From the NCBI GenBank assembly GCA_038062075.1, contig JBBTXY010000003.1:17589-81588 (forward strand): DNA of 64,000 nt, given 5' to 3'. This document shows positions 1-64,000 of this stretch, piece by piece. This stretch comes from Patescibacteria group bacterium (lineage in GTDB: Bacteria; Patescibacteriota; Minisyncoccia; Phycocordibacterales; UBA2100). The position numbers and the translations under genes were made by a program. The notes beneath the pieces were generated by a model. That model saw only the letters and a program-made list of their open reading frames with translations, was not told the DNA's origin and searched no databases. Within the stretch, counting starts at the first letter, position 1, and every line of letters begins with the position of its first letter.

Positions 1-2
1 AC

Positions 3-464
3 GTCATTGTCGGGGCGCAGATTGACGAGCCGAACTACGTCCAGAAGTTAATGCAAACGGTGCGCGAGAGCGGCGTCGAGGACAGTGTCGATTTCGTGAA
101 AGATATCTCAGATGAACGTCTGCGCGAGCTCTATCAAGGAGCGTCGCTTTTCATGCTCACGTCGGTGAACGAAGGAGGCCACTTCGAAGGATTCGGGCTC
201 GTCTTTCTAGAGGCGGCGGCGTACGGGCTCGCGAGCATCGGGACGAAGGGGAACGGCATCGAAGATGCGATTATCGACGGGAAGACCGGCATCTTGGTGC
301 CGCAATACGACGTCGAAGCGACCGCCGCCGCCATTGTGCGTCTCATGCGCGATACTGAATTGCGCACGCGCCTTGGCGCGGCCGCGAGAGCGCACGCGGA
401 GGCTCGCGCGTGGCCACATGTGGTGCGCGAGTACGAACAGCTCTACAAGAGGGTTCTTTCCTGA
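3..464 (+). CDS. Glycosyltransferase family 4, C-terminal fragment (5' end outside window)
   Basis: Open frame from window edge; GT4 C-terminal signature 'SVNEGGHFEGFGLVFLEAAAYGLASIGTKGNG...GILVP' (EX7E-like). Confidence 0.6.
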   Translation, partial: VIVGAQIDEPNYVQKLMQTVRESGVEDSVDFVKDISDERLRELYQGASLFMLTSVNEGGHFEGFGLVFLEAAAYGLASIGTKGNGIEDAIIDGKTGILVPQYDVEATAAAIVRLMRDTELRTRLGAAARAHAEARAWPHVVREYEQLYKRVLS

Positions 465-504
465 TTATATGGTTTCCACGTGGAAATTTTAAATGATCGC
501 GTTT

Positions 505-1605
505 TCATTCTCCTGCCTTCGGACGGATTGAATGCATAATATCCCTAATCTGTTGTAAGCTTTTGAGAAAGTTCTCCGCTGAGTCGGTACTCTTGACCCC
601 TTCAGAAAAATCTTCGGGTTTGTATTTTGAGCGAAATATTTCGGAGAGCTTCCCATAAATACTTTCGTCTTCATGCCGACTGTACCCAAATCGCGATAAC
701 GCCTTGATCGAACCCCTATTCAAAACCATTTCCATTTCCTTTAAATAGCTTCGGTCACCGATCAAAAATTTTCTCGCATATTCTTTCCAGATGTCCATAC
801 ATGTAATGTCGGGATTGGTTTTCTCGCGGTTCTTTTTTACAAGGCCGATAATCATATAAAGCACGTGTCTGTAGTGTATATAAATACCATCTAGTAACTC
901 ATCGTCTATGGAACCATCTAAAATACCGCCTTGGATATTGAGTTCTTCAACAAACGCTTCCTCAAGTCCAGAAAAATAGCCTTTGATTTCTGGACGATTC
1001 CCACCAACCCTTTCTCGAACTATCTCTACACCGCCTCCACCTTGCACAAAGTCTTTATTGCTGGCGCTGTAAGCAACAAAATCGGTCTTGGTACGACTGT
1101 GCAAGAGTTCGTGGCTCATGTCATGAACAAGCTCACGGCGAGCGAATTCGCTTTTTTCATCACGTAAAACGATTTTGTTTTCCCGTCTGCGGTACATTCC
1201 GAATAAGGGCTGAATTTTGCCACTGTCTCTATCAAGGAGACCTTTCGCAAATACAATGCGAGGAACGGGTTCTTTGACTGATTCATCACGAGATACGCTG
1301 AGGTAGGAATAAATCTTGGCTACTCTCTGTTTCGCAATTTTAAATTGTTTCAGTTCTTCGGGCGTTGGTTCCCTTGACTCCACAAGTTCATCGGTGGGTG
1401 GAATATCCTTAAAGGCATTCAAAATTCTTTTTTTCTTGTCGGGGGACTCTGGCATCACAACAGTATAGAGCCGACAATCTATCCCTTCAATCAACCAAAC
1501 GGACCTCACACTTGAATACCTTTGCCCATCGGACAGCATGCTGTTTTTTCGGCTTAAAAGTGTTACAATCCAGCGGTTTCCAGCCGTAAAATATGAAGCT
1601 TCCAA
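505..1605 (-). CDS. Hypothetical protein with HExxH (HELLH) motif; lower GC than neighbours
   Basis: 366-aa ORF; AT-richer than flanking DNA; contains 'VHDMSHELLHS'. True start may be the internal ATG at 1539, because the divergent + gene starts at 1593. Confidence 0.45.
   Translation of the reverse strand: MEASYFTAGNRWIVTLLSRKNSMLSDGQRYSSVRSVWLIEGIDCRLYTVVMPESPDKKKRILNAFKDIPPTDELVESREPTPEELKQFKIAKQRVAKIYSYLSVSRDESVKEPVPRIVFAKGLLDRDSGKIQPLFGMYRRRENKIVLRDEKSEFARRELVHDMSHELLHSRTKTDFVAYSASNKDFVQGGGGVEIVRERVGGNRPEIKGYFSGLEEAFVEELNIQGGILDGSIDDELLDGIYIHYRHVLYMIIGLVKKNREKTNPDITCMDIWKEYARKFLIGDRSYLKEMEMVLNRGSIKALSRFGYSRHEDESIYGKLSEIFRSKYKPEDFSEGVKSTDSAENFLKSLQQIRDIMHSIRPKAGE
1561..1569 (+). promoter_or_regulatory. 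Extended -10 element TGTTACAAT upstream of GT2 gene
   Basis: TGnTAcAAT 24 nt upstream of ATG 1593; same motif upstream of 27640. Confidence 0.35.
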
Positions 1606-2390
1606 CCATCACCATAACTCTTATCGCGCGCAATGAAGCGCATAATCTCGACGCTTTTATCGAGACGATTGCGCCGATTGCCGATGAGCTTGTCGTCTGC
1701 TACACGCCATCGAGCGACGACACGCTCACGAGGCTCGAAGAATGGAAAGTGAAGACGTCGTATCCTGTCATCATATTCCAGTACGCGGATGTACCGTTCC
1801 ATTTCGGTAAATCACGCAATGAGACGATCAAGCGAGCGACCAAGGACTACATTTTTATGCTCGATGCCGATGAAAGGCTGACGCCCGCATTTTGTGCGCG
1901 CATCAAGCAATTTCTCGCGGAGAAACAGCCGAAGGCGGTCTCGATGCAGCGGCAGGACGACGTAACGCCGCATCTCATCGACCCGCAGACGCGCATCGTG
2001 AAAAACCACGAGCGTATTGTGTATGCGACGGATGTCGCAGGGCAGCTGCATGAGCACCTCGAATTGCCGGAGCCGGCGGTCTGGTTCGACGAGCCGTTCA
2101 TCCACAGCCAGGGGAAAGGTCATTGGGTCTATGACCACGATCGTCTGTTCATTCTTCTCGCGCGCGAGGTCGCACGAGGCGAAAACACCAAAGGGCTTTT
2201 CCGCGAGATCCTGCGCGCATTCGCGAGTTTCTTCTACAAGTTCCGCAAGGAATATATCCGCAAGCAAACGTACAAAGACGGAAAGATCGGCTTCAAGTAC
2301 GCATTCCTGCGTGGTTTCCATGCCTTCCTCATCCATATTTTCATCGGTCTCAAGCCGCGCGTTAAAGCTCATGTTGAAAATAACCACTAG
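1593..2390 (+). CDS. Glycosyltransferase family 2 (LPS-core KdtX/WaaE-like)
   Basis: N-terminal 'ITLIARNEAHNL...' GT-A fold, DADE (DxD) motif. Confidence 0.75.
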   Translation: MKLPTITITLIARNEAHNLDAFIETIAPIADELVVCYTPSSDDTLTRLEEWKVKTSYPVIIFQYADVPFHFGKSRNETIKRATKDYIFMLDADERLTPAFCARIKQFLAEKQPKAVSMQRQDDVTPHLIDPQTRIVKNHERIVYATDVAGQLHEHLELPEPAVWFDEPFIHSQGKGHWVYDHDRLFILLAREVARGENTKGLFREILRAFASFFYKFRKEYIRKQTYKDGKIGFKYAFLRGFHAFLIHIFIGLKPRVKAHVENNH

Positions 2391-3084
2391 CTGGGATGAC
2401 GGGGATGTTCTCGACGAACGCGTGATGCAGCTCCTCGAGAAGTATGGTCTCAAAGGGACGTTCTATATTCCGCGGGACTATTGGGGGGAACGGCTCTCAG
2501 ACGAGCGTATTCGTGAACTCTCCGAAAAGTTTGAGATAGGCGCCCACACGCTCACGCATGCCGATCTCACGAAACTTTCACTCGAGGAGGCGGAACGGGA
2601 GATCAGAGGAAGCAGAAAGTGGCTCGAAGAAGTGACCGGAAAACCCGTCGAGATATTCTGCTACCCGCGCGGACGGTATACGCCAGCGGTGCGGGAGCTG
2701 GTTACTAAAGCCAGATTTCGGGGCGCCCGTACGACGAAGCAATTCTCGCTTACAGTGGGGGATCCGTTCGAGATGGAAACGACCGTACACGTGTATCCTC
2801 TGCCAGTGCGTTTCAGTGCGGGAATACGACGAATATTTGGCCCCATCCGCGAGCGCTATCCCGGCTATCGCTCGCTTGGAGTCTCCATCTTTGATATGCG
2901 CAGTTTCGAATCCGCGGCGAAGGCGTCTTTCGATACTGCCCTAGCGCGCGGCGGCATCTTCCATCTCTGGGGGCACTCGTGGGAGATCGAAAAGTACGGA
3001 CTGTGGGAAGCGTTTGAGCGTGTGTGCGCATACATCGGCAACCGTGCGGATTGCAGATATGTGACGAATGCAGAACTCGTATGA
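2371..3084 (+). CDS. Polysaccharide deacetylase (CE4 / NodB homology domain)
   Basis: 'TTSWDDG' (TFDDG motif 1) plus 'HTLTH' His motif. Start at internal ATG 2371; upstream part of track ORF 2017.. overlaps the GT2 gene in another frame. Confidence 0.75.
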   Translation: MLKITTSWDDGDVLDERVMQLLEKYGLKGTFYIPRDYWGERLSDERIRELSEKFEIGAHTLTHADLTKLSLEEAEREIRGSRKWLEEVTGKPVEIFCYPRGRYTPAVRELVTKARFRGARTTKQFSLTVGDPFEMETTVHVYPLPVRFSAGIRRIFGPIRERYPGYRSLGVSIFDMRSFESAAKASFDTALARGGIFHLWGHSWEIEKYGLWEAFERVCAYIGNRADCRYVTNAELV

Positions 3085-4319
3085 AAATTCTCATTCTTCA
3101 AGACGATTTCCCGCCGCGCCACATCGGGGGCAGCGGATCTATCGCGTATGCCTTGGCGCAAGAACTCCGGAAGCGGGGCCATGAAGTCGAAGTGGTAACG
3201 GCGGTGCAGGATCGGGCGCTCGTTGGGGAGACGACATACGAGGGCATTCCCGTACACAACATCTTTGCGCCCTACTCGAAGCGCTTTAATGCATATACGT
3301 GCCTATGGAATCCGCCCGCGATCCGCGAGCTCACAAAAATTCTTGCTAATTTCAAGCCGGAGATTGTGCATGCGCACAGCGTGAACGGGTATCTCTCATA
3401 CGGCTCGCTCGTGATCGCGAAGAAAAGCGGCGCACGCGTCGTTCTCACGTGTCACGATGTCATGGCGTTCAACTACTCGAAGCTTACCGAATTCATAGAT
3501 CCCGACGACACGGCTGTCCACGAACGGTACGACTACCGCGTAAGTGCCTTCCGGCAACTGCGCGAATCCCGATTCCGCTACAATCCCTTCAGGAATATCG
3601 TCATTAGGCATATCCTGCACAACTACGTTGATGTTCTGACGGCGGTCTCCGATGCTCTGCGGCAGGCGCTCGAAGATAATGGCGTCCCAGGTGCCGTCGT
3701 CATCCATAACGGGATAGATGTTGCCGAATGGAAAGAAAATCCGGCACGCGATCGCGCGTTCAAGGAAAGGCACGGGCTCGGCGATTCCGTGATTCTTTTC
3801 GGCGGTCGCATTTCCGGCATTAAGGGAACGGATAAGATCCTCGACGCGCTCGCGCGAGTGCGCACGCAGGTGCCTGACGTCCAGCTTCTCGTTATAGCAA
3901 AAGAGGGCGAATCGCTCGACCGGATGCGGGCGCTGGCGAAAGAGCGCGCTGTCGCAGAGGCGCTCGTTGCGCCCGGCTGGCTTTCAGGGGATGATCTGAA
4001 AGCTACGTATCATGCGAGCGCTGTTGTCGCAGTTCCCACGCTCTCGTTCGATTCCTTCCCGACGATGAATCTTGAAGCCTTCGCATGCACAAAGCCGGTC
4101 GTCGCCACCTGCTTCGGCGGCTCGCGAGAGTTGGTCGAAGATGACATTTCGGGTTACATCGTGAATCCGTATAATGTGCCGATGCTCGCTGAAAAAATAA
4201 CCGATCTTTTGTCCGACAAAAGCAAGGCGGAGCGATTTGGAGAAAAGGGCCTTGAGCGCGTCGCGAGAGAATTCACGCTTGAAAAGCAAGCCGAGGGGTT
4301 TGAGAAGCTATACCGATAG
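3081..4319 (+). CDS. Glycosyltransferase family 4
   Basis: ATGA start/stop overlap with upstream gene; GT4 N-domain 'MKILILQDDFPPRHIGGSG', C-domain 'E..E' motif. Confidence 0.8.
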   Translation: MKILILQDDFPPRHIGGSGSIAYALAQELRKRGHEVEVVTAVQDRALVGETTYEGIPVHNIFAPYSKRFNAYTCLWNPPAIRELTKILANFKPEIVHAHSVNGYLSYGSLVIAKKSGARVVLTCHDVMAFNYSKLTEFIDPDDTAVHERYDYRVSAFRQLRESRFRYNPFRNIVIRHILHNYVDVLTAVSDALRQALEDNGVPGAVVIHNGIDVAEWKENPARDRAFKERHGLGDSVILFGGRISGIKGTDKILDALARVRTQVPDVQLLVIAKEGESLDRMRALAKERAVAEALVAPGWLSGDDLKATYHASAVVAVPTLSFDSFPTMNLEAFACTKPVVATCFGGSRELVEDDISGYIVNPYNVPMLAEKITDLLSDKSKAERFGEKGLERVAREFTLEKQAEGFEKLYR

Positions 4320-4322
4320 ACC

Positions 4323-5492
4323 ATGTTCACCATTTTTGCCAACATGTTCATAAACTCGGAGGAGCGCTTCGAGCACCTGAAGGATTCGTTCGAATCGTTC
4401 AGTACCGTGAGCGATGATTGGCTCATCAATATCCGAGGAAGATTTCGTGAACCTGTCATCGCCTGGCTTAAGGAGCGTCTCGGTGATAGAGCGACCTTTT
4501 TCGAACTCCTCGACGATTCGCGCGGCTGGACCGTGAATTCACTGGACATGGTTCGGCACGCCAGACACCCGTATGTCTTGTTCTGGCTGGAAGATCATAT
4601 GAATATCGCTCCGCAGTCGTATCTGCGCGATGTAGTCGAGGAGATGGCGGAGCACAAAGCCGACTACCTCCAGCATTCGTGGTGGCAGAACGGAAAATAC
4701 AGGCACTATTTTGACATCTTTGACCGACAACAGGGCACATCGATCGACACAGTCACCATTGGATATAACGAGTGGAAGAAGTGGCAAGACGCTGGCGACA
4801 ACGTGCAAATCATCTCTCTTCTCGGTATTTTCGAGAAGCATTTTCTCATCAAGATGCTGCAGTACGATCGCTTTATGCTTCCCATGTCGGTTAGGTCGTG
4901 GATTTTTCGCATCATGACTTTGTTGCAGCGGATGGGCCTGCGTTTCGATCAAAAGAAATGGTATCACCGGATCAATCGCTTGCTGCATTTCAAGATCCGC
5001 AGGCAACCGAAGGAAACCCCGCACGATTTCGAGAAAGAGCCGAATCGTTTTGACGTTCTTCCGATCCGGACTTCGGTTCCGCACCGCGAATTGTTCGCGT
5101 GCATGGATGATGATGACGATCCGGCGTGGAGGTCGTCTTTGATGACGCGCGGTCTCTACCCCTTGCGGGATCGCCTCGTGCGGTGGGACGAAAAAAAGCA
5201 GCCTGCGAAGCATTCACGCACCATCGCGGCGCTTAAGAAGGGCGCGTCGCTCCGGGAAGCGTACTGCTACTACAGCGCGAAAGGGGTGCGCCACGTGCTT
5301 TCTCGCGAATATATCCGCGTCGCGCGTGGGCGCGTCCGGGTTGCGGTGAAAGACGAACATGTCGAGCTGGGGGCGGGAGAAGGAGCCGCATTTTTCACCA
5401 ACATTCTACACGACATCGTCGCACTCGAAGACGCGGAGATCGAGCGATTCACGCCTGCAATCGGGCTTGCCCCGCACTATCTCCTGACGTAG
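4323..5492 (+). CDS. Hypothetical protein in glycan operon (no recognised domain)
   Basis: 389-aa ORF, tightly packed in operon; Trp/His-rich, no family recognised by eye. Confidence 0.5.
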   Translation: MFTIFANMFINSEERFEHLKDSFESFSTVSDDWLINIRGRFREPVIAWLKERLGDRATFFELLDDSRGWTVNSLDMVRHARHPYVLFWLEDHMNIAPQSYLRDVVEEMAEHKADYLQHSWWQNGKYRHYFDIFDRQQGTSIDTVTIGYNEWKKWQDAGDNVQIISLLGIFEKHFLIKMLQYDRFMLPMSVRSWIFRIMTLLQRMGLRFDQKKWYHRINRLLHFKIRRQPKETPHDFEKEPNRFDVLPIRTSVPHRELFACMDDDDDPAWRSSLMTRGLYPLRDRLVRWDEKKQPAKHSRTIAALKKGASLREAYCYYSAKGVRHVLSREYIRVARGRVRVAVKDEHVELGAGEGAAFFTNILHDIVALEDAEIERFTPAIGLAPHYLLT

Positions 5493-5501
5493 CATGGGCT
5501 G

Positions 5502-6044
5502 ATGACCGTATCGAAGGGCAAAAAGCCCAAGCATTTCATCCTTGACGTGGACGGTGTCATGACCGACGGCCAGTTTTATTACTCTGCCGAGGGGAAGGCG
5601 ATGAAGGCGTTCGGGCCGGATGACCATGATGGGCTTCTCTTATTGAAGCCCTATATCAACATCCATATCGTGACCGGCGACAAGAAGGGATTTCCGATAA
5701 CCAGGAAGCGTATTGCTGACGATATGAAGATGAAGCTCGACGTAGTGAGCACGGTTGAGCGGCTGCAGTGGATGAAGGAAAGCGGGTATGAGCTCGATGA
5801 GACGATCTACATGGGAGATGGCATTTTTGACGCCGTCGTCTTCGATAAAGTGGCGTATGCAATCGCGCCCGCGAATGCGTTCTACCTCACCAAAGAGCGC
5901 GCTGATTTTGTGACGCGATCCGTTGGCGGCGACAGCGCCGTTGCGGAAGCATGCGTGCACATTCTTGAGAAATTCTTCACGCCGTTCGACCCCCTCCACT
6001 TCAAGCTCGAGAAGTCGAGCGGCGAGTGGGGCGCACACGCATAA
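5502..6044 (+). CDS. HAD-IIIA phosphatase, KdsC/YrbI family (KDO-8-P / sialic-acid-9-P phosphatase-like)
   Basis: 'LDVDGVMTDG' motif I; typical KdsC length of 180 aa. Confidence 0.7.
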   Translation: MTVSKGKKPKHFILDVDGVMTDGQFYYSAEGKAMKAFGPDDHDGLLLLKPYINIHIVTGDKKGFPITRKRIADDMKMKLDVVSTVERLQWMKESGYELDETIYMGDGIFDAVVFDKVAYAIAPANAFYLTKERADFVTRSVGGDSAVAEACVHILEKFFTPFDPLHFKLEKSSGEWGAHA

Positions 6045-6046
6045 CT

Positions 6047-7621
6047 ATGAAGCACAAAGTCTGCATTCTCGCGGCAGGAGTGGGGAATCGGATGGGCGAG
6101 CTCTCCGAGCACGTCAATATCGCCGTCTTGCCCGTCAACAACAAAGCGGTGATTTCCTACATCATCGAGAAGTTCCCGATGCAGACCGAGTTTGTGATCG
6201 CGGTCGGCCACAAGAAAGAGACCGTCATCGACTATTTGAAACTTGCGCATCCCGAGCGAAGATTCACCTTCGTGCACGTCGACAAATACACCGGTCCGGG
6301 CACGGGCCCCGGGTACAGTATCCTGAAGTGCGAGAAGCACCTCCGGGAGCCCTTTATATTCTTTACGGCCGATACCATGGTCTTGGAGGATATTCCTCCG
6401 CCGGATCAGAACTGGATGGGAATCGCGCCGGTCAAGGAAACCGAGCTTTACTGCACGGTCCGCATGAGGAACAACCTCATCGTCCAGCTCGACAACAAGA
6501 TAAAGACCGACAACAAATTCGCTTTTATCGGGCTCGGCGGGGTGAAGGACTATGAAGATTTCTTCAGCGTGCTCACGCATGACCAGGAAATCCAGAAAGG
6601 CGAAGTGCAGGTCGTGACCGGATTTGCGCGCCTCATTGAAAAGAAACTCGTGCCCATAGGCTTCACGTGGTTTGACACCGGCTCCTTTAAGAACTACGCG
6701 GACACCAACCGCAACTTCTCCGGCGGCGGCACAAAATTCGATTTCAGCAAGGGCGATGAATTTCTGTATTTTGTGAACGGTCGTGTCATCAAGTTTTTTG
6801 CTGACGCGAAGACAGCGAAGAACCGCTATGAGCGCGCCACAAAACACCTGAAAGGTCTCGCGCCAAAAATGGAAGCGCACCGCGGCAATTTCTATTCGTA
6901 CAAACTCGTCGAAGGGCAGACGCTCTACAGCATGCTGAACGCGCGGCTCGTCAGGGAATTTCTCGCGTGGGCGTCCAAGCATCTGTGGAAACCGCTCAAG
7001 CTCGACGCGAAGAAGAAAAAAGAATTCGCCGCCGCGAGCAGGCGCTTTTATCGCGACAAAACGCTCGAGCGCGTCGAGGCATATCAGAAAAAAGTCGGGG
7101 AAGGAGAACGAGCAATCATCAATGGCCTCGAAGTGCCGCCGATTGCCGAGCTCCTCGGTAAGGTTGACTGGGACACGATGTCGGAGAGTATCCCCGTTCC
7201 CTTCCACGGCGATCTGCAGTTCGACAACGTTCTCTACGTGGGCGCAAAGAAAGGGCGGCATCCGTTCGTTCTTTTGGACTGGCGTCAGGATTTCGGCGGC
7301 CTCATCCACGCCGGCGACCTCTACTACGACCTCGCCAAGCTCTACGGCGGAGTGACGATGTCCTACCCCTTGATCAAAGAAGGCATGTTCACCTACACGG
7401 GCACGGACACCTCGGCCGACTACAAATTCTTCATCAAGAGCGATCTTCTGGAAGCCAAGGACGAGCTGGAAGATTTCATTCTCGCCAACAAGTACGACCT
7501 CAAAAAAATCCGGACGCTGACCGCGCTCATATTTCTCAACATGGCGCCCCTCCACCACGACCCGTTTGACCGGCTGTTGTACCACCACGGACGCTCGATG
7601 CTCCACAAAGCACTGAAGTGA
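6047..7621 (+). CDS. Bifunctional sugar-1-P nucleotidyltransferase (N) :: APH/choline-kinase-like kinase (C)
   Basis: N-terminal 'ILAAGVGNRMG' NTP_transferase P-loop; C-terminal 'HGDLQFDNVLY' Brenner kinase motif and 'DWRQD'. Same architecture as LicC-LicA and MurU-AmgK systems. Confidence 0.7.
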   Translation: MKHKVCILAAGVGNRMGELSEHVNIAVLPVNNKAVISYIIEKFPMQTEFVIAVGHKKETVIDYLKLAHPERRFTFVHVDKYTGPGTGPGYSILKCEKHLREPFIFFTADTMVLEDIPPPDQNWMGIAPVKETELYCTVRMRNNLIVQLDNKIKTDNKFAFIGLGGVKDYEDFFSVLTHDQEIQKGEVQVVTGFARLIEKKLVPIGFTWFDTGSFKNYADTNRNFSGGGTKFDFSKGDEFLYFVNGRVIKFFADAKTAKNRYERATKHLKGLAPKMEAHRGNFYSYKLVEGQTLYSMLNARLVREFLAWASKHLWKPLKLDAKKKKEFAAASRRFYRDKTLERVEAYQKKVGEGERAIINGLEVPPIAELLGKVDWDTMSESIPVPFHGDLQFDNVLYVGAKKGRHPFVLLDWRQDFGGLIHAGDLYYDLAKLYGGVTMSYPLIKEGMFTYTGTDTSADYKFFIKSDLLEAKDELEDFILANKYDLKKIRTLTALIFLNMAPLHHDPFDRLLYHHGRSMLHKALK

Positions 7622-7623
7622 GT

Positions 7624-8631
7624 ATGAGCCACGCGTTCAATGCACGCTTGGGCATTGGCCCGATGAGCACCGAAGCCATCGAGGCGACCTTTCACTATTC
7701 GCATTTCTACCGCAAAGAGCTGATGCTCATCGCGTCGAAAAATCAGATCGACTGGGGCGGCGGCTACGTCAACAACTGGACGACGAGGGACTATATAGAT
7801 TTCGTGCGTGCGATGCGTGCGAAATATCCTTTGGCCAACGTCCACGTGTGCCGCGATCACTGCGGGCCGGGATTCAACGGCATCCACGATTTGAAGGATG
7901 TCTACAAGACGATCGAAGACGACATCGCAAGCGGCTTCGATCTCATCCATATTGATTTCTGCCATTTTCTCGGCACCAAAGACGAGCAGTTCGACGAATC
8001 GAGACGGGCGATCAAGCACTGCCTCATGCTCAATCCGAAGATACGCATCGAGGTCGGTACCGACGAGAATATCGGTGTCACGTACGGTCTGCCGAACATT
8101 AACGAGCTTGAAAGGGAGATTGATTTCTTCAGAAGCGTCTGCGATCCGGAGTTCTACGTTGTCCAGACCGGCTCCTTGGTCTTGGAGACGCATCAGGCAG
8201 GCTCGTTCAACACGCCGTTCGTCGAGAAAATGTCCCTGCTCCTGCGTGAGAAGGGTATCAAAATGAAAGAGCACAATGCGGACTATCTCACGGAAGATGA
8301 CATTCTCCTCCGAAAGGGCCTTGTCGGCGCGATGAACATCGCGCCGCAACTTGGCGTGATTCAGACGCACTACATTCTTTCTAAATGCGCGGTGTATGGA
8401 CTCGACTCATCGGAATTTCTCAATAAAGTCTACGAGTCAGGCAAATGGAAGAAGTGGCTGAAGGATAACACTGCCGAGAACAAGATGCTCTGCTGTACGA
8501 TAGCGGGCCACTACCTCTTTGCTTCGGATGAGTACCGGCGTCTTGTTGATAAACTGGAGCGGTACGAAGATGTGCGGGAAGCTATCACGAACGAGCTTGC
8601 AAAGCTCATTGATCACTATGTTGCGCGGTAA
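7624..8631 (+). CDS. GatZ/KbaZ-family protein (tagatose-bisphosphate aldolase accessory / sugar-phosphate 4-epimerase family)
   Basis: 'LIASKNQIDWGGGYVNNWTTRDYIDFV...VCRDHCGP' resembles the GatZ 'ATSNQVNQFGGYTGMTP...GGDHLGP' block as recalled from memory. Confidence 0.55.
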   Translation: MSHAFNARLGIGPMSTEAIEATFHYSHFYRKELMLIASKNQIDWGGGYVNNWTTRDYIDFVRAMRAKYPLANVHVCRDHCGPGFNGIHDLKDVYKTIEDDIASGFDLIHIDFCHFLGTKDEQFDESRRAIKHCLMLNPKIRIEVGTDENIGVTYGLPNINELEREIDFFRSVCDPEFYVVQTGSLVLETHQAGSFNTPFVEKMSLLLREKGIKMKEHNADYLTEDDILLRKGLVGAMNIAPQLGVIQTHYILSKCAVYGLDSSEFLNKVYESGKWKKWLKDNTAENKMLCCTIAGHYLFASDEYRRLVDKLERYEDVREAITNELAKLIDHYVAR

Positions 8632-9331
8632 AACCATACTTATCACAGGCTCCTCCCGCGGTATCGGCGCCGCAACCGCGCGCCTCGCCAAAAAATACGG
8701 TGCGACTGTGATCCTACACGGGAAAGAGGATTCGAAAGAATTGAAGAAACTCTCCAAAGAGCTTGCCGCACAGTATGTTGTCTTTGATGTCGCAGACGAG
8801 CGCGCCGCTCGAAAGGCAATCGCGAAACGCGGCGTCGACATTCTGGTGAACAATGCGGGGATCAGCATCTCGAAGCCATTTCAGGAGCTCACGAGCAGGG
8901 ACTGGCATGAGACGCTTTCGACGAATGTCATGGGGGTCGTGAACGTCTCGAAAGCGGTTATTCCGGCGATGGTGAAAAGAAAGCACGGCACGATCGTCAA
9001 CGTCTCGTCAATAAAGGGGTACCCCCATACGGCCGGCCGTGCGGCCTTTGCCGCTTCGAAGGCCGCGATTATCACGCTTACGGCGAGCATGGCAAAAGAA
9101 TTCGCTCCGCAGATTCGCGTCAATGCCGTCGCTCCTGGATTCACGGAAACAGAGACGACGAAGAAAGCGTGGGGCGAGCGGATCTATACGCAGATCAGCA
9201 CAACGCCCTTAGGGAGAGCGGCACAGCCGGAGGAGATCGCACAAGCGATTCTCTTTCTCGCAAGCGACGCGTCAGCGTTCATGACGGGGCAGACGATGAT
9301 TGTTGATGGCGGATACAGTATCGCGGGGTAA
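8618..9331 (+). CDS. Short-chain dehydrogenase/reductase (FabG-like)
   Basis: 'TILITGSSRGIGAATA' Rossmann, 'NNAG', S-Y-K triad region; starts inside upstream gene end. Confidence 0.8.
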   Translation: MLRGKTILITGSSRGIGAATARLAKKYGATVILHGKEDSKELKKLSKELAAQYVVFDVADERAARKAIAKRGVDILVNNAGISISKPFQELTSRDWHETLSTNVMGVVNVSKAVIPAMVKRKHGTIVNVSSIKGYPHTAGRAAFAASKAAIITLTASMAKEFAPQIRVNAVAPGFTETETTKKAWGERIYTQISTTPLGRAAQPEEIAQAILFLASDASAFMTGQTMIVDGGYSIAG

Positions 9332-9340
9332 TATACCGGT

Positions 9341-9811
9341 ATGGATCGGAAAAAATGGAGTCAGGAGGAAAAAGATGTTAAGCTTGTCGCGAAGCCGTGG
9401 GGTAACGGCACGATTGGCGGCGTGGAAGGGGTTGGAGAACTGTGGCTCAATTACAAACGCGGGGAGAACGTGGGCGATGAAGAGAAGCGCTATGTGTTCA
9501 AGAAACTCTACATCAAGAAGGGAACCAAGACGAGCTTCCAATATCATATAAATAAATTGGAGACGAATCACCTCATCAGCGGTCTGGCAGAAGGACACAT
9601 GGAAAATGACAACGGAGAGATGGAGAAGAGTATTTTCGGGCCTGGTGATTCGTGGACTATTCCCTGCGGCAAAAAACATCGTCTCATCGCGCTTGAGGAT
9701 ATGGTCATGTTGGAAGCTTCGACGCCGGAAGTGGATGATGTGGTGCGCATCGCAGATGACACAGGTCGTGGAGACGGCCGCATCGAAAGCGAGCACCAAA
9801 AGGGAAACTGA
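9341..9811 (+). CDS. Cupin-fold protein, type-II phosphomannose-isomerase C-domain-like
   Basis: 'KPWG...ELW' and 'GPGDSWTIPCGKKHRL' cupin motifs. Confidence 0.6.
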   Translation: MDRKKWSQEEKDVKLVAKPWGNGTIGGVEGVGELWLNYKRGENVGDEEKRYVFKKLYIKKGTKTSFQYHINKLETNHLISGLAEGHMENDNGEMEKSIFGPGDSWTIPCGKKHRLIALEDMVMLEASTPEVDDVVRIADDTGRGDGRIESEHQKGN

Positions 9812-9812
9812 T

Positions 9813-10730
9813 ATGGCTGAAACACTCCAACAAAAAGAGCCGTCACTCGTAGAACGATTCAAAGAGATTGGTTTCGATGATCATGTGATGCTTGCGGCAC
9901 AAGGTGCCGCGCGACTGGGTGCGCGGCAGATATTGAAATTCCACGGTGCGAGTCAGGAGAAACTTCGAACGGAATTGAAGGCAGGCGATATGACTCCTGT
10001 TACGGCTGCGGATATTGCATCGGAAGAGGCGATTCTCAAAATCATAACGACTCGATTGTATTCTCCAGACGAAGTACATGCGGAGGAAAAAGGCCGCGCT
10101 GATACCGCTGAGCACAGTATTATGTGGTACGTTGATCCTCTGGATGGCACTCGGAGTTTTACGCGTGAACAAACAGCTTCCACTGTAGGTATCTGCATGT
10201 ATGAACACAACGAGCCACACACCGCAGTAATCTGTCGACCGTTCCAGTGTGAGCTATTACTCGCGGGTAAAGGAAGAGGCGCATTTGTATTTCCACTTGA
10301 CGACAAGCAGAAAATAATCGGTCCGGCAAAGCGCGTTCACGTAGCAGAGAGAAAAGATCTCACAGGTGGGATTTTCTATTGGGACGGCGTCATGACAGGA
10401 AAGAATGTCGATCGTGCCCTCAGGATGTTTGAAGGGGTGATAGCGGATACCGGAAAAACCGATTTCCGCGCGTTGGGGACGAATATAGGCGAGCAGGCCG
10501 AAGTTGCGCTCGGACACGGCGACTTAAAGTTAACGACCGGCGTCGGGGGATTCTACGATATCGCAGTGGGGGGGTTAATAATCCAGGAAGCCGGAGGGGA
10601 GGTTATTGATGAAAACGGCAAGCCGATAAGCCCGGGATCTAAAGCTGCGCTCTTTGGTAATCCGGAACTCATTAAAAAGTACGGCCCCTTGTTCCAACAG
10701 TGCTATGCGGGCTATGACGGTTTCGCTTAG
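9813..10730 (+). CDS. Inositol monophosphatase family protein (IMPase/FBPase/CysQ fold) paralogue 1
   Basis: 'WYVDPLDGTRSF' plus 'EE' metal-binding motifs. Confidence 0.8.
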   Translation: MAETLQQKEPSLVERFKEIGFDDHVMLAAQGAARLGARQILKFHGASQEKLRTELKAGDMTPVTAADIASEEAILKIITTRLYSPDEVHAEEKGRADTAEHSIMWYVDPLDGTRSFTREQTASTVGICMYEHNEPHTAVICRPFQCELLLAGKGRGAFVFPLDDKQKIIGPAKRVHVAERKDLTGGIFYWDGVMTGKNVDRALRMFEGVIADTGKTDFRALGTNIGEQAEVALGHGDLKLTTGVGGFYDIAVGGLIIQEAGGEVIDENGKPISPGSKAALFGNPELIKKYGPLFQQCYAGYDGFA

Positions 10731-10738
10731 AGCGCCCT

Positions 10739-11458
10739 ATGATCAACTATAAGGTTCTACTTCCGACATCTGGTACGGGTTCGCGACTGAAGGAAATAAC
10801 AAAAAATACCAATAAAGCATTAGTCTCTATTGCAGGAAAGCCTGCCATTGAATATATTCTTTCCTCTTATCCCAAAGAGGTACCAATAGTCGTCACGCTC
10901 GGGTACCTCGGAGAGAGCGTGAAAGCGTACCTCGAAAGCAATCACTCTGATCGGACATTCGAATTTGTGTGGGTTGATAAGTACGAAGGGCCCGGATCGA
11001 GCCTTGGCTATTCGATGCTGAAAGCAAAAGACAACCTCCAGTGCCCCTTCATCTTCCACGCCTGCGACGGCATCTTTGTGGAGCCTATCCCTACGCCGGA
11101 ATACAACTGGATAGGCGGATTTGTGGATGACTGGGAGACGACTAACTTGCCGCTTGAACAGTACCGGACACACACAATGAAGGACGGCGTGATACTCAAT
11201 CTCAATGACCGCGGAATTCCCGGATTTGATTCCATTCACATCGGCCTCGACGGCATCTTCGATTACAAAATCTATTGGGAGACCCTGCAGGCGATTTACG
11301 ATAAAGACCCGAACGACGCGCAAATATCCGATGTGCCCATTCTTGATGCGATGATACAAGCAGGCGTGCAATTCAAATGGATCCCCTACAAAGTCTGGCT
11401 CGACACGGGGAATATTCCCGCACTGCAGAGAACCACAGATTTTCTTTCTACTCAATAA
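10739..11458 (+). CDS. Sugar/alcohol-phosphate nucleotidyltransferase (LicC-like), paralogue of the N-domain of 6047-7621
   Basis: 'KVLLPTSGTGSRL'; 'FVWVDKYEGPGSSLGYSML..PFIFHACDGI' is collinear with 'FVHVDKYTGPGTGPGYSIL..PFIFFTADTM' in the fusion. Confidence 0.7.
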   Translation: MINYKVLLPTSGTGSRLKEITKNTNKALVSIAGKPAIEYILSSYPKEVPIVVTLGYLGESVKAYLESNHSDRTFEFVWVDKYEGPGSSLGYSMLKAKDNLQCPFIFHACDGIFVEPIPTPEYNWIGGFVDDWETTNLPLEQYRTHTMKDGVILNLNDRGIPGFDSIHIGLDGIFDYKIYWETLQAIYDKDPNDAQISDVPILDAMIQAGVQFKWIPYKVWLDTGNIPALQRTTDFLSTQ

Positions 11459-11464
11459 AGTAAG

Positions 11465-11488
11465 AAGCCCCGGTCCTTACCGGGGCTT
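11465..11488. terminator. Bidirectional hairpin terminator between convergent genes
   Basis: Perfect 9-bp stem AAGCCCCGG/CCGGGGCTT with 6-nt loop, directly after stop codon 11458. Confidence 0.5.
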
Positions 11489-11499
11489 CCACGTCACTG

Positions 11500-12186
11500 T
11501 CACTGAATGAGTTGTTCTCGCGCCCACGCGAGCAGTTCTATCGGCAGGTCAGGTTGAGGGTCGCTCCAACCCTTTCCCGGCCAGTCTGCTACACGCACAA
11601 ACTCGTTTAAAAGTTCTGCGCGATGCAGGGGGTTTTCTGCACACAAAGGATCATGCATACACACCACCTGATAGTCGGCAGAGAAACCTTTCTCATCCCG
11701 TGCGATTTTTGTGTGCACGGCATACACCCGCCGAGCACTCCTTGGGTGTACCACCAGAATGATCCGAGTATGTGGCAATCCAAGCCGCACGATCGTGTCT
11801 ATGCCGAAGCGGGAGTTTTCTGCCCCGTTCTTTGCTTTTGTCTCAAGGCGGATCACGTCGCAGGGTACACCGTGGTCAGCGACCAGCAGATTTCTTTGAT
11901 GTATCGCCTCGGAACCGGAAGCTCTGGATAGCTCGCCGGAGTCTTTGCCGATGCCGCCTGTAAGCAAGATCCAGTCGATCTTTCCCAGGCGGTACAGTTT
12001 GGCTGCCGCCCGCGCCACCTCCGCATCTTCCCTGCAGAAGACAAAAGCGCCATTGGCATATTGTACACGGGAGTCATCCGGGGGCAGGAGTCCCATACCC
12101 ATGTACAACGCAACCTGCTGAAGTTTCTCTGAGTCCTTCAAAGGACCCTCCTCTCTGTTCGCTCTTCGCTTCAGCAAGCGAAGCAC
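11500..12186 (-). CDS. DUF218 / YdcF(ElyC/SanA)-like envelope-associated protein
   Basis: 'WILLTGGIGKDSGELS..SEA...ETKAKNGAENS' DUF218 pattern. Confidence 0.55.
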   Translation of the reverse strand: MLRLLKRRANREEGPLKDSEKLQQVALYMGMGLLPPDDSRVQYANGAFVFCREDAEVARAAAKLYRLGKIDWILLTGGIGKDSGELSRASGSEAIHQRNLLVADHGVPCDVIRLETKAKNGAENSRFGIDTIVRLGLPHTRIILVVHPRSARRVYAVHTKIARDEKGFSADYQVVCMHDPLCAENPLHRAELLNEFVRVADWPGKGWSDPQPDLPIELLAWAREQLIQ

Positions 12187-12294
12187 GAGGAGAAAGCTTT
12201 GTCAATTGGAATGTAGCTGGGCGCAGGCGACATTACATGCGGCCGCGACAACGATCATGTCTGGTGGCTATCTTCGGGCAGAGGAAATATAGTA

Positions 12295-12333
12295 GGTAAA
12301 AAACAAACGGTCTCCCCAGCGGGCTGGGGAGAC
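12295..12333 (-). terminator. Rho-independent terminator for IMPase gene (minus strand)
   Basis: Perfect 10-bp stem GGTCTCCCCA/TGGGGAGACC; on minus strand followed by a T-run (GTTTGTTTTTT). Confidence 0.6.
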
Positions 12334-12351
12334 CGAAAGATCGTGTGCTCG

Positions 12352-13227
12352 CTAAACGCGCAACACCTTGTCGCATAGATAGTCGACGATTTGCGGTGAG
12401 TTGCCGGTAACGAGGACGTCATACGCGAGGACGTCAAGAGGGTCGCATTCGGTGAATGAAAAGAGCTCCTTCTTGAACGCCCGGCAGAATCCGCCTGCCT
12501 GCTCCACGAGCAGTGACCCGCAGACATCCCACGGGCCGCCGATTGCGAGCGTGAGCGATCCGGCGATGGAGCGAGCACCATTCGCGACGAGCGCCTGATG
12601 CAAGCCGTTCGAGCCCGGGAGCAGGATTTTCACCTCGCCGTTAAGCGAAGCAAAGAGCTTCGCAGTCTGCGCATCGGTGAGTATCTGCCGACCAGCGCGC
12701 TTAAAGCCATGCGAGACGTCGACGAGAATTGTCAGTTGCTCGTTGACCTCGCTCGTCCTCTTGCCGTCCCATTCGTTGCCGACTTGTATCGGGGCCGAGT
12801 TTTCTCCTGTGGCGAAATTGTGCCACAGAAGCTGGGTTAGCGTTATGTCGCTCGCTGACCATATCCGGCCGGTAGCCGGTTCGCCAATGACGCACCGTGT
12901 TACCTTATGTACATTGTGGTCGTACGTTGCCGCGATGACTGTTGATGTTGCCAATCCGATGGCGAAGGCTCGCGTGCCGTCCATCGGATCCACCAATATT
13001 TTGACTGGCGCATCCACCGTGTGTCGGTCGGACTCCTCGGCATGGATGTAGGTGCCGGGGATGCCTTGCAGAACCTCAAGCATTGCCGCTTGGCTCTGCT
13101 TGTCGGTCGGCGTCACTTGCGTGCCGTCCGTCTGCTTCACTGCGGTCGTGGTCGGCCGGCCTTGGTTGGCACGGACGACTTTCATGCCCGCGATCACTGC
13201 CGTCGTGAGACGGTCGAGCATCTCCAT
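12352..13227 (-). CDS. Inositol monophosphatase family protein paralogue 2
   Basis: 'ILVDPMDGTRAF' motif. Confidence 0.75.
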   Translation of the reverse strand: MEMLDRLTTAVIAGMKVVRANQGRPTTTAVKQTDGTQVTPTDKQSQAAMLEVLQGIPGTYIHAEESDRHTVDAPVKILVDPMDGTRAFAIGLATSTVIAATYDHNVHKVTRCVIGEPATGRIWSASDITLTQLLWHNFATGENSAPIQVGNEWDGKRTSEVNEQLTILVDVSHGFKRAGRQILTDAQTAKLFASLNGEVKILLPGSNGLHQALVANGARSIAGSLTLAIGGPWDVCGSLLVEQAGGFCRAFKKELFSFTECDPLDVLAYDVLVTGNSPQIVDYLCDKVLRV

Positions 13228-13363
13228 TTCTGTACTCCCTTAAAGAGCGAGTGGCATAATGCCACGAGGCAAAAACTATATCACGCCGATAGCAATGTGA
13301 CAAGAGTCGCATTGCCGCTTGTGCTCGAGTCAAAAAGGCTCCATTAATGATATTGTATGCACA

Positions 13364-14278
13364 ATGAAGAAGAAGATTTTGGTGACTGGAGTCGCTGGAT
13401 TCATCGGAAGCAATCTCGCGAAAAGGCTCGTCGAGGCGGGGTATGACGTGGTCGGCTTGGACAACTTTTCCCAGGGCATCCCCGAGCATGTGCCTTCCGG
13501 CATGCGTTTCAAGCAAGCCGATATCCGCTCCCGCGACATAGCACCACTCTTTCGTGGGATAGACGTCGTCTTTCACCTTGCCGCGAAGAATTCGCTTCGG
13601 GATTGCCAGGAAGATCCTGTGGGCACGATGGAGATGAATGTCGTCGGGACCGCGAACGTTTTCGACGTGTCCTTAAAAGCCGGCGTGAAGAAAGTGATCT
13701 ACGCGCAATCGTCGGTTGTTGAAGAAGGCGAGGAGCGCAGAAAAGGTTTCTATGCGATAAGCAAGATCACAGATGAGCTACTCGCGGGCGGGTTTCAGAC
13801 TATGGGTCTCACGACGGTCGGCCTCCGCTATTTCAATGTCTACGGCCCGGGGCAGGATTATCGCCGCTCCTCGCCGCCCATTATGAGCCGCTTCATCTCC
13901 ACGCTCCTCAAAGGGGAGCAGCCAGTTCTTTTTGAGGGTGATGAGAACAACAAGCGCGATTTCATACACGTCGACGACATCAACGATTTCCATCTCCTCT
14001 GTGTCGAAGACGAGCGGGTCGACAATCGAGTGTTTCGGCTAGGGACCGGGAAGAATTTCTCGATGGTTGAAGTGCTCGATACGGTTCAGAAAGTGCTCGG
14101 CACTCACACCGAGTCCTCCCACAAGCCGCGCCCTCCGCATGATCCTCCAGTCCAAACCCTCGCCGATATCAGCGAAACGACCGCACTCGGATGGCAGCCG
14201 ACAATCGGGCTTGAAGAAGGAGTCCGTAGTATGGTGCCCTATATCAAGGCTGAAATAGAGCGCGGGGCTCTCAAGTAG
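13364..14278 (+). CDS. NAD-dependent nucleotide-sugar epimerase/dehydratase (extended SDR)
   Basis: 'ILVTGVAGFIGSNL', 'YAISK' YxxxK. Confidence 0.8.
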   Translation: MKKKILVTGVAGFIGSNLAKRLVEAGYDVVGLDNFSQGIPEHVPSGMRFKQADIRSRDIAPLFRGIDVVFHLAAKNSLRDCQEDPVGTMEMNVVGTANVFDVSLKAGVKKVIYAQSSVVEEGEERRKGFYAISKITDELLAGGFQTMGLTTVGLRYFNVYGPGQDYRRSSPPIMSRFISTLLKGEQPVLFEGDENNKRDFIHVDDINDFHLLCVEDERVDNRVFRLGTGKNFSMVEVLDTVQKVLGTHTESSHKPRPPHDPPVQTLADISETTALGWQPTIGLEEGVRSMVPYIKAEIERGALK

Positions 14279-14310
14279 ACAAGCCCAGATCAAGGGAGTA
14301 CTCTGGCACA

Positions 14311-15303
14311 ATGATAATCACACGGACGCCATTTCGGGTGACTCTTGGCGGCGGCGGGACGGATTTGCCTGCCTACTACGAAAAACACGGCGGGTTCATC
14401 TTTTCCGCCGGACTCGACAAATACATGTATGTGACGGTAAACCGCCCTATGGAAGATGATCTCGTCCGCATCAAATACAGCGCGACTGAAGTCGTCAAGA
14501 AAGTAAAAGACATCAAGCATCCGATCGCACGAGAAGCTCTTACCATGCTGGGCGTTGAGAAGCAGGTCGAGATCAGTTCGGTTGCGGATGTTTCTGCGGG
14601 TACTGGTCTTGGCTCATCGAGCTGTTATGCGGTCGGGATTCTCCACGCGCTCCACGTGATGAAGCGCGATTATGTGCCGCTCCAGACGATCGCGGAAGAA
14701 GATTTTCTTCTGGAGAATAAGAAACTTGGCCGTCCGATAGGGAAGCAAGACCCCTACATGGCCGCGTTCGGCGGGCTCACGGTCTTAGATATCGCCAAAA
14801 ACGGTTCTGTGAAAGTCCGCAAAGCAAATGTATCGCAAGAAGCGGCCGACACGCTGAATCGCAACATGCTCATGTTCTTTACGGGGGTCACACGCAGTGC
14901 CGACGACATTCTCAAGCAACAGTCAAAGGCCTTCAAAGGAAACAAAAAAGACGCGACCGAGAGCATGCACTACATCAAGGAGATTGGGCACGAGATACTT
15001 GCGGCCATGGAGGATGACGAAGTTGATGAAGTGGGAAGGCTCTTCGATGCACACTGGCGACACAAGAAGAAGACAGCAAGCGGCATGTCGAACTCGAAGT
15101 TTGATGCGATCTACGAGACGGCGAAAGATGCCGGGGCGCTTGGGGGGAAGATTTCCGGCGCTGGCGGCGGCGGATTCTTTACATTCTATGTCCCGGAGAG
15201 GCACAAAGAATTCAGGAAGGCAATGCAGAAGTACGGCCTTCGCGAACTTCGCTACCACTTTGACTTCGAGGGATCAAAAGTCTTGGCCGACATCAGCCAG
15301 TAG
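14311..15303 (+). CDS. hddA: D-glycero-alpha-D-manno-heptose 7-phosphate kinase (GHMP kinase)
   Basis: 'MIITRTPFRVTLGGGGTDLP' HddA-type N-terminus; GHMP 'GLGSSS' motif. Confidence 0.7.
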   Translation: MIITRTPFRVTLGGGGTDLPAYYEKHGGFIFSAGLDKYMYVTVNRPMEDDLVRIKYSATEVVKKVKDIKHPIAREALTMLGVEKQVEISSVADVSAGTGLGSSSCYAVGILHALHVMKRDYVPLQTIAEEDFLLENKKLGRPIGKQDPYMAAFGGLTVLDIAKNGSVKVRKANVSQEAADTLNRNMLMFFTGVTRSADDILKQQSKAFKGNKKDATESMHYIKEIGHEILAAMEDDEVDEVGRLFDAHWRHKKKTASGMSNSKFDAIYETAKDAGALGGKISGAGGGGFFTFYVPERHKEFRKAMQKYGLRELRYHFDFEGSKVLADISQ

Positions 15304-15305
15304 CT

Positions 15306-16040
15306 ATGAAGGATCCGAAGCCGGTGCACAAACTGCGTCTGAAGATATTCGCTGATGGCGCAGAGAAAGACGGCATGCTCGCGCTTGCGAAAGAGCCTTT
15401 TATTAAGGGGTTTACCACCAACCCGACTCTCATGAAAAAGGCGGGTATTACTGATTATGCGGCGTTTGCAAAAGATATTCTCGCCTCCATAACAAAAAAA
15501 CCCATCTCATTCGAGGTTTTTTCCGACGATTTTGATGAGATGGAGCGGCAGGCGCGCATCATCAATGCGTGGGGGGAGAATATCTACGTGAAAATTCCGG
15601 TTACCAACACGAAAAAGAAGTCGGCCGCGGCGCTCGTCAGAAAGCTCTCTCATGAAGGGATTCGACTCAATGTCACGGCGCTTCTTACGCTTGTGCAAGT
15701 GAAGGAAATGACCGCAGCGCTCTCGCCGAAAACTCCCGCGATCATTTCTGTCTTTGCCGGCCGCATTGCGGATACGGGTTACGACCCGCTTCCTATCATG
15801 AAAGCCGCAAAAGCGATCACCTTGAGAAAGAAAAATATTGAGCTTCTCTGGGCGTCGCCGCGCCAGCTCTTTGACATCTACAATGCCGAGGCTGCGGGAG
15901 CCGATATTATTACGGTGACGCACGACGTTCTCAAAAAACTCGACAAGATCGGGTACGACCATACGGCACTTTCCCTGGACACGGTGAAAATGTTCTATGA
16001 CGACGGCCAGAAAGTTGGCTACACACTCTATGAAGCGTGA
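15306..16040 (+). CDS. tal: Transaldolase (short Tal/Fsa type)
   Basis: 'LKIFADGAE...GFTTNPTLM' transaldolase signature; lies between hddA and gmhA. Confidence 0.8.
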   Translation: MKDPKPVHKLRLKIFADGAEKDGMLALAKEPFIKGFTTNPTLMKKAGITDYAAFAKDILASITKKPISFEVFSDDFDEMERQARIINAWGENIYVKIPVTNTKKKSAAALVRKLSHEGIRLNVTALLTLVQVKEMTAALSPKTPAIISVFAGRIADTGYDPLPIMKAAKAITLRKKNIELLWASPRQLFDIYNAEAAGADIITVTHDVLKKLDKIGYDHTALSLDTVKMFYDDGQKVGYTLYEA

Positions 16041-16047
16041 GGCAAAA

Positions 16048-16710
16048 ATGAGAACGAAGAAGAAGCGCACTCGCACAAAAAAGCGGATCGCAAGAAAAAC
16101 GAGCTACCACGATCACATTCACGGCTACTTGGACGAAGTGAAGCTTATCGCGGAGCGGATTGATCGCGAAGCGATCAATGACATGATCAACCTGCTTGCG
16201 GATGTGCGCGATAAAAAGGGGCGGCTCTTCATTCTTGGTGTTGGCGGCTCTGCGGCCAACGCTTCTCATGCCGTCAATGATTTTCGAAAAATCGGGCACA
16301 TCGAGGCATACACGCCGGTGGATAATGTCGCAGAGTTAAGCGCCCGTACGAACGACGACGGATGGGAATCGGTCTTCGCCCGATGGCTGGAGCGCAGTGG
16401 CGTTCGGAAAGATGACGCCGTCATGGTGTTTTCTGTTGGCGGCGGGAATGCCGAGAAGAATATAAGCGCCAATATCGTGCATGCACTTAACACTGCCAAA
16501 GCTGCAGGCGCGAAGATCATGGGTATCGTGAGCCGTGATGGAGGTTATACCGCACAAGTTGCCGATGCCTGTGTCATCGTGCCAGTCGTAAATCCCGACA
16601 ACGTGACCGCGCACGCGGAGGCGTGGCAGGCGGTCGTCTGGCACGCGATGGTCCTCCATCCGAAATTCAAGCGTATTGAGGCAACATGGGAGTCAATCCA
16701 AAAAAGATAG
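16048..16710 (+). CDS. gmhA: Sedoheptulose-7-phosphate isomerase (SIS domain)
   Basis: 'LFILGVGGSAANASHAVNDF' SIS motif; N-terminal Lys/Arg-rich extension. Confidence 0.7.
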   Translation: MRTKKKRTRTKKRIARKTSYHDHIHGYLDEVKLIAERIDREAINDMINLLADVRDKKGRLFILGVGGSAANASHAVNDFRKIGHIEAYTPVDNVAELSARTNDDGWESVFARWLERSGVRKDDAVMVFSVGGGNAEKNISANIVHALNTAKAAGAKIMGIVSRDGGYTAQVADACVIVPVVNPDNVTAHAEAWQAVVWHAMVLHPKFKRIEATWESIQKR

Positions 16711-17294
16711 AACTTATTCGCCAAGTGTGGGCAAAAGGGAACCGTGTCGCACGGCCCGCAGTTTTTTTTGACAGGGACGGGGTTGTGATCCGACAGCGTA
16801 ATGTGGTGAGCGAGGAGAAACATATGCGCCCGCTTGCGGGAGCAGCTGCAGGACTACGCTCACTTCAGGAGTGCGGATTTCTGCTCATCATCATCACGAA
16901 TCAGCCGTCCATTGAAAAGGGTATGGTGACGGAGGCGCGCGCGCGAAGACTTAATGAGTATTTATACCAGGAGCTCAAGAAAAAAAGAGTAACATTTGAC
17001 GCATCGTACACGTGTCCGCATCGTTTCGGGACGGAGTGCACCTGCCGCAAGCCGGGTCTCGAGCTCATCCGCGCGGCACAAAAAGATTTCAAAATTGATA
17101 TGAAGCAGAGCTGGCTTATCGGCGATACGACGCGTGATATGGAAACTGGACGCCGCGCCAAGCTAAAGACGATTCTCGTCAAAACCGGCGATGGCGGGAA
17201 AGATAAAAGATTTTTCAAAACGCGAGGGGACATTGAAACGCGAAATTTGCGCCTCGCGGCGCAGGCCATTGCAAAGAAGAAGGGCCGACTGTAA
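16686..17294 (+). CDS. gmhB: D,D-heptose 1,7-bisphosphate phosphatase (HAD-IIIA, Zn-binding CxHx..CxC)
   Basis: 'VFFDRDGVV' plus 'CPHRFGTECTCRKP' zinc motif typical of GmhB/HisB-N. Confidence 0.7.
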   Translation: MGVNPKKIELIRQVWAKGNRVARPAVFFDRDGVVIRQRNVVSEEKHMRPLAGAAAGLRSLQECGFLLIIITNQPSIEKGMVTEARARRLNEYLYQELKKKRVTFDASYTCPHRFGTECTCRKPGLELIRAAQKDFKIDMKQSWLIGDTTRDMETGRRAKLKTILVKTGDGGKDKRFFKTRGDIETRNLRLAAQAIAKKKGRL

Positions 17295-17307
17295 TGAAAG
17301 TCGGCCC
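17282..17307. terminator. Hairpin terminator between convergent gmhB and HAD genes
   Basis: 9-bp perfect stem GGGCCGACT/AGTCGGCCC; gmhB stop codon lies in the loop. Confidence 0.5.
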
Positions 17308-17317
17308 CCTCGTCCTT

Positions 17318-18019
17318 TTAGGAAAGGTTTTCGATAAGCGCAAGCATGTTGATCTCGCGCCAGTCGAAAAAGATGCGACAAACGCCAGCCTCGACAAGCG
17401 CGGCAACCGTCGTTGGTCGAATGACGACCGGCATTCCGATTGCTTTTGACCCGGCCCCTCTCAGAGCCTTGACGCCGCGGGGTGAATCTTCGAAACCAAT
17501 CTGATCTCTAGGGTCAATTCCCATGACATCGGCGGTCCGCAGGAACACATCTGGAGCGGGCTTCTCGTTTCTGACGTGCTCGCGGAGAACGATTGTCTTT
17601 TTGTCGAACAGCTCACTGAGTCCTGATCGCTCAAGAAGTGTCATGGCTTGCCCTTCTGGTGTAAGAGAACCAATGGCAAGCTTTAAGCCCAGCGCTTGTG
17701 CTATCCTGAATGCCTCAAGAAATCCTGGGCGGGTCTCAATGGGCACTGTCGCGAGCAGACGCTCGTAGTAGTATTTGTCGCGGCTTAGCACTTCACCAAC
17801 TGCTATGCTGGTGCGTGCTGCTGGATCGAGCAGGGCAAAAATGTCTTCACACACTCGCTCATCCGGCCCACCGATGAAGTGCGGTAATTTCACATACGCC
17901 TCTTCGAGTGTGAGGTTAACTCCGAATTCTGCCGCCGTCGCGAGATGGCCGTAGTGGTGTGCAGTTTCAACGTTAACAACAGTACCTTCGAGGTCGAAGG
18001 CGATTCCTCTTATGGGCAT
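17318..18019 (-). CDS. HAD-IA hydrolase (beta-phosphoglucomutase/phosphatase-like)
   Basis: 'IAFDLEGTV' motif I; HAD core. Confidence 0.7.
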   Translation of the reverse strand: MPIRGIAFDLEGTVVNVETAHHYGHLATAAEFGVNLTLEEAYVKLPHFIGGPDERVCEDIFALLDPAARTSIAVGEVLSRDKYYYERLLATVPIETRPGFLEAFRIAQALGLKLAIGSLTPEGQAMTLLERSGLSELFDKKTIVLREHVRNEKPAPDVFLRTADVMGIDPRDQIGFEDSPRGVKALRGAGSKAIGMPVVIRPTTVAALVEAGVCRIFFDWREINMLALIENLS

Positions 18020-18031
18020 GACACCCTCCTT

Positions 18032-18466
18032 TCATTTCAAAGATGTGAATGCGAGTCCGACGACGCCGATTACGATAAAAGCCGTGAAGGCGATTTTGGG
18101 GCCGGTCACCGGATCACCGAAGAAGATCGGCCCGCCGATAGCATTCGTGACAATGACAAGTGCCGGCATCAGCGTCATGTAGAGCGAGATCTGCGTCCCC
18201 GCAGCTGTTTGCAGCTTGGGGAACAACATATGCCCAGCGAGATTGAGACATCCCGCAATGAGCATATATTTCGCTCCGGTTGAAACAAGTGTTGCCGAAG
18301 ATATCCTTCCCGGTAAGAAGGGAAGAAATCCGATCGTCGTGACCGCATTCAAGAGAAAGCCTCTGACGAACGGGTCGGAGATGTCGCTTGCCTGCGCCAC
18401 AAGGGGCCAGCCGCCCCAAAATACGACTCCGATCAGCGCCACAAGCGCCAATGAGGTGATGTCCAT
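18032..18466 (-). CDS. Small 4-TMS membrane protein (DMT/EamA-like; ArnE/F-like candidate)
   Basis: 144 aa, four hydrophobic spans. Confidence 0.4.
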   Translation of the reverse strand: MDITSLALVALIGVVFWGGWPLVAQASDISDPFVRGFLLNAVTTIGFLPFLPGRISSATLVSTGAKYMLIAGCLNLAGHMLFPKLQTAAGTQISLYMTLMPALVIVTNAIGGPIFFGDPVTGPKIAFTAFIVIGVVGLAFTSLK

Positions 18467-18565
18467 CGGTTTATCCTTTCAAGGTGCAGTTTGAACGCAG
18501 CCAAGATAGTACCACAAGTATTGAGTATTACAAGTGGGCGGGGGTGCAGTTCGTAATCAGCCTGC

Positions 18566-19552
18566 CTACGCAGTTGCATCAGGTCTGCGGACCGACCACC
18601 CATGCTTTGGCAGTTGGTCGAAGAGCCACTCTGCGATTGCTGGTTCGCCGGCGACGAAGCCGAGGCGGTTTTCGCGGCTCGCCACGGAAAAGGAACGCTC
18701 GTCGTATTCTGCTGCTGGAACGAGTTTCGAAGTCCCGTCGTTTGCATCCATGTCCGGGACGAGACGAAAGAATTTGAAGACCCTTCCGCTCTCGAGGACG
18801 GCGCGGTACATCGGTGCCCAATCCCATGGTTTTTGCGGCGTTTGGATCAGAGCCTGAAGTCTTCCGGTGGCTATTTGTGCAAGCGCTAAGAGGCCGGAGT
18901 TTGCCAGTGTCCACGCACGGATCTGCGACGCGATAGACGGGACGGCGGACATGAACGGCTGGTGGAGCGTCGCGTCAACTCCCATCGCTACAATTGCATC
19001 TTTGCGCGCTGTGCCTTCGTGCAACGGCTCGATGCGCTCGGGCTTCTTGGCACCCCATTCAGTAATGTACACACCTTTCCCTTTTTCTGCCGTAACCGTC
19101 ATACCGCCGTTGAGCGCCGGCGCGTGCAGGACGCTTCCTATAAGCTCGCCATGCTGCATAAGCCCTGCGCCAACCGACCAGGTGCCCAGTTTGTTCGCGT
19201 ATCCGGCCGTGCCATCTATGGGATCCATGACGACAACGTTGGCCATTTCGAGTATTCCCTTAGGATTATTGATATCAAGCACCTTCCCGCCGCCTACACC
19301 TCCTTCTTCGGAGAGAATGTAGGCCTCGGGAAATGCGTGGCCGATGTTCTCAAAAAGTATGTCTTGTGCGCGCACGTCCCCGCTGGTGATACCAGAACGA
19401 TGGCTTTCGTCTCCCTTGATCTCGAATGCCCGCTCTTCAAGCTCTTTTATCGATGAACCCGCTGAAACAACCGCACCTAATAATCGAGCGATTGATCTTG
19501 GATTTTCGAGTGTTACGTCAGTCCTTTCGATCATGTCATTCTTTGTGCGCAT
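18566..19552 (-). CDS. Inositol monophosphatase family protein paralogue 3
   Basis: 'VVMDPIDGTAGY' motif. Confidence 0.7.
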   Translation of the reverse strand: MRTKNDMIERTDVTLENPRSIARLLGAVVSAGSSIKELEERAFEIKGDESHRSGITSGDVRAQDILFENIGHAFPEAYILSEEGGVGGGKVLDINNPKGILEMANVVVMDPIDGTAGYANKLGTWSVGAGLMQHGELIGSVLHAPALNGGMTVTAEKGKGVYITEWGAKKPERIEPLHEGTARKDAIVAMGVDATLHQPFMSAVPSIASQIRAWTLANSGLLALAQIATGRLQALIQTPQKPWDWAPMYRAVLESGRVFKFFRLVPDMDANDGTSKLVPAAEYDERSFSVASRENRLGFVAGEPAIAEWLFDQLPKHGWSVRRPDATA

Positions 19553-20291
19553 CTCCGAGTATCGCGTCCTCGACGAGCATGCGGAGATCCGAGGGAGCCA
19601 GGAATTTCTGCGACAGCTGCGGATTATTCTCTTTTACGAGCTCGAACAGCTCTTTTTCTACTATTTCCGTTATTTCTTCCTGTTTGTCGAAAAGCGGGGT
19701 ACCGCCATACAGCTCATTCCCAACATCAATATTCATTTTCGGGCTCCGTTTCCGCAGAGCTTCGAAACGTTGGTGCCAATCTTGCAGATATGCACGCCCG
19801 TCAGGCGTCGTACCGAGACACGAGTCCACATACCTCATTATCTTTTCTTTCATGTTCCATGTATCGAAATCCCGCAAGTCATGTCCCGTCACTCTCTCAA
19901 TGCCGCGTTTCTCCCGCTCCATTTGATCAAGTATCTTTGAGTCCGATCCGGTCATGACGAGTCCCTCTGATGTCCGCGTTCCCGGCAATTGCGCCTGTTC
20001 TTTCTGCAGACGCTTGTCCCAATCATGGGTCAGGGCGGCGGACGTGAGCTCGTGCAGGTCGGCCTCCTCAAGCCCCGCGAGCCTGCCGAGCATGTATGCG
20101 GTGACGCCCGCAAGCAAGCAGTGTTCGGCGATATTGCGCCAACCTTCGGATCCGTGGCCCAATATCTTCCCTTTCTTTAGGACGCGCATCGCATCAATGT
20201 GGGACAACGCGAAACGCGAGAAATATTTCGTCTTTGCATCTTCTTGTACGGGCTTCTCTAATGGCATATTTTTGCTGGGAACATAGAACAT
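19536..20291 (-). CDS. HD-domain phosphohydrolase
   Basis: 'H..LLAG' ... 'LTHDWDK' HD motif. Confidence 0.65.
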   Translation of the reverse strand: MFYVPSKNMPLEKPVQEDAKTKYFSRFALSHIDAMRVLKKGKILGHGSEGWRNIAEHCLLAGVTAYMLGRLAGLEEADLHELTSAALTHDWDKRLQKEQAQLPGTRTSEGLVMTGSDSKILDQMEREKRGIERVTGHDLRDFDTWNMKEKIMRYVDSCLGTTPDGRAYLQDWHQRFEALRKRSPKMNIDVGNELYGGTPLFDKQEEITEIVEKELFELVKENNPQLSQKFLAPSDLRMLVEDAILGDAHKE

Positions 20292-20313
20292 TATACGTTA
20301 CAGTGAGGGCGTC

Positions 20314-21618
20314 ATGAGTTCGGGATATATCATAGGCGTCATAGGATTATGGCACTTGGGGGAGGTGTATTCGGCATGTTTGGCGGAGATCGGCCACACG
20401 GTCGTTGGGTTGAGTGAAGACATAACCCTCATTGAGAATTTCCAGAAGAACATTCCGCCGCTTGCGGAACCGAAACTCACCGAGTTGCTTGAAGCGAACC
20501 AGAAAGCCGGGCGGCTCTCATTCTCGACCGATCTATCGAAGGTGAAAGATTCCACGATCGTGTGGTTTACAGAAGATGTCCCGACTGACGAGAACGACAC
20601 GGCGGATGTCTCAGGACTTATCGGCACTGCGAAAAAGATCGCGCCATATCTCTTTCAAGGAGTTACCATCGCCGTTTCAAGCCAGCTTCCTGTTGGTACT
20701 TCTGCGAACATTATTGAGACGATCAAAGCCACACGACCTGATTTACAGTTTGAGTATTTCTATTCGCCGGAAAACCTGCGCTTAGGAGACGCGGTCAGGT
20801 GCTTCATGGAGCAGAAACGAGTCGTCGTGGGTGCACAAACACCGCGCGGACTGGAGGTGGCAAGGGAGATTTTCGCGCCCTTGAAGACGGAAATCGTAAG
20901 CATGTCGCCAGCATCTGCGGAAATGGCCAAGCATGCTCTGAATGCGTGGCTTGCGACGTCCATCGGATTCGCAAACGACCTCGCCGACGTGTGCGAGAAA
21001 GTCGGCGCTGATGTCGAGGATGTTATCAAAGCATTAAAGAGCGAGCCGCGGGTGGGGGAGAAAGCCTATCTTTTCGCGGGGCTCGGATTCGCAGGCTGGT
21101 CCATTGCTCGCGACTTGAAAGTACTCATGGCAGTAGCTGGAGAGAAGCACATTGAGCTTCCCATCATCGCTGGTGCCTACGCGAAAAACCGCGCGCGCAC
21201 GAGCATCGTCCTTGCCCGACTGCGCGAACGCTTCGGCGAGATCAAAGGTAAAACATTCGCCATTTTTGGCGTCACCTATAAGGCAGGAACGCCGACTTTG
21301 CGCCATTCGCAATCTCTTCAGGTAGAAGCGGAGTTATGGGCTGCGGGCGCGACGATCCGGCTCTACGATCCGCTCGCAAGAGCTGATGATGTTGCGGTCG
21401 TAACGCCCGCAGCGTTCTTTAACGATCCGTATGAGGCAGTGCAGGGTGCTGATGGCGTCCTTATCCTCGTTCCCGATAGAGCCTTACAGGAGTTGGATTT
21501 CAAAAAAATCGCATCTATAATGCGAACGCCGTTTCTTTTTGATGCACAAAACATTTTGGTTTCGAAAGAGACAACCATTCGCGCCGAAGGCATTGAGTAT
21601 AGTAGTATTGGACGATGA
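20314..21618 (+). CDS. Nucleotide-sugar 6-dehydrogenase family (UgdH/TviB/WbpA-like) with catalytic Cys replaced by Ser
   Basis: 'IGVIGLWHLGEVYSA' NAD fold; 'VCEKVGADVEDVIKAL' central domain; active-site block 'GLGFAGWSIARD' aligns to the canonical 'GxGxGGSCFPKD' (Ser codon TCC at 21100-21102). Confidence 0.75.
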   Translation: MSSGYIIGVIGLWHLGEVYSACLAEIGHTVVGLSEDITLIENFQKNIPPLAEPKLTELLEANQKAGRLSFSTDLSKVKDSTIVWFTEDVPTDENDTADVSGLIGTAKKIAPYLFQGVTIAVSSQLPVGTSANIIETIKATRPDLQFEYFYSPENLRLGDAVRCFMEQKRVVVGAQTPRGLEVAREIFAPLKTEIVSMSPASAEMAKHALNAWLATSIGFANDLADVCEKVGADVEDVIKALKSEPRVGEKAYLFAGLGFAGWSIARDLKVLMAVAGEKHIELPIIAGAYAKNRARTSIVLARLRERFGEIKGKTFAIFGVTYKAGTPTLRHSQSLQVEAELWAAGATIRLYDPLARADDVAVVTPAAFFNDPYEAVQGADGVLILVPDRALQELDFKKIASIMRTPFLFDAQNILVSKETTIRAEGIEYSSIGR

Positions 21619-22604
21619 ATCCCGGGATGAAAATCGCGCTTGTTGGCGCAGGAGGCATAGGGAGCACGTGGGCGAAAGCGCTTCAGAAGAGCGGCGCGCA
21701 CGTATCTGTTGTCGTTGATACAGACGAGTCGAGAGCCAAAGAAGCTGCCGTCATGCTTGGAGCGGAGTCTACGACCGACTGGAAGGAAGCCGTGGGAAGA
21801 GCGGACGCGGCGATTGTTGCCGTGCCGCACGTGTATTTGGCGCCGATAGTGAAAGGATTTCTCTCAGGAGGAGTACATGTGCTGTGCGAAAAACCAGGGG
21901 GGATTTCGTCGCACGAGGTGGCGGACGTAGTCGCACTCGCATCACAGAAAGGCCTCGTCTACATGCCCGGCTTCAATCATCGCTATCATCCTGCGTTTGC
22001 GGAGGCGAAGAGGCGCTTCGACGCGAGCGAGATAGGAGACCTCATGTTCATCCGTGCCCGATATGGTTTCGGCGGGCGGAAGGACTTTGAGAAAGAATGG
22101 CGGTTCGATGCGGGAGTTTCCGGCGGGGGTGAGCTTCTCGATCAGGGCATCCACATGATAGACATAGCGCGCTGGTTCATGAGGGACATTGTCGACGTCA
22201 AAGGCTTCGCGGAGAATATGTTCTGGGGCGGAGGAGTCGAAGATAACAGCTTTCTCCTTCTGCGGAATGCCGCGCATCGAGTCGCGCAGATCCATGTGTC
22301 GTGGACGAATTGGGACTGGATACACTCGTTCGAGATATTTGGCACAAAAGGCTATCTCATTATCGACGGTCTTGATTCGCGCTATCGCGGCCCGGAGCGG
22401 CTGACAGTGGGGCATGCCGATCCGCGTGCCGGGACTTTTCCTACGGAAGAAACCATCACGTATGCGGAAGAGAAGAAAGAAGATTCCCTGCGGCGGGAGG
22501 CTGAGGCGTTCGCAGAAGCCGTCGCGGGGAAAGCAGTTGCCATTCCGAGCGGAGCCGATGCGGTCGCAGCACTTCGTATTGTCGAAGAGGTATATGGGAA
22601 ATAA
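21615..22604 (+). CDS. Gfo/Idh/MocA-family NAD(P) oxidoreductase
   Basis: 'MKIALVGAGGIG' N-terminal Rossmann, 'EKP' motif. Confidence 0.75.
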   Translation: MNPGMKIALVGAGGIGSTWAKALQKSGAHVSVVVDTDESRAKEAAVMLGAESTTDWKEAVGRADAAIVAVPHVYLAPIVKGFLSGGVHVLCEKPGGISSHEVADVVALASQKGLVYMPGFNHRYHPAFAEAKRRFDASEIGDLMFIRARYGFGGRKDFEKEWRFDAGVSGGGELLDQGIHMIDIARWFMRDIVDVKGFAENMFWGGGVEDNSFLLLRNAAHRVAQIHVSWTNWDWIHSFEIFGTKGYLIIDGLDSRYRGPERLTVGHADPRAGTFPTEETITYAEEKKEDSLRREAEAFAEAVAGKAVAIPSGADAVAALRIVEEVYGK

Positions 22605-23409
22605 AACGGCATTGATCACGGGTGGCAGTCGCGGAATAGGGCTCGCGATCGCGCGAGGCTTGGCAAACGACGGATACGAGGTGATCCTGGTTGCGCGTAA
22701 ACAGGAAGAACTTAACGATGTGCAAAAGAGCATGCCGTCTCGCGCACAGACGTTCGCGGTTGATGTCACTGATGCGGAGGCGGTCGCTGGAATGTGTCGG
22801 ACGATTCCTGCACTCGATATTCTCGTCAACGCCGCAGGCGTGATAGAGCCGATCGGATCGATCGAGAATGTCGATCCGGAGCAATGGCTCCAGCTCTTGA
22901 AAATCAATGTGTTCGGGACATTCCTCATGACACACGCCTGCGTCCCGCTCCTTGCAAAACGCGGTGGCACCATCATTAATTTCGTGGGAGGTGGAGAAGG
23001 CGCGTTTCCGAATTTCAGCGCGTATGCCGCAAGCAAGGGCGCAATCGCGCGCTTCACCGAAACCGCTGCGGTGGAGCTGAAGACAAAGAACATCACGGTG
23101 AACGCCATAGCGCCGGGGCCGGTCAACACGAAGATGACGGACAACATGATAGCTGCAGGGGAGGACGCGGGAGCACAATACGAACGGGCGCTTAAGCAAA
23201 AAGAGAGTGCCGCGGCGACGCCGGAGAAGGTCGTGCGTCTCGCACTCTGGCTGTGTTCCGATGCGTCTCGCGGCATCACGGGGAAAATTATCTCCGCGCA
23301 ATGGGATGACTACGAGAAGTTTCCGGAACATAGAAAAGAGATTTCCTCGACCGACGTGTACACAATGCGGCGTGTGCGGCCGAAGGACCGCGGACTCTCA
23401 TGGGAATGA
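22594..23409 (+). CDS. Short-chain dehydrogenase/reductase
   Basis: 'TALITGGSRGIGLAIA', 'NAAG', 'YAASKGA'; start at internal ATG 22594. Confidence 0.75.
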   Translation: MGNKTALITGGSRGIGLAIARGLANDGYEVILVARKQEELNDVQKSMPSRAQTFAVDVTDAEAVAGMCRTIPALDILVNAAGVIEPIGSIENVDPEQWLQLLKINVFGTFLMTHACVPLLAKRGGTIINFVGGGEGAFPNFSAYAASKGAIARFTETAAVELKTKNITVNAIAPGPVNTKMTDNMIAAGEDAGAQYERALKQKESAAATPEKVVRLALWLCSDASRGITGKIISAQWDDYEKFPEHRKEISSTDVYTMRRVRPKDRGLSWE

Positions 23410-24125
23410 TCACGCAAGCAGTCATATCAGCAGGAGGATTCGGGACTCGTTTGAAGCCATTTACTGATACTGCACCAAAGCCCATGGTGCCAATTTTAGG
23501 TAAACCGCTTCTGGAGTGGCACATCGAGCAATTTAAGAAGCATGGTGTGACCGAGTTTTTTCTTACGCTGCATTATTTGCCCGAGGTTATAAGGGAGTAT
23601 TTTCAAGACGGTTCATCCCGAGGCGTGCATATTGAGTATGTGGTTGAAGCAGAGCCACTCGGCTCTGCGGGAGGATTGAAACTCGTAGAGAAGAAATTAG
23701 ACACGCGATTCTTTTACATCTACGGCGATACCTTCAGTCTCATGGACTATTCCGCGATGGCACAAAACTACGCGACAAGAAAGGATCCTCTTGGCATGCA
23801 GAGGATGAAGCAGACCGGCGACTACGCTGATGCTGACGTTGCAGAACTCGATGAAAATTGCAGGTTTGTCGGCATTCATGCGAAGCCACATTCGCATATA
23901 TACAAAAACGCCTATCGTATGCGCGGCGTCTTTATTCTTGAAAAGGAGATATGCAACTTCATTCCAGATGGCCCGTCAGACTTGGCTAAGCAGGTGCTTC
24001 CAGCGGTGCTTGCCGCGGGCAAGAATTTCTACGGCTACGAGTGCGACGATTACTCGAAAGGCATTGATACTGTCGAAAAACTGCGGGAGGTTGAAAGCTA
24101 CCTCACAACGCGCGGGTTAGGATAG
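23400..24125 (+). CDS. Sugar-1-phosphate nucleotidyltransferase (HddC/GMPP-like)
   Basis: 'AVISAGGFGTRLKPFTDTAPKPMVPILGKPLLEW'. Confidence 0.7.
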   Translation: MGMITQAVISAGGFGTRLKPFTDTAPKPMVPILGKPLLEWHIEQFKKHGVTEFFLTLHYLPEVIREYFQDGSSRGVHIEYVVEAEPLGSAGGLKLVEKKLDTRFFYIYGDTFSLMDYSAMAQNYATRKDPLGMQRMKQTGDYADADVAELDENCRFVGIHAKPHSHIYKNAYRMRGVFILEKEICNFIPDGPSDLAKQVLPAVLAAGKNFYGYECDDYSKGIDTVEKLREVESYLTTRGLG

Positions 24126-25103
24126 TTCTGAAAGACGCACAACACGTTTCTCTTGGAAGGAGCGACGTCCCGCATCTACAACATGCGCCTGTACGAGCAG
24201 GTCTTCTTCGTAGCGTTTTGTGCTTGCTTCGCCCAAGGCCACCTCGCTGCAAAAGTCATCAACCATGAGTTTGAAATGATCGGCCGGCTCGATGCATATT
24301 TCTTCGCGGGCATTTCCGACTTCTAGAAATATTCTCACGGCCAAGTCTTTGGGAACCGCATAGGCCCGCTCCATACTGATGCTTCCTTTCGTTCCGAGCA
24401 CGCGGTATGTGGAGCGATAGTCGGAGTCGAACGCGCTTGAGATAGAGGCAGTGCGGCCGGAATACGTAAGAGTGGCGTCAGCTTTCACATCCACTCCGAG
24501 CGCGGGATCTATCGTCAGGTTGCAGGTGATACTTTGCGGCTCTTCGCCGAAAGCAAAGCGGCTGGCGCGGATGGGATAAACAAGCGCGTCATAGTAAATG
24601 CCTCCGCCTAAGCGTGCATTGAGCCGGATATTGCCAACGTCAGGCATGGGGAATGCAAAGCGGCCTTCGAATCCGGTTATTTCTCCGAGTGTGCCGCTCT
24701 GGATGATCTCGCGTACCCGTTTCTGTTGCGGGTGGTAGAGGAACATGAAGCCCTCCATCAGGCGCACATTATTTGCGCGCGCGGCAGTCACCATTTTTTG
24801 TGCTGACGCATACGAAAGCGCGGCGGGCTTCTCGCACCACACGTGTTTGCCTGCTTCGAGTGCGCGAACACTCCATTCTTCGTGGAGGGAATTGGGAAGG
24901 GAAATATAGACCGCGTCTATGTTCGGATTCGCGAGCACGTTTTCGTACGAACTGGCCGGGCAATCGAATCCCTGCACATTCGCAGGAGTGCGGCTCCCTA
25001 CCATTGCCAACTCCGCGTGCGTGCTTGCAATAATCGCGGGGATCGCGGCTTTTTTCGCGATGCGTGATGCGCCCAAAACCCCGAATCGTATCTTGTTGTG
25101 CAT
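24117..25103 (-). CDS. Gfo/Idh/MocA-family oxidoreductase
   Basis: 'IRFGVLGASRIA', 'EKP' motif. Confidence 0.75.
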   Translation of the reverse strand: MHNKIRFGVLGASRIAKKAAIPAIIASTHAELAMVGSRTPANVQGFDCPASSYENVLANPNIDAVYISLPNSLHEEWSVRALEAGKHVWCEKPAALSYASAQKMVTAARANNVRLMEGFMFLYHPQQKRVREIIQSGTLGEITGFEGRFAFPMPDVGNIRLNARLGGGIYYDALVYPIRASRFAFGEEPQSITCNLTIDPALGVDVKADATLTYSGRTASISSAFDSDYRSTYRVLGTKGSISMERAYAVPKDLAVRIFLEVGNAREEICIEPADHFKLMVDDFCSEVALGEASTKRYEEDLLVQAHVVDAGRRSFQEKRVVRLSELS

Positions 25104-25111
25104 CCAAAGGT

Positions 25112-25537
25112 TTACGCGGCAGGCGGTTTGTAGTTCGGATCGCCATGATCGCCGACACCCATGCCGAGGTTTTCGTGGATGATCGGGACCTTGCAGTCAT
25201 CCCATTTTTTGGTGAGAAATGTCACGATGTTCATGTCGGTGATCGCGTAAAGGACGTGGACGACGCCGCGCGGCGTATAGGTGCAATCGCCTTTCCCCAC
25301 ATAGAGGAAATCTTCCTTCCCGTTCTCATCCTTCGAGACGAGGACGCCGTGGCCGTCGGTGATGACGTAGTACTCGTCGAATTCGGGGTGGGAGTGGTTG
25401 CCGCGGATCTTGCCCTTATTGATGAACTGAAAATTGAATTCGACAATGGGTTTTTCGGGGTAGAAGGTGAAGATGCCGCCGCGCCCGTCGCGGACGGTAT
25501 CAAGGTTGCACGCAGGCTGGATCTTTCTCGTATTCAT
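25112..25537 (-). CDS. Cupin, FdtA/QdtA(WxcM)-like NDP-4-keto-6-deoxyhexose 3,4-ketoisomerase
   Basis: 'RGNHSH' (RGxHxH) motif; ~140 aa. Confidence 0.5.
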   Translation of the reverse strand: MNTRKIQPACNLDTVRDGRGGIFTFYPEKPIVEFNFQFINKGKIRGNHSHPEFDEYYVITDGHGVLVSKDENGKEDFLYVGKGDCTYTPRGVVHVLYAITDMNIVTFLTKKWDDCKVPIIHENLGMGVGDHGDPNYKPPAA

Positions 25538-25620
25538 AGGGCTACTGTATCAGAAAGACATGACCTCGCAACGGAACGCAAGCGTCTTCCCATTCGCTCC
25601 GGATTCTGTAGACTGGTGCG

Positions 25621-26271
25621 ATGGGTTTCATCTTTCAGCCGAACCGTCACGTGCTGTTGCAGCAGGTGACGAAGTATGCCTATTACATCCATGGCAGGAC
25701 GCTTGATGTCGGCTGTGGGCCAACCCCCCGGTACCGTCACTTGTTCAAGGAGTGCACGGAATACGTGAAGATGGACATCGAGGCGGGAGAAAATGTTGAT
25801 GTCGTTGGTTTCGCCGAAGCGATACCGTTTCCTGACGATTCGTTCGACTCCATCGTCTGCACCGAGACCATTCAGGATGTTTTTGAGCCGGTCAAAGGCA
25901 TAACCGAATTCGCGAGGGTATTGAAGAAAGGCGGTGTTGTGCTTATGACGGCGCCAAGCATTTCAAGGCAATCGGAGAGCCGGACCGATAATTGGCGATT
26001 CACTCGGCATAGCTTCAGGAAGCTCGCAGAAGACGCCGGCTTCAGAGTCGAGGTATTCGAACAACGCGGAGCATTCTGGAGCACGCGAGCACAGCTCACT
26101 ATAAGCTACTGGATTGCCAAATTCGGGGTCTATGGCGCATGGTACGAACGACCGTTCGGAATTCTGGCATCGGCGTTCGGAAGGTTCTCAATATGGCTCG
26201 ATGGGTTCGAGAAGGAGCCGTTGCGCAACGCATTCACGAACGGGTATCTCCTTGTCGGGAGGAAATCATGA
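25621..26271 (+). CDS. Class I SAM-dependent methyltransferase
   Basis: 'LDVGCGP' motif I, Methyltransf_11-like. Confidence 0.7.
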   Translation: MGFIFQPNRHVLLQQVTKYAYYIHGRTLDVGCGPTPRYRHLFKECTEYVKMDIEAGENVDVVGFAEAIPFPDDSFDSIVCTETIQDVFEPVKGITEFARVLKKGGVVLMTAPSISRQSESRTDNWRFTRHSFRKLAEDAGFRVEVFEQRGAFWSTRAQLTISYWIAKFGVYGAWYERPFGILASAFGRFSIWLDGFEKEPLRNAFTNGYLLVGRKS

Positions 26272-27549
26272 GGAGGTGTGTTCTTTGTTTCGGATCGCGT
26301 ACCACAGATACCACGTAATGACGCACGACGCCGCATAGGTAAGCACTTGCCCGGCGACCGCGCCCCAGAGACCGAATGTCTTGATAAGAAGAAGAGCGCT
26401 TATCGCGGCAATGATGCTGGGGATGTTCCACAGATACAAGAGGCGTCTCGGGATGAGCGTGACGCGGGAATCAATAGCGGCACCCACGAGTGCAGTCCCG
26501 ACCTGGAGGAGGATCGTGATGGAAAAGAAGAGTGAGAGCGGGACGGCTTCGATGTATTGGGGGAAGAAGATAAAGTAAAACGGATATGCGAGCAGACAGT
26601 AGGCGAGCGTTATGCCAGCCCCCAGGATGAAGAGCACGCCGGTGCGCTTCATGAGGATGCTCTTGATGGCCGCAGTGCTCTGTCCTGCAAGTTTCGGCAG
26701 CGCAAGGATGGTCGGCGTATTCACGATGGTTCGCAGGTGGGAGACCGGTGCCATCGCGAATGCAAACAGTGCGAGTTCGGCAGCGCCGAGGTAATGGAAA
26801 ACGAGGATGGCGTCGAGTGACGATATCACGATGTTGGATGCGTTGATGGCGCTGGAGTGGAGCGCGTAGGAGAGCGCGCCGGGTTCGTTTGTGTCGTTTG
26901 AGGGGAATTTACGGAGCGTTATCTGCAGGGAAATATATCGTGTGAGCGTCCAGGCGCTGGCATACACTGCAAAGATAATAATGGGATTGTCGGTGAAGAA
27001 GAGTGTGGCGATAAGCGCCGCGGCAGCGGCGATCTGCCCGAGGACGCCAAGAATGCTTGAGAGCTTGAAATCTTTCTTCCCCACAAGAACCGCATTGAAT
27101 ATCCCAAACGGCTCCATGAAAGGAATGAAGAACGCCGCGAAGATGAGCCCAGTGCCAAGCGTATCGTTCCCGTTGTAGAAGTAGTACGCCGCGCCGCAGA
27201 GGGCGCCCAAGGAGCCGAGAAGGCTCCAGCGCATCTTCGCCCAGAGCCCCATCATGACCGTGCCGTCGTTCCCGCGTGCGGCACCCTGCGTGACGGCGGT
27301 GTCCATCCCGCGCAGACAGGCGACGCAGAAGATGCCGAAGAGGGTGAGAATGTATTTGTAGACGCCGTAATCGTGCTGGGTGAGAAGATTTGCAAAGGCA
27401 AGCGCAAGGAGAAATGAGACTGCGGCAGTTATAATGGAAGAACTTGAGAGCCAAAAACTGCCCCGCGCAAGGTAGACCATGTCGGTCCCGGTATATTTCT
27501 CGCTCCAGCGCAAGGCGCGCACGAGCTGTTCCTTCGAGTACCGATACAT
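26266..27549 (-). CDS. Wzx-like oligosaccharide flippase (MOP superfamily)
   Basis: 427 aa, ~12 TMS, polysaccharide-biosynthesis-protein pattern. Confidence 0.65.
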   Translation of the reverse strand: MYRYSKEQLVRALRWSEKYTGTDMVYLARGSFWLSSSSIITAAVSFLLALAFANLLTQHDYGVYKYILTLFGIFCVACLRGMDTAVTQGAARGNDGTVMMGLWAKMRWSLLGSLGALCGAAYYFYNGNDTLGTGLIFAAFFIPFMEPFGIFNAVLVGKKDFKLSSILGVLGQIAAAAALIATLFFTDNPIIIFAVYASAWTLTRYISLQITLRKFPSNDTNEPGALSYALHSSAINASNIVISSLDAILVFHYLGAAELALFAFAMAPVSHLRTIVNTPTILALPKLAGQSTAAIKSILMKRTGVLFILGAGITLAYCLLAYPFYFIFFPQYIEAVPLSLFFSITILLQVGTALVGAAIDSRVTLIPRRLLYLWNIPSIIAAISALLLIKTFGLWGAVAGQVLTYAASCVITWYLWYAIRNKEHTSS

Positions 27550-27624
27550 CGCACCATCCTAGCGCGAAGAGCGTGTTTTTGATAGACAGAGCGCGAGACA
27601 GTTCCCTTGTGGTTCGTCGGCGGA

Positions 27625-27633
27625 TGATACAAT
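27625..27633 (+). promoter_or_regulatory. Extended -10 (TGATACAAT) immediately upstream of NYN gene; near-leaderless
   Basis: TGnTAcAAT 7 nt upstream of ATG 27640. Confidence 0.35.
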
Positions 27634-27639
27634 CGCCGC

Positions 27640-28140
27640 ATGCGCAAGCCAGATAGCAACTACGCGTTCATCGATGCGCAGAACGTGTACATGGGGACGA
27701 GGGCGACTGGATGGACGATAGACGCATTCAAACTCCGCGTGTATCTGCGCGAGACATTCGATGTTGAGCGCGCATATTGGTTCGTCGGTTTCCTATCAGA
27801 CATGCAAGACTTCTACACACTGCTTCAGCGCGCAGGATATGTGCTCATATTCAAGGAAGTATCGCGTGATCACGAAGGGACACCGAAAGGGAATGTCGAC
27901 GTCGACCTCACGCTTCATGCTGTGGATTTGCAGTCGGAGTACGACAAGGCTGTCCTCCTCACGAGCGATGGGGATTTCGCCAGTCTGGTGCGCTACTTAC
28001 GCGAGCGCGGCAAGCTTCGTGCGATCTTGAGCCCGAATCGCGCACGTACATCAAGACTCCTTCGCAAGGCGGTCGGCAGCAGTGCGAGCTTGCAGTATCT
28101 CGAAGATGCAAAACAAAAGATCGCACGCGCAGCGTTATGA
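27640..28140 (+). CDS. NYN/LabA-like (PIN-related) domain protein
   Basis: 'AFIDAQNV' ... 'VLLTSDGDF' NYN motifs. Confidence 0.65.
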   Translation: MRKPDSNYAFIDAQNVYMGTRATGWTIDAFKLRVYLRETFDVERAYWFVGFLSDMQDFYTLLQRAGYVLIFKEVSRDHEGTPKGNVDVDLTLHAVDLQSEYDKAVLLTSDGDFASLVRYLRERGKLRAILSPNRARTSRLLRKAVGSSASLQYLEDAKQKIARAAL

Positions 28141-28340
28141 GAACCAATAGCCCCTCAAAAAAGAAAAAGCCCTCCGAGGGACGAACCCTTTGGCGAGCTT
28201 CTTCATAGTGATTAGCTACATACTAGCAACCATCCGTAAAAAGTCAATGAGAAAAATGGGGATTGGGCAGGGCTGTGCGGCTGAAGTCGCGTCTGATACT
28301 GCAGCTAGCGCATGTAAGCCATTTTTGATAGATTGCGCGG

Positions 28341-29438
28341 ATGCAAGGGAAGAAAGTCTCCCGACGAGCTGACCATCGGTATGCTGTAATCATGGCCGGT
28401 GGGACTGGCACGCGGCTTTGGCCCTTGAGCCGTAGAGAGAAGCCGAAGCAATTTCAGCAGTTAGTGGGGGATACGACATTGCTCCAGGAAATGTACAGAC
28501 TTCTCTCAAACTCTTTTCCACCAGAACATATTTTTATTCAGACCACGCCCTCGTACCTGCATTTCGTCAAAGAACAGCTTCCGCAGGTTTCGTCGGAGCG
28601 CATTCTAGTGGAGCCTGAGATTCGAGACACGGCCCCCGCATTTGCGTATATGGCGGCACGCATCGCAGCGCTTGATGAAAAAGCGAATGTCGGCATTTTC
28701 TTTTCCGACCATCTCATCGAGACGCCCTCCCGATTTACCGCCGCAATCGAGCACGCATTCAAGGTTGTGACCGCATTTCCCGAATACATGGTACTGGTGG
28801 GTGTGTCGCCGCTTTTCCCGCATACAGGGCTTGGCTATATCCAGCTGGATCCGAAGAGGAAGGTAGGTGCCAATACCTATAGGGTGAAGTCGTTCGTCGA
28901 AAAACCCAATGCTACAGAGGCCCGCCGACTTGCGCGGTCGGATACGTATTTGTGGAACACCGGCTACAAAATCATGTCAGTGCAGAGAATGTTGCACCTG
29001 CTTTCAAGTACGAAAGAATATGCATCCGCTATACAAATGCTTAAGAAGGCCATACGAGAGGACGATGACACGGCGTTGCGCGCCGTATATACAAAGTTTA
29101 AAAAGAAATCCTTTGAGTACGTTTTCACCGAACGTGCGAAGAATCTCGCGGTTGTCCGCTCGAATATGCGGTGGTCGGATGTGGGCGATTGGGAAACAGT
29201 CCATCGAATCTTAACAAAGAAAAAGAAATCAGGCCTGCATACTGGCGGAAAAGTCATCCAGCATGATTCTAAAAATACGCTCCTTTTGAGCAATCATCGC
29301 TCCATTGTCGCCGTAGGTGTCGAGGGCTTGATTGTGGTCGAAACGGAGAATGCGGTTTTGGTGATGTCGAAATACCAAAGCCAGGACATCAAACGGACGA
29401 TAGAAAAATTGATCAAGCAGGAACCGGATCTACTCTGA
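28341..29438 (+). CDS. manC: Mannose-1-phosphate guanylyltransferase (no C-terminal cupin)
   Basis: 'YAVIMAGGTGTRLWPLSRREKPKQF'. Confidence 0.75.
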   Translation: MQGKKVSRRADHRYAVIMAGGTGTRLWPLSRREKPKQFQQLVGDTTLLQEMYRLLSNSFPPEHIFIQTTPSYLHFVKEQLPQVSSERILVEPEIRDTAPAFAYMAARIAALDEKANVGIFFSDHLIETPSRFTAAIEHAFKVVTAFPEYMVLVGVSPLFPHTGLGYIQLDPKRKVGANTYRVKSFVEKPNATEARRLARSDTYLWNTGYKIMSVQRMLHLLSSTKEYASAIQMLKKAIREDDDTALRAVYTKFKKKSFEYVFTERAKNLAVVRSNMRWSDVGDWETVHRILTKKKKSGLHTGGKVIQHDSKNTLLLSNHRSIVAVGVEGLIVVETENAVLVMSKYQSQDIKRTIEKLIKQEPDLL

Positions 29439-29444
29439 TTTTTT

Positions 29445-30401
29445 ATGAAAGAACATATATTAGTTACGGGTGGCGCGGGGTTTATCGGCTCGAATTGCGC
29501 GAATATTCTTGCTGAGAAGGGGTATGATGTTGTTGCGCTCGACAATCTGTCGCTCGGCACCGTGGCGAATCTTGAGAAGCGTGTTCGTTTCGTTGAGGGA
29601 GATGTACAAGACCCGCGCACGCTTGAGGCGATCGGTCCAGTTGCATATGTGATACATCTTGCCTCATCTTCATCTGCTCCAATGTTTGCGGACGATCTCG
29701 TAGGGAGTGTTGGGAACAACATCCTCGGGCATGTCCAAATCTTAGAATACGCACGTCGCACTGGCGCACGCAAGGTGCTCTACGCCTCTACCTCATCCAT
29801 CTACGGCAACAATCCCACGCCGCTCTCGGAAAATCAGTCTGTGACGCCTCCGAATTTTTATGCTGCCACAAAGCATAGTCAGGAAGAGCTCTCACAGGTC
29901 TATCAGCAGGTGTACGGTCTCGAGATCATCGGATTTCGCTTCATGAGCGTCTACGGTCTGCACGAGGAACATAAGGGGCGATTCGCAAATCTCGTTTCCC
30001 AGTTCATCTGGGGCATGGAACAAGGGAAGCGGCCTGTGCTCTATGGCGATGGGAGTCAGACGCGCGACTTTGTGAATGTGCGCGATGTGGTGAATGCGTT
30101 CGAGCTCGCCATAGGTACGGCCAACAGATTCGGCTCGACGGTGTTTAACGTTGGCACGACACGCGCGACATCACTTTTAGAACTAGTGCACATCATCAAT
30201 CGCGTTATGGGGACACATATCGAACCGGAACTGGTTCCCAATCCCGTCAAAGCGGGCTACATCATGGCGCAGCAAGCCGATCTCTCGAAGATCCAGAGCG
30301 AACTTGGCTATGCACCGGCGGTCGCCCTCGAGGCGGGAATTCGTGAAATCGTCTCGTATCGAAAGGGTAATCCGGTACCACCTCCTTCTTTAAGTTTTTA
30401 G
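29445..30401 (+). CDS. NAD-dependent nucleotide-sugar epimerase
   Basis: 'ILVTGGAGFIGSN', 'YAATK'. Confidence 0.75.
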   Translation: MKEHILVTGGAGFIGSNCANILAEKGYDVVALDNLSLGTVANLEKRVRFVEGDVQDPRTLEAIGPVAYVIHLASSSSAPMFADDLVGSVGNNILGHVQILEYARRTGARKVLYASTSSIYGNNPTPLSENQSVTPPNFYAATKHSQEELSQVYQQVYGLEIIGFRFMSVYGLHEEHKGRFANLVSQFIWGMEQGKRPVLYGDGSQTRDFVNVRDVVNAFELAIGTANRFGSTVFNVGTTRATSLLELVHIINRVMGTHIEPELVPNPVKAGYIMAQQADLSKIQSELGYAPAVALEAGIREIVSYRKGNPVPPPSLSF

Positions 30402-30419
30402 GGGCTAAAAAGCGAAAAC

Positions 30420-31382
30420 TTACGCGTTATAGTGCGGATTCTGGACGTCAATCAGGTGAGCCGCGCGGATGAGCTCATCAATTCCTTGTTCCATAGAAAC
30501 GGTCGTTTTGTATCCGAGGCTTCCGAGTTTTTTATATGACACGAGGTAGTCCCGCTGGTCGATATCCTTACCGACATCGGCGAAGTGAAGAAAGTAGTCG
30601 GTCTTTTTCTTGATCATCAGGCACACCTCTTCTTTGGTGAAGTTCAAACTATCGTCTCCCACGTTGTATATTTCTCCTTGCATCTTCTTGTACTGCTCGA
30701 GTGCAAAAAGAAACGCCCGCGCCATGTCGCGCACATGGATAAAGGTTCGCATAAAATGTTTTTCGTAGACGATGAGGCTTCGATCACGCACTGCGCGGTA
30801 CGTAAAATCGTTGGGCATAAGGTCAAGGCGCATCCGCGGCGAGATGCCAAAAGCGGTCGCGAATCGGAAGATGACATACTCTTTGTTTTTCTTTACGATC
30901 TCCTCGGCTTTGGTTTTCTGTCTGCCGTAGTGCGAAAGGGGGTTGAGCGGCGTCGTTTCGGTGCAGATCGCTTCTTTCATCTTTCCGTAGTTGCTTCCGG
31001 TGGAAGCGAACACGACGGGGATCTTTCTTCCAGCAGCTTCTACGAGGATCTTCGTTCCGTTCACGTTCGTGTCGTACGAAAGCTTCGGGTCTTTCTGACA
31101 CGCGGGGGCGCCCACGATCGCCGCAAGGTGAATGACCGCATCTACCCCCCGCATGGCTTTCGCAACGTCTGCTCGATTCCGGACATCCCCTCGTATGAAT
31201 TCGAGGTTTGGATGCGCGAGGACAGGAAGAAGCCCTACGCCGCCGAGGCGCAGTGAATCAAGGACGCGCACCGTGTAGCCGTTGCTCAAAAGGAGCGGGA
31301 CCAAGGACGTCCCGACATAGCCGGCGCCCCCGGTGACGAGCACGGTGTTGAATACACGCTTCTTCCGCGAAGGTCGAGCCAT
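30420..31382 (-). CDS. NAD-dependent epimerase/dehydratase
   Basis: 'VLVTGGAGYVGTSL', 'YGRQK'. Confidence 0.7.
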   Translation of the reverse strand: MARPSRKKRVFNTVLVTGGAGYVGTSLVPLLLSNGYTVRVLDSLRLGGVGLLPVLAHPNLEFIRGDVRNRADVAKAMRGVDAVIHLAAIVGAPACQKDPKLSYDTNVNGTKILVEAAGRKIPVVFASTGSNYGKMKEAICTETTPLNPLSHYGRQKTKAEEIVKKNKEYVIFRFATAFGISPRMRLDLMPNDFTYRAVRDRSLIVYEKHFMRTFIHVRDMARAFLFALEQYKKMQGEIYNVGDDSLNFTKEEVCLMIKKKTDYFLHFADVGKDIDQRDYLVSYKKLGSLGYKTTVSMEQGIDELIRAAHLIDVQNPHYNA

Positions 31383-31391
31383 GGGAGCACG

Positions 31392-32717
31392 TTATACGGA
31401 ATGAGGAGTTTTTTCAAGTCGGTGCGCATGCGTGCGCCGGAAGAGAATAAGACCGAGAAATCCGATAAGAATAAAGAACGGGAGGTAGGGCGTATTGAAA
31501 CGCGGGACAACGTTGAAGAAGCTCAAGGTGATGATATTATAAAAAATGAAAAGGAGCGCGAGGATGCCGAGCGCTCGGACATCCCCCTTGCCTTTGGTGC
31601 GTATTAGCTGGTAGAGACCGAAGAGAAAGAATGAATAGATGAAGAGGTACTGCACCGGCCTGAAATAGCGGTTGAGGGTGTCGGAATAATCGTGCTCGAT
31701 GTAACCGAGTTTTACCATCTCCACCACATTGCCGTAGAGGTAGTGCCCGGGGCGGGAGAGTATCGTATGAATGTTCTTCGCCCTGATGCGCGCGACGGCT
31801 TCGCTCGTGGTCGCAAGCGTCTCGTATTCGTAGCCGAGCTTTTTGAATTCGTTGTCGGTCAGGAACTGCGTGTTCTCGCCGCCGGAGATACTGCGCCAGA
31901 GCCAGTCGCGGAGATACCTCGTGATCTCGCCGTAGGAGAGCTCGGCGCGGACGGCGCGATAGTACAGCATGTCATTCTGCCGGCCGCTCGTGACTGCAAA
32001 GACGCCGGTGTTTGCGTAGATGTAGGATGCAAATGAAAGGGGGATCACGGCGAATACTGCGAGTGCGATGATAGTGTTGCGCATGACCTGCCACGATAGT
32101 GGCCGGGCATATATGAGATAGAAGAAGGCAATGAAGAATGGGAAGAGAACGAATTGGAACCGCACCAGCGCTTCATAGCCGAAGGCGAGTCCGAGGAGCG
32201 CGTACCAATACCATGGCGCTGCCGCGGGAGAGCGCATGATACGCACACAGAGGAGAAGGATCACGCCGAGCATGAAGATGAACAGAGGCTCTGCACCGGT
32301 TTCGTTGGTGTGGTGGCCGAGTATCGGCTGTGATGCGATGCAGATGCCGGCCACAAGTGCGATCCATGTTTCTCCGTAATGTTTTAAAATGCGATAAATG
32401 ATGAATCCGAGAAGTCCGAGAAGGAGCGCCTGCGTGAACGATGCGGCGAGAAGGGCGAGGGGCGTTTCGATGCCGAAGATCTTGTAGAAGGGCAGAAGAT
32501 AGAACGACACGCCCGGCTCACGGTAGATGCTGAACGTGACACCGTCGAGGCTGTAGCCATTTCCGAGCGAAAGATTCTTTGCGTAGGCGCTGTAATCAGC
32601 CGCATCTTTCCAGCCAGGGTCATGGATGAGTCCGAAAACGAAGAAATTTGCGATTGCGAGCGCCATCAACAAGACAAGTATCCAAATGTCTTTTGAACGG
32701 GATGTCATGGTGAGCAT
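31392..32717 (-). CDS. GT-C fold membrane glycosyltransferase (ArnT/PMT, GT39/83-like)
   Basis: Multi-TMS; 'DPGWKDAADY' first-loop acidic motif. Start trimmed to ATG 32717 to avoid overlap with divergent gene. Confidence 0.55.
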   Translation of the reverse strand: MLTMTSRSKDIWILVLLMALAIANFFVFGLIHDPGWKDAADYSAYAKNLSLGNGYSLDGVTFSIYREPGVSFYLLPFYKIFGIETPLALLAASFTQALLLGLLGFIIYRILKHYGETWIALVAGICIASQPILGHHTNETGAEPLFIFMLGVILLLCVRIMRSPAAAPWYWYALLGLAFGYEALVRFQFVLFPFFIAFFYLIYARPLSWQVMRNTIIALAVFAVIPLSFASYIYANTGVFAVTSGRQNDMLYYRAVRAELSYGEITRYLRDWLWRSISGGENTQFLTDNEFKKLGYEYETLATTSEAVARIRAKNIHTILSRPGHYLYGNVVEMVKLGYIEHDYSDTLNRYFRPVQYLFIYSFFLFGLYQLIRTKGKGDVRALGILALLFIFYNIITLSFFNVVPRFNTPYLPFFILIGFLGLILFRRTHAHRLEKTPHSV

Positions 32718-32783
32718 TAAGTATACGGCACAAGGTCTGTGGATATCCCTCAAAGACGTCTTGTTCTGTTGTATCATCCTGAC

Positions 32784-33809
32784 ATGGGAAAAATCGCATC
32801 GAAACGAGACCTTATTGTTCTTGGTGTTTTGGGAACATTTGTTCTAGGAGTTTTTTACCTGACGCCGGTCGCATCCGGAGGGCCCAATAAGCAACTGGCC
32901 CCGAAGATTTCAAATATCGCTGTGACCTATATTACCCCGTACACGGCGATCATCACGTGGGATACGGACATGCCTACGACAGGAATGGCCCACTACGGGC
33001 TCAAGGCCGGTAGTATGGGCGCGGGCGCGGGCGGCTCGCCGGGTCCCGTCACGGCTCATGCTGCGACACTGGGCAATCTCTCTCCATCAATGAAATATTA
33101 TTTTTACGTTGATGCGAGCAATCCAGTGACCAATGGATTTTCAAAATCAAAGCCGTTCTCATTTACTACGCTTACGTCCGCTCCGCGAGACGTCACCCCT
33201 CCTCCGCCACCGACGGTTACTGGTAGTGCGGCTTCAGCTTCTCAAATCAACCTGACCTGGAGCGCGTCTGCTGATATCAGCGGTATTGCGGAATATCGTG
33301 TATTCCGTAACGGACGCGTGGTCGGGATTGTTAATGGAATTACGAGAAGCTACGTTGATACAGGTCTTGGCGATGGCGGTCTTCAGCCGTCAACCACGTA
33401 CAGCTATACAGTTAATGCCGCTGATGCGGCAGGCAACTGGTCAGTGCAATCATCTCCAGTCTCGATCACAACACTTGCAGGTCCCCCCGATATAATTACG
33501 CCCACGACTCCTGCAGGGCTTGCCGTCATCTCCACCACAGCATCTTCTGCTTCGCTTTCATGGTCTCCCGCAACCGACAATGTCGCAGTCAGAGGATACA
33601 AGGTGTATCGTGATGGAGCACAAGTCGCCACTCCGGGAGGGACAAGCCATACCGACTCTGGGCTCACCGCATCAACCGCGTATAATTATATGGTCGCGGC
33701 GTATGATGCGGCAGGCAATACGTCGGCCCAATCAGCACCAATAACTGCTACGACCCTTGTAGCTCCTCCAGCCACTACGACGTCGCCGACCGCCACCAGC
33801 ACTCCCTAG
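32784..33809 (+). CDS. Membrane-anchored protein with three fibronectin-III-like repeats, Thr/Pro-rich tail
   Basis: N-terminal TM; two ~90-aa internal repeats ('..LTWSASADISGIAEYRVFRNG..' / '..LSWSPATDNVAVRGYKVYRDG..'). Confidence 0.6.
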   Translation: MGKIASKRDLIVLGVLGTFVLGVFYLTPVASGGPNKQLAPKISNIAVTYITPYTAIITWDTDMPTTGMAHYGLKAGSMGAGAGGSPGPVTAHAATLGNLSPSMKYYFYVDASNPVTNGFSKSKPFSFTTLTSAPRDVTPPPPPTVTGSAASASQINLTWSASADISGIAEYRVFRNGRVVGIVNGITRSYVDTGLGDGGLQPSTTYSYTVNAADAAGNWSVQSSPVSITTLAGPPDIITPTTPAGLAVISTTASSASLSWSPATDNVAVRGYKVYRDGAQVATPGGTSHTDSGLTASTAYNYMVAAYDAAGNTSAQSAPITATTLVAPPATTTSPTATSTP

Positions 33810-33810
33810 A

Positions 33811-33967
33811 GCATGTCTGGAAACCCGTGGTACCCAGGTAGAACTGTTTTGTTTTCGTTGCGAGACGCCTCTTCGGAGCCTGAAGTGTAGCCGAGCTACA
33901 TTGAGGGCGAGAAGAGGTGTCGAGTAGAAAACAGAACAGTTCTAGCAGGGGAGGTTTCCAGATATGC
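33811..33967. repeat. 157-bp imperfect palindrome (MITE/ERIC-like element or giant bidirectional terminator)
   Basis: Terminal inverted repeats GCATGTCTGGAAACC / GGTTTCCAGATATGC; internal matched blocks TAGAACTGTT, TTGTTTTC; central hairpin TGTAGC-cga-GCTACA. Confidence 0.6.
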
Positions 33968-33981
33968 TCTAGCACGGGCTA

Positions 33982-35301
33982 TCACTTCGCGAACACAAGG
34001 AACTTGTAGCCGAGGAAGTTGCCAAGGATCGCGGTGAGAATCGTAAAGAGGAGCGCGATGTTGGCCCACAGGGTGGTTGATATCCCTGCAGGAGCTCCGA
34101 CGATGTTCACTAATACATGGATGATGCCGAGGTTCACCAGCGCGGTTGTTGAGGTGACGGCGAAGAAACGCATGTACTGCCGTGTGCGGTTCTGGGGCGG
34201 CGTGTGGTGGAACGTCCAAAACATATTCCAGAAGAACGACTGCGAAATGACGATGGCGAAGGTAATGAGCGCGAAGAACGTCACGATAAGACCCTCGGAA
34301 ACGCCGCTTATGAAGATCAACGAATTGAAGATCGCCATGTTGAGCGTGGTATTGAAAATGCCCACGATGCCATAGCGGCTGAATTCCGCGGCACTGTGCT
34401 TGTGCAGGGGGAGAAGCGCGAGCCCCATCGCGCCGCAGACGAGCCCGGCAGGCACGACAAGAAGCAAGAATGCGATCGTAAGGGATGTGGGAATGCCGCG
34501 CTCGGTAAGGATCGCGAATATACCGAGATTGTGCAGGATCGGGATGAGGAGGACCGCGACGGCGATGCCAAGCGTTGCGATAAAATACGCGTCGCGCCGC
34601 GAGAGGCTGGTGCGGGTGCGCATGTAGAGCGCAAAAAGAGCGAGCCCCATGCTCGGACCGTCGCGAAGGAGCCGGATTGAGGTCTGTGATTCGTTCACGA
34701 GGGTGACCGGTATGAATGCGATCGAATCGCCCCTGTGTTGTGCGAGGTAGAGCACGTCCACATCAAAGGTGTACCCATCCGTCTTAAGCTCGCGGAAAAT
34801 GATTCGTCCGATGTCGGCGCGCACCCCTTTAAACCCGCACTGCGTGTCAGCGACCGGTTCGAGAAGTATCGTGTTCGCAAGCAGGGAAAAAATGACACTT
34901 GAGAGCTGGCGTTCGGGGCGTCGCTTGGTCTCGAATCTCGAATCCGGAAGGTGCCGCGAGCCGCAGACGAGATCCGCGCCCTTTGAGAATTCTTTGAGCG
35001 CGGTATCGATCGCGCTGAAGTCATAGGGCAAGTCTATGTCCGTGAAGAACACATACTCGCCTTCTGCGGCAAGCACGCCGGCGCGCACGGCCGCTCCTTT
35101 GCCGCGGTTGGCTGGCAAGGTAATAACCCGTATCGGGGCAGGTACATCCCGTAAGATCGCCGGGGTGCCGTCGGTCGAGCCATCGTCGACGAGGATGATC
35201 TCGAGGACGTCAGAACGCGATCGGACCCAACGATCCAGGTGCGTGATGGTGGCGCGGAGCTTGCCTTCGAAGTTATAGACTGGGATGACGAGCGAGATCA
35301 T
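33982..35301 (-). CDS. Polyprenol-phosphate glycosyltransferase (GT2, DPM1/ArnC/GtrB-like) fused to C-terminal GtrA-like 4-TMS domain
   Basis: 'ISLVIPVYNFEG', 'VDDGSTDGT', 'DIDL' DxD; C-terminal hydrophobic GtrA-type domain. Confidence 0.7.
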   Translation of the reverse strand: MISLVIPVYNFEGKLRATITHLDRWVRSRSDVLEIILVDDGSTDGTPAILRDVPAPIRVITLPANRGKGAAVRAGVLAAEGEYVFFTDIDLPYDFSAIDTALKEFSKGADLVCGSRHLPDSRFETKRRPERQLSSVIFSLLANTILLEPVADTQCGFKGVRADIGRIIFRELKTDGYTFDVDVLYLAQHRGDSIAFIPVTLVNESQTSIRLLRDGPSMGLALFALYMRTRTSLSRRDAYFIATLGIAVAVLLIPILHNLGIFAILTERGIPTSLTIAFLLLVVPAGLVCGAMGLALLPLHKHSAAEFSRYGIVGIFNTTLNMAIFNSLIFISGVSEGLIVTFFALITFAIVISQSFFWNMFWTFHHTPPQNRTRQYMRFFAVTSTTALVNLGIIHVLVNIVGAPAGISTTLWANIALLFTILTAILGNFLGYKFLVFAK

Positions 35302-35335
35302 ACGGAAGGCGATAGTAGCACGAATGCTCGGGCGG

Positions 35336-36793
35336 TTATTTGCGCTCCAACATGAGATACGCCGCTGCCATCCCGCTTTCGTGGTAGCCGCTGAAGAGCG
35401 CCTGCTTTTGTTCGTAGGCCTCGTGAGAGAGGAGGATTATGTCGGGGACGCCTTTTTCGATGAGGTGGAGCTGCTCCTCCCCATAGAGAATCGTCTCCGT
35501 CGGCTGCAGGTACTGGTAATACTTTGTGGTAGGGAGGAATATTACCGCTGCAGGGCTGTTGTAGATGAAAATACTCTTATTCTCCGGGAACGAAGAGAAG
35601 TATTCTATCATTTGGGCGGTACGCGTCGTGTTGTAATGTTCGGCGACCCACGATGCGTAGTTAAGCTGATAGAACTGCATGAGCGTAAGAGCGGCGACGA
35701 TAAAGATGACGCCGAACGTAGCATACGGCCGAAGATATGCGCGGCGCTGTCCTGCTGCTTCGGCAAGGACTTGCAGGGATTGCGGCATAAAGAGAAGCGC
35801 AAACACCATCGCTTGGAAAAGGTAGCGATACCATCCGGCGGTTCGTAAGTATGCGAAGAGAACCATAACGGCAAAGACGAACGCAGACTTCTCGACGAGC
35901 GATATCTGCCCTTTCTGGTAGAGCCGGATGAGAAGTCCAGCGGTCCACACGAGCATGAGCGCTGCGCAATAAAGCGGCGTCGTCTCCGTGAAGAATCCAA
36001 TGAGATTGTGCATCACGGTTTCCGGTATTGAGGCGACGCCGTAGGGATTCGCATAATAGGAAAGTATGAGGGAAGGGTCCACGTGTCCGAATTGGAGATA
36101 CATCCAGAGGGCAAGCGGTGCGATGAATGCGACGAGGGCCGCACCGATGTTCCTCACGTGCAGCGGGATGGACCGAACATGGAAGAGAAGGACGAGACCT
36201 ATCGCCGCCGGCATGAGGAGAAAGATGGGTTTTGTCGCGGCGACGAGACCTGTTGTAAGCCCAAGAAAGACGTAGTGCCAAATGCCCTCGAAGTTCCGCT
36301 CGCCGAGGCGATGGAGCGCGAGAAGCGCGAGCATCGAATAGAAAAGACCGGGGATCTCCCCGAGCACGTTCTTGCCGTTGCCATAGATGATGGGGAACGT
36401 CGCGAGGAGCGCGAGTCCGAGAAGAGCGTTACGCGATCCCGCGACGCGGACGAGAAGCACCCAGGCGGAAAGGGCAAACAGTATGATGAAAAGTACCATT
36501 GGGATGCGTGCTGCGAGAAGTGAGTTACCAAAGAGTTTGAGCGATGCCGCAACTGGTGCAATAAGCGGATAGCCGACCGTGAGGAAGTCAATCTGACGGA
36601 ACTCACCCGGTGCGACCTGGACGGTCTGCTCTCCGCGCTCACCGAACGACTGGGCGACCTGGATGTAGATACCCTCGTCATACCATGTCGGCGGGCTTTC
36701 GGTCAGGCGGTACGTCGCATAGAAGACGACGACTCCGAGGAGGCACGCGAGGATACCGACATACGCTTTCGAGGGGAGTGCCGAAGTGGGCAT
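35336..36793 (-). CDS. GT-C fold membrane glycosyltransferase (ArnT/PMT-like)
   Basis: 'TWYDEGIY' DE motif in first extracytoplasmic loop; ~12 TMS. Confidence 0.6.
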   Translation of the reverse strand: MPTSALPSKAYVGILACLLGVVVFYATYRLTESPPTWYDEGIYIQVAQSFGERGEQTVQVAPGEFRQIDFLTVGYPLIAPVAASLKLFGNSLLAARIPMVLFIILFALSAWVLLVRVAGSRNALLGLALLATFPIIYGNGKNVLGEIPGLFYSMLALLALHRLGERNFEGIWHYVFLGLTTGLVAATKPIFLLMPAAIGLVLLFHVRSIPLHVRNIGAALVAFIAPLALWMYLQFGHVDPSLILSYYANPYGVASIPETVMHNLIGFFTETTPLYCAALMLVWTAGLLIRLYQKGQISLVEKSAFVFAVMVLFAYLRTAGWYRYLFQAMVFALLFMPQSLQVLAEAAGQRRAYLRPYATFGVIFIVAALTLMQFYQLNYASWVAEHYNTTRTAQMIEYFSSFPENKSIFIYNSPAAVIFLPTTKYYQYLQPTETILYGEEQLHLIEKGVPDIILLSHEAYEQKQALFSGYHESGMAAAYLMLERK

Positions 36794-36826
36794 ACAAAGA
36801 GATTTCTATGATACCCTGCAAGCACT

Positions 36827-37726
36827 ATGGAAGCCACCGTGCGTTCGCTCGCGCGCAGAGCCGTCACGGGACTTCTCCACCTCCTTCCGAGCGGCGCGCC
36901 GCCGCGTATCTATGCCACGCTCTTCCGTGGCCCGTTGGGAAAAATAGGGAACCCGCTCATCAAGGCGCTTCTGCCGGTGCAGGTACGTCTCCCTGAAGGC
37001 CTCATCATCCTCAACCGCGAGGATCCGACCGTCTCTGCCGCGATTGCCTTCGGGGTTTTCGAACCGTATGAGACGCAGCTTTTCAGGGAAGCGGTGCGGC
37101 CCGGGATGACGGTCGTCGATATTGGTGCGAACATTGGCTACTTCACGGTGATCGCCGCCCACCTCGCGGGGAAAACGGGCCGCGTTATCGCCTTCGAACC
37201 GGCGCCGGAGAATTTTCGCGTGCTCACCGAGACGTTGAGCGTGAACGGATTCGTAACGGCACGTGCATACCAGGTGGCTATTGCAGACAAGGAAGGGACG
37301 CTGATCTTGAACCTCTTCGATTCCAACAAAGGCAAGCATTCGCTCGTCAAAGACAAGAGCGACGAGAAAGGTTTCGACGGATCGATACGCGTGAGCGCCA
37401 CGACACTCGATGCGTTCTGTGCATCGCACGATGTCGGTACGATCGATGTCATTAAGATGGACATCGAGGGCGCGGAATCACTCGCGCTCTCTGGCATGCA
37501 CCAGGCGCTCGCCGATACGAAGGTCCTTTTTATGGAATTCACGCCCTCCGCGATACGGAAAGTAAGGGATGAGCCCGAAGCAGTCCTGCGCTTCCTGCGT
37601 GAGAAAGGATTCAAAGTATCCTCGATCGAAGAGCACACGAGATCGACGCGTCCGATCGCGGACGTCCGAGCATTCATACGTTCAATACCGGATGGCGAGT
37701 GTGCAAATCTACTGTGCAAGAAATGA
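36827..37726 (+). CDS. FkbM-family methyltransferase
   Basis: 'VVDIGANIGYFT' plus 'IDVIKMDIEGAE' FkbM motifs. Confidence 0.7.
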   Translation: MEATVRSLARRAVTGLLHLLPSGAPPRIYATLFRGPLGKIGNPLIKALLPVQVRLPEGLIILNREDPTVSAAIAFGVFEPYETQLFREAVRPGMTVVDIGANIGYFTVIAAHLAGKTGRVIAFEPAPENFRVLTETLSVNGFVTARAYQVAIADKEGTLILNLFDSNKGKHSLVKDKSDEKGFDGSIRVSATTLDAFCASHDVGTIDVIKMDIEGAESLALSGMHQALADTKVLFMEFTPSAIRKVRDEPEAVLRFLREKGFKVSSIEEHTRSTRPIADVRAFIRSIPDGECANLLCKK

Positions 37727-37735
37727 CGGGTGTTT

Positions 37736-38800
37736 CTAGGCGCCGCGCTCGCGCAAAAGGCGATACCACGCGAGCATCCGCTTCAGACCTTCTTCGAGTG
37801 TCACGTCCGGTTCGTAGCCGAGTTCGGTGCGCGCCTTCGTGATGTCCGGCAGACGGCGGCTCGGATCGCCGACCGGATACCCTTCCGGATATTCCGCATG
37901 TTGGATATCAAGGGGCGATCCGTAGACGCTTTCCACCTTCTTTGCGAGGTTGTAGATGGAGATCTCTCCCTCGTCGGTCCCGATGTTATACGCTTCGCCG
38001 CTTCTTCCAAGGAGAAGGGCGCGCAGAAAACCGTTGAGACAATCGGTCGTATAGGCGAACGTACGGGTTTGCGCGCCACGATTATGGATCTCGATCGTGC
38101 TGCCGTCGAGCGCGGCATTGAGGAAATTCGGCAGAACGCGCTTGTCGTCTATTTTCATACCGGGACCGTAGGCATTGAACGGCCGCACGCTCACGACGGG
38201 GACCCCGTGCACGCGGTGATAGATCGTCGCGATGGTCTCGCCGACACGCTTCGATTCGTCGTAGCAGGCGCGCAGGCTCGTGCAGGAGACATGGCCGTGG
38301 TACTCCTCTGTGGTCGGGATGTTCTCGGGGGTCGGATCGCCGTAGATCTCGCTCGAGCTGAAGTAGAGGACGCCTTTCGCTTTCTTTGCGCGCGCCAACT
38401 CGAGCGTATGCCGCAGGCCGTCGATAGTCGCCGTCAGCGTTTCCATCGGGTATTTCGCGTAGTAGACGGGGGATGCGATCGATGCCGCGTGCATGATGTA
38501 ATCGATATTCCGCTCGGTCTCGAATGGCACGCATACGTCATGCTGTATGAATTCAAGATTCGAGTCGTCCATGGTGAAGAGCGGACTGCCCTTCACGCCG
38601 GTGATGAAATTGTCCAGCGCGATCGTGTGCACGGGCTTTGTGAAGCGCGTGCGATTGAGGTATTGCATCAGGCCGACGATATGGTTCCCCAAAAAGCCGC
38701 CAGCGCCATTGATGAGGATCGTGGTGCCTTCCAAACGGTCGGCTACGTCTCCGAGTTTGCGAGCGACTTCGGAGAATTGCGCTTCGATAAATGCGGGCAT
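37736..38800 (-). CDS. UDP-glucuronate decarboxylase-like (UXS/ArnA-C-like) extended SDR
   Basis: 'ILINGAGGFLGNH', 'ACYDESKRVGET' (cf. UXS 'ACYDEGKRVAET'), 'FNAYGP'. Confidence 0.7.
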   Translation of the reverse strand: MPAFIEAQFSEVARKLGDVADRLEGTTILINGAGGFLGNHIVGLMQYLNRTRFTKPVHTIALDNFITGVKGSPLFTMDDSNLEFIQHDVCVPFETERNIDYIMHAASIASPVYYAKYPMETLTATIDGLRHTLELARAKKAKGVLYFSSSEIYGDPTPENIPTTEEYHGHVSCTSLRACYDESKRVGETIATIYHRVHGVPVVSVRPFNAYGPGMKIDDKRVLPNFLNAALDGSTIEIHNRGAQTRTFAYTTDCLNGFLRALLLGRSGEAYNIGTDEGEISIYNLAKKVESVYGSPLDIQHAEYPEGYPVGDPSRRLPDITKARTELGYEPDVTLEEGLKRMLAWYRLLRERGA

Positions 38801-38838
38801 ACGAGACGGCAGTGTAGCAGATAACGGCTGTTTCGGGA

Positions 38839-40197
38839 ATGGTCAAAGCGCTCTGCAGAGGCGCGTGTGCATTGTTGACACAGTCCACATCCTGGACAAT
38901 GATGCTACGGATGAAGGCACGCTATCCGAAACATCATGCGATACGGACCGGCCACATCGCGCGCTGTCAGATATGCAATTCCTTGAAACTGCATCTCATT
39001 CTGGATCTCGGGTTCCAGCCGCCGGCTGACTCGCTCTTAACGACGCAGATGCTCAATGAGCCGGAGAAGACGTATCCCCTGCGGATGGTGTGGTGCGAGA
39101 AATGCACGGGGGTCCAGCTCGATTACTGCGTCGACGGAAAAGAGGTGTATCACCCGAACTATCCATACCGAAGCGGCATCACGAAGCCCTTGGCAGAATA
39201 TCAGCGGAACATCAGCCACTCTCTCATTGAGAAGTACAATCTCGGCCCGAAAGACCTCGTGATAGACGTTGGCTCCAACGACGGGACGCTCCTTAGCGGC
39301 TTCAAGGAAAAAGGCGTGCGGGTCTTAGGCGTTGAGCCGACGAACACTGCCGATATCGCGAACAAAAGCGGCATCAAAACCGTCAAGTCGTTTTTCGACA
39401 TCAAAACAGCGCGTGCGATACGGAAGAAATACGGCAAGGCCGCAGTCATGACCGCGACCAATGTCTTTGCGCACATGCAGACTTTGGGCGAGGTGATCAT
39501 GGGTATCTATGAACTTCTCGAGGACGACGGCGTGTTCGTTTCCGAATCGCACTATCTTTTGGATGTCATCAAAGACAATCAATTCGATACGATATACCAC
39601 GAGCACCTGCGGACGTATTCACTGCACTCCCTTATCGCGCTTTTCAAGCAGTATGATTTCACCATAACGGATGTCGAGCGGGGGAGCCGGTACGGCGGCA
39701 ATATCCGCGTGCATGTCACCAAAGGGAAGGGGAGAAAGGCGAGTCCCGCAGTCGGGAAGCTGCTCGCGGAGGAGAAGAAATTCGGGCTCGGCAAGCTGAA
39801 GACTTACACGACGTTCGCAAAGCGTGTCCGGAAGGCGCGGCTAGAACTCATAGACTTCCTTATTCAGGCGAAGAAGAAAGGCAAGCGCATCGCCGGGAAA
39901 TCAAGTCCCGCCCGTGCCGCGACCCTTCTTAATTACTATGGCATCGACACCGAGCTCATTCCGTATCTGGCTGAACAGCCGACCTCGCTGAAACTTAATC
40001 AGTATCTGCCCGGCGGGCACATTCCGATTGTTGATGAAAAGATTCTTCGTAAAGACAAGCCTGATTACATCGTTTTAATGGCGTGGCATTATGCGAAGGA
40101 GATCTCCAAACGTCTCAAGGTTGAAGGCATACGATCGGACTTTGTCGTGCCGCTTCCCGAAGTGCGCGTGATAAAAAATGCGGCGGTAAAAGCGTAG
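38839..40197 (+). CDS. Zinc-ribbon NDP-sugar C-methyltransferase family (TylCIII-like; Methyltransf_13 + MTase + C-MTase C-domain), copy 1
   Basis: 'CQICNS...CEKC' zinc ribbon, 'VIDVGSNDG' motif I, C-terminal domain. Start probably an internal Met (~38899). Confidence 0.6.
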   Translation: MVKALCRGACALLTQSTSWTMMLRMKARYPKHHAIRTGHIARCQICNSLKLHLILDLGFQPPADSLLTTQMLNEPEKTYPLRMVWCEKCTGVQLDYCVDGKEVYHPNYPYRSGITKPLAEYQRNISHSLIEKYNLGPKDLVIDVGSNDGTLLSGFKEKGVRVLGVEPTNTADIANKSGIKTVKSFFDIKTARAIRKKYGKAAVMTATNVFAHMQTLGEVIMGIYELLEDDGVFVSESHYLLDVIKDNQFDTIYHEHLRTYSLHSLIALFKQYDFTITDVERGSRYGGNIRVHVTKGKGRKASPAVGKLLAEEKKFGLGKLKTYTTFAKRVRKARLELIDFLIQAKKKGKRIAGKSSPARAATLLNYYGIDTELIPYLAEQPTSLKLNQYLPGGHIPIVDEKILRKDKPDYIVLMAWHYAKEISKRLKVEGIRSDFVVPLPEVRVIKNAAVKA

Positions 40198-40200
40198 CGC

Positions 40201-41226
40201 ATGCTCAACGTTGCTATTGTCGGCTCGGGTTTTGGTCGGTACGGTCTCCTGCCTGCGTTTGCTGCGGTGCCGCAGTGCACGGTTGTCGCGGTATGCGGGA
40301 AGAAAACAGATTCCCTTCGTAAAGATTGCCGGCGTTTTGGTGTTGAACATATCTACGAAGACTGGCGTGCGCTTTTGAAGAACGAGCGTATTGACGCGAT
40401 TGCGCTCGCGGTAACGCCGCGCGCGCAATACACGATTTCGAAAGCGGCGCTTCGCCAAGGCATCCATGTTTTCGCGGAAAAGCCGCTGGCGGTGGATCTC
40501 GCGCAGGCGAACGAACTCTTGCGCCTCGCACGGAAAAAACGCATTGTCACTGCGGTTGATTTCACCTTTCCGGAAATCGCCGCATGGCAGAAGGTCAAGC
40601 GATTGCTCGATGCGAAGACCTACGGCGAATTGCGGCATATCACAGCGAATTGGGATTTTTTGAGCTACGATATTGCGCACAAACGGAAGTCGTGGAAGAC
40701 CATCGCCGCCGAAGGCGGCGGAGCGCTGTCATTCTTTTTCTCGCACGGGTTGTACTATCTCGAGCATTTCGCGGGGACAATCTCGGATGTGCAGAGTAAC
40801 TTCTCGTACGCGAAGGAAAGTCTCGGCGGCGCGGAGGCGGGCGTCGATATGCTGCTCACGTTCCAGAGCGGAGTCATGGGAAGTGCGCACATCTCCTGCG
40901 CCGCGCGGGGTCTCCACCGCCACCAGCTTCTCTTCCACTGCGCACGTGCGACGATCGTGCTTGAGAACGAAGGGAGCCATATGAGCGGCTTCACGCTCAC
41001 CGTCTACGAGAAAGGGGCGCGGCGCATCGCGGTTTCTGCCGAGCGAGTCGTCAAGCATCAAGATCCACGCGTTCCTTTCGTGAAAAAGATCGCCGCACGG
41101 TTTGTCAGGAGCTGCCGGAGCGGCGCAACGATGCACCCGGGTTTTAAGGAGGGAGTGCGTGTGCAGGAGCTGATAGCACAGATACGATCCCGGCACACAG
41201 GTACGAAACCACGAGCTGCACGTTGA
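40201..41226 (+). CDS. Gfo/Idh/MocA-family oxidoreductase (cassette copy 1)
   Basis: 'VAIVGSGFGRYG', 'EKP'. Confidence 0.7.
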   Translation: MLNVAIVGSGFGRYGLLPAFAAVPQCTVVAVCGKKTDSLRKDCRRFGVEHIYEDWRALLKNERIDAIALAVTPRAQYTISKAALRQGIHVFAEKPLAVDLAQANELLRLARKKRIVTAVDFTFPEIAAWQKVKRLLDAKTYGELRHITANWDFLSYDIAHKRKSWKTIAAEGGGALSFFFSHGLYYLEHFAGTISDVQSNFSYAKESLGGAEAGVDMLLTFQSGVMGSAHISCAARGLHRHQLLFHCARATIVLENEGSHMSGFTLTVYEKGARRIAVSAERVVKHQDPRVPFVKKIAARFVRSCRSGATMHPGFKEGVRVQELIAQIRSRHTGTKPRAAR

Positions 41227-41245
41227 TAAAGGCCTGTACAATGGT

Positions 41246-42685
41246 ATGTCTCGTATGAAAGAGCAGACATTCGATTATATTGTTCTTGGCGGCGGTGTCT
41301 CGGGTTTGGGATTCGCGAAGCGGGTGAGCGAGAACAGCAGGTCGGTGTTGGTCCTCGAAAAAGAAGCAGTTGTCGGCGGCCTCTCGCGGAGCCTCCAGCA
41401 TAAGGGGTTTTATCTGGACTTTTGCGCGCATCGCTTCCACACAAAGAACAAAGCTCTCCTTGATGAGATCCGTTCGCTTCCCGGTCTCACGATGGAGCGC
41501 CATATCAAGAAGAGCCGCATCTACATGTTCGGGAAGTATTTGAAGTATCCGTTCGAGATACAGAATCTCCTTCGCGCCATGCCTATCACCCAGAGCTTCC
41601 TTTCAGGGCTCTCGTTCCTCAAGAACCTCGCGTTGAAATCGCTGCGAACGACGCGAGACCTGCGCTCATATAAAGATTGGTTCGTTCATCTCTATGGTAC
41701 ACGCCTGTATGAAGTCATGTGCCGGCCGTATACCTCGAAGATATGGCATCGTGATCCCAGCGAGATATCCGCAGATTGGGCCGATCAGCGTTTCCAAGGA
41801 GAGAACCTCTCCAAGCTTCTCGGGCGGATCATGAAGAAGATACTCACGCTGGATTTCAGTTCATACAATCTGGAGGACGACAGCCTCGCCCCGGATGGCG
41901 GCGCATTCTACTATCCACTGCGCGGCATCCAGGAGATGCCGGACGCGCTCGCGCGCTCAGCGGAGCGGAATGGCGCTCGCATTCTCACGAAGACAACGGT
42001 CACTAAGGTGAATACCGCTGCACGTACGGTTACGTTCGAGCACGAGGGGGTTCCTCGTACGGTCTCCTATGCTCAACTGATATCGACGATCCCCCTGCAT
42101 GCATACTATGCGCTCCAGGAGCGGCGCGATCCAAGGATCGAAAAGCACCTCACCAGCCTCACGTACATGGACATCATCTTTGTCTATCTATTTCTGGACA
42201 TTCCCCAGGTCTCCAACGACCACTGGTTGTATTTCCCGGACCCGGACATTATCTTCAATCGCGCCGTTGAGTTCTCGAACTGGTCGCCGCAGATGTGCCC
42301 ACCGGGGAAGACCGCGATTTGTTTCGACATCACGGTATTCCTCGAATCACCGGAATGGCAGATGAGCGATGAGGTGCTCATCGAGCGGACGATCGCCGAC
42401 GCGGCGCGCGTGGAGTATGTTAGAAAAGAGCATGTCGAAGAGGGGTTGGTTTTCCGCGTCACGCACGCGTATCCGTTCTACGACCTCGACTATCGAACGA
42501 AACTGGATGCGATCGTCCGCTTTCTTGAGACGGAACACGTGCATCTTCTCGGTCGCACTGGCATTTTCCGCTACAACAACTCCGACAACTCCATCGAGAT
42601 GGGCTTCGAGCTTGCGGAGAAGATGCTTGCCGGGAGATCTGCCGCGAGCGCTCACGAATATCGGGTAAAAGAAGTGAGCTACTGA
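41246..42685 (+). CDS. FAD-dependent oxidoreductase (amine-oxidase/PPO/Glf-like Rossmann), copy 1
   Basis: 'DYIVLGGGVSGLGFA...VLEKEAVVGG' dinucleotide-binding motif. Confidence 0.65.
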   Translation: MSRMKEQTFDYIVLGGGVSGLGFAKRVSENSRSVLVLEKEAVVGGLSRSLQHKGFYLDFCAHRFHTKNKALLDEIRSLPGLTMERHIKKSRIYMFGKYLKYPFEIQNLLRAMPITQSFLSGLSFLKNLALKSLRTTRDLRSYKDWFVHLYGTRLYEVMCRPYTSKIWHRDPSEISADWADQRFQGENLSKLLGRIMKKILTLDFSSYNLEDDSLAPDGGAFYYPLRGIQEMPDALARSAERNGARILTKTTVTKVNTAARTVTFEHEGVPRTVSYAQLISTIPLHAYYALQERRDPRIEKHLTSLTYMDIIFVYLFLDIPQVSNDHWLYFPDPDIIFNRAVEFSNWSPQMCPPGKTAICFDITVFLESPEWQMSDEVLIERTIADAARVEYVRKEHVEEGLVFRVTHAYPFYDLDYRTKLDAIVRFLETEHVHLLGRTGIFRYNNSDNSIEMGFELAEKMLAGRSAASAHEYRVKEVSY

Positions 42686-42690
42686 CGGAT

Positions 42691-44079
42691 ATGCATCTCC
42701 TGCGGAGCATGTTCGGCGAGAAAAGGATACGCTTTACGCTTTTCGCGATCTCTCTCCTCGCGCACCTCGTCGTATTCGCGCTGCTCCTCGTGCACTACGG
42801 TCCGTCGGCATCTTTTTTTTCGGTCGACGGGTCGTTGAATGGCAACGACGCGCAGCACTACGTGACGATCGCGAAGAATCTTGCGGAGGGGAACGGGTAC
42901 TCCCGTTTCCCGGACGCGCCATTCGAGCCGGATGCGTTCCGTACGCCACTTCTCCCGCTCTATTTCGTCCCCTTCGTCTTTTTCGGCGGCCTGCCCCTCA
43001 TATGGCTCCCCATTCTTCTTTTAAATCTAATCCTCGCATTCGCGGCGGTCCTCATGTACAAGCTGGCACGGCTCTTCCTCCCGCATGGATATGCGGCGGC
43101 CGCCGGGCTCGCCATGGCGCTTGACCCCTTGTTTTTGTACCGCAGCCAGCTCGCGGAACCGGACGCGCTCTTCGTGTTTCTCACGCTCGGTGCTGCATAC
43201 TTCTGCGCGCTGTTCTGGGGGACCGCGCGTCCTCGCTACATCCTCTTTTCGTCGGTCATCTTAGGCATCTCCATCCTTCTCAAACCGACCGGACTGTATG
43301 TCGCGATCATCCTCTTTGCATGCCTCGCCGCGTTCGTCTTTTTCTTCAGACGAGGAGAGTGGCGCATGCATGCGAGGCATCTCATTTTCGGGGCATTGAT
43401 ACTACTGGCGCTTCTTGCGCCATGGCTGATACGCAACCACGCGTCCTTCGGCGTCTGGGGTATCTCGAGCGTCGGCGGATTTAATCTCTACGAATTCTAT
43501 ACGGTGAACCAGCGGTTGCCCGGTGAGCAAGTGCCCGAGAACATAGCGACGAGCAGTCGGGAACCGAGCCGACACCTTCCGAACCAGTCATACTTTACGG
43601 ACGTTGCAATGGAGAGGATACGAGAGGCGCCGCTCTCCTATGCGAAAGAACAGGCGGTGGGGACGTTGCGCAACCTGTTCGTTTCGGAGTTGCCGGTCAT
43701 CTACTACTATGGCCATAGCGCTCTCTTGCCTTTTCCCTACAATCCGGAGTCAACAACAAACCTGCGCGAACTTCTGCTCCAAGGGGACGGAGCGAGCGTC
43801 TTCTTTGCGCTTGCCCACAATATCCCGAAGGTTCTCTGGTTCGCCGCGCTTCTTTTTGTCTATATCCTTACCTTTCTCGGCTGGCTGTACGCATGGAAGA
43901 AGGATCGTGTCGTCTTCCTCATGTTCACCTCCTTCATCCTGATCTTCGGGTATTTTGTCGTCGCCTCGGGACCGTATGTCGACGCTAAATACCGGATGCC
44001 CGCAATGCCGCTCATCGTGATAGTGTGTGCATATGGCGTTTATGAGTTGCGGAGTCAATGGTGGCGAATACGACCATGA
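42691..44079 (+). CDS. GT-C fold membrane glycosyltransferase (ArnT/PMT-like)
   Basis: Multi-TMS, Dol-P-sugar transferase-like topology. Confidence 0.55.
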   Translation: MHLLRSMFGEKRIRFTLFAISLLAHLVVFALLLVHYGPSASFFSVDGSLNGNDAQHYVTIAKNLAEGNGYSRFPDAPFEPDAFRTPLLPLYFVPFVFFGGLPLIWLPILLLNLILAFAAVLMYKLARLFLPHGYAAAAGLAMALDPLFLYRSQLAEPDALFVFLTLGAAYFCALFWGTARPRYILFSSVILGISILLKPTGLYVAIILFACLAAFVFFFRRGEWRMHARHLIFGALILLALLAPWLIRNHASFGVWGISSVGGFNLYEFYTVNQRLPGEQVPENIATSSREPSRHLPNQSYFTDVAMERIREAPLSYAKEQAVGTLRNLFVSELPVIYYYGHSALLPFPYNPESTTNLRELLLQGDGASVFFALAHNIPKVLWFAALLFVYILTFLGWLYAWKKDRVVFLMFTSFILIFGYFVVASGPYVDAKYRMPAMPLIVIVCAYGVYELRSQWWRIRP

Positions 44080-44954
44080 GTATTGAAAAAGCATTTGACC
44101 ATAATTCCTTCAGAGGCGAAATACTGCGCCCTGATTTTTTGCGGAGCGTCGTTGAGGCGGGGAATCTCGCACTTAACGTTCGACAAGAGGGTCTTACATC
44201 CGAGGTTAAATCAACAAAGGAAGACATTGTCACCCGCGGCGACCTTGCTGTTTCTTCGATGCTGCGCGAGCGGCTCTCACAGCTTTTCCCGGGGATTGTC
44301 TTTATTGACGAAGAAGTCCCGGAGAGCGACTCGCTTGATATAACAGCGCATGCGATGGTCGCCATCATTGACCCCATTGATGGCACGACGAATTACTATA
44401 ACAAGGGAGAAAAAGATTCTTCGGAAGCTCCCGCAAACCCGAACTGGGCCGTTTCGGTTGGGATCACACGAGAGGGAAAACTACACGCCGGGGTCATATA
44501 TCAGCCAATGCTGCAGAAGTTATTTTATGCGGAAAGGGGTCGTGGTGCCTATATGAATGGCAAACGTCTTCATGTCTCGACGACCCAGTCGCTTTCGGAT
44601 GCGCGGCTCATCTACGATTACCCCTATCCTAAAGACAAGAAGGAATACGAGCTTACCGGCCGTGTACTTGCTGCGCTGGAGCCGCAGATAACGTCTGCAG
44701 AGCGGCTCGGGAGCGCTGTCGTAGAGACCATGGAAGTGGCAGAGGGGAAAAGCGACTTCTTTATGCTTTTGAGGACCCAGCCATGGGATGTGGCCGCCGC
44801 GGCTGTTATCGTCGAAGAGGCGGGCGGGACAGCTTTTAATGCAACAGGTGAGCCGTTCAAAATCGGCAACCGCTCGATCGTACTCACAAATGGAAAGATT
44901 GAAATCGCGCCTCTGATACATCTCATTTACCAGAAATTGGGGAGTGATTCATAA
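44058..44954 (+). CDS. Inositol monophosphatase family protein paralogue 4
   Basis: 'AIIDPIDGTTNY'. Confidence 0.7.
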   Translation: MVANTTMSIEKAFDHNSFRGEILRPDFLRSVVEAGNLALNVRQEGLTSEVKSTKEDIVTRGDLAVSSMLRERLSQLFPGIVFIDEEVPESDSLDITAHAMVAIIDPIDGTTNYYNKGEKDSSEAPANPNWAVSVGITREGKLHAGVIYQPMLQKLFYAERGRGAYMNGKRLHVSTTQSLSDARLIYDYPYPKDKKEYELTGRVLAALEPQITSAERLGSAVVETMEVAEGKSDFFMLLRTQPWDVAAAAVIVEEAGGTAFNATGEPFKIGNRSIVLTNGKIEIAPLIHLIYQKLGSDS

Positions 44955-45004
44955 GTCCGGTGCACTGCCTTGCACCCAAGCGCAAAGTAGTGTTTATTGT
45001 GCGG

Positions 45005-46060
45005 ATGCAAAGAAAGATCGAGAAGTCCTCCAAGCCCAAAGGGGAAAAGCCACCAAAAAAAGTCCTCATTACCGGCGCGGCGGGGTTCATCGGTCATCAC
45101 CTGCTGGACTATCTCTTGCAAAAGACCGATTGGGATTTTGTCCTCCTCGATCGGCTCGATGTGTCGGGGAACCTCGATCGTGTTCGGGACATTCCTTCGT
45201 ATGAAGCGAACCGGCATCGCATCCAATTCGAATGGCATGATCTGAAAGCGCCCGTGAATGATTCCCTCGCAAAGCGTCTGGGCAACCCGCACTACATTTT
45301 ACATCTTGCCGCATCAAGCCACGTCGATCGTTCCATCGAGGATCCGATGCTCTTTGCAATGGATAATGTCGTCGGCACGGTCAATATTCTCAATTTTGCA
45401 CGCACATGCAGCAACCTCGAGAAATTCATAAATTTCTCGACCGACGAAGTATTTGGTCCTGCACCCGAAGGGCACGCGCACAAAGAAGACGAGCCGCACC
45501 GGCCCTCAAACCCCTATTCGGCATCGAAAAGCGGGCAGGAAGCATTCGGCTACGCGTTTTTCGTCACGTACGGCCTTCCTGTCGTCACAACGCACACCAT
45601 GAATAATTTTGGGATCCGGCAGCATCCTGAAAAGCTCCTGCCAAAGACCATTTGTTCCGTTCTAAACGGAACGCCGATGCCTATTTTTGCGAAATTGAAC
45701 GCCAAAAGAAAACTTGAGGCTGTTGGCAGCCGCTACTGGATCAACTGCTGGAACACATCGTCTGCTGTGCACTTCCTTCTTGAGCACGGCTCGCCCGGCG
45801 AGAGCTACAACATCATCGGATTCGACGAATTCACGAATCTCGAGATCGCGGAAAAGATCGCAAAGATCATCGGCAAAAAACTCATCCCGAAATTCGTCGA
45901 CTTCCACGCCGTCCGTCCCGGCCATGACCGGCGCTACGCTCTCGACGGCAGCAAGATAAAGAAAATGGGGTGGAAACCTGAAATCCCTTTCGACACATCG
46001 CTCCGTGATACGGTCGAATGGTACCTTGAGCCGAAGAATCGGCATTGGCTGAACGATTGA
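45005..46060 (+). CDS. rmlB: dTDP-glucose 4,6-dehydratase-like
   Basis: 'VLITGAAGFIGHHL', 'STDEVFG', 'YSASKSGQE'. Confidence 0.75.
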   Translation: MQRKIEKSSKPKGEKPPKKVLITGAAGFIGHHLLDYLLQKTDWDFVLLDRLDVSGNLDRVRDIPSYEANRHRIQFEWHDLKAPVNDSLAKRLGNPHYILHLAASSHVDRSIEDPMLFAMDNVVGTVNILNFARTCSNLEKFINFSTDEVFGPAPEGHAHKEDEPHRPSNPYSASKSGQEAFGYAFFVTYGLPVVTTHTMNNFGIRQHPEKLLPKTICSVLNGTPMPIFAKLNAKRKLEAVGSRYWINCWNTSSAVHFLLEHGSPGESYNIIGFDEFTNLEIAEKIAKIIGKKLIPKFVDFHAVRPGHDRRYALDGSKIKKMGWKPEIPFDTSLRDTVEWYLEPKNRHWLND

Positions 46061-46065
46061 TTGAT

Positions 46066-46776
46066 ATGAAAGGTCTCATACTCGCCGGTGGGAAGGGGAC
46101 GCGGTTGCAGCCCGTGACGTACGTGGTGAACAAGCACATGGTGCCCATCATCAACCGTCCGATGATACTCTACCCCCTTGAGACCCTGAAGTATTTGGGC
46201 GCAACCGACATCATGGTCGTTTCAGGAGGCGGGCACATCGGCGGCATCGCGGAATTTTTGGGCGATGGGTCGGAGTATGGTGTCTCGCTCACGTACCGGG
46301 TCCAAAAAGCCGCGGGCGGTATCGCGCAGGCACTTGGGCTCGCCAAAGATTTTGTTGACGGGCATTCTGTTGCGGTCGTTTTAGGTGACAACATTTTTGA
46401 GAATACGAAGCTTCCGAAAGTACCGAAGAGTGCAGGTGTTGATGAAGCATTCCTCTATTTCGCGCGCACTAAAGATCCAAGCCGCTTCGGCGTGCCGGTT
46501 TTCAAGAAGAACGGCGCGGTCGCGAAGATAGAAGAGAAGCCTACAAAACCTAAGAGCAAGTATGCGGTGACGGGCCTCTATGTGTATCCGCCGAACGTCT
46601 TCGATATCGTCGCCAAACTTAAACCGTCGGCGCGCGGCGAGCTTGAGATCACCGATGTCAACAATTGGTACATCGAAAAGGGGAAATGCAGCCACGCGCT
46701 TTTCAAAGGATTCTGGTCCGATGCGGGGACGCGGGAGTCACTCAAGCAAGTGATAGACTGGGCATACAAGGCCTGA
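46066..46776 (+). CDS. rmlA: Glucose-1-phosphate thymidylyltransferase-like (short form)
   Basis: 'MKGLILAGGKGTRLQPVT'. Confidence 0.7.
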   Translation: MKGLILAGGKGTRLQPVTYVVNKHMVPIINRPMILYPLETLKYLGATDIMVVSGGGHIGGIAEFLGDGSEYGVSLTYRVQKAAGGIAQALGLAKDFVDGHSVAVVLGDNIFENTKLPKVPKSAGVDEAFLYFARTKDPSRFGVPVFKKNGAVAKIEEKPTKPKSKYAVTGLYVYPPNVFDIVAKLKPSARGELEITDVNNWYIEKGKCSHALFKGFWSDAGTRESLKQVIDWAYKA

Positions 46777-46781
46777 ATGAT

Positions 46782-47492
46782 ATGGACACGGCGATCGAAG
46801 GGAAGCTCTCGAGCGTTTCTTTCTTTTGCCCTGCCTATCATGATGAGAAGAACTTGCCGGTTTTGATACCGCGCGTGCACGCATTTCTCTCCGAGATCGC
46901 GCACCGATTCGAGATCGTCATCGTCGAAGATGGGAGCCCTGACACAACGGGGGAGGCGGCTGACGCACTTGCCGCACGATACAAAGAAGTCCGCGTCATA
47001 CATCATCCGAAGAACCTCGGCTATGGAGGTGCTATCCGCGACGGGTTCCTCAACAGCCGTCTGGACTATGTCATGTATACCGACGGCGACAACCAATACG
47101 ACCCCCGCGAATTCGAGGCGGCACTCCCGCTTTTAAGAGAGGCAGATGTCGTGAGCGGGTATGTCCGCGAAAAGGCCGTGAGCGACCTCCGGAAACTGCA
47201 ATCCACTATCTTCAACCTTATGGTCGCCGTGTTGTTTTTTGTCTGGATCCGGGACATCAACTGCTCGATGAAGATATACAAGCGGAAAGTGCTTGATGCG
47301 ATCGAGATAAAAAGCATGAGCGCTTTTATCGATGCGGAAATGCTGGTGTGCGCGCGCCGTGCGGGGTTTCGCATCGCACAATTCCCGGTCACGCACTTTC
47401 GCCGGACCGAGGGCCTTCCGAGCGGATCGAAACTTGCCGTCATCGTCCCCACCATTATGGATATGCTGAAATTTAGATTCGGGCTATTATAA
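46782..47492 (+). CDS. Polyprenol-phosphate glycosyltransferase (GT2, DPM1-like)
   Basis: 'VSFFCPAYHDEKNL', 'VEDGSPDTT', 'TDGD' DxD. Confidence 0.7.
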   Translation: MDTAIEGKLSSVSFFCPAYHDEKNLPVLIPRVHAFLSEIAHRFEIVIVEDGSPDTTGEAADALAARYKEVRVIHHPKNLGYGGAIRDGFLNSRLDYVMYTDGDNQYDPREFEAALPLLREADVVSGYVREKAVSDLRKLQSTIFNLMVAVLFFVWIRDINCSMKIYKRKVLDAIEIKSMSAFIDAEMLVCARRAGFRIAQFPVTHFRRTEGLPSGSKLAVIVPTIMDMLKFRFGLL

Positions 47493-47498
47493 AGCCCC

Positions 47499-48398
47499 AT
47501 GATTACCACGAACGATACAGTGCTCATCACCGGCTGCGGTGGCATGCTCGGCGAAGGCGTCTACAAGCGCTTTAAGGATCATGTGAAGGTGTTTGCGACC
47601 GATATTGATCTGAACGAGCCGTGGCTTACGCATCTCGATGTGCGGGATGCGACAGAGGTTGAGAAACGCCTCGACGAGATACGGCCTGACTACATCGTCC
47701 ACCTCGCTGCGCTCACGGACATGGAATACTGTGAGACGCATCCGGAGGACGCGCAGGCGACGAATGCTGACGCAGTCGCTCATTTCGCGCCGTATGTGGA
47801 AAAGAACGCGACGCCGTTCGCGTATATCTGCACTGCCGGCATCTTCGACGGAGAAAAAGAAGTGTATCAGGAAGACGACATTCCCAATCCTTTGAGCGTG
47901 TATGGGAAGACGAAATACAGCGGGGAGCTGAACGCAAAGAAATATCAAAAACATGTCGTCGCGCGCGCCGGCTGGATGATGGGCGGGGGTCCTACAAAAG
48001 ACAAGAAATTCATCAATAAGCTCATCAAACAGGTGAAGGGTGGAGCGAAAGAGCTCTTTGTCGTGGACGACAAATTGGGGACACCCTGCTACACCTACGA
48101 TCTCGCCAATATCCTCTATACGCTCCTGGATAAAGGGCACCACGGCGTCTTCCACGGGGTCTGTGAAGGGGGAGGTTCGCGAGCGGAAATCGCACGCTTT
48201 CTTTTACAATGTCTCGGTCGCGAAGATGTGAAGATAACAGAAGTTGCTTCTGATTATTTCAAGACAACCTATTTCGCGCCGCGTCCGCGATCGGAGAAGA
48301 TGATCAATAAGCACCTGCATGACCTCGGCCTCAACCTGACGCGCGATTGGCATGACGCCGTCGAGGACTACGCCCGCACGTTCGACTGGGGCGTATGA
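47499..48398 (+). CDS. rmlD: dTDP-4-dehydrorhamnose reductase-like
   Basis: 'VLITGCGGMLG', 'YGKTK'. Confidence 0.7.
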   Translation: MITTNDTVLITGCGGMLGEGVYKRFKDHVKVFATDIDLNEPWLTHLDVRDATEVEKRLDEIRPDYIVHLAALTDMEYCETHPEDAQATNADAVAHFAPYVEKNATPFAYICTAGIFDGEKEVYQEDDIPNPLSVYGKTKYSGELNAKKYQKHVVARAGWMMGGGPTKDKKFINKLIKQVKGGAKELFVVDDKLGTPCYTYDLANILYTLLDKGHHGVFHGVCEGGGSRAEIARFLLQCLGREDVKITEVASDYFKTTYFAPRPRSEKMINKHLHDLGLNLTRDWHDAVEDYARTFDWGV

Positions 48399-49693
48399 CG
48401 GCATCGGGCTTTGCATCATTTGTGCAACGCCACAAAACCGAGCTCATCATTTTCAGCGGCGCGCTCCTCATCCGCGTGCTGTACGTGGTCCTGATCCAGG
48501 CGGTTTCGGGTGCGCACGGCTTTATCTCGCATGCCGATGCCTACTTTTTCTACTACCGCGCCGCACTCAATCTTCTCGAACACCACGTGTTGAGCATCGC
48601 GGAAATGGCCCCCTATTACCCAGATGCGTACCATACGCCGCTCTACGCACTCTTCCTCGCCGGGCTTATCGCGCTCAAGGTGCCGTTAGGGGGGGTTGTT
48701 CTGGTGCAGAGCGTGTTTTCTTCGCTGACGGCGGTCCTGGCCTATAGGATCGGCATCATCCTCTCCCGCCGTGCATGGATCGGGGTTTTTGCCGCAGTGC
48801 TTGTCGCGCTCGAACCGATGTCCTTGTACTGGAACGGGCTTCTCATGTCTGACGTCCTTTTCGGATTCTTGCTGACGGTATCCTACTACCTTCTCATAAC
48901 CGGACGGTATCGTATAAGCGCGGTCGCACTCGGGCTTTCTGCCCTCACCCGCCCGATCATGCTCTACCTTGCTCCGGTCTTTTTTCTTGCCATGGTGTTT
49001 GGAGAGTTCCGGCGCGAGAGGACATTCTGGGAGAACAGTGCGCGTACGCTCGCTTCGTTCGCGATCTTCGTTGCGATTATCTTCCCGTGGTTCGTGCATA
49101 ATAAGATAACGTCAGACACGTGGGCATTCACGAGCGCAGGATGGTATGAGATTTATGTCGCACCACTTCAGGAGTTCACGAAGCGGTATGGATATGAAGT
49201 GCCGGACGTAGAGACGTTGGGAGCCTCTGATTTCTCGCGCTTTAACTTTTCCTACTCTTCGCGCTATCGTGATGTGGCGCTTCCACTCATCATCCAGCAT
49301 CCGATTCAATACGGCCTTACGCATCTGTCCCGTTCGGCGAGGTCGGTGGTCACGAACCGCTACGAATACCTCGTGAACGTCGTCATTAAGTCACAAGTGC
49401 CGTCTCTATACGAGCGTTTTTCTAGCATTTTTTCACTGCTGCTTGTCGTAGGATGGTTGTTTTGGATCATCGTGTATCTTCTGTGCGCGGTCGCATTCTT
49501 CGAGAAGGAGATACGAATCTGGTGGTTCTTTTTAGCTGGACTCTTTCTCATCAACATCCTACTCTCGGGCGGGATCAATCCCGGAGGCGCCGAGATGAGC
49601 CGCTACATGCTTGGGCTCCATGCGTTCTTTTTCGCATTCGCGGGCGTCGGTGTACAGGTAATATCGCGATGGCGGAATTCGTTCAATGAGTGA
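48395..49693 (+). CDS. GT-C fold membrane glycosyltransferase (ArnT/PMT-like)
   Basis: Multi-TMS, overlaps rmlD stop (ATGA). Confidence 0.55.
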   Translation: MTASGFASFVQRHKTELIIFSGALLIRVLYVVLIQAVSGAHGFISHADAYFFYYRAALNLLEHHVLSIAEMAPYYPDAYHTPLYALFLAGLIALKVPLGGVVLVQSVFSSLTAVLAYRIGIILSRRAWIGVFAAVLVALEPMSLYWNGLLMSDVLFGFLLTVSYYLLITGRYRISAVALGLSALTRPIMLYLAPVFFLAMVFGEFRRERTFWENSARTLASFAIFVAIIFPWFVHNKITSDTWAFTSAGWYEIYVAPLQEFTKRYGYEVPDVETLGASDFSRFNFSYSSRYRDVALPLIIQHPIQYGLTHLSRSARSVVTNRYEYLVNVVIKSQVPSLYERFSSIFSLLLVVGWLFWIIVYLLCAVAFFEKEIRIWWFFLAGLFLINILLSGGINPGGAEMSRYMLGLHAFFFAFAGVGVQVISRWRNSFNE

Positions 49694-49820
49694 TAAAATG
49701 CTGCCCTATATGCCCGTACACACGAAATGGCATAGCGCTTAGAATTGTAATCGGTTATTCTACAAACTCTATGGTGTCAATTTACAAGTCATCTGTAGGG
49801 GCATTCGTTGCGCAGCAACA

Positions 49821-51026
49821 ATGCCATTTCGTGTGACGGGTATGCACTGTCGCCTGTGCCGTCATGAGAACACGCTTGAGTTCCTGGATCTGGGGAAACA
49901 GCCTCTCGCCAACAAATATCCGAAAAAAGAGGAGTTTGAGACCGAGGATTTCTTTCCCGTAAAGGTCTTTTTCTGTCCAGAGTGCAAGAGCGTGCAGCTC
50001 GGAACACAGGTCTCGCGCGAGAGGATGTTTGAAGACTACTTTTATCTTTCGTCGGTGAATACGGGACTCGTGAAGCAGTATGAAGTATTTGCGAAGACTC
50101 TTGCGGATTCGAGATTTGTTGTCGACATAGGCTCGAATGACGGCATATTATTGAAACCTCTGAAAGAGATGGGGGTCAAAGCCGTCGGCGTCGAACCCTC
50201 CATCAATGTGTCAAAGATAGCGAACGATGCGGGCCTCACCACGATCACCTCATTCTTCGATGCGAGAGCGGCCGCACAGGTAGAGAAAGAGTACGGAAAG
50301 CCCGATGTGATCACAGGCTTCAGCATGTTCTCGCACCTGGGGGACCCGCATGATTTTATCGAAGATGTGAAAAATCTCCTGATGGACGACGGCAGATTCA
50401 TCCTGGAGATCGAATATGTCGATACCATGCTGAAGAACATGTCCTTCGAACGATTTTACTTGGATAGGATCTCCTACTATTCCGTAACCTCGCTTGAGAA
50501 CTTGTTCCAGCAGCACGGCATGTACCTCTCCGACGTGGAGGAGACGGATTCTCATGGGGGGTCATTGCGCGCAACGGTGCAAAAGAAAGGAAAGGGTCAG
50601 GTGCCAACGGAGCGCGTCGCGCGTCATATCACGTATGAGGCGAAGAAGCTGACAGCAGAGAGCCTGACCGAATTCGGGAATGAGGCCATGGCGCAGATAG
50701 CAGCGCTTCGCGGAAAATTAGAGGAATTCAAAGCTGCCGGACTGAAGGTTGCTGGCTTCGGTGCGCCGGCACGCGTCTCCACATTATGCAATTTCGGCCG
50801 TATCGGCCCCGAACTCATTGCATGTATCGTGGACGAGACCCCGCTAAAGCAAAATCGACACAGCCCCGGGACACACATTCCCATCGTGCCGATGTCGCAT
50901 CTGGAAAAGTACCGACCAGACATCTTTGTCGTTTTTGTACATGAATACTTCGACGTCGTGAAGAAAAAGTTATCTGGGGCATCATATCGCTACCTGTTCC
51001 CGATACCGCCAAAAGAAGTACACTAA
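49821..51026 (+). CDS. Zinc-ribbon C-methyltransferase family, copy 2
   Basis: 'CRLCRH...CPEC', 'VVDIGSNDG'; collinear with 38839-40197. Confidence 0.65.
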   Translation: MPFRVTGMHCRLCRHENTLEFLDLGKQPLANKYPKKEEFETEDFFPVKVFFCPECKSVQLGTQVSRERMFEDYFYLSSVNTGLVKQYEVFAKTLADSRFVVDIGSNDGILLKPLKEMGVKAVGVEPSINVSKIANDAGLTTITSFFDARAAAQVEKEYGKPDVITGFSMFSHLGDPHDFIEDVKNLLMDDGRFILEIEYVDTMLKNMSFERFYLDRISYYSVTSLENLFQQHGMYLSDVEETDSHGGSLRATVQKKGKGQVPTERVARHITYEAKKLTAESLTEFGNEAMAQIAALRGKLEEFKAAGLKVAGFGAPARVSTLCNFGRIGPELIACIVDETPLKQNRHSPGTHIPIVPMSHLEKYRPDIFVVFVHEYFDVVKKKLSGASYRYLFPIPPKEVH

Positions 51027-51031
51027 TCAAC

Positions 51032-51958
51032 ATGACACGCCTTGCACTCTTCGGGCACGGACGGTGGGGGAAAGCTATTCTCCGGACGCTCGAGGGGTTC
51101 CCCGAAGTGTCGGTTACTGTCGTGGGCCGCGGCGAAACGCCAGGAGCGAACGTTGATGGCGCCATTATCGCAACGCCTGTCTCGACGCACGCCGAACTCG
51201 CGCTCCCGCTTATCGAGCGCGGAGTTCCCCTACTCATAGAAAAACCTCTGACGGCTTCCGTTGAGGAAGCGAACCGTCTCGAGGCTGCTGCCGAAAAGGC
51301 AGACACGCTTGTGCAGGTCGGGCATATTCATCTGCATAATCCGGCATTTATGAAAGTACAAGAACTGCTGCCAACACTAGGCCGCATCCGATATCTCTCA
51401 TTTGAGGGGATGAATAACGGGCCGGCGCGCAATGACGCATCGGTTTTATGGGACTGGCTTCCGCATCCCTTGTCGATGACGTTACGTCTTGTGGAGGCCG
51501 CGCCTCTATCGGTGCAGGCGTGGGGAATAAACTGTTTACGCCCCGACACGCAGGCGCTGTACGACATTGGCATCGTGAGATATGTATTTGAAGGAGGTGC
51601 GTCCTTGCTATGTTCGGTGAATTGGCTCTCGCCCGAGAAGCGCACCAAAATGACAATCGTCGGCGAAACGAGCTCGTTGGTTCACACCGATACGGATGCG
51701 CAGAAACTCGTGCTCTACGAAGGGATGGGCCCGGCTGTTGACGGGATGCAGGTGACGCACCAGGCTCCGTCCGTCTCGTATCCTGCCTATGGGGGTGGCT
51801 GGCCGCTGGAGCACGAACTGCACGCGTTTATTGACGCTCTGCAGAAAGGGTCTCGTGACCGATCAGAGTTGGCATTCGGTGCTCGGATCGTGCGATTGAT
51901 CGCCGCCGCGCACACATCGATCGAAACGGAAGGCCGAGCGGTGACCCTCAATATATAA
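51032..51958 (+). CDS. Gfo/Idh/MocA-family oxidoreductase (cassette copy 2)
   Basis: 'LALFGHGRWG', 'EKP'. Confidence 0.65.
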   Translation: MTRLALFGHGRWGKAILRTLEGFPEVSVTVVGRGETPGANVDGAIIATPVSTHAELALPLIERGVPLLIEKPLTASVEEANRLEAAAEKADTLVQVGHIHLHNPAFMKVQELLPTLGRIRYLSFEGMNNGPARNDASVLWDWLPHPLSMTLRLVEAAPLSVQAWGINCLRPDTQALYDIGIVRYVFEGGASLLCSVNWLSPEKRTKMTIVGETSSLVHTDTDAQKLVLYEGMGPAVDGMQVTHQAPSVSYPAYGGGWPLEHELHAFIDALQKGSRDRSELAFGARIVRLIAAAHTSIETEGRAVTLNI

Positions 51959-51966
51959 TCCACCCC

Positions 51967-53406
51967 ATGTCTTCCGGTATCACACGTAAGAAGTTTGTTA
52001 TACTCGGCGCGGGGCCTGCTGGCATGGGGGCTGCGTGGGAACTCCATACAAAGGGCGCGAAAGACATCACGGTCGTCGATCGCAACGACCGTGTCGGCGG
52101 TCTCGCACGCACGTTTACGTTCAAAGGCTATCGTTTCGATGTTGGGCCACACCGATTTCTGACGAAATATCCGGAAGTCGAAGTTCTGTGGAAGCAGCTC
52201 TTAGGCGACGACCTCTTGACCCGTCCGCGACTCACGCGCATTTATTATCGCGGACGTTTTTTTCTATATCCTCTCAAGATGGTGAACGCACTCTGGAATC
52301 TCGGATTTTGGCAGAGCATCCTCGCGGGCTTGAGTTTCCTGAAGGCGCAGATACTGTGGCGTGGGAAGGAGCCGAAGAATTTCGCCGAGTGGACCACGAA
52401 GACCTTCGGCAACCGGATGTCCCAGGCGTTTTTCCGGGACTATTTCAGGAAGGTGTGGGGGATAGGCGCGCACGAGGTCGGGATAGAGTGGGCCGGCCAG
52501 CGCATCAAAGGGATACGTATTCGTGATTTTTTTGGCAATAAGCTGAAAGAATTCGTCTGGCAGCAGAGGTCCGAGAATATCGGCAATCAGTTCTTGTATC
52601 CACGCCACGGTGCAGGGCAATTCTACGAAGCGATGAAACAGGAACTCGAGAGGGCCGGCGTGCATTTCAACCTCGGGCACGAGGTAGTCGCGGTGTGCCA
52701 CGAGGGCGAACATATCACTACGGTTGAAACCGAAGGACCGAATGGCGCGCACGAAATCTTCTCGGGCGACGTGTTCATATCGAGCATACCGGCGAATTTC
52801 CTCGTACAGTCACTCACGCCGGCAGTTTCTGCGAACGTGCTGGCTCTGACGGATACGATGCGTTTCCGTGCGCATATCGCGGTCAATATGATAATCAAAC
52901 GGAAGGATCTCTTTGCTGATTCGTGGTTCTATATCCAATCGTCCGAATTCCGCATCGCTCGCATCGGGAATTACGGCGCATTTAGCCCGGACATGTTGGG
53001 ACGGCCCGACACCTCCGCAATAGGGGTCGAATTCTTTTGCCACGCGGGCGATACGTTCTGGAAACAGAGCGACGAGGATATTATCGCACGTGCGGTAGAT
53101 GAATTGGTCCAGCTCGGGTTTATTGCGCGGGAAGAATTCGACGGCGCGTTCGTCGTCAGACATGCAGATGCATACCCGATGTATTACTTAGGGTATCGTG
53201 AGGAGTTCGCGCGCTTGCGGACGTATCTGGAAGGCTTTGAGAACTTACGGCTCACCGGCCGTGCGGGGATGTATAAGTACAAAGACCAAGATCACGCGCT
53301 CTATACGGGGATCCTGACGGTTCGGAACCTCTTCGGAGAGCATAACGACGTATGGGAGCTCGGAGAAGAAAAGGAATTTTTTGAAGAGAAAACAGTTTCT
53401 AAATGA
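51967..53406 (+). CDS. FAD-dependent oxidoreductase, copy 2
   Basis: 'KFVILGAGPAGMGAA...VVDRNDRVGG'; paralogue of 41246-42685. Confidence 0.65.
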   Translation: MSSGITRKKFVILGAGPAGMGAAWELHTKGAKDITVVDRNDRVGGLARTFTFKGYRFDVGPHRFLTKYPEVEVLWKQLLGDDLLTRPRLTRIYYRGRFFLYPLKMVNALWNLGFWQSILAGLSFLKAQILWRGKEPKNFAEWTTKTFGNRMSQAFFRDYFRKVWGIGAHEVGIEWAGQRIKGIRIRDFFGNKLKEFVWQQRSENIGNQFLYPRHGAGQFYEAMKQELERAGVHFNLGHEVVAVCHEGEHITTVETEGPNGAHEIFSGDVFISSIPANFLVQSLTPAVSANVLALTDTMRFRAHIAVNMIIKRKDLFADSWFYIQSSEFRIARIGNYGAFSPDMLGRPDTSAIGVEFFCHAGDTFWKQSDEDIIARAVDELVQLGFIAREEFDGAFVVRHADAYPMYYLGYREEFARLRTYLEGFENLRLTGRAGMYKYKDQDHALYTGILTVRNLFGEHNDVWELGEEKEFFEEKTVSK

Positions 53407-55658
53407 TGCCAAGTCCTTCCCGTGCTACAATCCTCTCCATGTTCGAAAAGGCATTGCGCACCATAGTCCTTGCGGGAGTGTTCGCGCTCCCGTTTCTCGT
53501 CCTCTACGTCTCGACGTCGCTCTTCTTTCCCTTCATTACGGGCAAGAATTTTGCCTTTCGCATCATCATCGAGATCATTGCCGGTGCATGGTTTTCTCTT
53601 GCACTAGTCAAGACCGAGTACCGGCCGCGGCGCTCGTGGCTTTTGTGGGCCTTCGCGGCCTTCGTACTTCTGATCGGTATTTCTGATATCTTCGGCGTCT
53701 ATCCGGAGAAGAGTTTTTGGAGCAACTATGAGCGCATGGAAGGGTGGGTGACGCTTGCGCATCTCTTTGTATATTTCGTCGTCGCGGTTTCGGTCCTCAA
53801 CACCGAGCGTCTCTGGAAGTACTGGTGGCACACGACACTTGGCGTCTCCGTCATCGTCGCTTGCATTGGTCTTTTCCAACTTGCGGGATGGGTCCCCATT
53901 AATCAAGGGGGAGCCCGCGTCGATGCGCGCATTGGGAACGCCACCTACCTCGGCGTCTACATGCTGTTCCATGTGTTCATGGCGGCGCTCTTTCTCGCAC
54001 GAGCGTGGGTTGAGCGGGCAAATGAGCGTACTCTGTACGTATCGCTCTATGGGGGAATCATTCTCCTCAATTCATTCGTTCTCTTTTTCACCGCGACGCG
54101 CGGCGCGATCTTAGGGCTCCTTGGCGGATTCCTCTTGAGTGGTCTCATTCTCATCCTACTTGCACCGCGCTCCCGCGTCGCATGGCGAGTTGGGAGCGTT
54201 ATTGCGGCGTTCATCATTCTTACAGGGGCGTTCTGGGCTGTGCGCGATCAGGCGTGGGTCCATCGGATAGAGCCCTTGCACCGCCTCGCGACCATTCTCT
54301 CCGACGGCACGACATTCTCGCGCTTCCTAAACTGGGGGATGGCCCTGCAAGGCTTCAAAGAGCGACCGATACTCGGCTGGGGTCAAGAGAATTATGCGGC
54401 GGTCTTCGACAAATACTACAACCCTGCCATGTACGCGCAGGAGCAGTGGTTCGACCGCACCCATAACATCATCTTTGATTGGCTCATCGCGGGCGGTATC
54501 CTCGGGCTTCTCGCATATTTCTCACTCTATCTTTTCGCACTCATCACTCTGTGGCGAAGCGGTCCGCCTGCGCGCGACGGATCGGGCGCGCGGTCAGGCG
54601 CATTCGCGCTGTATGAGCGCGCGATCCTCACCGGGCTCTTCGCAGGCTACTTCTTCTACCTCCTGTTCACCTTCGACAACATCACGAGCTACCTGCTCTT
54701 TATTTCGCTCTTGGCGTACATCGCGGCGCGCGCGACGGCGGGCGCGTCACCTCCGGTGCGCCCACCGATAACGCCGCTCTCACTCACGAGCTTGCCGATT
54801 GTAGTGGCAGTTATGCTTGTGGGAACGGGCGGGCTCGTGTGGTACGTGAATGCTGATGCGCTCGCCGCGAATCGGGCGCTCATCCAGGGACTTATGCCGT
54901 ATGCCGAAGGAGCATCGAAGAACCTTGCGTTTTTCGAGCAAGCGCTTGAGCGTGGGCATGGGAAGCAGGAAATACGCGAACAGTTCGCGCAGGCGGCGAT
55001 GAGCGTGATTGGTGCTCCCGGAGTGCCCAACGACTTGAAACAGCGTTTTGTACAGCGTGCGGCCGAGGAACTGGTGAAGCAGGCGAATGATGCGCCGCAA
55101 CACGCACGTGGCGCATTCTTTCTCGGCATCCTTCTTGATCGCGCCGGCGCATATGCGGACGCGAAACTGGCGCTTGAGCAAGCGCACGAGCGCTCACCAC
55201 AGAAACAAGGCGTTCTCTTCGAGTTTGGGTTGAATGCGTTCGCGCGCGGTGCAAACGACGAAGCACTTCAGTACTTTAAGTCGGCGTATGAAAGTGCGCC
55301 GCAGTATGCGGAAGCGTTTGCGTACTACGGTGCCGCGCTGATCCAAACGGGGCATGAGAAAGAAGCGGAGGAGCTTCTCGCGCCGTTGATAGGTACACGC
55401 ACTGCGGCGCATCAGCGCATCGCTGCCGCATATGCCGCTCGCGGGAAGTTCGATGCGATTATTGCTATCTGGAGTCCCTACATAGAGAAAAATCCTACCG
55501 ATTTCGACTCACGGCTTGTTATCGTCAGCGCATACTATTCCAAAGGAGACCGCGCGCGAGCGCTGCAGGAGCTTGAGCGTATGCGGCAGGAAATCCCCGG
55601 CGCAGCTGCGCAGATCGATGAACTGATCCGTCAGGCACAGAGCGGGGCGATACAGTAG
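53403..55658 (+). CDS. O-antigen ligase/polymerase-family (Wzy_C) membrane protein with C-terminal TPR domain
   Basis: 'FFTATRGAILGLLGG' Wzy_C motif; ~10 TMS; C-terminal ~250 aa of TPR-like Ala-rich repeats. Confidence 0.6.
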   Translation: MMPSPSRATILSMFEKALRTIVLAGVFALPFLVLYVSTSLFFPFITGKNFAFRIIIEIIAGAWFSLALVKTEYRPRRSWLLWAFAAFVLLIGISDIFGVYPEKSFWSNYERMEGWVTLAHLFVYFVVAVSVLNTERLWKYWWHTTLGVSVIVACIGLFQLAGWVPINQGGARVDARIGNATYLGVYMLFHVFMAALFLARAWVERANERTLYVSLYGGIILLNSFVLFFTATRGAILGLLGGFLLSGLILILLAPRSRVAWRVGSVIAAFIILTGAFWAVRDQAWVHRIEPLHRLATILSDGTTFSRFLNWGMALQGFKERPILGWGQENYAAVFDKYYNPAMYAQEQWFDRTHNIIFDWLIAGGILGLLAYFSLYLFALITLWRSGPPARDGSGARSGAFALYERAILTGLFAGYFFYLLFTFDNITSYLLFISLLAYIAARATAGASPPVRPPITPLSLTSLPIVVAVMLVGTGGLVWYVNADALAANRALIQGLMPYAEGASKNLAFFEQALERGHGKQEIREQFAQAAMSVIGAPGVPNDLKQRFVQRAAEELVKQANDAPQHARGAFFLGILLDRAGAYADAKLALEQAHERSPQKQGVLFEFGLNAFARGANDEALQYFKSAYESAPQYAEAFAYYGAALIQTGHEKEAEELLAPLIGTRTAAHQRIAAAYAARGKFDAIIAIWSPYIEKNPTDFDSRLVIVSAYYSKGDRARALQELERMRQEIPGAAAQIDELIRQAQSGAIQ

Positions 55659-55785
55659 CACGAAAAAGATCCACTGCGGAGGACGGGTGCGAGCTCCAAA
55701 AGTGAAAGTCAAATTGTGAGTGCCGCCGCCCTCCACAGTAGATCCTTCTTTCCCAAGTGTATCGACTTCCCATAAAAACGCAAAA

Positions 55786-55800
55786 CCCGCCGAAGGCGGG
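55786..55800 (-). terminator. Hairpin CCCGCC-gaa-GGCGGG with T-tract on minus strand
   Basis: On minus strand followed by TTTTGCGTTTTT; no annotated minus-strand ORF upstream. Confidence 0.35.
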
Positions 55801-56066
55801 ATCTGCGCGACTTTCTCTGGGCATCACATCTTTGTGACACTCACGTAGTTATCATAGCGCATCGAACTGGAAACGCAATCGTATGCATACTGATCTTTTC
55901 TTAGTTTCCATTTTTGATTTTTGTCTCTCTTTAGTTATCCACAGAAAAAATAAAAAACACATGCATGACGCACATAGAGTGCAATAATTCAGAAAACGCA
56001 TCAACATACGCAAAGCAACGATGCGGGTCGAATGTTTTAGTCCCTAGGGAAAACTAAAAAAATACT

Positions 56067-56117
56067 ATGGCCAAGAAAAAGAAGGCGAAGAAGGCAAAGA
56101 AGTCTCGCCGCCGATAA
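56067..56117 (+). CDS. 16-codon Lys/Arg-rich mini-ORF (MAKKKKAKKAKKSRRR) upstream of secA
   Basis: ATG..TAA intact, AGGGA 14 nt upstream, followed immediately by a strong terminator; too short for the ORF track. Confidence 0.3.
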   Translation: MAKKKKAKKAKKSRRR

Positions 56118-56137
56118 GACCTCCTCGGTCTATCCGA

Positions 56138-56170
56138 GAAGAACCCTCCTCTGGAGGGTTCTTCTCTTTT
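56138..56170 (+). terminator. Strong rho-independent terminator/attenuator
   Basis: 12-bp perfect stem GAAGAACCCTCC/GGAGGGTTCTTC, 3-nt loop, then TCTTTT. Confidence 0.65.
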
Positions 56171-56255
56171 GAGGCCAAACATTTTTTCAATGCAAAAACG
56201 TTCGTCCGATGAGTCGCCAAAGCGACTCGTTTAGGGTAGGATATTCCAACTGCAT

Positions 56256-58799
56256 ATGTCGTTTCTCAATCAATGGTTCGGAGATGGCTCCGGGAGCGCC
56301 TTACGCCGGGCCGAACCTATAGTCGGGAAGGTCAATGCTCTTGAGGAGAGTTTCAAAGTGCTCTCGGACGAGGCGCTGAAGGCGAAAACGACCGAATTTA
56401 AGGGGCGTCTCGAGAAAGGTGGGACCTTGGACGATCTTATGCCCGAGGCCTTTGCGGCGGTGCGGGAAGCCTCCCGCCGCACGCTTGGTCAGCGTCATTT
56501 CGATGTGCAGCTCATTGGCGGTGCGGTCTTGCACCAAGGCGGCATCGCAGAGATGCGCACCGGCGAAGGGAAGACCTTAGTCGCGACACTTCCAGCCTAT
56601 CTAAATGCACTCGAAGGGAAAGGCGTGCATGTCGTGACCGTGAACGACTACCTCTCGCGGCGCGATGCCGTGTGGATGGGACAGATCTACTGGGCGCTCG
56701 GGATGACGACTGCTGTCCTGAACCACGAAAGTTCGTTCCTCTACGATCCAAGCGCGGTACCGCAGGAAGAGAAGGCGGAAGATGAGAAGGTACAGGATGA
56801 ACTCGGCGCATTCAAGGTTGTGCATGAATTCCTCCGTCCCATCTCGCGCGAAGAAGCCTACGCGGCGGACATCACCTATGGAACCAACAACGAGTATGGT
56901 TTCGACTACTTGCGCGATAACCTTGAATACGAGCCGGGAAAGATCCGCCAAAAGCAGCACCACTTCGCTATTGTTGACGAAATTGACTCCATCTTGATCG
57001 ACGAAGCGCGCACGCCCCTCATCATCTCTGCGCCGGTTGCCGACGCCGAGGGTCTCTATCAGACATTCGCGCAGATCGCTACGACGATGAAAGAAGACGA
57101 AGATTATACTGTCGAGCATAAGCATCGCGCCATCATCATGACCGACGCGGGCATCGAGAAAGCCGAAGCAGCGCTTGGTCTTGGCTCCATCTACACCGAT
57201 GCCGGTATCAAGTATGTGCACCATCTGGAGACGGCCGTGCGCGGGAAGGCCCTGTTCCAGCGCGATAAGGAATATGTCGTGCGGGGCGGGGAAGTCATCA
57301 TCGTGGATGAATTCACGGGCCGCATGCAGCCAGGCAGACGCTGGAGTGAAGGCTTGCACCAGGCGATCGAGGCCAAAGAAGGCGTCGCCATACAAAAAGA
57401 GAGCCGCACGTTCGCGTCCATCACGTTCCAGAATTATTTCCGTCTTTACACGAAGCTTGCCGGGATGACGGGCACTGCCGCGACCTCTTCGGAAGAGTTC
57501 TTCAAGGTCTATGGGTTGACGACCGTCGCCATCCCAACGAACAAGCCGCCGAAGCGCGTTGATCACGATGACATGATGTTCCAATCGGAGAGCGGGAAGA
57601 TGCACGCGATCGCGAAGCGCGTCAAAGACCTGCACGAAAAAGGGCAGCCCGTCCTCGTCGGCACCGTTTCCGTCGAGAAGAACGAACTTCTCTCCACCCA
57701 TTTCAAACAAGCAGGTATCCCGCACGAACTTCTCAACGCGAAGAACCACGAGCGGGAAGGCGAGATCATCGCACAGGCCGGACGCAGGGGCGCCGTCGTC
57801 ATCGCGACGAATATGGCCGGCCGCGGCGTCGACATCAAGCTTGGAGGAAATCCGGCAACTGACGAGCAGTATGAGGAAGTGAGAAACGCAGGCGGTCTTT
57901 TCGTCCTCGGCACGGAGCGGCACGAAGCGCGGCGCATTGACAATCAGCTGCGCGGCCGTGCTGGCCGCCAAGGAGATCCTGGTGAGACGCAATTCTTCGT
58001 TTCCCTCGAAGATTCGCTGATGAAGATATTCGCCTCTGATGTTATCAAGCGAGTGATGGGCACCTTCAAGATCCCCGAAGACGAGCCTATTTACAATTCG
58101 ATGATAACGAAATCGTTGGAGCGTGCGCAGACGAGGATCGAGGAGATGAATTTCGATTCGCGCAAACATGTGCTTGCCTACGACGACGTCTTGAACGTGC
58201 AGCGCAAGAGCATCTACGAGCGTCGCCGCGCTCTTCTTGTTGGCGGCAACGAGACCGTCGATGGAGAACTCGGCCGCGTCGCGGAATTCATTCTCGAAGA
58301 GAAAGACGCGTGGAGGGGAAAGATCCAAGAACTAAAAACTAAGAACGGGGAAGCATTTTATCCCGCTGTGAGGCGTTTACTTCTGCAAACCGTCGATCTT
58401 CTGTGGGTCGAGCACCTCGAAGCGATGGAATACCTGCGCTCCTCGGTGAACCTGCGCGCGTACGGCCAGCGCGATCCTTTGGTGGAATACAAGAAAGAAG
58501 GCCTGCGCCTTTTCCAAGGGATGGAAGCATCCTACACGTTGCACGTTGCCTCAACTGTGCCTGGCCTGTTCGGAGCGCAACAGCGCGAAGGCCTGCCTGC
58601 CGCAGTCTTGACGAAGGCGGGGGAAGTCGTGCAAAAAGCTGCGCAATCTATTACCGCATCGCACGTGCACACCGGCATCAAAAAATACGGCCGCAACGAC
58701 AAGGTCACCATCACCGACGGCACGACGACGCAGGAAATGAAATTCAAGAAGGCAGAGCGGCTCTTACAAACTGGTCAGTGGAAAATTGTTGAGCGTTGA
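56256..58799 (+). CDS. secA: Preprotein translocase ATPase SecA (short form, no C-terminal zinc finger)
   Basis: 'RTGEGKTLVATLPAYLNAL', DEAD-like 'IVDEIDSILIDEARTPLIIS', 'TNMAGRGVDIKLGG'. Confidence 0.95.
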   Translation: MSFLNQWFGDGSGSALRRAEPIVGKVNALEESFKVLSDEALKAKTTEFKGRLEKGGTLDDLMPEAFAAVREASRRTLGQRHFDVQLIGGAVLHQGGIAEMRTGEGKTLVATLPAYLNALEGKGVHVVTVNDYLSRRDAVWMGQIYWALGMTTAVLNHESSFLYDPSAVPQEEKAEDEKVQDELGAFKVVHEFLRPISREEAYAADITYGTNNEYGFDYLRDNLEYEPGKIRQKQHHFAIVDEIDSILIDEARTPLIISAPVADAEGLYQTFAQIATTMKEDEDYTVEHKHRAIIMTDAGIEKAEAALGLGSIYTDAGIKYVHHLETAVRGKALFQRDKEYVVRGGEVIIVDEFTGRMQPGRRWSEGLHQAIEAKEGVAIQKESRTFASITFQNYFRLYTKLAGMTGTAATSSEEFFKVYGLTTVAIPTNKPPKRVDHDDMMFQSESGKMHAIAKRVKDLHEKGQPVLVGTVSVEKNELLSTHFKQAGIPHELLNAKNHEREGEIIAQAGRRGAVVIATNMAGRGVDIKLGGNPATDEQYEEVRNAGGLFVLGTERHEARRIDNQLRGRAGRQGDPGETQFFVSLEDSLMKIFASDVIKRVMGTFKIPEDEPIYNSMITKSLERAQTRIEEMNFDSRKHVLAYDDVLNVQRKSIYERRRALLVGGNETVDGELGRVAEFILEEKDAWRGKIQELKTKNGEAFYPAVRRLLLQTVDLLWVEHLEAMEYLRSSVNLRAYGQRDPLVEYKKEGLRLFQGMEASYTLHVASTVPGLFGAQQREGLPAAVLTKAGEVVQKAAQSITASHVHTGIKKYGRNDKVTITDGTTTQEMKFKKAERLLQTGQWKIVER

Positions 58800-58843
58800 A
58801 ATGGAATGTGTACCTCTCATGGGATTGTTAGAGGCAGCGGAGT

Positions 58844-58880
58844 CCAGCACCAATGTTTCTTCAAGAAACATTGGTGCTGG
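58844..58880 (+). repeat. Perfect 17-bp-stem hairpin downstream of secA
   Basis: CCAGCACCAATGTTTCTT-ca-AAGAAACATTGGTGCTGG; no U-tract follows. Confidence 0.45.
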
Positions 58881-58953
58881 GCGGAGCCCTTGCTTGCAAC
58901 AGGGAAGTGGAAGATCATAGCGTAGCCGACTGGAATTTTTAAGGGAAGCGGGT

Positions 58954-60405
58954 ATGATTGCCCGCATGTCCGAATTCGTTCCTACGATAGGTCTTGAGAT
59001 TCATGCGGAGCTGAAGACGCGCACTAAGATGTTCTGCAACTCGAAGAATGACCCCGAAGAAAAGCGGCCGAATGTGAATATCTGCCCCGTCTGTCTCGCG
59101 CATCCTGGAACGCTTCCGGTCATCAATAGGGAAGCTGTGCGACATGTTCTGCGCGTGGGCGTCGCGCTTGGCGGCGAGCTTGCTGATTACACTGAATTTG
59201 ACCGCAAGAATTATTTCTATCCTGACCTCCCCAAGGGTTACCAGGTCAGTCAGTACGAATTCCCGCTTGTTTCTAGGGGGTCGCTAAACGGCATTGTCAT
59301 CACGCGCGTGCATCTTGAAGAGGACACGGCGAGCTCCATCCACGATGCCAAAACGGGAGCTACACTTATAAACTTTAACCGCTCCGGCGTTCCTTTGATG
59401 GAGCTGGTGACAGAGCCCGTGATACACACGGCGGAGGAAGCGGGGAACTTCGCACGCGAGCTGCAGATTCTCCTGCGCTATCTTGATGCGAGCGATGCCG
59501 ATATGGAGAAAGGGCAGATGCGCCTTGAAGCGAATGTTTCCGTTTCCGATTCTGACGTGCTTGGCACCAAAGTGGAAGTGAAAAATATCAACTCGTTCCG
59601 CGCGATGGAGCGGGCAATCGCCTATGAGATCAAACGCCAGAGCGACGTTCTTGCTCGCGGTGAGCGCGTAATTCAAGAGACCCGCGGTTGGGACGATACG
59701 AAGCAGCAGACATTCTCGCAGCGTGTAAAAGAAGTTGCCGCCGATTACCGATATTTTCCCGATCCCGATCTGCCATCATTGAAACTCTCGGAGATCTCTG
59801 AGTTTTCGCATGACGTACTTATGCAGTCGATCCCCGAATTACCAGAGGCGCGCAGGGGGCGCTATGCAGAGTGGGGGATAAAGCCGGCTGACGCGGAGCA
59901 GTTCGTGAGCTATCCCCGCCTCGGTGCTTTCTTCGACGAGGTGGCAGAAAGGCATCTTGGCGACGCTGCCTTTATCCAACGCTCGGCAAATTACATTGCG
60001 AACGATTTAGTGAAGATAATCCGAGATACCGGAGAGCAAGATACGGAATTGATTGCTGAAATACCGATTTCAGCTACCAGATTCGAGAAAATAATCAGGC
60101 TCATAGGAGAGGGGAAGATCTCCTCTCGGGTGGCCAAAGACCTACTAGTGCACACGATAGAAGAGGGCAAAGAGCCTGAGACGATCGCCAAGGAGCGCGG
60201 GCTCTTTACTGAAGCCCAAGGTGCAGGCGTCGAACCCATCATCGAAAAGATTCTCGAAGAACATGCTTCGGTGGTCGCTGATTATAAAAAGGGGAAAGAG
60301 GCTGCGCTGCAATTTCTCATCGGCCAGTGCATGCGTGTGCTTAAAGGCGCAGCGGATCCTGTAGAGCTTCGCGCGAGGATACTTGAGAAAATTACTACAA
60401 AGTGA
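58954..60405 (+). CDS. gatB: Asp/Glu-tRNA(Asn/Gln) amidotransferase subunit B
   Basis: 'PTIGLEIHAEL', 'NICPVCLAHPGTLPV', 'VHLEEDT', C-terminal GatB/YqeY domain. Confidence 0.9.
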   Translation: MIARMSEFVPTIGLEIHAELKTRTKMFCNSKNDPEEKRPNVNICPVCLAHPGTLPVINREAVRHVLRVGVALGGELADYTEFDRKNYFYPDLPKGYQVSQYEFPLVSRGSLNGIVITRVHLEEDTASSIHDAKTGATLINFNRSGVPLMELVTEPVIHTAEEAGNFARELQILLRYLDASDADMEKGQMRLEANVSVSDSDVLGTKVEVKNINSFRAMERAIAYEIKRQSDVLARGERVIQETRGWDDTKQQTFSQRVKEVAADYRYFPDPDLPSLKLSEISEFSHDVLMQSIPELPEARRGRYAEWGIKPADAEQFVSYPRLGAFFDEVAERHLGDAAFIQRSANYIANDLVKIIRDTGEQDTELIAEIPISATRFEKIIRLIGEGKISSRVAKDLLVHTIEEGKEPETIAKERGLFTEAQGAGVEPIIEKILEEHASVVADYKKGKEAALQFLIGQCMRVLKGAADPVELRARILEKITTK

Positions 60406-60985
60406 TCATAGTCGCCAGGAACCTACGGATCTCAACATCTCCTCAGCTTACAGAGATGAGGTCCAGACAAAATAATTTTGGTGCGATGATTCTTACTTCC
60501 ACACCGAACTGGTCTTAAAAGAGACGCTAGTTATGGTATGGGAACCATACGAGCTATCTGAATGTGTGCTTGATGCTTTTCGGCAACAAGAGAATACATT
60601 TTGTAATTGACCAGAGAGAGCTTGAGTGTATGACTCATGCTTCGATATTCAAGAATTTCAGGCTCATTTCACCGGTCGTATATTCCACTCCCAGCTGAAA
60701 AGGGAGTAGATCGCTCAATGCAAGGATCGCATCAATTTCAATCCCGGTCGCAATAATGGCACTTCAAGCATTGTAGGGGAGTCACATCCATGATCATTCT
60801 GGTTAGAAATGAGTGGTGGAGAATATTGTAATTATTTTTACAACATATCTTCGCTAGGTTGCGCCCTTAAGGATACGATCGTGCCTCGTCTAGGTCCCAA
60901 ACGGGGATTTCGAGGGTCAAAATGGCAAAATCTGCTGTGATTTCAGGCTGGCGTGGGGATTGTGGTAGCCATTTTATGGCTTATT

Positions 60986-61027
60986 TAGCAAGGCTAAACC
61001 TCGCATGTGCGAGGTTTAGCCTTGCTA
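60986..61027. repeat. Perfect 40-bp palindrome (TAGCAAGGCTAAACCTCGCA|TGCGAGGTTTAGCCTTGCTA)
   Basis: Exact reverse-complement arms with no spacer, 108 bp upstream of the HuH transposase start. Confidence 0.65.
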
Positions 61028-61134
61028 GGTGAGCCAAGATATCCAGATTTTAGGCTTTTGAGGTCTTTTCAGTCCTAAAGTAGGTGCAATAATGGTTCCT
61101 GAAGCCCGGGGAGGTATTTTCGAGTCAGGAAAGT

Positions 61135-61815
61135 ATGAGACGGACCACATTTGCTGAAGGTGAATACTACCATTTGTATAATCGTGGGGTCGATAAGCGC
61201 ACTGTTTTCAGCACGCGCGGCGATTTCGAACGCTTCAAAGCGTATCTATATCTTCTGAACGACGAAGAGAGCACGCGGGCATCAAATTTCTTTGAAGGTA
61301 CGCGAGGGAAAGACCCTTATGAAAACGCGCGGGGAAACCCCCTTGTCGCGATCGGCGCGTACTGCCTCATGCCAAACCATTTCCATCTCCTCGTCACACC
61401 CCTTCTTGAACATGGCGTCCCGCGCTTCATGCAAAAACTCCTCACCGCTTATACAATGTACTTCAATGAGCGTACCCTTCGCTCCGGAAGTCTTTTTGAA
61501 GGAACATACAAGAGCCGTCATGCGGAGAGCGACACGTACCTCAAGTATCTCTACGCCTACATCCATCTTAACCCGGCGCGTTTTTTTATTACTGATTGGC
61601 AGAAGGCAACCGAAGGAGATCTGCATTCACTGGAACATAAGATCGCGACATATCCGTATTCAAGCGCGCACGAATATTTCACATCGAAGTATGTCATCAC
61701 ATCGCCATCGCATTTTCCGCGGCACTTTGTGCGGGCGAAAGACATACGATCACACCTTAATTTCTGGTTGAGGTTCAGAGTAGGTGAGGAGAAGCCTGTT
61801 CTCGGGGAAACGTAA
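61135..61815 (+). CDS. IS200-like / REP-associated tyrosine (HuH Y1) transposase
   Basis: 'YHLYNRGVDKRTVF', HuH 'CLMPNHFHLLV', catalytic Tyr region 'YLYAYIHLNP'. Confidence 0.7.
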   Translation: MRRTTFAEGEYYHLYNRGVDKRTVFSTRGDFERFKAYLYLLNDEESTRASNFFEGTRGKDPYENARGNPLVAIGAYCLMPNHFHLLVTPLLEHGVPRFMQKLLTAYTMYFNERTLRSGSLFEGTYKSRHAESDTYLKYLYAYIHLNPARFFITDWQKATEGDLHSLEHKIATYPYSSAHEYFTSKYVITSPSHFPRHFVRAKDIRSHLNFWLRFRVGEEKPVLGET

Positions 61816-61870
61816 AAAAGAGATATTGACACATCAGTTATCTCGTTGGATACCCAACAATATCTTTTTT
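61815..61870 (+). promoter_or_regulatory. Consensus -35 TTGACA (61826-61831) bracketed by inverted repeat AAAAAAGAGATATTG / CAATATCTTTTTT
   Basis: Lies between tnpA stop and HTH gene 61931; either IS right-end hairpin or operator/promoter. Confidence 0.35.
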
Positions 61871-61930
61871 AGCCTTATTCTTGCTGCCGAGATTCTCCAC
61901 AGGGGCGGTCAATGAGTAGAGACAACCTGC

Positions 61931-62929
61931 ATGTTCGTGGATATAATCCGAGACATGGCTCAGGAGATAAATCTCGGAGGGACGATATACATTTCTTCAA
62001 AGCAGGCAGCCGAGATTACCGGCTACGCCCAGGATTATGTCGGCCAACTTGCACGTAGCGGTGCTATCGAAGCGAAGCGGATCTCAGGGCTTTGGTATAT
62101 TCATGAGGACTCGATCCGACAACACAAAGAGAAGACCGATGCGTACGTCCCACAGCCGCCGCAGCCAGAGCGAGTTCAAGAAGCTGAAGTAAGTTTGTCA
62201 TTGGACGGAAAGGACTATGTCTCTGCAAAACGTGCATCAAAGCTCACAGGCTATTCCCAGGACTATGTGGGGCAATTGGCGCGCTCTGGACAGGTGTTGT
62301 CACGCCAGATCGGGAACCGGTGGTATGTTGACCGTACGTCGCTCGTCGAACACAAGAAAAAGAAAGATTCGTTGCTAGCCACAGTCCAGAGGGACTCGGT
62401 TGGCCTTGCCTCGGCATCAGAGGAAGGAGAAAACATCACAGAAGAGGCGATATCGGAGAGCCGAGACACGCATTTTACATATATTAATGAGGATAATCAG
62501 CCGATTCCTCAAATCCCTGAGAAAGAATCCAGCTATCCCGACACCAGTCTTGAAGGTCGTTCTGCTCCAGAAGAGACTCTCGAGAGCGATGTTGTCAATC
62601 AGATCCCCATACATGTCGTCTGGGCGCCAAGGCAAGGCCGTCTGGGCGCTTCATCTGGACCCGGAGGGAGGTCACATGCCAATCTCTCAAAGAGAAGCAT
62701 CTTACTTGCAGCCGGAGGTTCCTTGCTTGTTGGCATGCTTGCGCTGGTCTTATACTTAGGAGTTAGTGGTGTCTTTACTTTGCCTATTCACAATCTCGGA
62801 TTACCGAGAAATGAAGCAGCCAAAGGGTACCTTGGCAATAGTATTATTGTCAGGAGGGTGGGTGATAGTATTCACCAACTCGCTGAGATTCTCTTTTCAA
62901 AAGAAGTAGTTTATCAAAGGGTCCCATAG
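61931..62929 (+). CDS. Membrane-anchored protein with two tandem excisionase-type HTH (HTH_17-like) repeats
   Basis: Repeats 'SSKQAAEITGYAQDYVGQLARSGAIEAKRISGLWYIHEDSI' / 'SAKRASKLTGYSQDYVGQLARSGQVLSRQIGNRWYVDRTSL'; C-terminal TM 'ILLAAGGSLLVGMLALVLYLGV'. Confidence 0.55.
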   Translation: MFVDIIRDMAQEINLGGTIYISSKQAAEITGYAQDYVGQLARSGAIEAKRISGLWYIHEDSIRQHKEKTDAYVPQPPQPERVQEAEVSLSLDGKDYVSAKRASKLTGYSQDYVGQLARSGQVLSRQIGNRWYVDRTSLVEHKKKKDSLLATVQRDSVGLASASEEGENITEEAISESRDTHFTYINEDNQPIPQIPEKESSYPDTSLEGRSAPEETLESDVVNQIPIHVVWAPRQGRLGASSGPGGRSHANLSKRSILLAAGGSLLVGMLALVLYLGVSGVFTLPIHNLGLPRNEAAKGYLGNSIIVRRVGDSIHQLAEILFSKEVVYQRVP

Positions 62930-63181
62930 GTAGAGGGAGAAATGTCATATTAGGACAACGCGGAAGCCTTTTCAGGCTCTTTTGACTTTAATCTACCCAT
63001 ATAGGGCATATCGGGGTGCCGAGAATACTCTCCGTCAGTCGTAACCCCGTCAGCTACTTACGTAGTGCTTGGTTTCTGGAGCAAAAAGACGTGAGTTCCC
63101 GGTTGAGTTCCCGGAGAGATCTGATAAAAAGCTATGTGATCTTTGTTATCCCCACATGAATAATGCAAGCGGGTCTGAGAG

Positions 63182-63211
63182 CCGACTTAGCTAATAAAAT
63201 ATAGCTAAGTC
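63182..63211 (+). promoter_or_regulatory. Perfect 10-bp-stem hairpin with AT-rich loop (candidate operator / -10) upstream of HTH gene
   Basis: CGACTTAGCT-aataaaatat-AGCTAAGTCG, 17 nt upstream of ATG 63228. Confidence 0.35.
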
Positions 63212-63227
63212 GAATATCCGACTACGC

Positions 63228-64000
63228 ATGGGAAACAGCGAGGACGAACTTTTCTTTGACGGCATTCGGTATCTCTCTGCGGCGGATGCAGCAGCGTCTT
63301 CTGGTTTGCATCGCGACTATGTCGCGCGTCTCGCGCGTGAAGGAAAAATACGCGCGAAGCGCATTGGTAAGAGTTGGTACGTCAACAAGGCGTCATTCGA
63401 AGAGTTTCTCGTTCGTCAGGAATACGAACACGCGAAACGCCGCAAAGAGCTCATGCACGATCGTCGGCGCGAGTATATTCGCGCATCGCGCATCGCGCAT
63501 GGGAAGGAAGCAACACTCTCTTTCTCGAAAGATGTACTGACTTCTCTTTCTTCTACTACAACGGAGACGAAAGAAAAGGCAAAAAGTTTAGTTCGCACGG
63601 GTACGTACAATGTTCAGCGCGCTCTTGCCATTGCGGCGTCGCGCGCACAAGCGCACGCGGGAGTTCCTGTTTCGCACTTCGCGGCATTCCACGTGCCGCA
63701 CCCGGTGACCGAATTCGCGCATAAGGCCGTCGCGCTCATCACCGCGTTCGTTCTCATCTTCGGCGCATACTCGCTTGTCGATGCGCGCTATGCGCGCTTC
63801 GCACTCGAGACGATGCGTCATTCGACAGAGAGGATCATGCAAACAGGAACGTATGCTCTTAAGGGAGGTGCGGTGGAATGGGCGCGCGATGCGGCATCGC
63901 AGCTCGCGGCCGCGGCCACGAATTCCGGTGCGACCCTCGATGCTCTGTATGGTTCTTTCACACCGGATGCGGACACATCGTTCTCCCTATTTGCACGCAC
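63228..64000 (+). CDS. Excisionase-type HTH + TM protein, paralogue of 61931-62929 (3' end outside window)
   Basis: Open frame to window end (no stop, hence absent from ORF track); 'SAADAAASSGLHRDYVARLAREGKIRAKRIGKSWYVNKASF'; TM 'AVALITAFVLIFGAYSLV'. Confidence 0.5.
   Translation, partial: MGNSEDELFFDGIRYLSAADAAASSGLHRDYVARLAREGKIRAKRIGKSWYVNKASFEEFLVRQEYEHAKRRKELMHDRRREYIRASRIAHGKEATLSFSKDVLTSLSSTTTETKEKAKSLVRTGTYNVQRALAIAASRAQAHAGVPVSHFAAFHVPHPVTEFAHKAVALITAFVLIFGAYSLVDARYARFALETMRHSTERIMQTGTYALKGGAVEWARDAASQLAAAATNSGATLDALYGSFTPDADTSFSLFAR

What the first reader, a model, noticed from the sequence alone, without database searches (positions are those of the whole stretch)
31392..55658. 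Unusual concentration of GT-C transferases and polyprenol-phosphate sugar synthases
Four ArnT/PMT-like GT-C proteins (31392-32717, 35336-36793, 42691-44079, 48395-49693) and an O-antigen-ligase/TPR protein lie within 24 kb. Two DPM1/ArnC-like GT2s (one fused to GtrA) and a Wzx flippase accompany them. This implies extensive extracytoplasmic glycosylation of a lipid or protein acceptor (S-layer, pili, lipoglycan) from several different lipid-linked donors.
Basis: partly seen in the sequence, partly recalled or inferred. Interest (0 to 1): 0.5.

Follow-up and report, generated by a model that had tools for sequence, protein, structure and literature searches.

The report
Membrane glycosylation locus of a Kaiserbacteria
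An ultra-small groundwater bacterium (Candidatus Kaiserbacteria, candidate phyla radiation) carries a conserved gene block with four membrane-embedded sugar transferases, two lipid-sugar donor synthases and rare-sugar enzymes; it most likely decorates the cell surface from outside the membrane, as known systems do, but here the block is conservedly tied to a furanose-forming enzyme.

Summary
All four ORFs are compact GT-C glycosyltransferases. Three pass Pfam PMT_2. The fourth has no Pfam hit but is a paralog of the third, and its model matches only GT-C structures. The Wzy_C-TPR protein and both ArnC/DPMS-like GT2s (one fused to a GtrA domain) are real. The Wzx gene lies 4 kb outside the stated span.

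The window comes from a Patescibacteria MAG whose closest relatives are Candidatus Kaiserbacteria. The region is the membrane half of a surface-glycan island of at least 65 kb. Its gene order recurs in related genomes, and all four GT-C orthogroups co-occur in three other loci. So the concentration is a lineage trait, not an accident.

A 14-gene operon mixes an RmlA/RmlB/RmlD-like 6-deoxyhexose pathway with two cassettes of C-methyltransferase, Gfo oxidoreductase and an "amine oxidase". That "amine oxidase" is really a eukaryote-type UDP-galactopyranose-mutase homolog. The mutase gene sits directly upstream of the GT-C gene in 13 of 17 related loci.

Most likely mechanism (inferred): tailored NDP-sugars are loaded onto polyprenyl phosphate, flipped, and transferred outside by the GT-Cs. 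The acceptor is unknown. This is a new variant of multi-component transmembrane glycosylation, of moderate interest.

The parts
26266..27549 (-).
   Evidence: Pfam PF01943, 46.1 bits against cutoff 28.2. About 12 hydrophobic segments. Its ortholog in L047 (617 bits) sits next to the UGM-like/GT-C/SDR/Wzy_C-TPR genes.
28341..29438 (+). ManC-like sugar-1-phosphate nucleotidyltransferase
   Evidence: Pfam NTP_transferase plus ManC_GMP_beta-helix.
29445..30401 (+). SDR NDP-sugar epimerase/dehydratase
   Evidence: Pfam Epimerase, 172 bits.
30420..31382 (-). SDR NDP-sugar epimerase/reductase, 9 bp downstream of GTC1 on the same strand
   Evidence: Pfam Epimerase, 148 bits. Gap measured.
31392..32717 (-). 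GTC1, compact GT-C glycosyltransferase (441 aa)
   Evidence: PMT_2, 29 bits against cutoff 26.1. hhalign to the GTC3/4 family gives 98.1% probability, E 7e-14. Loop-1 motif KD38AAD41Y. Orthologs in L005, L048 and L049.
32784..33809 (+). Membrane-anchored protein with three FN3 domains, Pro/Thr/Ser-rich linkers and a Pro/Thr/Ser-rich C-terminal tail; candidate acceptor or glycan-binding protein
   Evidence: Pfam fn3, three stretches. The sequence shows an N-terminal TM anchor and 33% S+T+P content. It holds the same position only in the closest relatives L004 and L046.
33982..35301 (-). Polyprenyl-phosphate sugar synthase-like GT2 fused to a GtrA/DPMS transmembrane domain (architecture like Pyrococcus DPMS)
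   Evidence: Pfam Glycos_transf_2 98 bits plus GtrA_DPMS_TM 56.8 bits. Best PDB hits are DPMS 5mlz at 6e-11, then ArnC and GtrB. Motifs DDGSTDG and TDID are visible in the sequence.
35336..36793 (-). GTC2, GT-C glycosyltransferase (485 aa), 34 bp upstream of the GT2-GtrA gene on the same strand
   Evidence: PMT_2, 39.1 bits. Loop-1 motif YD39E40G and later TKP. The pairing with GT2-GtrA is conserved in L004, L015, L046 and L048.
36827..37726 (+). FkbM-family methyltransferase
   Evidence: Pfam Methyltransf_21, 87 bits. NCBIfam fkbM_fam, 111 bits.
37736..38800 (-). SDR NDP-sugar dehydratase/epimerase
   Evidence: Pfam Epimerase, 129 bits. The opposite-strand ORF 37730-38824 has no Pfam hit and is a shadow ORF.
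38899..40197 (+). CMT1, NDP-hexose C-methyltransferase-type enzyme (zinc-binding domain, SAM domain, C-terminal domain); first gene of the 14-gene operon
   Evidence: Pfam Methyltransf_13 and Methyltransf_14. Start position per public gene call.
40201..41226 (+). GFO1, Gfo/Idh/MocA NAD(P) sugar oxidoreductase
   Evidence: Pfam GFO_IDH_MocA plus its C-terminal domain.
41246..42685 (+). UGM-like 1 (labelled AO1): FAD enzyme of the eukaryote-type UDP-galactopyranose mutase fold
   Evidence: AlphaFold model pLDDT 86.3. The top 34 Foldseek hits are all eukaryotic UGM, best E 1.5e-34, TM 0.80. UGM active-site residues are conserved. It lies directly upstream of GTC3 homologs in 13 of 17 loci.
42691..44079 (+). 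GTC3, compact GT-C glycosyltransferase (462 aa)
   Evidence: PMT_2, 39 bits. Family-invariant D81 and D158, with nearly invariant D53 and the K198/P199 pair. Family size is 24 clusters at E<=1e-30 and 1082 at E<=1e-10.
44058..44954 (+). Inositol-monophosphatase-family phosphatase, overlapping the GTC3 stop by 22 bp; role unknown
   Evidence: Pfam Inositol_P, 190 bits. Same position in L004 and L046.
45005..46060 (+). RmlB-like NDP-glucose 4,6-dehydratase
   Evidence: Best NCBIfam hit is dTDP-glucose 4,6-dehydratase at 261 bits, below the equivalog cutoff of 365.
46066..46776 (+). RmlA-like glucose-1-phosphate nucleotidyltransferase
   Evidence: NCBIfam rmlA at 234 bits, the best hit but below the cutoff of 361.
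46782..47492 (+). Small soluble GT2, ArnC/DPMS/PpgS-like polyprenyl-phosphate sugar synthase (236 aa)
   Evidence: Best PDB hits are ArnC 9bhc at 3.2e-16 and DPMS 5mlz at 6.5e-13. Best NCBIfam hit is ArnC at 70 bits. A homolog follows the UGM-like/GT-C pair in most related loci.
47499..48398 (+). RmlD-like NDP-4-keto-6-deoxyhexose reductase
   Evidence: Pfam RmlD_sub_bind, 185 bits. NCBIfam rmlD at 184 bits, below the cutoff of 224. Homologs precede the UGM-like gene in 26 of 35 loci, about three quarters, in other phyla.
48395..49693 (+). GTC4, compact GT-C glycosyltransferase (432 aa) with no Pfam hit
   Evidence: Paralog of GTC3, E 2e-20. AlphaFold model matches GT-C structures. Loop-1 AD48AY and YPD77A, then SD153V and TRP.
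49821..51026 (+). CMT2, second C-methyltransferase-type enzyme (34% identical to CMT1)
   Evidence: Pfam Methyltransf_13 and Methyltransf_14. Paralogy shown.
51032..51958 (+). GFO2, second Gfo/Idh/MocA oxidoreductase
   Evidence: Pfam. Best NCBIfam hit is UDP-GlcNAc 3-dehydrogenase at 86 bits, far below its cutoff.
51967..53406 (+). UGM-like 2 (labelled AO2), second eukaryote-type UGM homolog (26% identical to AO1)
   Evidence: NCBIfam NF005548 at 483 bits, above the cutoff of 389. Best PDB hits are T. cruzi UGM at 6.8e-23 and A. fumigatus UGM.
53403..55658 (+). Wzy_C (O-antigen ligase / polymerase / O-oligosaccharyltransferase family) membrane protein with C-terminal TPR domain; last gene of the operon
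   Evidence: Pfam Wzy_C 67.8 bits plus TPR_19. About 12 hydrophobic segments. Orthologs in L004, L047, L049, L056 and L057.

Best explanation
The span is the membrane-glycosylation end of a native cell-surface glycan island of at least 65 kb. The host is a Patescibacteria (candidate phyla radiation) bacterium whose closest relatives are Candidatus Kaiserbacteria. The proposed mechanism has five steps.

1. Cytoplasmic enzymes make and tailor nucleotide sugars. This includes an RmlA/RmlB/RmlD-like 6-deoxyhexose route. Two cassettes of C-methyltransferase, Gfo oxidoreductase and UGM-like flavoenzyme probably yield C-methylated and/or furanose forms.
2. The two ArnC/DPMS-like GT2 enzymes transfer single sugars from these nucleotide donors to polyprenyl phosphate.
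3. The lipid-linked monosaccharides are flipped. The GtrA-type domain fused to one GT2 is the candidate flippase.
4. The four compact GT-C enzymes, each a conserved orthogroup, transfer those sugars on the outer face of the membrane to distinct positions. The acceptor is most likely a surface glycan whose backbone is built by the upstream Leloir glycosyltransferases and exported by Wzx.
5. The Wzy_C-TPR protein polymerises that glycan or ligates it to its final carrier.

Shown: the gene content, the fold and family assignments, the operon structure and the conserved synteny. Inferred: every substrate, the membrane orientation, the flipping step and the acceptor.
For: GT-C identity of all four ORFs:
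- Pfam, hhalign, paralogy and fold evidence.
- Acidic first loop with conserved Asp.

Donor synthases:
- Both GT2s are closest to the solved polyprenyl-phosphate sugar synthases ArnC, DPMS and GtrB.
- One carries a GtrA_DPMS_TM domain.

Operon and pathway:
- 14 co-directional genes at 38899-55658, with gaps of 127 bp or less and three overlaps.
- RmlA-, RmlB- and RmlD-like genes sit inside the operon.
- The "amine oxidases" are UGM homologs by sequence (E 7e-23), by active-site residues and by fold (TM 0.80).

Conserved synteny:
- Identical order in L004 and L046.
- The UGM-like gene is directly upstream of the GTC3 homolog in 13 of 17 loci, down to 40% identity. It is usually followed by an SDR and a small GT2.
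- All four GT-C orthogroups co-occur in L005, L048 and L049.

Context:
- Wzx and Wzy_C-TPR co-occur with the unit (L047).
- The upstream 10 kb holds at least 4 GT4 and 3 GT2 Leloir enzymes.
- GC content is uniform with the flanking SecA and GatB genes.

Characterised precedents:
- Three-component GT-C glycosylation (PMC11127046; PMC8035078 abstract).
- The pathway nucleotidyltransferase, 4,6-dehydratase, C4-reductase, FADH2 mutase that yields CDP-6-deoxyhexofuranoses (PMC12369002).
Against: - No biochemical data exist for any of these proteins or their close homologs.
- Only two donor synthases serve four GT-Cs. No flippase is evident for the second synthase.
- No initiating phosphoglycosyl transferase (Bac_transf or MraY/WecA type) was found in the roughly 72 kb examined. 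The Wzx/Wzy_C branch is therefore incomplete as seen.
- The RmlA/B/D-like proteins score below NCBIfam equivalog cutoffs, so the nucleotide and the sugar are uncertain.
- No polyprenyl-phosphate sugar synthase is known to me to use a dTDP- or furanose donor.
- GTC2 is not detectably related to the other three beyond the shared Pfam family.
- Foldseek E-values for GTC4 are modest (4e-4 and weaker).
Confidence: 0.7

Rival explanations
1. Direct protein O-glycosylation. The GT-Cs act like actinobacterial or eukaryotic PMTs, or like the pilin arabinosyltransferase TfpW. They would transfer single sugars from polyprenyl-phosphate donors onto Ser/Thr of surface proteins (S-layer protein, pilins, or the FN3 protein encoded inside the locus) rather than onto a glycan.
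For: - The only Pfam family hit is PMT_2.
- A membrane-anchored protein with three FN3 domains, Pro/Thr/Ser-rich linkers and a Pro/Thr/Ser-rich tail is encoded between GTC1 and GT2-GtrA. It holds the same place in L004 and L046.
- A 45%-identical (43% by BLASTP) GTC3 homolog lies next to a type IV pilus operon in L006.
- The Wzy_C family also includes protein O-oligosaccharyltransferases (my own knowledge). The TPR domain suggests protein binding.
Against: - The proteins lack the MIR and PMT_4TMC domains of true PMTs. PF02366 is not hit by the window proteins.
- The FN3 gene is conserved only in the closest relatives, while the GT-C set is conserved much further.
- The co-located Wzx, Wzy_C and block of Leloir glycosyltransferases point to a polymer substrate.
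- Four distinct conserved GT-Cs are more than a single protein-mannosylation step needs.
Confidence: 0.2
2. Mycobacterium-like de novo assembly. The GT-Cs act in series to polymerise and branch a lipoglycan or wall polysaccharide entirely outside the membrane from one or two lipid-linked donors. This would resemble PimE/Mpt/Emb/Aft with polyprenyl-phosphomannose and decaprenyl-phospho-arabinose.
For: - There are more GT-Cs (4) than donor synthases (2).
- A furanose-forming enzyme is conservedly linked to a GT-C.
- PimE and EmbB are among the structural matches of GTC4.
- The compact size (430-485 aa) resembles PimE.
Against: - There is no UbiA-type phosphoribosyltransferase and no DprE1/DprE2 homolog.
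- There is no C-terminal carbohydrate-binding domain as in Emb/Aft.
- Emb hits are weak (E 0.7-3).
- A Wzx, a Wzy_C and many Leloir glycosyltransferases are present and would make a conventional backbone.
Confidence: 0.1
3. ArnT-like lipid modification. The GT-Cs glycosylate a membrane lipid (lipid A or another glycolipid) to alter surface charge.
For: ArnT is among the best structural matches of GTC4 (5ezm, E 1.2e-3). ArnC is the best solved relative of the small GT2.
Against: - NCBIfam ArnT and ArnC equivalog models are not met. ArnC scores 70 bits against a cutoff of 529, and no GT-C hit is returned.
- There are no ArnA/B/D-type genes in the window.
- Candidate phyla radiation bacteria are generally regarded as lacking an outer membrane and LPS (my own knowledge, not tested here).
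Confidence: 0.03
4. The membrane ORFs are transporters or unrelated membrane proteins, and the clustering is an accident of paralog-rich small genomes.
For: GTC4 has no Pfam hit. GTC1 only just passes the PMT_2 cutoff. If the genome held 20-30 GT-C genes, four in 18 kb would not be statistically striking.
Against: - In the fold search, transporters appear only at probability 0.08 or less, the first at rank 30.
- The conserved loop-1 Asp motifs are present.
- Profile-profile comparison links GTC1 to GTC3/4.
- Gene order and all four orthogroups are conserved across genomes at 40-70% identity.
Confidence: 0.02

Closest known systems
Three-component (multi-component transmembrane) glycosylation systems: GtrA/GtrB/Gtr* of Shigella and Salmonella O antigens; CsbB/GtcA/YfhO and relatives for teichoic acids and rhamnose-rich wall polysaccharides in Gram-positives
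   Same: All three parts are present: a GT2 polyprenyl-phosphate sugar synthase, a GtrA-family membrane module and a GT-C transferase. The GT2-GtrA and GTC2 genes are adjacent. The likely role is post-export decoration of a glycan (PMC11127046; PMC8035078 abstract).
   Different: - Four conserved GT-Cs rather than one per system.
- GtrA is fused to the synthase, as in archaeal DPMS.
- The GT-Cs are compact (430-485 aa) and not members of named Gtr or YfhO families.
- The system is embedded in an operon with sugar-tailoring enzymes.
- The host is a candidate phyla radiation bacterium.
Pentofuranose three-component systems (polyprenyl-phosphoribose synthase, MATE flippase, GT136 GT-C; Kelly et al. 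2024, PMC11127046) and the P. aeruginosa TfpW pilin arabinofuranosylation system
   Same: A furanose-generating step is genetically tied to a GT-C that would act outside the membrane. Auxiliary oxidoreductases diversify the sugar. Some GTC3 homologs carry long C-terminal extensions that recall the carbohydrate-binding module of the GT136 founder.
   Different: - There is no PRPP-dependent UbiA-type synthase, no MATE flippase and no DprE1/E2-type epimerase.
- The furanose would instead arise at the nucleotide-sugar level, by a UGM-type mutase. It would be a hexofuranose or 6-deoxyhexofuranose loaded by a GT2.
- This route is not described in that paper.
Mycobacterial PPM/DPA-dependent GT-C network (PimE, MptA-C, EmbA-C, AftA-D) with the Rv3789 (GtrA) - DprE1 - DprE2 - AftA gene neighbourhood
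   Same: Several GT-Cs share few lipid-linked donors. A flavoenzyme and an NAD(P) oxidoreductase are encoded next to a GT-C. PimE and Emb are structural matches.
   Different: - The flavoenzyme is UGM-type, not DprE1-type.
- There is no DPPR synthase.
- The GT-Cs lack the Emb/Aft C-terminal domains.
- Wzx and Wzy_C machinery is present.
ArnC/ArnT (undecaprenyl-phosphate-Ara4FN synthase and lipid A Ara4N transferase)
   Same: ArnC is the best solved sequence relative of the small GT2. ArnT is among the best fold matches of GTC4. The two-step logic of lipid donor followed by GT-C is the same.
   Different: Equivalog thresholds are not met. There are no ArnA/B/D/E/F genes. No lipid A is expected in this lineage.
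Pyrococcus furiosus dolichyl-phosphate mannose synthase (PDB 5mlz)
   Same: 33982-35301 has the same architecture, a GT2 catalytic domain plus a C-terminal GtrA_DPMS_TM four-helix module. 5mlz is its best PDB hit.
   Different: The similarity is low (E 6e-11). The sugar specificity is unknown. The protein is bacterial.
NDP-6-deoxyhexofuranose pathways: C. jejuni HS:41 HS41.17-21 (PMC12369002); E. coli O52 Fcf1/Fcf2 (dTDP-D-fucofuranose; my own knowledge)
   Same: The enzyme logic is the same: sugar-1-P nucleotidyltransferase, 4,6-dehydratase, C4 reductase and a reduced-flavin pyranose/furanose mutase.
   Different: - The mutases here are of the long eukaryote-type UGM fold (about 480 aa). By phmmer they match eukaryotic UGMs at about 1e-19 to 7e-23, against about 1e-7 for bacterial Glf-type UGMs. 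The type of the C. jejuni and E. coli mutases was not checked here.
- The operon adds C-methyltransferases and Gfo oxidoreductases.
- The products appear to feed GT-Cs rather than only Leloir glycosyltransferases.
S-layer protein O-glycosylation clusters of Gram-positive bacteria (Geobacillus/Paenibacillus slg loci with the Wzy_C-type O-oligosaccharyltransferase WsaB/WsfB; my own knowledge)
   Same: rml genes, heptose and rare-sugar pathways, a flippase and a Wzy_C-family membrane protein occur in one locus of a probable monoderm.
   Different: Those loci, as far as I recall, have no GT-C enzymes. No S-layer gene was identified here.

Membership tests
GT-C fold glycosyltransferase superfamily | Polytopic membrane protein with 8-13 TM helices | tested here: met
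   Hydropathy gives 6-8 hydrophobic stretches per protein, equivalent to roughly 8-12 TM helices. The AlphaFold model of GTC4 is all-helical, with about 12 long helices.
GT-C fold glycosyltransferase superfamily | Conserved acidic motif (DxD, DE or similar) in the first extracytoplasmic loop | tested here: met
   GTC1 has KD38AAD41Y. GTC2 has YD39E40G. GTC3 has ND53 and EPD81A. GTC4 has AD48AY and YPD77A. D81 and D158 are invariant across 23 GTC3/4 family sequences, and D53 is nearly invariant. The outside orientation is inferred only from the short N-terminal tails, which carry 0-2 Lys/Arg.
GT-C fold glycosyltransferase superfamily | Structural similarity to solved GT-C enzymes | tested here: met
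   Tested for GTC4 only. Nearly all of the top 33 PDB matches (28 of the top 29) are GT-C-fold proteins, with probability 1.00 for the best hits, TM 0.3-0.5 and E 4e-4 to about 1. GTC1-3 rest on Pfam PMT_2 above its cutoff.
GT-C fold glycosyltransferase superfamily | Uses a polyprenyl-phosphate-linked sugar donor | not testable with these tools
   Supported only by co-location with two polyprenyl-phosphate sugar synthase-like GT2 genes.
Three-component Gtr-type glycosylation system | GtrB-like GT2 synthase, GtrA-family module and GT-C encoded together | tested here: met
   33982-35301 (GT2 plus GtrA_DPMS_TM) is adjacent to GTC2 at 35336-36793, with a 34 bp gap on the same strand. The pairing is conserved in L004, L015, L046 and L048.
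Three-component Gtr-type glycosylation system | Acts on an already exported glycan (post-polymerisation modification) | not testable with these tools
   Inferred from co-located Wzx, Wzy_C and upstream Leloir glycosyltransferases.
ArnT (GT83) / ArnC lipid A modification | Meets the NCBIfam equivalog for ArnC/ArnT, with arnABDEF genes nearby | tested here: not met
   ArnC model scores 70.5 bits against a cutoff of 529. No NCBIfam hit for GTC1-3, and only a weak unrelated hit for GTC4. No arnA/B/D-type genes in the window.
Protein O-mannosyltransferase (PMT, GT39) | PMT (PF02366) N-terminal domain, MIR domains and PMT_4TMC | tested here: not met
   Only PMT_2 (PF13231) is hit. There are no MIR or PMT_4TMC domains, and the proteins are 432-485 aa against about 700-800 aa for PMTs.
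Mycobacterial Emb/Aft arabinofuranosyltransferases and the DPA pathway | C-terminal carbohydrate-binding domain; UbiA-type DPPR synthase; DprE1/DprE2 | tested here: not met
   None of these domains appears in any ORF scanned. Emb structures match GTC4 only weakly, at E 0.7-3.
Polyprenyl-phosphate sugar synthases (DPMS/GtrB/ArnC-type GT2) | GT-A catalytic domain with a DxD motif, closest to known members of this group rather than to processive or Leloir GT2s | tested here: met
   Best PDB relatives are ArnC, DPMS and GtrB for both proteins. Motifs DDGSTDG and TDID, and EDGSPD and TDGD, are visible in the sequences. NCBIfam equivalog cutoffs are not reached, so the specific sugar is unknown.
UDP-galactopyranose mutase (eukaryote-type, flavin-dependent pyranose/furanose mutase) | UGM fold | tested here: met
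   For the AO1 model, the top 34 PDB matches are all A. fumigatus or T. cruzi UGM, with E down to 1.5e-34 and TM 0.77-0.82. For AO2, phmmer gives E 6.8e-23 to 4dsg.
UDP-galactopyranose mutase (eukaryote-type, flavin-dependent pyranose/furanose mutase) | Histidine loop, the two active-site Arg, and the Tyr/Arg that bind the diphosphate (A. fumigatus H63, R182, R327, Y419, R447, Y453) | tested here: met
   The equivalents H62, R182, R339, Y409, R437 and Y443 are invariant in 19 sequences including AO1 and AO2. They were placed against UGM with the phmmer alignment. The A. fumigatus residue numbers are from my own knowledge.
UDP-galactopyranose mutase (eukaryote-type, flavin-dependent pyranose/furanose mutase) | Substrate is UDP-galactopyranose | tested here: inconclusive
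   Some sugar or base contacts appear changed. The position of A. fumigatus N457 is Asp in both proteins, and N163 is Thr or Phe. The conserved partner gene is an RmlD-like reductase rather than GalE. This points to a 6-deoxyhexose rather than galactose.
Wzx/Wzy-dependent glycan assembly | Wzx flippase, a Wzy or Wzy_C-family membrane protein, and an initiating phosphoglycosyl transferase | tested here: inconclusive
   Wzx-like and Wzy_C-TPR proteins are present. No Bac_transf or Glycos_transf_4 initiating enzyme was found in the roughly 72 kb examined. It may lie elsewhere in the genome.

The most novel reading that the evidence does not exclude
The conserved unit of UGM-like mutase, compact GT-C, SDR and small GT2 may define an undescribed route. 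In it, a hexofuranose or 6-deoxyhexofuranose, possibly C-methyl-branched, is made at the nucleotide-sugar level by a eukaryote-type UGM homolog. It is then loaded onto polyprenyl phosphate and added to surface glycans or proteins outside the membrane by a dedicated GT-C. This would be the hexofuranose counterpart of the PRPP-based pentofuranose three-component systems and of mycobacterial DPA/Emb-Aft chemistry.

A variant reading is that the flavoenzyme acts on the lipid-linked sugar itself.

The RmlD-like/UGM-like gene pair is spread across many bacterial phyla and DPANN archaea at 48-75% identity. PMT_2 genes are over-represented near it: 8 of 72 large neighbours. So the route could be widespread rather than specific to the candidate phyla radiation.
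Probability: 0.3. Interest if true: 0.7.

Novelty: new variant of a known kind. Interest (0 to 1): 0.5.

Why it matters
Candidate phyla radiation bacteria have tiny genomes and live attached to other cells. Their surface chemistry is almost unknown and cannot yet be studied in pure culture.

Here the organism spends at least 65 kb on one glycan island. That is probably more than 5% of the genome, if the genome is about 1 Mb as is typical for this group, which I did not verify. Four orthologous GT-Cs are kept across related species. This argues that extracytoplasmic glycosylation with rare sugars (6-deoxy, C-methyl, furanose, heptose) is central to their biology. Likely roles are host attachment, phage evasion or envelope stability.

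The work also gives two testable enzyme predictions:
- A very conserved eukaryote-type UGM homolog paired with an RmlD-like reductase, found in many phyla and in archaea.
- A compact GT-C family that may use hexofuranosyl-phosphopolyprenol donors.

If confirmed, these would extend the recently defined pentofuranose three-component concept to hexofuranoses.

Tried and rejected
- **Sequence search of GTC2 and GTC3 against PDB.** No meaningful hit. Fold comparison was needed instead.
- **NCBIfam on the four GT-Cs.** No family. The only hit was an 18.8-bit match of GTC4 to AZOBR_p60025, against a cutoff of 150.
- **hhalign of GTC2 against the GTC3/4 family.** Not significant. GTC2 therefore stands on Pfam alone.
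- **"Amine oxidase" reading of 41246-42685 and 51967-53406.** Rejected in favour of UGM-like mutase.
- **A DprE1/DprE2-like lipid-sugar epimerase reading of the flavoenzyme plus oxidoreductase pair.** Not favoured, because the UGM diphosphate-binding residues are conserved. It is not excluded.
- **The idea that the island has no Leloir glycosyltransferases at all.** Rejected. GT2 and GT4 genes lie at 1593-4319 and in the 10 kb upstream of the window.
- **ORF 37730-38824(+).** No Pfam hit. It mirrors the SDR gene on the other strand, so it is a shadow ORF.
- **Look-up of 3024-4319 with the GTG start.** Failed because the called start differs.
- **Literature searches.** Searches for Patescibacteria, Kaiserbacteria or Parcubacteria together with GT-C, glycosylation or mannosyltransferase found nothing relevant.
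- **PDB search with the Wzy_C-TPR protein.** Returned only TPR proteins.
- **FN3 protein as a conserved acceptor.** It is present only in the closest relatives, so it is a lead rather than evidence.
- **Chance estimate.** Inconclusive without the genome-wide GT-C count.

Full report
**Origin and setting**

- The exact GTC3 protein is on record on NCBI contig CAYIIW010000001.1 (GCA_964363605.1, 109 kb). It is also on a Hainich groundwater 0.1 um-filter assembly.
- NCBI labels it "MAG: Patescibacteria group bacterium". The nearest homolog is 71% identical and comes from Candidatus Kaiserbacteria RIFCSPLOWO2_01_FULL_53_17.
- GC content is even, 0.51-0.58, across the region and the flanking housekeeping genes SecA (56256-58799) and GatB (58954-60405). 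The locus therefore looks native rather than recently acquired.

**Checking the observation**

A Pfam scan of all long ORFs gave the following.
- PMT_2 above its gathering score for 31392-32777(-) (29 bits), 35336-36793(-) (39 bits) and 42691-44079(+) (39 bits).
- No family for 48395-49693(+).
- Wzy_C plus TPR for 53403-55658.
- GT2 plus GtrA_DPMS_TM for 33982-35301(-), and GT2 for 46665-47492.

The ORF without a Pfam hit (GTC4) was tested three ways.
- It is a clear paralog of GTC3: 29% identity over 284 aa, 82.8 bits.
- An AlphaFold model built on the family alignment has pLDDT 77.8 and pTM 0.81.
- Nearly all of its top 33 PDB matches (28 of the top 29) are GT-C-fold proteins: STT3, ArnT, PIG-M, ALG3/9/12, Pmt1/2/4, PimE, Emb and DPY19. 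Transporters appear only at probability 0.08 or less, the first at rank 30. The E-values are modest (4e-4 and weaker), so this is fold-level evidence, not family-level.

Relations among the four:
- GTC1 is linked to the GTC3/4 family by hhalign (98.1%, E 7e-14).
- GTC2 is not linked and stands on Pfam alone.

All four share the same N-terminal layout. There is a short N-terminal tail, then TM1, then a 36-50 residue acidic loop carrying a conserved Asp motif.
- GTC1: KD38AAD41Y.
- GTC2: YD39E40G.
- GTC3: ND53 and EPD81A.
- GTC4: AD48AY and YPD77A.

**The donor synthases**

- Both GT2 proteins find polyprenyl-phosphate sugar synthases as their best solved relatives.
  - The 236-aa protein matches ArnC at E 3e-16 and Pyrococcus DPMS at 6.5e-13.
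  - The fusion protein matches DPMS at 6e-11.
  - GtrB also appears for both.
- NCBIfam gives the same picture (ArnC, dolichyl-phosphate hexose transferase, PpgS), but far below equivalog cutoffs. The class is supported and the sugar is unknown.
- The fusion protein has the domain architecture of archaeal DPMS.

*1. The span is one end of a much larger island.*
- Window positions 1.6-30 kb hold GT2, GT4 and deacetylase genes.
- They also hold a heptose-type set (GHMP kinase, transaldolase, SIS isomerase, HAD phosphatases) and a UDP-sugar dehydrogenase.
- There are several SDR and Gfo enzymes, several (about six) nucleotidyltransferase-type genes and four inositol-monophosphatase-family genes.
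- The 10 kb upstream of the window add at least four GT4 and three GT2 genes.
- The island is thus at least 65 kb.

*2. Genes 38899-55658 form one tightly packed co-directional block of 14 genes* (gaps of 127 bp or less, three overlaps). The order is: CMT1, GFO1, AO1, GTC3, IMPase, RmlB-like, RmlA-like, small GT2, RmlD-like, GTC4, CMT2, GFO2, AO2, Wzy_C-TPR.
- The trio of C-methyltransferase, Gfo and AO occurs twice as old paralogs (34%, 22% and 26% identity).

*3. The "amine oxidases" are homologs of eukaryote-type UDP-galactopyranose mutase.*
- AO2 matches T. cruzi and A. fumigatus UGM at E 7e-23 to 1e-19.
- The AO1 model (pLDDT 86.3) has UGM as its top 34 structural matches (E 1.5e-34, TM 0.80). 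Protoporphyrinogen oxidase follows six orders of magnitude behind.
- The UGM histidine loop, both catalytic arginines and the diphosphate-binding Tyr/Arg/Tyr are invariant in the family.

*4. The pathway logic has a characterised precedent.*
- The RmlA/RmlB/RmlD-like genes, together with a flavin mutase, match the characterised C. jejuni route. [quoted passage not shown]
- The 4-keto-6-deoxyhexose intermediate is also the classical substrate type of Methyltransf_13/14 C-methyltransferases (my own knowledge).
- No RmlC-type epimerase was seen.

**Conservation**

- L004 and L046 (Kaiserbacteria-like) repeat the window's order gene for gene, from GT2-GtrA to AO2.
- In 17 informative loci holding a GTC3 homolog, the UGM-like gene is immediately upstream on the same strand in 13. 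This holds down to 40% GT-C identity. An SDR and a small GT2 usually follow.
- All four GT-C orthogroups co-occur in L005, L048 and L049.
- L047 shows a compact version: Wzx, one further gene, UGM-like, GT-C, SDR, Wzy_C-TPR.
- The close GTC3 orthogroup is small: 24 clusters at E<=1e-30 among 1.84 billion representatives. The wider compact GT-C family has more than 1000 clusters at E<=1e-10.

The AO1 family behaves differently.
- It is 48-84% identical across several hundred proteins (332 with E <= 1e-10).
- It occurs in Chitinophagaceae, Polyangiaceae, Gemmatimonadota, Spirochaetes, Gammaproteobacteria, Marinimicrobia, Saccharibacteria, Peregrinibacteria and DPANN Woesearchaeota.
- In those genomes it is preceded by an RmlD-like SDR in 26 of 35 loci, about three quarters.
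- Among 72 large neighbours within four genes of it, PMT_2 is the second most frequent kind (8 members) after GT4 (10 members).
- The mutase-reductase pair is therefore a widespread sugar-making module. GT-Cs are frequent consumers nearby, most tightly so in the Kaiserbacteria lineage.

**Mechanism**

*Shown:* gene content, families, folds, operon structure and synteny.

*Inferred:*
- Tailored NDP-sugars are loaded by the two GT2s onto polyprenyl phosphate.
- The lipid-linked sugars are flipped, with the GtrA-type domain as the candidate flippase.
- The four GT-Cs transfer them outside the membrane.
- The Wzx and Wzy_C-TPR pair, with the upstream Leloir enzymes, makes and places the backbone glycan.

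*Acceptor:* open. Candidates are a wall or surface polysaccharide (favoured), surface proteins, or a lipoglycan.
- The locus-encoded membrane-anchored FN3 protein, with Pro/Thr/Ser-rich linkers and tail, is a lead for a protein acceptor. It is conserved only in the nearest relatives.
- One distant GTC3 homolog sits beside type IV pilus genes.

*Weak points:*
- Two synthases serve four GT-Cs.
- No initiating phosphoglycosyl transferase was found.
- Rml-like scores are sub-threshold.
- There is no known precedent for a GT2 loading a furanose or dTDP-sugar onto a polyprenol.

**Comparison with known systems**

- The locus works like multi-component transmembrane glycosylation systems: Gtr; CsbB/GtcA/YfhO; ArnC/ArnT; and the pentofuranose GT136 systems of PMC11127046.
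- With several GT-Cs per donor, it is also reminiscent of the mycobacterial PPM/DPA network.
- It is not a member of the ArnT, PMT or Emb/Aft families. The equivalog models, MIR and PMT_4TMC domains, UbiA-type synthase, DprE1/E2 and C-terminal carbohydrate-binding domains are all absent.
- The distinctive feature is the conserved coupling of a eukaryote-type UGM homolog, plus C-methyltransferase and Gfo cassettes, to compact GT-Cs in a candidate phyla radiation genome.
- No literature on GT-C or glycosylation in these lineages was found.

**Verdict**

- The locus is a new variant of a known kind.
- Interest is moderate (0.5). The general mechanism is expected. The specialist value lies in three things: the size and conservation of the island in a minimal genome, the four conserved GT-C orthogroups, and the UGM-to-GT-C link.
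- The most novel reading not excluded is a hexofuranosyl-phosphopolyprenol/GT-C pathway. I give it a probability of about 0.3.

Noticed in passing
window 9606-10730(+), 12352-13227(-), 18566-19552(-), 44058-44954(+): There are four inositol-monophosphatase-family paralogs in one glycan island. Two sit next to nucleotidyltransferase-like genes (10739-11458). One overlaps the stop of GTC3 and keeps that position in relatives. Their role in sugar activation, perhaps as sugar-bisphosphate phosphatases, is unexplained.
   Followed up: partly
window 14311-17294: A heptose-type gene set is present: GHMP kinase (14311-15303), transaldolase (15306-16040), SIS isomerase (15997-16710) and HAD phosphatase (16686-17294). 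It resembles the GDP-glycero-manno-heptose pathway of S-layer and capsule glycans.
   Followed up: no
L010 1-10000 (contig positions 19289-29288, upstream of the window) and window 1593-4319: There is a block of at least 4-5 GT4 and 3-4 GT2 Leloir glycosyltransferases, two polysaccharide deacetylases and methyltransferases. It extends the island to at least 65 kb. No initiating phosphoglycosyl transferase was seen.
   Followed up: partly
L013-L043 (AO1 homolog loci): A very conserved gene pair of RmlD-like SDR and eukaryote-type UGM homolog (48-75% identity to AO1) occurs across many bacterial phyla and in Woesearchaeota. This suggests horizontal spread of a two-gene sugar module of unknown product. 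Radical SAM/B12-binding proteins are also near it, 4 among the 72 large neighbours scanned.
   Followed up: partly
L006 13552-21320: A GTC3 homolog (P0026; 45% identity by phmmer, 43% by BLASTP) lies just upstream of a type IV pilus operon (PilM, PilB, PilT, PilC, prepilin). This hints at pilin glycosylation in that organism.
   Followed up: no
P0157, P0158, P0160; L057 9977-12418: Some GTC3 homologs are 813-1183 aa long, with a long C-terminal extension. This could be a carbohydrate-binding module like that of the GT136 founder enzyme.
   Followed up: no
L004 14917-15216: A 99-aa GIY-YIG endonuclease gene is inserted between the small GT2 and RmlD-like genes in the Kaiserbacteria relative. 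It is absent from the window.
   Followed up: no
window 27640-28140; L005 5101-5631: An NYN-domain (RNase-like) gene sits inside the glycan locus, both in the window and in a 52%-identity relative.
   Followed up: no
window 60000-63000: GC content drops to 0.47. An IS200/Y1-transposase-like ORF (61135-61815) and an HTH_17 protein (61931-62929) lie downstream of GatB. This is probably a small mobile element.
   Followed up: no
window 6026-8631: A 531-aa protein has only an N-terminal MobA-like nucleotidyltransferase domain. It is followed by a weak GatZ/KbaZ-like (tagatose-bisphosphate aldolase subunit) protein. This may be an unusual sugar-activation pair.
   Followed up: no
window 37730-38824(+): A 364-aa ORF lies exactly opposite the SDR gene 37736-38800(-). 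It has no Pfam hit and is a shadow ORF, not a gene.
   Followed up: yes

Follow-up and report, generated by a model that had tools for sequence, protein, structure and literature searches.

A palindrome between convergent genes of a groundwater patescibacterium as a probable miniature derivative of an IS5-family insertion sequence

The locus and its palindrome

The window considered here, that is, the whole stretch of DNA that was analysed, covers 64 kb of a 109-kb contig, and the closest relatives of its genes belong to Candidatus Kaiserbacteria. Within the window, two convergent genes enclose a large palindrome, a location given in the preliminary description and borne out by gene annotation. 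On the + strand, positions 32784..33809 encode an FN3-repeat protein of 341 aa, secreted or membrane-anchored (Pfam fn3, 3e-24). On the - strand, positions 33982..35301 encode a family-2 glycosyltransferase fused to a GtrA-like membrane domain, or GT2-GtrA (Pfam Glycos_transf_2, 7e-28; GtrA_DPMS_TM, 3e-15). The palindrome occupies 167 of the 172 intergenic bases as well as the FN3 stop codon. The wider setting, at about 28000-46000 of the window, is a large cell-envelope glycosylation cluster comprising several PMT_2-type glycosyltransferases, the GT2-GtrA gene, sugar epimerases/dehydratases, methyltransferases and a flippase. Gene order in this cluster is conserved in Kaiserbacteria, but the FN3 protein differs (341 vs 538 aa, only ~40% identical). 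Neither tRNA nor tmRNA genes were found in the window.

An imperfect palindrome of 157 bp had been reported at 33811-33967. It is indeed present, but its limits lie 5 nt further out on each side, at 33806-33972, giving a length of 167 nt. The outer arms, CTAGAGCATGTCTGGAAACC and GGTTTCCAGATATGCTCTAG, are complementary at 19 of 20 positions, and the terminal repeat of 14/15 recognised earlier corresponds to the inner portion of this outer arm. The inner arms comprise 43 nt and match at 72%. The central TGTAGC-CGA-GCTACA hairpin noticed earlier lies at 33886-33900 and is contained in an apical hairpin, AGTGTAGC-CGA-GCTACATT (33884..33902, + strand), which corresponds to helix 6 of the family consensus described below.

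In RNA folding, the + strand of the palindrome reaches -109.5 kcal/mol vs -54.6 +/- 4.1 for dinucleotide shuffles (z = -13.3), none of the 200 shuffles matching the real sequence. The - strand reaches -82.8 kcal/mol (z = -10.1), and the gap between the strands results from 6 G-U pairs on the + strand vs 1 on the - strand. The element RNA is predicted to form an end-to-end imperfect hairpin of ~68 pairs. In a sliding 120-nt scan, the palindrome is the top + strand fold across the 64-kb window (-68.1 vs a mean of -33.4, sd 7.1). As to copy number, it occurs once in the 64-kb window, since both blastn and a 3-mismatch pattern search recovered just the element's own two arms and no second copy.

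Transposon ends, target site and parent insertion sequence

We hold with high confidence that the palindrome is a non-coding miniature inverted-repeat element (MITE) of 161 bp belonging to an IS5-family insertion sequence (IS). This was one of the options raised at the outset, and it is the one sustained by the data: the ends are those of an IS5-family IS and of many short derivatives elsewhere, the target TA is duplicated, and the site is empty in syntenic relatives.

The element proper, GAGCATGTC...GATATGCTC, extends over 33809..33969 (+ strand), with boundaries derived from the flanks of more than 20 insertions. Its left terminal inverted repeat, GAGCATGTCTGGAAACC, is of the IRL type, measures 17 nt (33809..33825, + strand) and matches IS ends exactly; the same sequence is found without mismatch in the IS ends of L058/L104, L096, L115, L126 and L134-L139 and in more than 20 short elements. 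The right terminal inverted repeat (33953..33969) reads GAGCATATCTGGAAACC on the - strand and carries 1 mismatch relative to the left one. The 17-nt ends are thus complementary at 16/17 positions, or at 19/20 when the flanking CTA/TAG are counted. Both ends of the window element are of the IRL type (CTGGAAACC), whereas the full IS has an IRL/IRR pair. The interior of 127 bp (33826..33952, + strand) is itself an imperfect palindrome. The only ORF across the element is a mechanical one of 66 aa, and tblastn with the family transposase revealed no transposase gene in the 64-kb window; the element is therefore non-autonomous.

The element is bordered by a duplicated TA, at 33807..33808 on the left, where G33809 completes it to the FN3 stop codon TAG, and at 33970..33971 on the right, where it is followed by G33972, the original last base of the CTAG target. 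Flank comparison across more than 20 insertions defines GAGCAT...ATGCTC as the extent of the element, TA as the duplicated target and Y-TA-R as its context. Among the YTAR target variants CTAG is the most frequent, and TTAG, CTAA, GTAG and TTAT also occur. A target duplication of 3 or 4 bp is excluded because some insertions have unequal flanks.

Around the junction, the nearest relatives have kept the gene order, and the two genes meet there without an intervening element. In Kaiserbacteria RIFCSPLOWO2_01_FULL_53_17 (L129-L131), whose glycosyltransferase is 75% identical to that of the window, the spacer is 0 nt and the TGA of the FN3 gene is immediately followed by TCA, the reverse complement of the glycosyltransferase stop. 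A second relative, L132 (64% identical), has a spacer of 6 nt, and its FN3 protein ends in ...TTTP*, similar to the ...TSTP* of the window. These empty-site relatives are different species, at 64-75% protein identity, and not sister strains. Without the element and one of the two TA copies, the window reads ...ACT CCC TAG CACGGGCTA TCA..., with a spacer of 9 nt, and the allele expected for the empty site at this junction reads ...ACTCCCTAGCACGGGCTATCA....

The target CTAG would thus consist of the C of the final proline codon and the TAG stop of the FN3 gene. Comparison of the sequences shows that the element landed in the TA within the stop codon of the FN3 gene itself, so that the stop codon is the insertion site and the gene reads into the element. 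The G with which the element starts restored the TAG, leaving both proteins unchanged. Between the insertion site (CTAG at 33969-33972) and the stop of the glycosyltransferase gene lie 9 nt, CACGGGCTA at 33973..33981, which represent the pre-insertion intergenic spacer, comparable with those of 0 and 6 nt in L129 and L132. CPR hosts have tiny genomes of ~1 Mb and almost no intergenic space. With a YTAR/TA target, stop codons are natural and harmless landing sites, and in the window one was hit and then rebuilt. Stop codons were also considered as a general target of the family and rejected as such, since in just ~7 of 37 genuine insertions does the TA belong to the stop codon of an ORF with 80 codons or more. 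Locus L111 is a second family insertion wedged between abutting convergent stops.

The parent IS is seen in L058, a Patescibacteria MAG from Hainich well H43 (L058/L104). There, an IS of 906 bp starts with the same end as the window element, closes with ...GGTTTTTGAACATGCTC-TAG and holds a single ORF of 272 aa. The encoded protein is an IS5-family transposase (NCBIfam NF033580, 234.7 bits vs a cutoff of 110) with the Pfam domains DUF4096 (PF13340) and DDE_Tnp_1 (PF01609), and one of its database relatives is named 'IS5 family transposase [Candidatus Kaiserbacteria bacterium]'. Full-length copies of 903-922 bp are present in L096/L113/L124, L104, L115, L126 and L134-L139. The transposase family is very large: a threshold of E <= 1e-40 takes in over 7,600 proteins of the database, and the family falls into more than 120 clusters at >=70% identity, mostly on contigs of 0.9-1.5 kb. 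The nearest plasmid-borne IS5-family transposases, from Streptomyces, Nostoc and Synechocystis, are at most 49% identical and are annotated just as 'IS5 family', with no subgroup label. In view of this low identity, the parent IS is regarded as a separate lineage. No match to the family end was found in viral contigs.

The IS also occurs in the groundwater from which the window came. In well H51, the window's own well, four contigs with differing flanks (L095, L101, L109 and L118) all end in the same IS-type end. H51 also yields a complete IS of 903 bp, whose transposase shares 81% identity with the L058 protein (P0123). This IS opens with 54 nt that are the same as in the H51 contig ends, and the sequences flanking it agree with the sites of L118 and L095. 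The intact 903-bp IS occupies at least four sites in this well. Contig L109 (29 kb) has a tetranucleotide correlation of r = 0.92 with the window, the window's own 5-kb chunks ranging from 0.87 to 0.95, and its genes MEK7509640/641 belong to one accession run with the window glycosyltransferase MEK7509221. Binning, sequential accessions and composition together suggest that L109, which bears one IS end, very probably comes from the same genome as the window.

A dispersed family of hairpin elements

The 17-mer matching both arms was scanned against 185,579 species-representative genomes, a set that does not include the source genome. The scan returned 89 single matches, which is about chance level. 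A subset of these matches, nearly all from CPR/Patescibacteria, extends to 20-22 nt including CTAG, and outside CPR the 17-mer gave only chance-level single matches. In four of the extended matches (Kaiserbacteria L041, Saccharibacteria L045, and L081/L082) a second, inverted arm follows 130-280 nt away. Two genomes have the family end on two contigs each (L041 and L090; L053 and L088), and in the first of these, a Kaiserbacteria genome, the two contigs carry the same 125-bp element. An element type of ~164 bp is present at four sites or more. A scan of metagenome contigs with a 19-mer gave 36 loci, among them full-length copies of 905-922 bp and ~20 short elements of 57-188 bp at differing sites. 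Altogether, more than 20 short derivatives of 57-279 bp occupy distinct sites in Kaiserbacteria, Saccharibacteria, Giovannonibacteria and other groundwater CPR. Many family matches lie at contig ends, as repeats that interrupt assemblies would.

The window variant itself is identical in three assemblies of the same population, among them GCA_964363605.1 (groundwater MAG, Hainich well H51, 0.1-um fraction), and was found only at this locus. Its interior gave no BLAST match to any of the fetched loci. As the exact variant is known from one locus and its interior lacks a BLAST match, its own mobility is deduced from that of the family.

Three observations on other members of the family deserve mention. 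In the pair L081/L082, a contig assigned to an 'archaeon' MAG (DATDXH01) and one of Candidatus Giovannonibacteria have the same element and flanks over the ~380 nt compared, and the former is probably mis-binned or mislabelled in the public record. The mini-elements of L100, L102 and L117 measure 57-63 bp, consist of little beyond the two ends and a short loop, and may be the smallest family members. In L074 (Saccharibacteria CAYHZE01), a tRNA-like sequence with the T-loop motif GGTTCAAATCC lies at about 880-1021, within ~100 nt of a family end; the element may have inserted beside a tRNA gene, or its interior may carry one.

Every short element is predicted to form a single end-to-end hairpin, with -0.4 to -0.7 kcal/mol per nt. 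The window element aligns end to end with the profile of the ~164-bp subfamily and scores 21.0 bits. When only its interior is shuffled, the score drops to 13.1 +/- 2.5, with 8 of 500 shuffles attaining the real value; if the palindrome is preserved in the shuffling, 1 of 500 does so. Furthermore, the interior of the window element shares its layout and a series of invariant columns (TTT, CGAGAC, GAG, TCG, AA) with a superfamily of 155-170 bp, these columns being invariant in all 13 aligned elements, that of the window included. The consensus fold of the 13 elements comprises 48 pairs, with 94.5% of cells paired. Compensatory change is seen in 18 of the 48 pairs vs 6.5 +/- 1.8 in shuffles (0/500 reach 18) and 4-10 with slid partners, in an alignment to which only ~5 independent lineages contribute. 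The compensatory changes are concentrated in the interior helices. With so few lineages, these figures speak for a constraint on the fold and not for the cause of that constraint. They indicate that the hairpin is a trait of the family, kept by compensatory substitutions, and that it did not evolve at this locus.

The strand asymmetry is likewise a property of the family. The strand running from IRL to IRR folds better than its complement in 13/13 elements, with G-U pairs on one strand facing A-C on the other, and the orientation of family elements relative to their neighbouring genes is mixed. Since all 13 share the bias whatever their neighbours, the advantage of the + strand at this locus is best seen as inherited and gives no sign of local RNA selection. 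Taken as possible evidence of selection at the RNA level, the asymmetry speaks neither for nor against it, given the mixed gene orientations among the aligned elements.

Proposed mobilisation, known relatives and other readings

According to the mechanism that we propose, the element would contribute transposase-binding ends (GAGCATGTCTGGAAACC, inverted at both termini) and no gene, and the 272-aa DDE transposase of a full-length copy would act in trans on the two 17-nt ends and thereby move the short element, which would depend on such a copy for any movement. Mobilisation in trans is proposed because of established knowledge of DDE insertion sequences and MITEs (PMC10969869). Insertion would occur into a YTAR site, here CTAG, with duplication of the central TA, at a junction where 9 nt would have separated the stops of the FN3 gene and the convergent glycosyltransferase gene. 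Both convergent genes would since then transcribe into the hairpin of ~68 bp. The hairpin RNA might stop read-through, hold off 3' exonucleases or serve as substrate for a double-strand RNase; for Correia and ERIC elements, effects on the fate of mRNA by way of RNase III or RNase E are documented (PMC10969869, PMC2649163). With ordinary T-run terminators elsewhere in the genome and relatives that lack a spacer, no function needs to be assumed.

The element closely resembles the IS-derived MITEs of other bacteria, which are small, non-coding and intergenic, have the ends of an autonomous IS and a target duplication, occur as many dispersed copies in related genomes, and have transcripts predicted to form a very stable stem-loop (PMC10969869). 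It differs from described MITEs in its host, which is a member of CPR/Patescibacteria, and in that the window variant is single-copy in the data searched. Literature searches revealed no description of MITEs in CPR/Patescibacteria. The family thus appears to be undescribed, but it is a well-known kind of element.

The IS5 family includes the subgroups IS5, IS427, IS1031, IS903 and ISL2 and is related to the eukaryotic PIF/Harbinger elements; IS5 itself duplicates 4 bp. The parent IS is like other members in its length of ~0.9 kb, single ORF, short inverted repeats and DDE transposase. In contrast to IS5 itself, a 4-bp duplication is excluded for the CPR family by flank comparison. Target duplications of 0, 2 or 3 bp have been reported for the IS5 superfamily, and the 2-bp TA duplication of the parent family falls within this range (PMC12730594).

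By analogy, the Correia elements of Neisseria (CREE/NEMIS) are the best functional counterpart. Their target duplication is TA, and their end sequences are not known to be related to the ends of the window element. They measure ~100-160 bp, have inverted-repeat ends and a target duplication, and are often co-transcribed with adjacent genes as a hairpin (PMC2649163). For them, neither an autonomous partner nor a means of mobilisation has been established (PMC2649163), whereas the partner IS of the CPR family is identified. Promoter creation, IHF binding and RNase III cleavage are further Correia features; no sigma-70-like promoter was found at the window element. ERIC is an imperfect palindrome of just >100 bp, located in intergenic regions or 3'-UTRs, whose RNA hairpin can affect mRNA decay (PMC10969869). 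The resemblance to ERIC put forward at first holds only as an analogy between hairpin-forming intergenic repeats. It fails at the level of sequence, blastn with 11-nt words (E <= 0.01) giving no match in 5,426 complete genomes of E. coli, the carrier of ERIC. Unlike ERIC, the window element belongs to a different phylum, and its transposon ends, duplication and parent IS are defined.

It is conceivable, though we think it unlikely, that the MITE has been exapted, that is, retained because its RNA hairpin terminates or insulates convergent transcription or sets the stability of the 3' end of the FN3 mRNA. The + strand, on which the FN3 transcript would be read, folds far better than the other (-109.5 vs -82.8 kcal/mol), the hairpin starts at the stop codon, and the junction in relatives leaves no room for a terminator. 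Maintenance of the family hairpins by compensatory change is consistent with such a role, and Correia and ERIC provide precedents for altered mRNA fate (PMC10969869, PMC2649163). However, the element has no T-run on either side, and hairpin-plus-T-run terminators are available in the genome (e.g. 56136-56172). Moreover, the better-folding strand is the IRL-to-IRR strand in every aligned element, so that the asymmetry looks inherited, and relatives function without any spacer. We also entertain, with considerable doubt, a more general proposal: the folded hairpin would be the selected, strand-specific working part of a CPR MITE superfamily, maintained beyond the divergence that BLAST can recognise. 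It could act through a folded single strand in transposition, or through recruitment as RNA insulators or 3'-end stabilisers in compact CPR genomes, in which convergent genes often meet end to end and TAG/TAA stops (YTAR) would be safe landing sites.

Another origin of the short form was weighed and is judged improbable, namely that a full-length IS inserted at the junction and then lost its interior in place, the short form never having moved. The single-copy state of the variant and an interior that is unique by BLAST fit this account, as do the two ends of the IRL type, unlike the IRL/IRR ends of the full IS. Nevertheless, the interior has no similarity to any full-length IS, and a simple internal deletion would not yield a 127-bp interior palindrome. 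In addition, the element agrees with the dispersed superfamily of 155-170 bp in length (165 vs 164 bp, TA counted), in layout, in its invariant columns and in the positions that pair.

The position between convergent genes and the extreme fold energy could suggest an oversized bidirectional terminator, or mRNA-stabilising hairpin, that evolved at the locus and resembles IS ends by coincidence. The window element does share with intrinsic terminators a GC-containing hairpin straight after a stop codon between convergent genes. As was recognised from the start, it is far larger than a typical intrinsic terminator: these have 5-15 pairs and a T-run, whereas the element has ~68 pairs, no T-run and no counterpart in relatives. 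A scan for terminator-like sites in 33806-33981 found none on either strand, and no T-run is present. Relatives lack the element at the syntenic junction, each end matches a transposon family over 19-21 nt and in the flanking TA, and the CPR matches to the 17-mer extend to 20-22 nt with a second inverted arm. A native terminator is for these reasons highly improbable. Single-copy status, together with simple termination in RNA-seq, had been proposed as the mark of a mere oversized terminator. Copy number would mislead here, since the window variant is single-copy in the data searched and yet a member of a dispersed mobile family.

Equally, there is next to no likelihood of an independent structured non-coding RNA gene or riboregulator: the fold is very stable and strand-asymmetric and covaries across relatives, but the element has no Rfam match and no promoter-like site, and its relatives, delimited by transposon ends and TA duplications, are scattered over unrelated loci in either orientation. 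The structured RNA suggested in the preliminary description is accordingly set aside in the sense of a dedicated gene; a search against Rfam 15 gave nothing at the gathering score anywhere in the window and nothing overlapping the element at E <= 10.

Read as a MITE, the palindrome is explained as routine mobile DNA, and following it up as a novel RNA or regulatory device is not advisable. The analysis documents an IS of the IS5 lineage together with a hairpin-shaped MITE family across groundwater CPR (Kaiserbacteria, Saccharibacteria and Giovannonibacteria). Because repeats break metagenome assemblies, the family consensus could help to close CPR genomes and to track strains. Should the hairpin prove functional at the RNA level, the CPR would have in this family an equivalent of the Correia and ERIC elements.

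Three other hairpins of the window, at 58844-58880, 60977-61036 and 63173-63222, were examined as candidate family members and rejected, as they do not have the family ends. The second lies in a gene-free gap (60406-61134) which, at ~730 nt, is unusually long for a compact genome. It is a near-perfect hairpin of 60 nt with ~28 pairs and a 4-nt loop, is strongly strand-asymmetric (-65.2 on the + strand, -50.7 on the - strand), and has neither IS ends nor an Rfam match. In the intergenic region 55659-56255 (~600 nt), the - strand has a strong fold at 55646-55765 with -62.7 kcal/mol. A textbook hairpin-plus-T-run terminator is present on the + strand at 56136-56172, and the region gave no Rfam match at E <= 0.1. 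Finally, a perfect 18-bp hairpin without a T-run (CCAGCACCAATGTTTCTT/AAGAAACATTGGTGCTGG, 58844-58880) is located 45 nt past the end of an 847-aa gene (58799) and may be a terminator-like or protein-binding palindrome.

Follow-up and report, generated by a model that had tools for sequence, protein, structure and literature searches.

Two trios of genes, each encoding a sugar C-methyltransferase (MT), a Gfo/Idh/MocA oxidoreductase (GFO) and a flavoenzyme (FAD), lie in the same orientation on the + strand of the window (the whole 64,000-nucleotide stretch analysed), and they most likely tailor nucleotide-activated sugars, not epimerise lipid-linked ones. We tentatively favour a reading (probability roughly 0.45) in which the trio enzymes would be cytoplasmic and act on one nucleotide sugar, which would be methylated and then ring-contracted to an NDP-3-C-methyl-6-deoxyhexofuranose; this is preferred only narrowly to a reading in which the two reactions belong to parallel branches. 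The parts are ordinary enzyme families, and their combination is unusual and lineage-restricted. An earlier sequence-only reading of this DNA had described the arrangement as a duplicated cassette acting on lipid-linked sugars; its observation was partly confirmed and its interpretation partly supported.

The source genome is that of a groundwater member of the Patescibacteria, Kaiserbacteria-like. The MT–GFO–FAD order occurs exactly where the sequence-only reading had placed its cassette (38839–42685 and 49821–53406), with GT-C enzymes adjoining and the quoted motifs present. The first trio comprises MT1 (38839–40197), GFO1 (40201–41226) and FAD1 (41246–42685), the second MT2 (49821–51026), GFO2 (51032–51958) and FAD2 (51967–53406). 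Since gaps inside each trio are only 3–19 nt and the 3′ end of FAD2 overlaps the following gene (53403–55658) by 4 nt, the + strand from 38839 to 55658 fits a single operon, with RmlA-, RmlB- and RmlD-like genes situated between the trios. By Pfam, both MTs contain PF08421, a class-I SAM domain (PF13489) and PF08484, both GFOs contain PF01408 with the C-terminal domain PF22725, and both FADs contain PF13450 and PF01593, so that the four families named beforehand (PF08421, PF08484, PF01408 and PF01593) were all found in the respective proteins.

The word "duplicated" overstates the relationship between the trios. The proposed pairwise paralogy held for the MTs (34% identity, E 2e-67) and the FADs (26%, E 3e-47), but GFO1 and GFO2 share only 22% identity across 111 residues (E 1e-5, 32 bits), and each scores higher (44–46 bits) against the two other GFO genes of the window. 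Relatives in other genomes are much closer than the in-window partners: MT1 has relatives at 72% in other Patescibacteria, MT2 at 57–61% in Alphaproteobacteria and a Woesearchaeote, and FAD1 at 64–68% in unrelated contexts. Judged by these identities, recent duplication is not the origin of the two trios.

Nor is the trio a recurrent or widely conserved module. In a search for it elsewhere, the trio was confined to Kaiserbacteria; all three loci that bear it are syntenic, so that they amount to one evolutionary observation. No FAD gene was found within about 10 kb of the MT loci from other genomes (0/12), all 12 of which carry the MT–GFO pair without it, and no C-MT was found within 8 kb of metagenomic FAD-family loci (0/80). 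FAD relatives outside the trio loci instead adjoin SDR reductases, GT2, GtrA and GT-C genes; FAD1 orthologues (64–75%) occur without MT–GFO, their neighbour being either an RmlD-like reductase or a GT-C alone, and FAD2 orthologues (60–63%) lie 3′ of an SDR epimerase with MT absent. In cultured Proteobacteria, C-MT and reductase genes accompany GT2, GtrA and GT39 genes, and a Legionella adelaidensis plasmid has the order MT, Gfo/Idh/MocA, GT2, MT, GtrA, rfbF, rfbG. In the trio, seen twice and specific to this lineage, an MT–GFO pair stands beside a mutase(–GT-C) unit; elsewhere the two travel separately. As the sequence-only reading had supposed, no description of it was found in the literature searched.

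MT1 and MT2 are homologous along their full length to the NDP-4-keto-hexose 3-C-methyltransferases MtmC, KijD1 and TcaB9, and the assignment of both as true sugar C-methyltransferases with a zinc ribbon and C-terminal domain, and not ordinary class-I enzymes, is supported by their domain content. MT1 matches MtmC (4rv9, E 2e-75), KijD1 (5t64) and TcaB9 (3ndi), and its motif FDTIYHEHL contains the canonical YHEH; its real start is probably near 38899, and its orthologue in locus L103 is 432 aa long. MT2 (E 5e-61 against TcaB9) belongs to a distinct subfamily: it has YLDR where the canonical YxEH stands, and the motif FERFYLDRI is common to all seven MT2-type sequences compared. This absence of the Glu-His pair counts against the favoured reading.

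GFO1, a candidate NDP-sugar ketoreductase with GxGxxG and EKP motifs, resembles the sugar 3-ketoreductase KijD10 (3rbv, E 2.6e-15). Its orthologues (51%) lie directly 3′ of MT1 orthologues in L008 and L009, where the pair adjoins RmlA and RmlB homologues. In this putative reductase the usual D-x-x-x-H motif lacks its Asp, which also argues against the favoured reading. GFO2 is compact; as it carries both GHGRWG and EKP motifs, it is not truncated. It matches 3c1a (E 1.5e-28) and 7bvj (E 8.4e-15), the latter of which we take to be a GnnA-type UDP-GlcNAc 3-dehydrogenase, and its orthologues (39–40%) accompany MT2-type genes in L014 and L016.

FAD1 and FAD2 resemble eukaryote-type UDP-galactopyranose mutases (UGMs) in sequence, as does FAD1 in predicted fold. 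The best PDB sequence match of FAD1 is Aspergillus fumigatus UGM (3ute, E 7.5e-27, full length), and the top 34 Foldseek matches of its AF2 model (pLDDT 83) are all eukaryotic UGMs (TM 0.78–0.83). FAD2, a member of NCBIfam NF005548 (PRK07208; 483 bits against a cut-off of 389), best matches T. cruzi UGM (4dsg, E 6.8e-23), mainly over its N-terminal ~275 residues. In family alignment A2 no sequence, FAD2 included, departs from AfUGM at H63, Y104, Y162, W167, R182, W315, Y317, R327, Y419, R447 or Y453; of the active-site His/Arg/Tyr/Asn compared, FAD1 keeps all and FAD2 all except the Asn. The sequence-only reading had set against itself the case of an FAD protein that is plainly a UGM by HMM. 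FAD1 and FAD2 come close to that case in sequence, and FAD1 also in predicted fold, although the cut-offs of curated UGM HMMs were not reached.

The surrounding genes do include GT2, GtrA-domain and GT-C machinery of the kind that uses polyprenyl-phosphate sugars. The claimed flanks are present: GT-C (PMT_2) enzymes at 42691–44079 (+, directly 3′ of FAD1; PF13231, E 1.2e-9; pairing kept in L103, L104 and L106) and 35336–36793 (−, PF13231, E 1.1e-9, multi-pass by hydropathy), the latter with a homologue (38%) near the MT1–GFO1 pair of L009; and, 3′ of FAD2, a membrane protein of the Wzy_C (O-antigen ligase/polymerase-like) type whose C terminus carries TPR repeats (53403–55658, +; PF04932, E 1.2e-18; PF14559), kept 5′ of SecA in L020 and L104. 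A multi-pass protein 5′ of MT2 (48395–49693, +), a position kept in L103 and L020, gave no match in a Pfam search but is a GT-C paralogue of 42691–44079 (28% identity, E 1e-15, similar hydropathy). Two candidate polyprenyl-phosphate sugar synthases, as had been noted, lie nearby: a GT2 fused to a GtrA/DPMS transmembrane domain (33982–35301, −; PF00535, E 6.9e-28; PF04138, E 3.3e-15), kept in L103 and with weak NCBIfam likeness to dolichyl-phosphate hexose transferase and AglJ, and a short ArnC/dolichyl-phosphate-hexose-transferase-like GT2 (46782–47492, +; PF00535; NF007986, E 1.2e-19, and NF041391, both under cut-off). An FkbM-family methyltransferase (36827–37726, +; PF05050, E 2e-24; PF05575 RfbT), identically positioned in L103, is likely to O-methylate sugars, and an inositol-monophosphatase-family phosphatase (44058–44954, +; PF00459, E 8.8e-56) keeps its place in L103 and L020.

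In the favoured reading, a surface glycan put together by GT-C enzymes outside the membrane would receive unusual sugars from both trios. By homology, the RmlA-like (46066–46776, +; TIGR01207, E 1.6e-69; PF00483) and RmlB-like (45005–46060, +, gene call taken from L001; TIGR01181, E 1.5e-77, 261 bits against a cut-off of 365) proteins would yield dTDP-4-keto-6-deoxyglucose. Against this reading, the nucleotide carrier is uncertain, because every Rml-like match falls under its curated cut-off, including that of the RmlD-like 4-ketoreductase (47499–48398, +; TIGR01214, E 2.3e-54); RmlC (PF00908) was not found among the window ORFs scanned. A second 4-keto sugar may come from an extended SDR, 4,6-dehydratase- or epimerase-like (37736–38800, −, divergent from MT1; PF01370, E 2.7e-37; PF16363), whose top NCBIfam matches, dTDP-glucose 4,6-dehydratase and LegB, are both under cut-off and whose homologues (46–49%) adjoin MT2-type and/or GFO2-type genes in L011 and L014–L017. 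The + strand ORF at 37730–38824 is a shadow of this gene. The MT would then use SAM to methylate the carbon beside the 4-keto group, most likely C-3, and the GFO would reduce the keto group, a role suggested by the KijD10 likeness and by its fixed place after the MT in loci without another obvious reductase. The UGM-like enzyme, with reduced FAD, would convert pyranose to furanose, and a GT2 would load the product onto polyprenyl phosphate for flipping and transfer by the neighbouring GT-C enzymes, as the gene content suggests. The link to GT-C is also favoured by the GT-C, GT2 and GtrA genes among the immediate neighbours of FAD-family genes and by the FAD1–PMT_2 pairs of L103, L104 and L106. 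Against the favoured reading, C-methyl-branched hexofuranoses are, to our knowledge, so far unreported.

Coupling of these steps is favoured by the recurrence of the same tightly packed order from different subfamilies; if the operon's 13 units were randomly ordered, we estimate the chance of both MT–GFO units standing directly 5′ of an FAD gene at p = 2*11!/13! = 0.013. This order mirrors the sole chemically possible order of reactions, because a furanose ring closed via O4 excludes the 4-keto group on which methylation depends. The same packing, and that estimate, weigh against the strongest rival, itself quite possible, in which MT–GFO with a 4,6-dehydratase-type SDR makes C-methyl 6-deoxyhexopyranoses and the UGM-like enzymes with RmlD-/GalE-like SDRs make unbranched (6-deoxy)hexofuranoses (fucofuranose or galactofuranose), adjacency reflecting cassette packing in one glycan operon. 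Such branches would also imply at least four separate rare sugars, against only two polyprenyl-phosphate-type GT2 genes in the stretch. In their favour, and against coupling, MT–GFO and FAD show no linkage at all in other lineages, and the FAD orthologues are highly conserved with or without MT–GFO. The RmlD-like gene is the usual neighbour of FAD1 orthologues outside this locus, its own orthologues (47–52%) lying directly 5′ of them in L003–L007, L023 and L024. Cyanobacterial and Methylomagnum genes of the FAD family are paired with one for a GT-A glycosyltransferase, much as glf is with Galf-transferase genes. No adaptation of the mutases to a methylated substrate need be assumed, as FAD2 orthologues occur without MT and one of them (P0129, 63%, in alignment A2) has the same active-site motifs as FAD2. 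The known Fcf-type route likewise requires a reductase and mutase only (PMC12369002). Because mutases of this type can tolerate changes elsewhere in the sugar, such as in C5 stereochemistry (PMC12369002), a methylated substrate is still compatible with the conservation of the FAD proteins.

Improbable, by our estimate, is a redox cycle in which the GFO oxidises an NDP-sugar hydroxyl (WlbA/GnnA-like), the MT methylates the neighbouring carbon and the same or another enzyme re-reduces the product, so that no 4,6-dehydratase is required. The best NCBIfam match of GFO2 (NF040723, archaeal UDP-GlcNAc 3-dehydrogenase, E 4e-24) and its match to 7bvj point this way, and the altered MT2 motif could mean a different regiochemistry; yet both matches are far under curated cut-offs. 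A dehydratase-derived 4-keto substrate is favoured because a 4,6-dehydratase-like SDR flanks the MT2-type genes of other loci, and rfbG or RmlB is present at canonical MT loci.

Of DprE1 and DprE2, the first belongs to the FAD_binding_4 family and the second to the SDRs. The sequence-only analogy with this pair, in which an FAD oxidase and an NAD(P) reductase would epimerise a polyprenyl-phosphate sugar via a keto intermediate methylated by the MT, accords with the GT-C, GT2 and GtrA content of the window, with the enrichment of FAD relatives beside such genes (12 PMT_2, 3 PMT, 5 GT87, 11 GT2 and 6 GtrA among immediate neighbours, n=116), with the stand-alone FAD1–PMT_2 pair of L106 and with a true DprE1-like and SDR pair at the same operon place in sister locus L020, but is very improbable: a DprE1-like identity of FAD1 and FAD2 is disfavoured by their UGM-like sequence and active-site residues and the FAD1 fold, the reductase is a Gfo/Idh/MocA protein and not an SDR, no homologue of the L020 genes was found within this window, all MT homologues of solved structure use dTDP-4-keto sugars, and Pfam matched no membrane domain in any of the six trio proteins.

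For the preferred reading, in which one nucleotide sugar is methylated and then ring-contracted, the proposed mutase step has a precedent in the demonstrated CDP-D-fucofuranose pathway, which leads from NDP-glucose by way of a 4,6-dehydratase, a C4-reductase and a pyranose/furanose mutase dependent on FADH2 (PMC12369002).

The six open reading frames of the two trios were recovered at the positions assigned by the sequence-only reading: MT1 (38839-40197), GFO1 (40201-41226) and FAD1 (41246-42685) in trio 1, and MT2 (49821-51026), GFO2 (51032-51958) and FAD2 (51967-53406) in trio 2, where MT denotes a sugar C-methyltransferase, GFO a Gfo/Idh/MocA oxidoreductase and FAD a flavoenzyme resembling UDP-galactopyranose mutase (UGM). 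Gaps within the trios are 3-19 nt, the whole of 38839-55658 is encoded on the + strand, and the single sizeable gap (127 nt) lies ahead of MT2. Pfam domains were as predicted, with PF08421, a class-I SAM domain and PF08484 in both MTs, PF01408 and a C-terminal domain in both GFOs, and PF13450 and PF01593 in both FADs. The flanking genes, including those of membrane glycosyltransferases (GT-C), matched their earlier description as well; the gene at 48395-49693 gave no Pfam match and encodes a multi-pass protein paralogous to that of the PMT_2 gene at 42691-44079.

Most of the window is taken up by a surface-glycan region containing nucleotidyltransferases, many SDR epimerases/dehydratases, four Gfo/Idh/MocA genes, a heptose-pathway-like set, a flippase-type Polysacc_synt gene, four GT-C paralogues and a Wzy_C-TPR protein, after which come SecA and GatB. 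RmlA-, RmlB- and RmlD-like genes are encoded, together with a GT2-GtrA fusion and a short ArnC-like GT2. The ORFs scanned showed no RmlC-type domain, and the annotated genes of the window neither a 2,3-dehydratase nor an aminotransferase. Comparison loci L001 and L002 have the same sequence as the window, and identical copies of FAD2 occur in the Patescibacteria MAG GCA_964363605.1 (contig CAYIIW010000001.1) and on a groundwater contig from Hainich. Candidatus Kaiserbacteria supply the nearest relatives of both FAD1 and FAD2.

Immediately upstream of MT1, on the - strand, lies an extended SDR gene of the dehydratase/epimerase type (37736-38800). The + strand ORF at 37730-38824 (364 codons, no Pfam match) was considered as a conserved unknown protein and rejected as an antisense shadow of this gene; it gives 30-34% tblastn matches beside MT2-type genes, and the minus-strand SDR gives 46-49% at the same places. 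Shadow ORFs that find tblastn matches in other genomes can mislead in this way. The MT1 ORF opens ~20 codons upstream of the starts of its orthologues (432 aa in L103, a syntenic Kaiserbacteria locus; match from residue 16 in L008). Judged from these alignments, the true start is probably near 38899, with 38839-38898 being extra, which would leave ~100 nt of divergent intergenic DNA between MT1 and the minus-strand SDR gene.

Several other features of the region were observed. Four genes of the inositol-monophosphatase family lie in this one glycan region (9606-10730; 12352-13227 and 18566-19552, both on the - strand; and 44058-44954), the last of which has kept its place, with a GT-C gene on one side and the RmlB-like gene on the other, in L103 and in a second syntenic Kaiserbacteria locus, L020. 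A consecutive row of SDR, GHMP kinase, transaldolase/FSA, SIS isomerase and HAD phosphatase genes (13319-17294), present as the same set in L104, resembles a nucleotide-heptose pathway of the GmhA/HddA/GmhB type. L103 carries a small GIY-YIG gene (L103:16358-16657) between its GT2 and RmlD-like genes; this gene is missing from the window, with which L103 is otherwise collinear. After GatB, a 226-aa ORF (61135-61815) with a weak match to a Y1 transposase (PF01797) keeps its position in L002 and has a similar counterpart in L020.

Both MTs align end to end (E 2e-75 to 2e-53) with MtmC (4rv9), KijD1 (5t64) and TcaB9 (3ndi), which are solved dTDP-sugar 3-C-methyltransferases. The zinc ribbon PF08421 scored above cut-off in each (E 1.2e-18 for MT1 and 8.6e-20 for MT2), as did PF13489 and PF08484, and the two proteins share all of the CxxC...CxxC cysteines. 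The expectation that they are C-methyltransferases with the zinc ribbon (PF08421) and C-terminal domain (PF08484), and not ordinary class-I methyltransferases, was borne out, and homology settles their predicted function as sugar C-methyltransferases of a type that adds its methyl group beside a 4-keto group. MT1 has YHEH at TcaB9 Y222/E224/H225, which we take to be the active-site Tyr-x-Glu-His motif. In the MT2-type subfamily, FERFYLDRI (near residue 212 in MT2) replaces the canonical FDxIYxEH of TcaB9, MtmC and MT1, Glu becoming Asp and His becoming Arg. Each of the seven MT2-type sequences compared has YLDR; they come from Patescibacteria, Alphaproteobacteria and a Woesearchaeote (the window, L103, L020, L011 and L014-L016), and the change suggests a different catalytic arrangement or regiochemistry.

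The best PDB sequence match of FAD1 was Aspergillus fumigatus UGM (AfUGM; E 7.5e-27, residues 8-463) and that of FAD2 was T. cruzi UGM (E 6.8e-23). When an AF2 model of FAD1 (pLDDT 83, pTM 0.82) was compared with the PDB by Foldseek, the top 34 chains were all A. fumigatus or T. cruzi UGM (TM 0.77-0.83, E about 1e-33 to 1e-30), protoporphyrinogen oxidases ranking after them (TMq 0.65-0.73), and the model matched the UGM three-domain fold with its N-terminal FAD Rossmann motif. AfUGM residues were mapped through a HMMER alignment to 3ute onto an alignment (A2) of 13 family members, including FAD1 and FAD2, from Patescibacteria, Verrucomicrobia, Kiritimatiellia, Chloroflexi, Nostoc and others. 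The AfUGM residues tested there, comprising the flavin-loop His and the diphosphate- and nucleotide-binding Arg, Tyr and Trp residues, were all invariant (H63, Y104, Y162, W167, R182, W315, Y317, R327, Y419, R447 and Y453); at AfUGM N457, FAD1 has the same Asn and FAD2 an Asp. The fold search also matched PDB entries of mutants (F66A, H63A, R182K, R327A/K, Y104A, Q107A, N207A and Y317A), which between them cover five of the invariant positions, namely H63, Y104, R182, Y317 and R327.

Neither protein reached the cut-offs of the curated UGM models PF03275 (GLF) and TIGR00031: on PF03275 (cut-off 26.3) FAD1 scored 16.4 bits, and on TIGR00031 (cut-off 304) the scores were 62 bits for FAD1 and 32 bits for FAD2. 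On NF005548 (PRK07208, 'hypothetical protein'; cut-off 389 bits), FAD2 scored 483 and is a member, while FAD1 scored 294, below the cut-off. The sequence-only reading had named a flavoenzyme that was plainly a UGM by HMM as part of what would refute its proposal; the outcome comes close to this, the proteins being UGM-like by PDB match, FAD1 fold and residues, although they miss the curated cut-offs. Homology settles that they are UGM-type enzymes, with ring-contraction activity predicted. PRK07208, annotated as 'hypothetical protein' or 'protoporphyrinogen oxidase', is on this evidence a large, uncharacterised bacterial family of eukaryote-type UGM-like proteins in which the UGM catalytic residues are kept.

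In GFO1 and GFO2, PF01408 and PF22725 scored above cut-off, and the GxGxxG and EKP motifs of the N-terminal NAD(P) Rossmann domain were present in both (GSGFGRYG and AEKP in GFO1; GHGRWG and IEKP in GFO2). GFO1 matched the sugar 3-ketoreductase KijD10 (3rbv) at E 2.6e-15 over residues 15-176 only, no better than it matched uncharacterised family members. No PDB match of GFO2 to KijD10 was obtained at E <= 1e-5; GFO2 was nearest to 3c1a and 7bvj, with a weak match to a UDP-GlcNAc 3-dehydrogenase model. An N-terminal truncation of GFO2, suspected because its Pfam match begins at profile position 62, was rejected: since GHGRWG and EKP are present and there is no room upstream, GFO2 is a compact form and not a fragment.

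The gene order MT-GFO-FAD does occur twice, as the idea of a duplicated cassette required, but a recent duplication is ruled out by the pairwise identities and by the closer relatives that each member has elsewhere. MT1 and MT2 are 34% identical and FAD1 and FAD2 26%, and GFO1 and GFO2, the least similar pair among the four GFO proteins of the window, align at 22% over 111 residues. MT1 has relatives at 71-72% in other Patescibacteria, and MT2 at 57-61% in Alphaproteobacteria and a Woesearchaeote; FAD1 has >100 cluster representatives at 64-84% identity, and FAD2 about ten at 60-79%, followed by a broad family at <=46%. The trios have therefore been built from different subfamilies of each family.

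A search for the trio elsewhere, suggested by the sequence-only reading, gave no recurrence in unrelated genomes. Genome contigs were searched with the MT alignment and narrow patterns (12 loci) and metagenomes with the FAD alignment (80 loci). None of the 12 MT loci had a FAD gene and none of the 80 FAD loci an MT (no C-methyltransferase within 8 kb of FAD), so that neither scan contained an independent trio. The full trio was found only in loci syntenic with the window, L103 having both trios in the same layout and L020 having trio 2, and ten contig look-ups for FAD1 and FAD2 relatives again returned it from these two alone. In a plasmid collection, 164 records had a canonical C-methyltransferase and seven a FAD relative, and no listed organism had both.

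The components have their own partners elsewhere. The MT1-GFO1 pair is conserved (71-72% and 51%) in L008 and L009, where it adjoins RmlA and RmlB homologues and no FAD gene is present. Homologues of the minus-strand SDR (46-49%) accompany MT2-type genes in L011 and L014-L016, a GFO2 homologue (39-40%) comes next in L014 and L016, and an SDR-GFO2-type pair occurs in L017; none of these five loci has a FAD gene. These SDR homologues, lying directly beside MT2- and/or GFO2-type genes, come from Alphaproteobacteria, a Woesearchaeote and another Kaiserbacterium, and they indicate that the more widely conserved three-gene unit is MT2-SDR-GFO2 and not MT-GFO-FAD. Plasmid 20 of Legionella adelaidensis (L110; record 20573-27064) carries, in order, C-methyltransferase, Gfo/Idh/MocA, GT2, methyltransferase, GtrA, rfbF and rfbG genes, and a Roseibium plasmid carries GtrA, GT39, rfbF, rfbG, aminotransferase, C-methyltransferase, NAD(P) oxidoreductase and GT2. 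Both have a 4,6-dehydratase close by and a reductase-type gene after the methyltransferase, and independently support the view that the MT-reductase pair consists of nucleotide-sugar enzymes. L. adelaidensis is a cultured, tractable host of C-methyltransferase and Gfo/Idh/MocA pathway genes.

On the FAD side, an RmlD-like orthologue (47-52%) directly precedes the FAD1-type gene in L003-L007, L023 and L024, and a PMT_2 gene directly follows it in L103, L104 and L106. The L106 unit (8001-10899) comprises just two genes, those of a FAD1 orthologue (75%) and a PMT_2 GT-C, and sugar genes are otherwise missing within 8 kb of it; GT-C and mutase-like enzyme seem to move together as a pair. FAD2-type genes (60-63% identity) come after an SDR epimerase. 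Among 116 immediate neighbours of FAD-family members, Pfam identified 12 PMT_2, 3 PMT, 5 GT87, 11 GT2, 6 GtrA and 5 RmlD/Epimerase genes, and no PF08421 or PF08484. In Nostoc (L022) and on plasmids of Methylomagnum (L108) and Gloeothece (L109), a ~335-aa GT-A/GT2 glycosyltransferase gene lies directly ahead of the FAD2-like gene, which these records from cultured bacteria label only 'NAD(P)/FAD-dependent oxidoreductase'; in Nostoc a GT87 gene follows.

Based on these data, we propose that a dehydratase product would be methylated by MT, reduced at the keto group by GFO and ring-contracted by the mutase, after which GT2 would load the sugar on polyprenyl phosphate for transfer by GT-C. To the reading in which one sugar passes through all three trio enzymes we assign a probability of about 0.45. 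In its favour, the MT-GFO-FAD order is repeated and tightly packed although drawn from different subfamilies (estimated at 0.013 by chance), and the chemistry forces methylation and reduction to precede ring contraction. The succession of 4,6-dehydratase, C4-reductase and FADH2-dependent mutase has been demonstrated for CDP-D-fucofuranose (PMC12369002). Against a single route, the MT-GFO and FAD units are completely decoupled elsewhere, and FAD orthologues are highly conserved in genomes without a nearby MT-GFO pair. That MT-GFO and the mutase work in parallel on separate sugars is accordingly a serious, if somewhat less probable, alternative, against which the repeated, packed order counts.

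The remaining weight is shared by a redox cycle in which GFO acts first and by the lipid-linked model of the sequence-only reading. In a separate reading, the UGM-like family might act on polyprenyl-phosphate-linked sugars, as lipid-linked pyranose-to-furanose mutases feeding the adjacent GT-C, with a C-methyl-branched substrate in this operon. This reading would explain the linkage of the family to GT-C, GT2 and GtrA and the stand-alone FAD1-PMT_2 pair in L106, and the phosphate-binding residues fit it too because they are needed with either substrate. The conserved uridine-site residues (AfUGM Y104, Y162 and W167) and the GT-A genes that adjoin the family in cyanobacteria and Methylomagnum, however, argue for nucleotide sugars, and we consider it improbable. 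Homology of the trio to DprE1/DprE2, on which the sequence-only reading had modelled an epimerisation of lipid-linked sugars, was rejected on domains and folds (PF01593/PF13450 flavoenzymes and PF01408 reductases, against FAD_binding_4 of the VAO type in DprE1 and a short-chain dehydrogenase in DprE2) and on the absence from the window of a pair present in L020.

In L020 (3681-5743), a FAD_binding_4 protein and an adh_short protein followed by GT2 replace the RmlA-like/RmlD-like segment of the window, with trio 2 retained. The best PDB matches of the FAD_binding_4 protein are all DprE1 (E 3e-23 to 2e-20), and neither it nor its SDR partner gave a tblastn match in the window. By these matches, the L020 pair is what a predicted DprE-type module looks like in this lineage.

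If the route through all three enzymes is correct, ultra-small groundwater bacteria make a nucleotide-activated C-methyl-branched 6-deoxyhexofuranose, a class of which we know no description, and display it by a lipid-carrier/GT-C route, which would add to the scant knowledge of Patescibacteria surfaces; if the enzymes work in parallel, this is an ordinary, though rich, glycan gene cluster. All three families, the nucleotide-sugar logic and the GT2/GtrA/GT-C delivery scheme are already known. The novelty lies in the MT-GFO-FAD juxtaposition, whose product may be a C-methyl-branched furanose: the trio had been put forward as undescribed, and literature searches for the combination and for the TcaB9 mechanism returned no description of it and nothing directly relevant. 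It lies also in the linkage of a large bacterial UGM-like family with genes of lipid-carrier glycosylation; in many phyla PRK07208 is associated with genes for GT2, GtrA and GT-C, a hint that extracytoplasmic furanosylation may be widespread. Gfo/Idh/MocA proteins are, in addition, a recurrent partner of sugar C-methyltransferases, and hence candidate ketoreductases for virenose-like pathways. These last two points hold under either reading, and both are testable.

Among known systems, DprE1/DprE2 (decaprenyl-phosphoribose) likewise pairs a flavin enzyme with a nicotinamide-dependent one in the vicinity of GT-C genes whose products use furanose donors, but differs in the folds of both enzymes, and the true DprE1-like and SDR pair belongs to L020 and is missing from the window. 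Gtr-type systems consist of a GT2 polyprenyl-phosphate synthase, a GtrA flippase and a GT-C; the window has a GT2-GtrA fusion, an ArnC-like GT2 and four GT-C paralogues, and beside FAD-family genes in other genomes these three components are over-represented. To our knowledge, the donor in known Gtr-type systems is a common hexose, whereas the operon of the window adds dedicated sugar-tailoring enzymes. The actinomycete branched deoxysugar pathways (TylC3/EryBIII/MtmC/TcaB9/KijD1, with KijD10) share the three-domain MT, whose YHEH MT1 keeps, and the Gfo/Idh/MocA partner, and draw substrates from dTDP-4-keto-6-deoxyglucose; they differ in that the window is a Patescibacterium surface-glycan cluster with GT-C and not a natural-product cluster, and in that MT2 has YLDR and not YxEH. 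For virenose (6-deoxy-3-C-methyl-gulose) of Coxiella burnetii LPS, an in silico route runs from a 4,6-dehydratase through a TylCIII-type 3-C-methyltransferase to a 4-ketoreductase that was not confidently predicted (PMC3539893). The LPS/surface-glycan context and the logic of the route are the same, but the Coxiella route ends in a pyranose, with no mutase, and in the window Gfo/Idh/MocA is a fixed neighbour and a plausible reductase. Finally, the NDP-fucofuranose pathways combine a nucleotidyltransferase, a 4,6-dehydratase, a C4-ketoreductase and a reduced-flavin mutase, a set that the RmlA-, RmlB- and RmlD-like proteins and FAD1 of the window fit. They include the dTDP-D-Fucf pathway of E. 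coli O52 (Fcf1/Fcf2) and the CDP-D-Fucf pathway of C. jejuni HS:41 (PMC12369002). The window differs from them in that its mutases belong to a ~480-aa eukaryote-type UGM-like lineage (NF005548/PRK07208) below the PF03275 and TIGR00031 cut-offs, and in that a C-methyltransferase and a Gfo/Idh/MocA protein are encoded directly upstream of the mutase.
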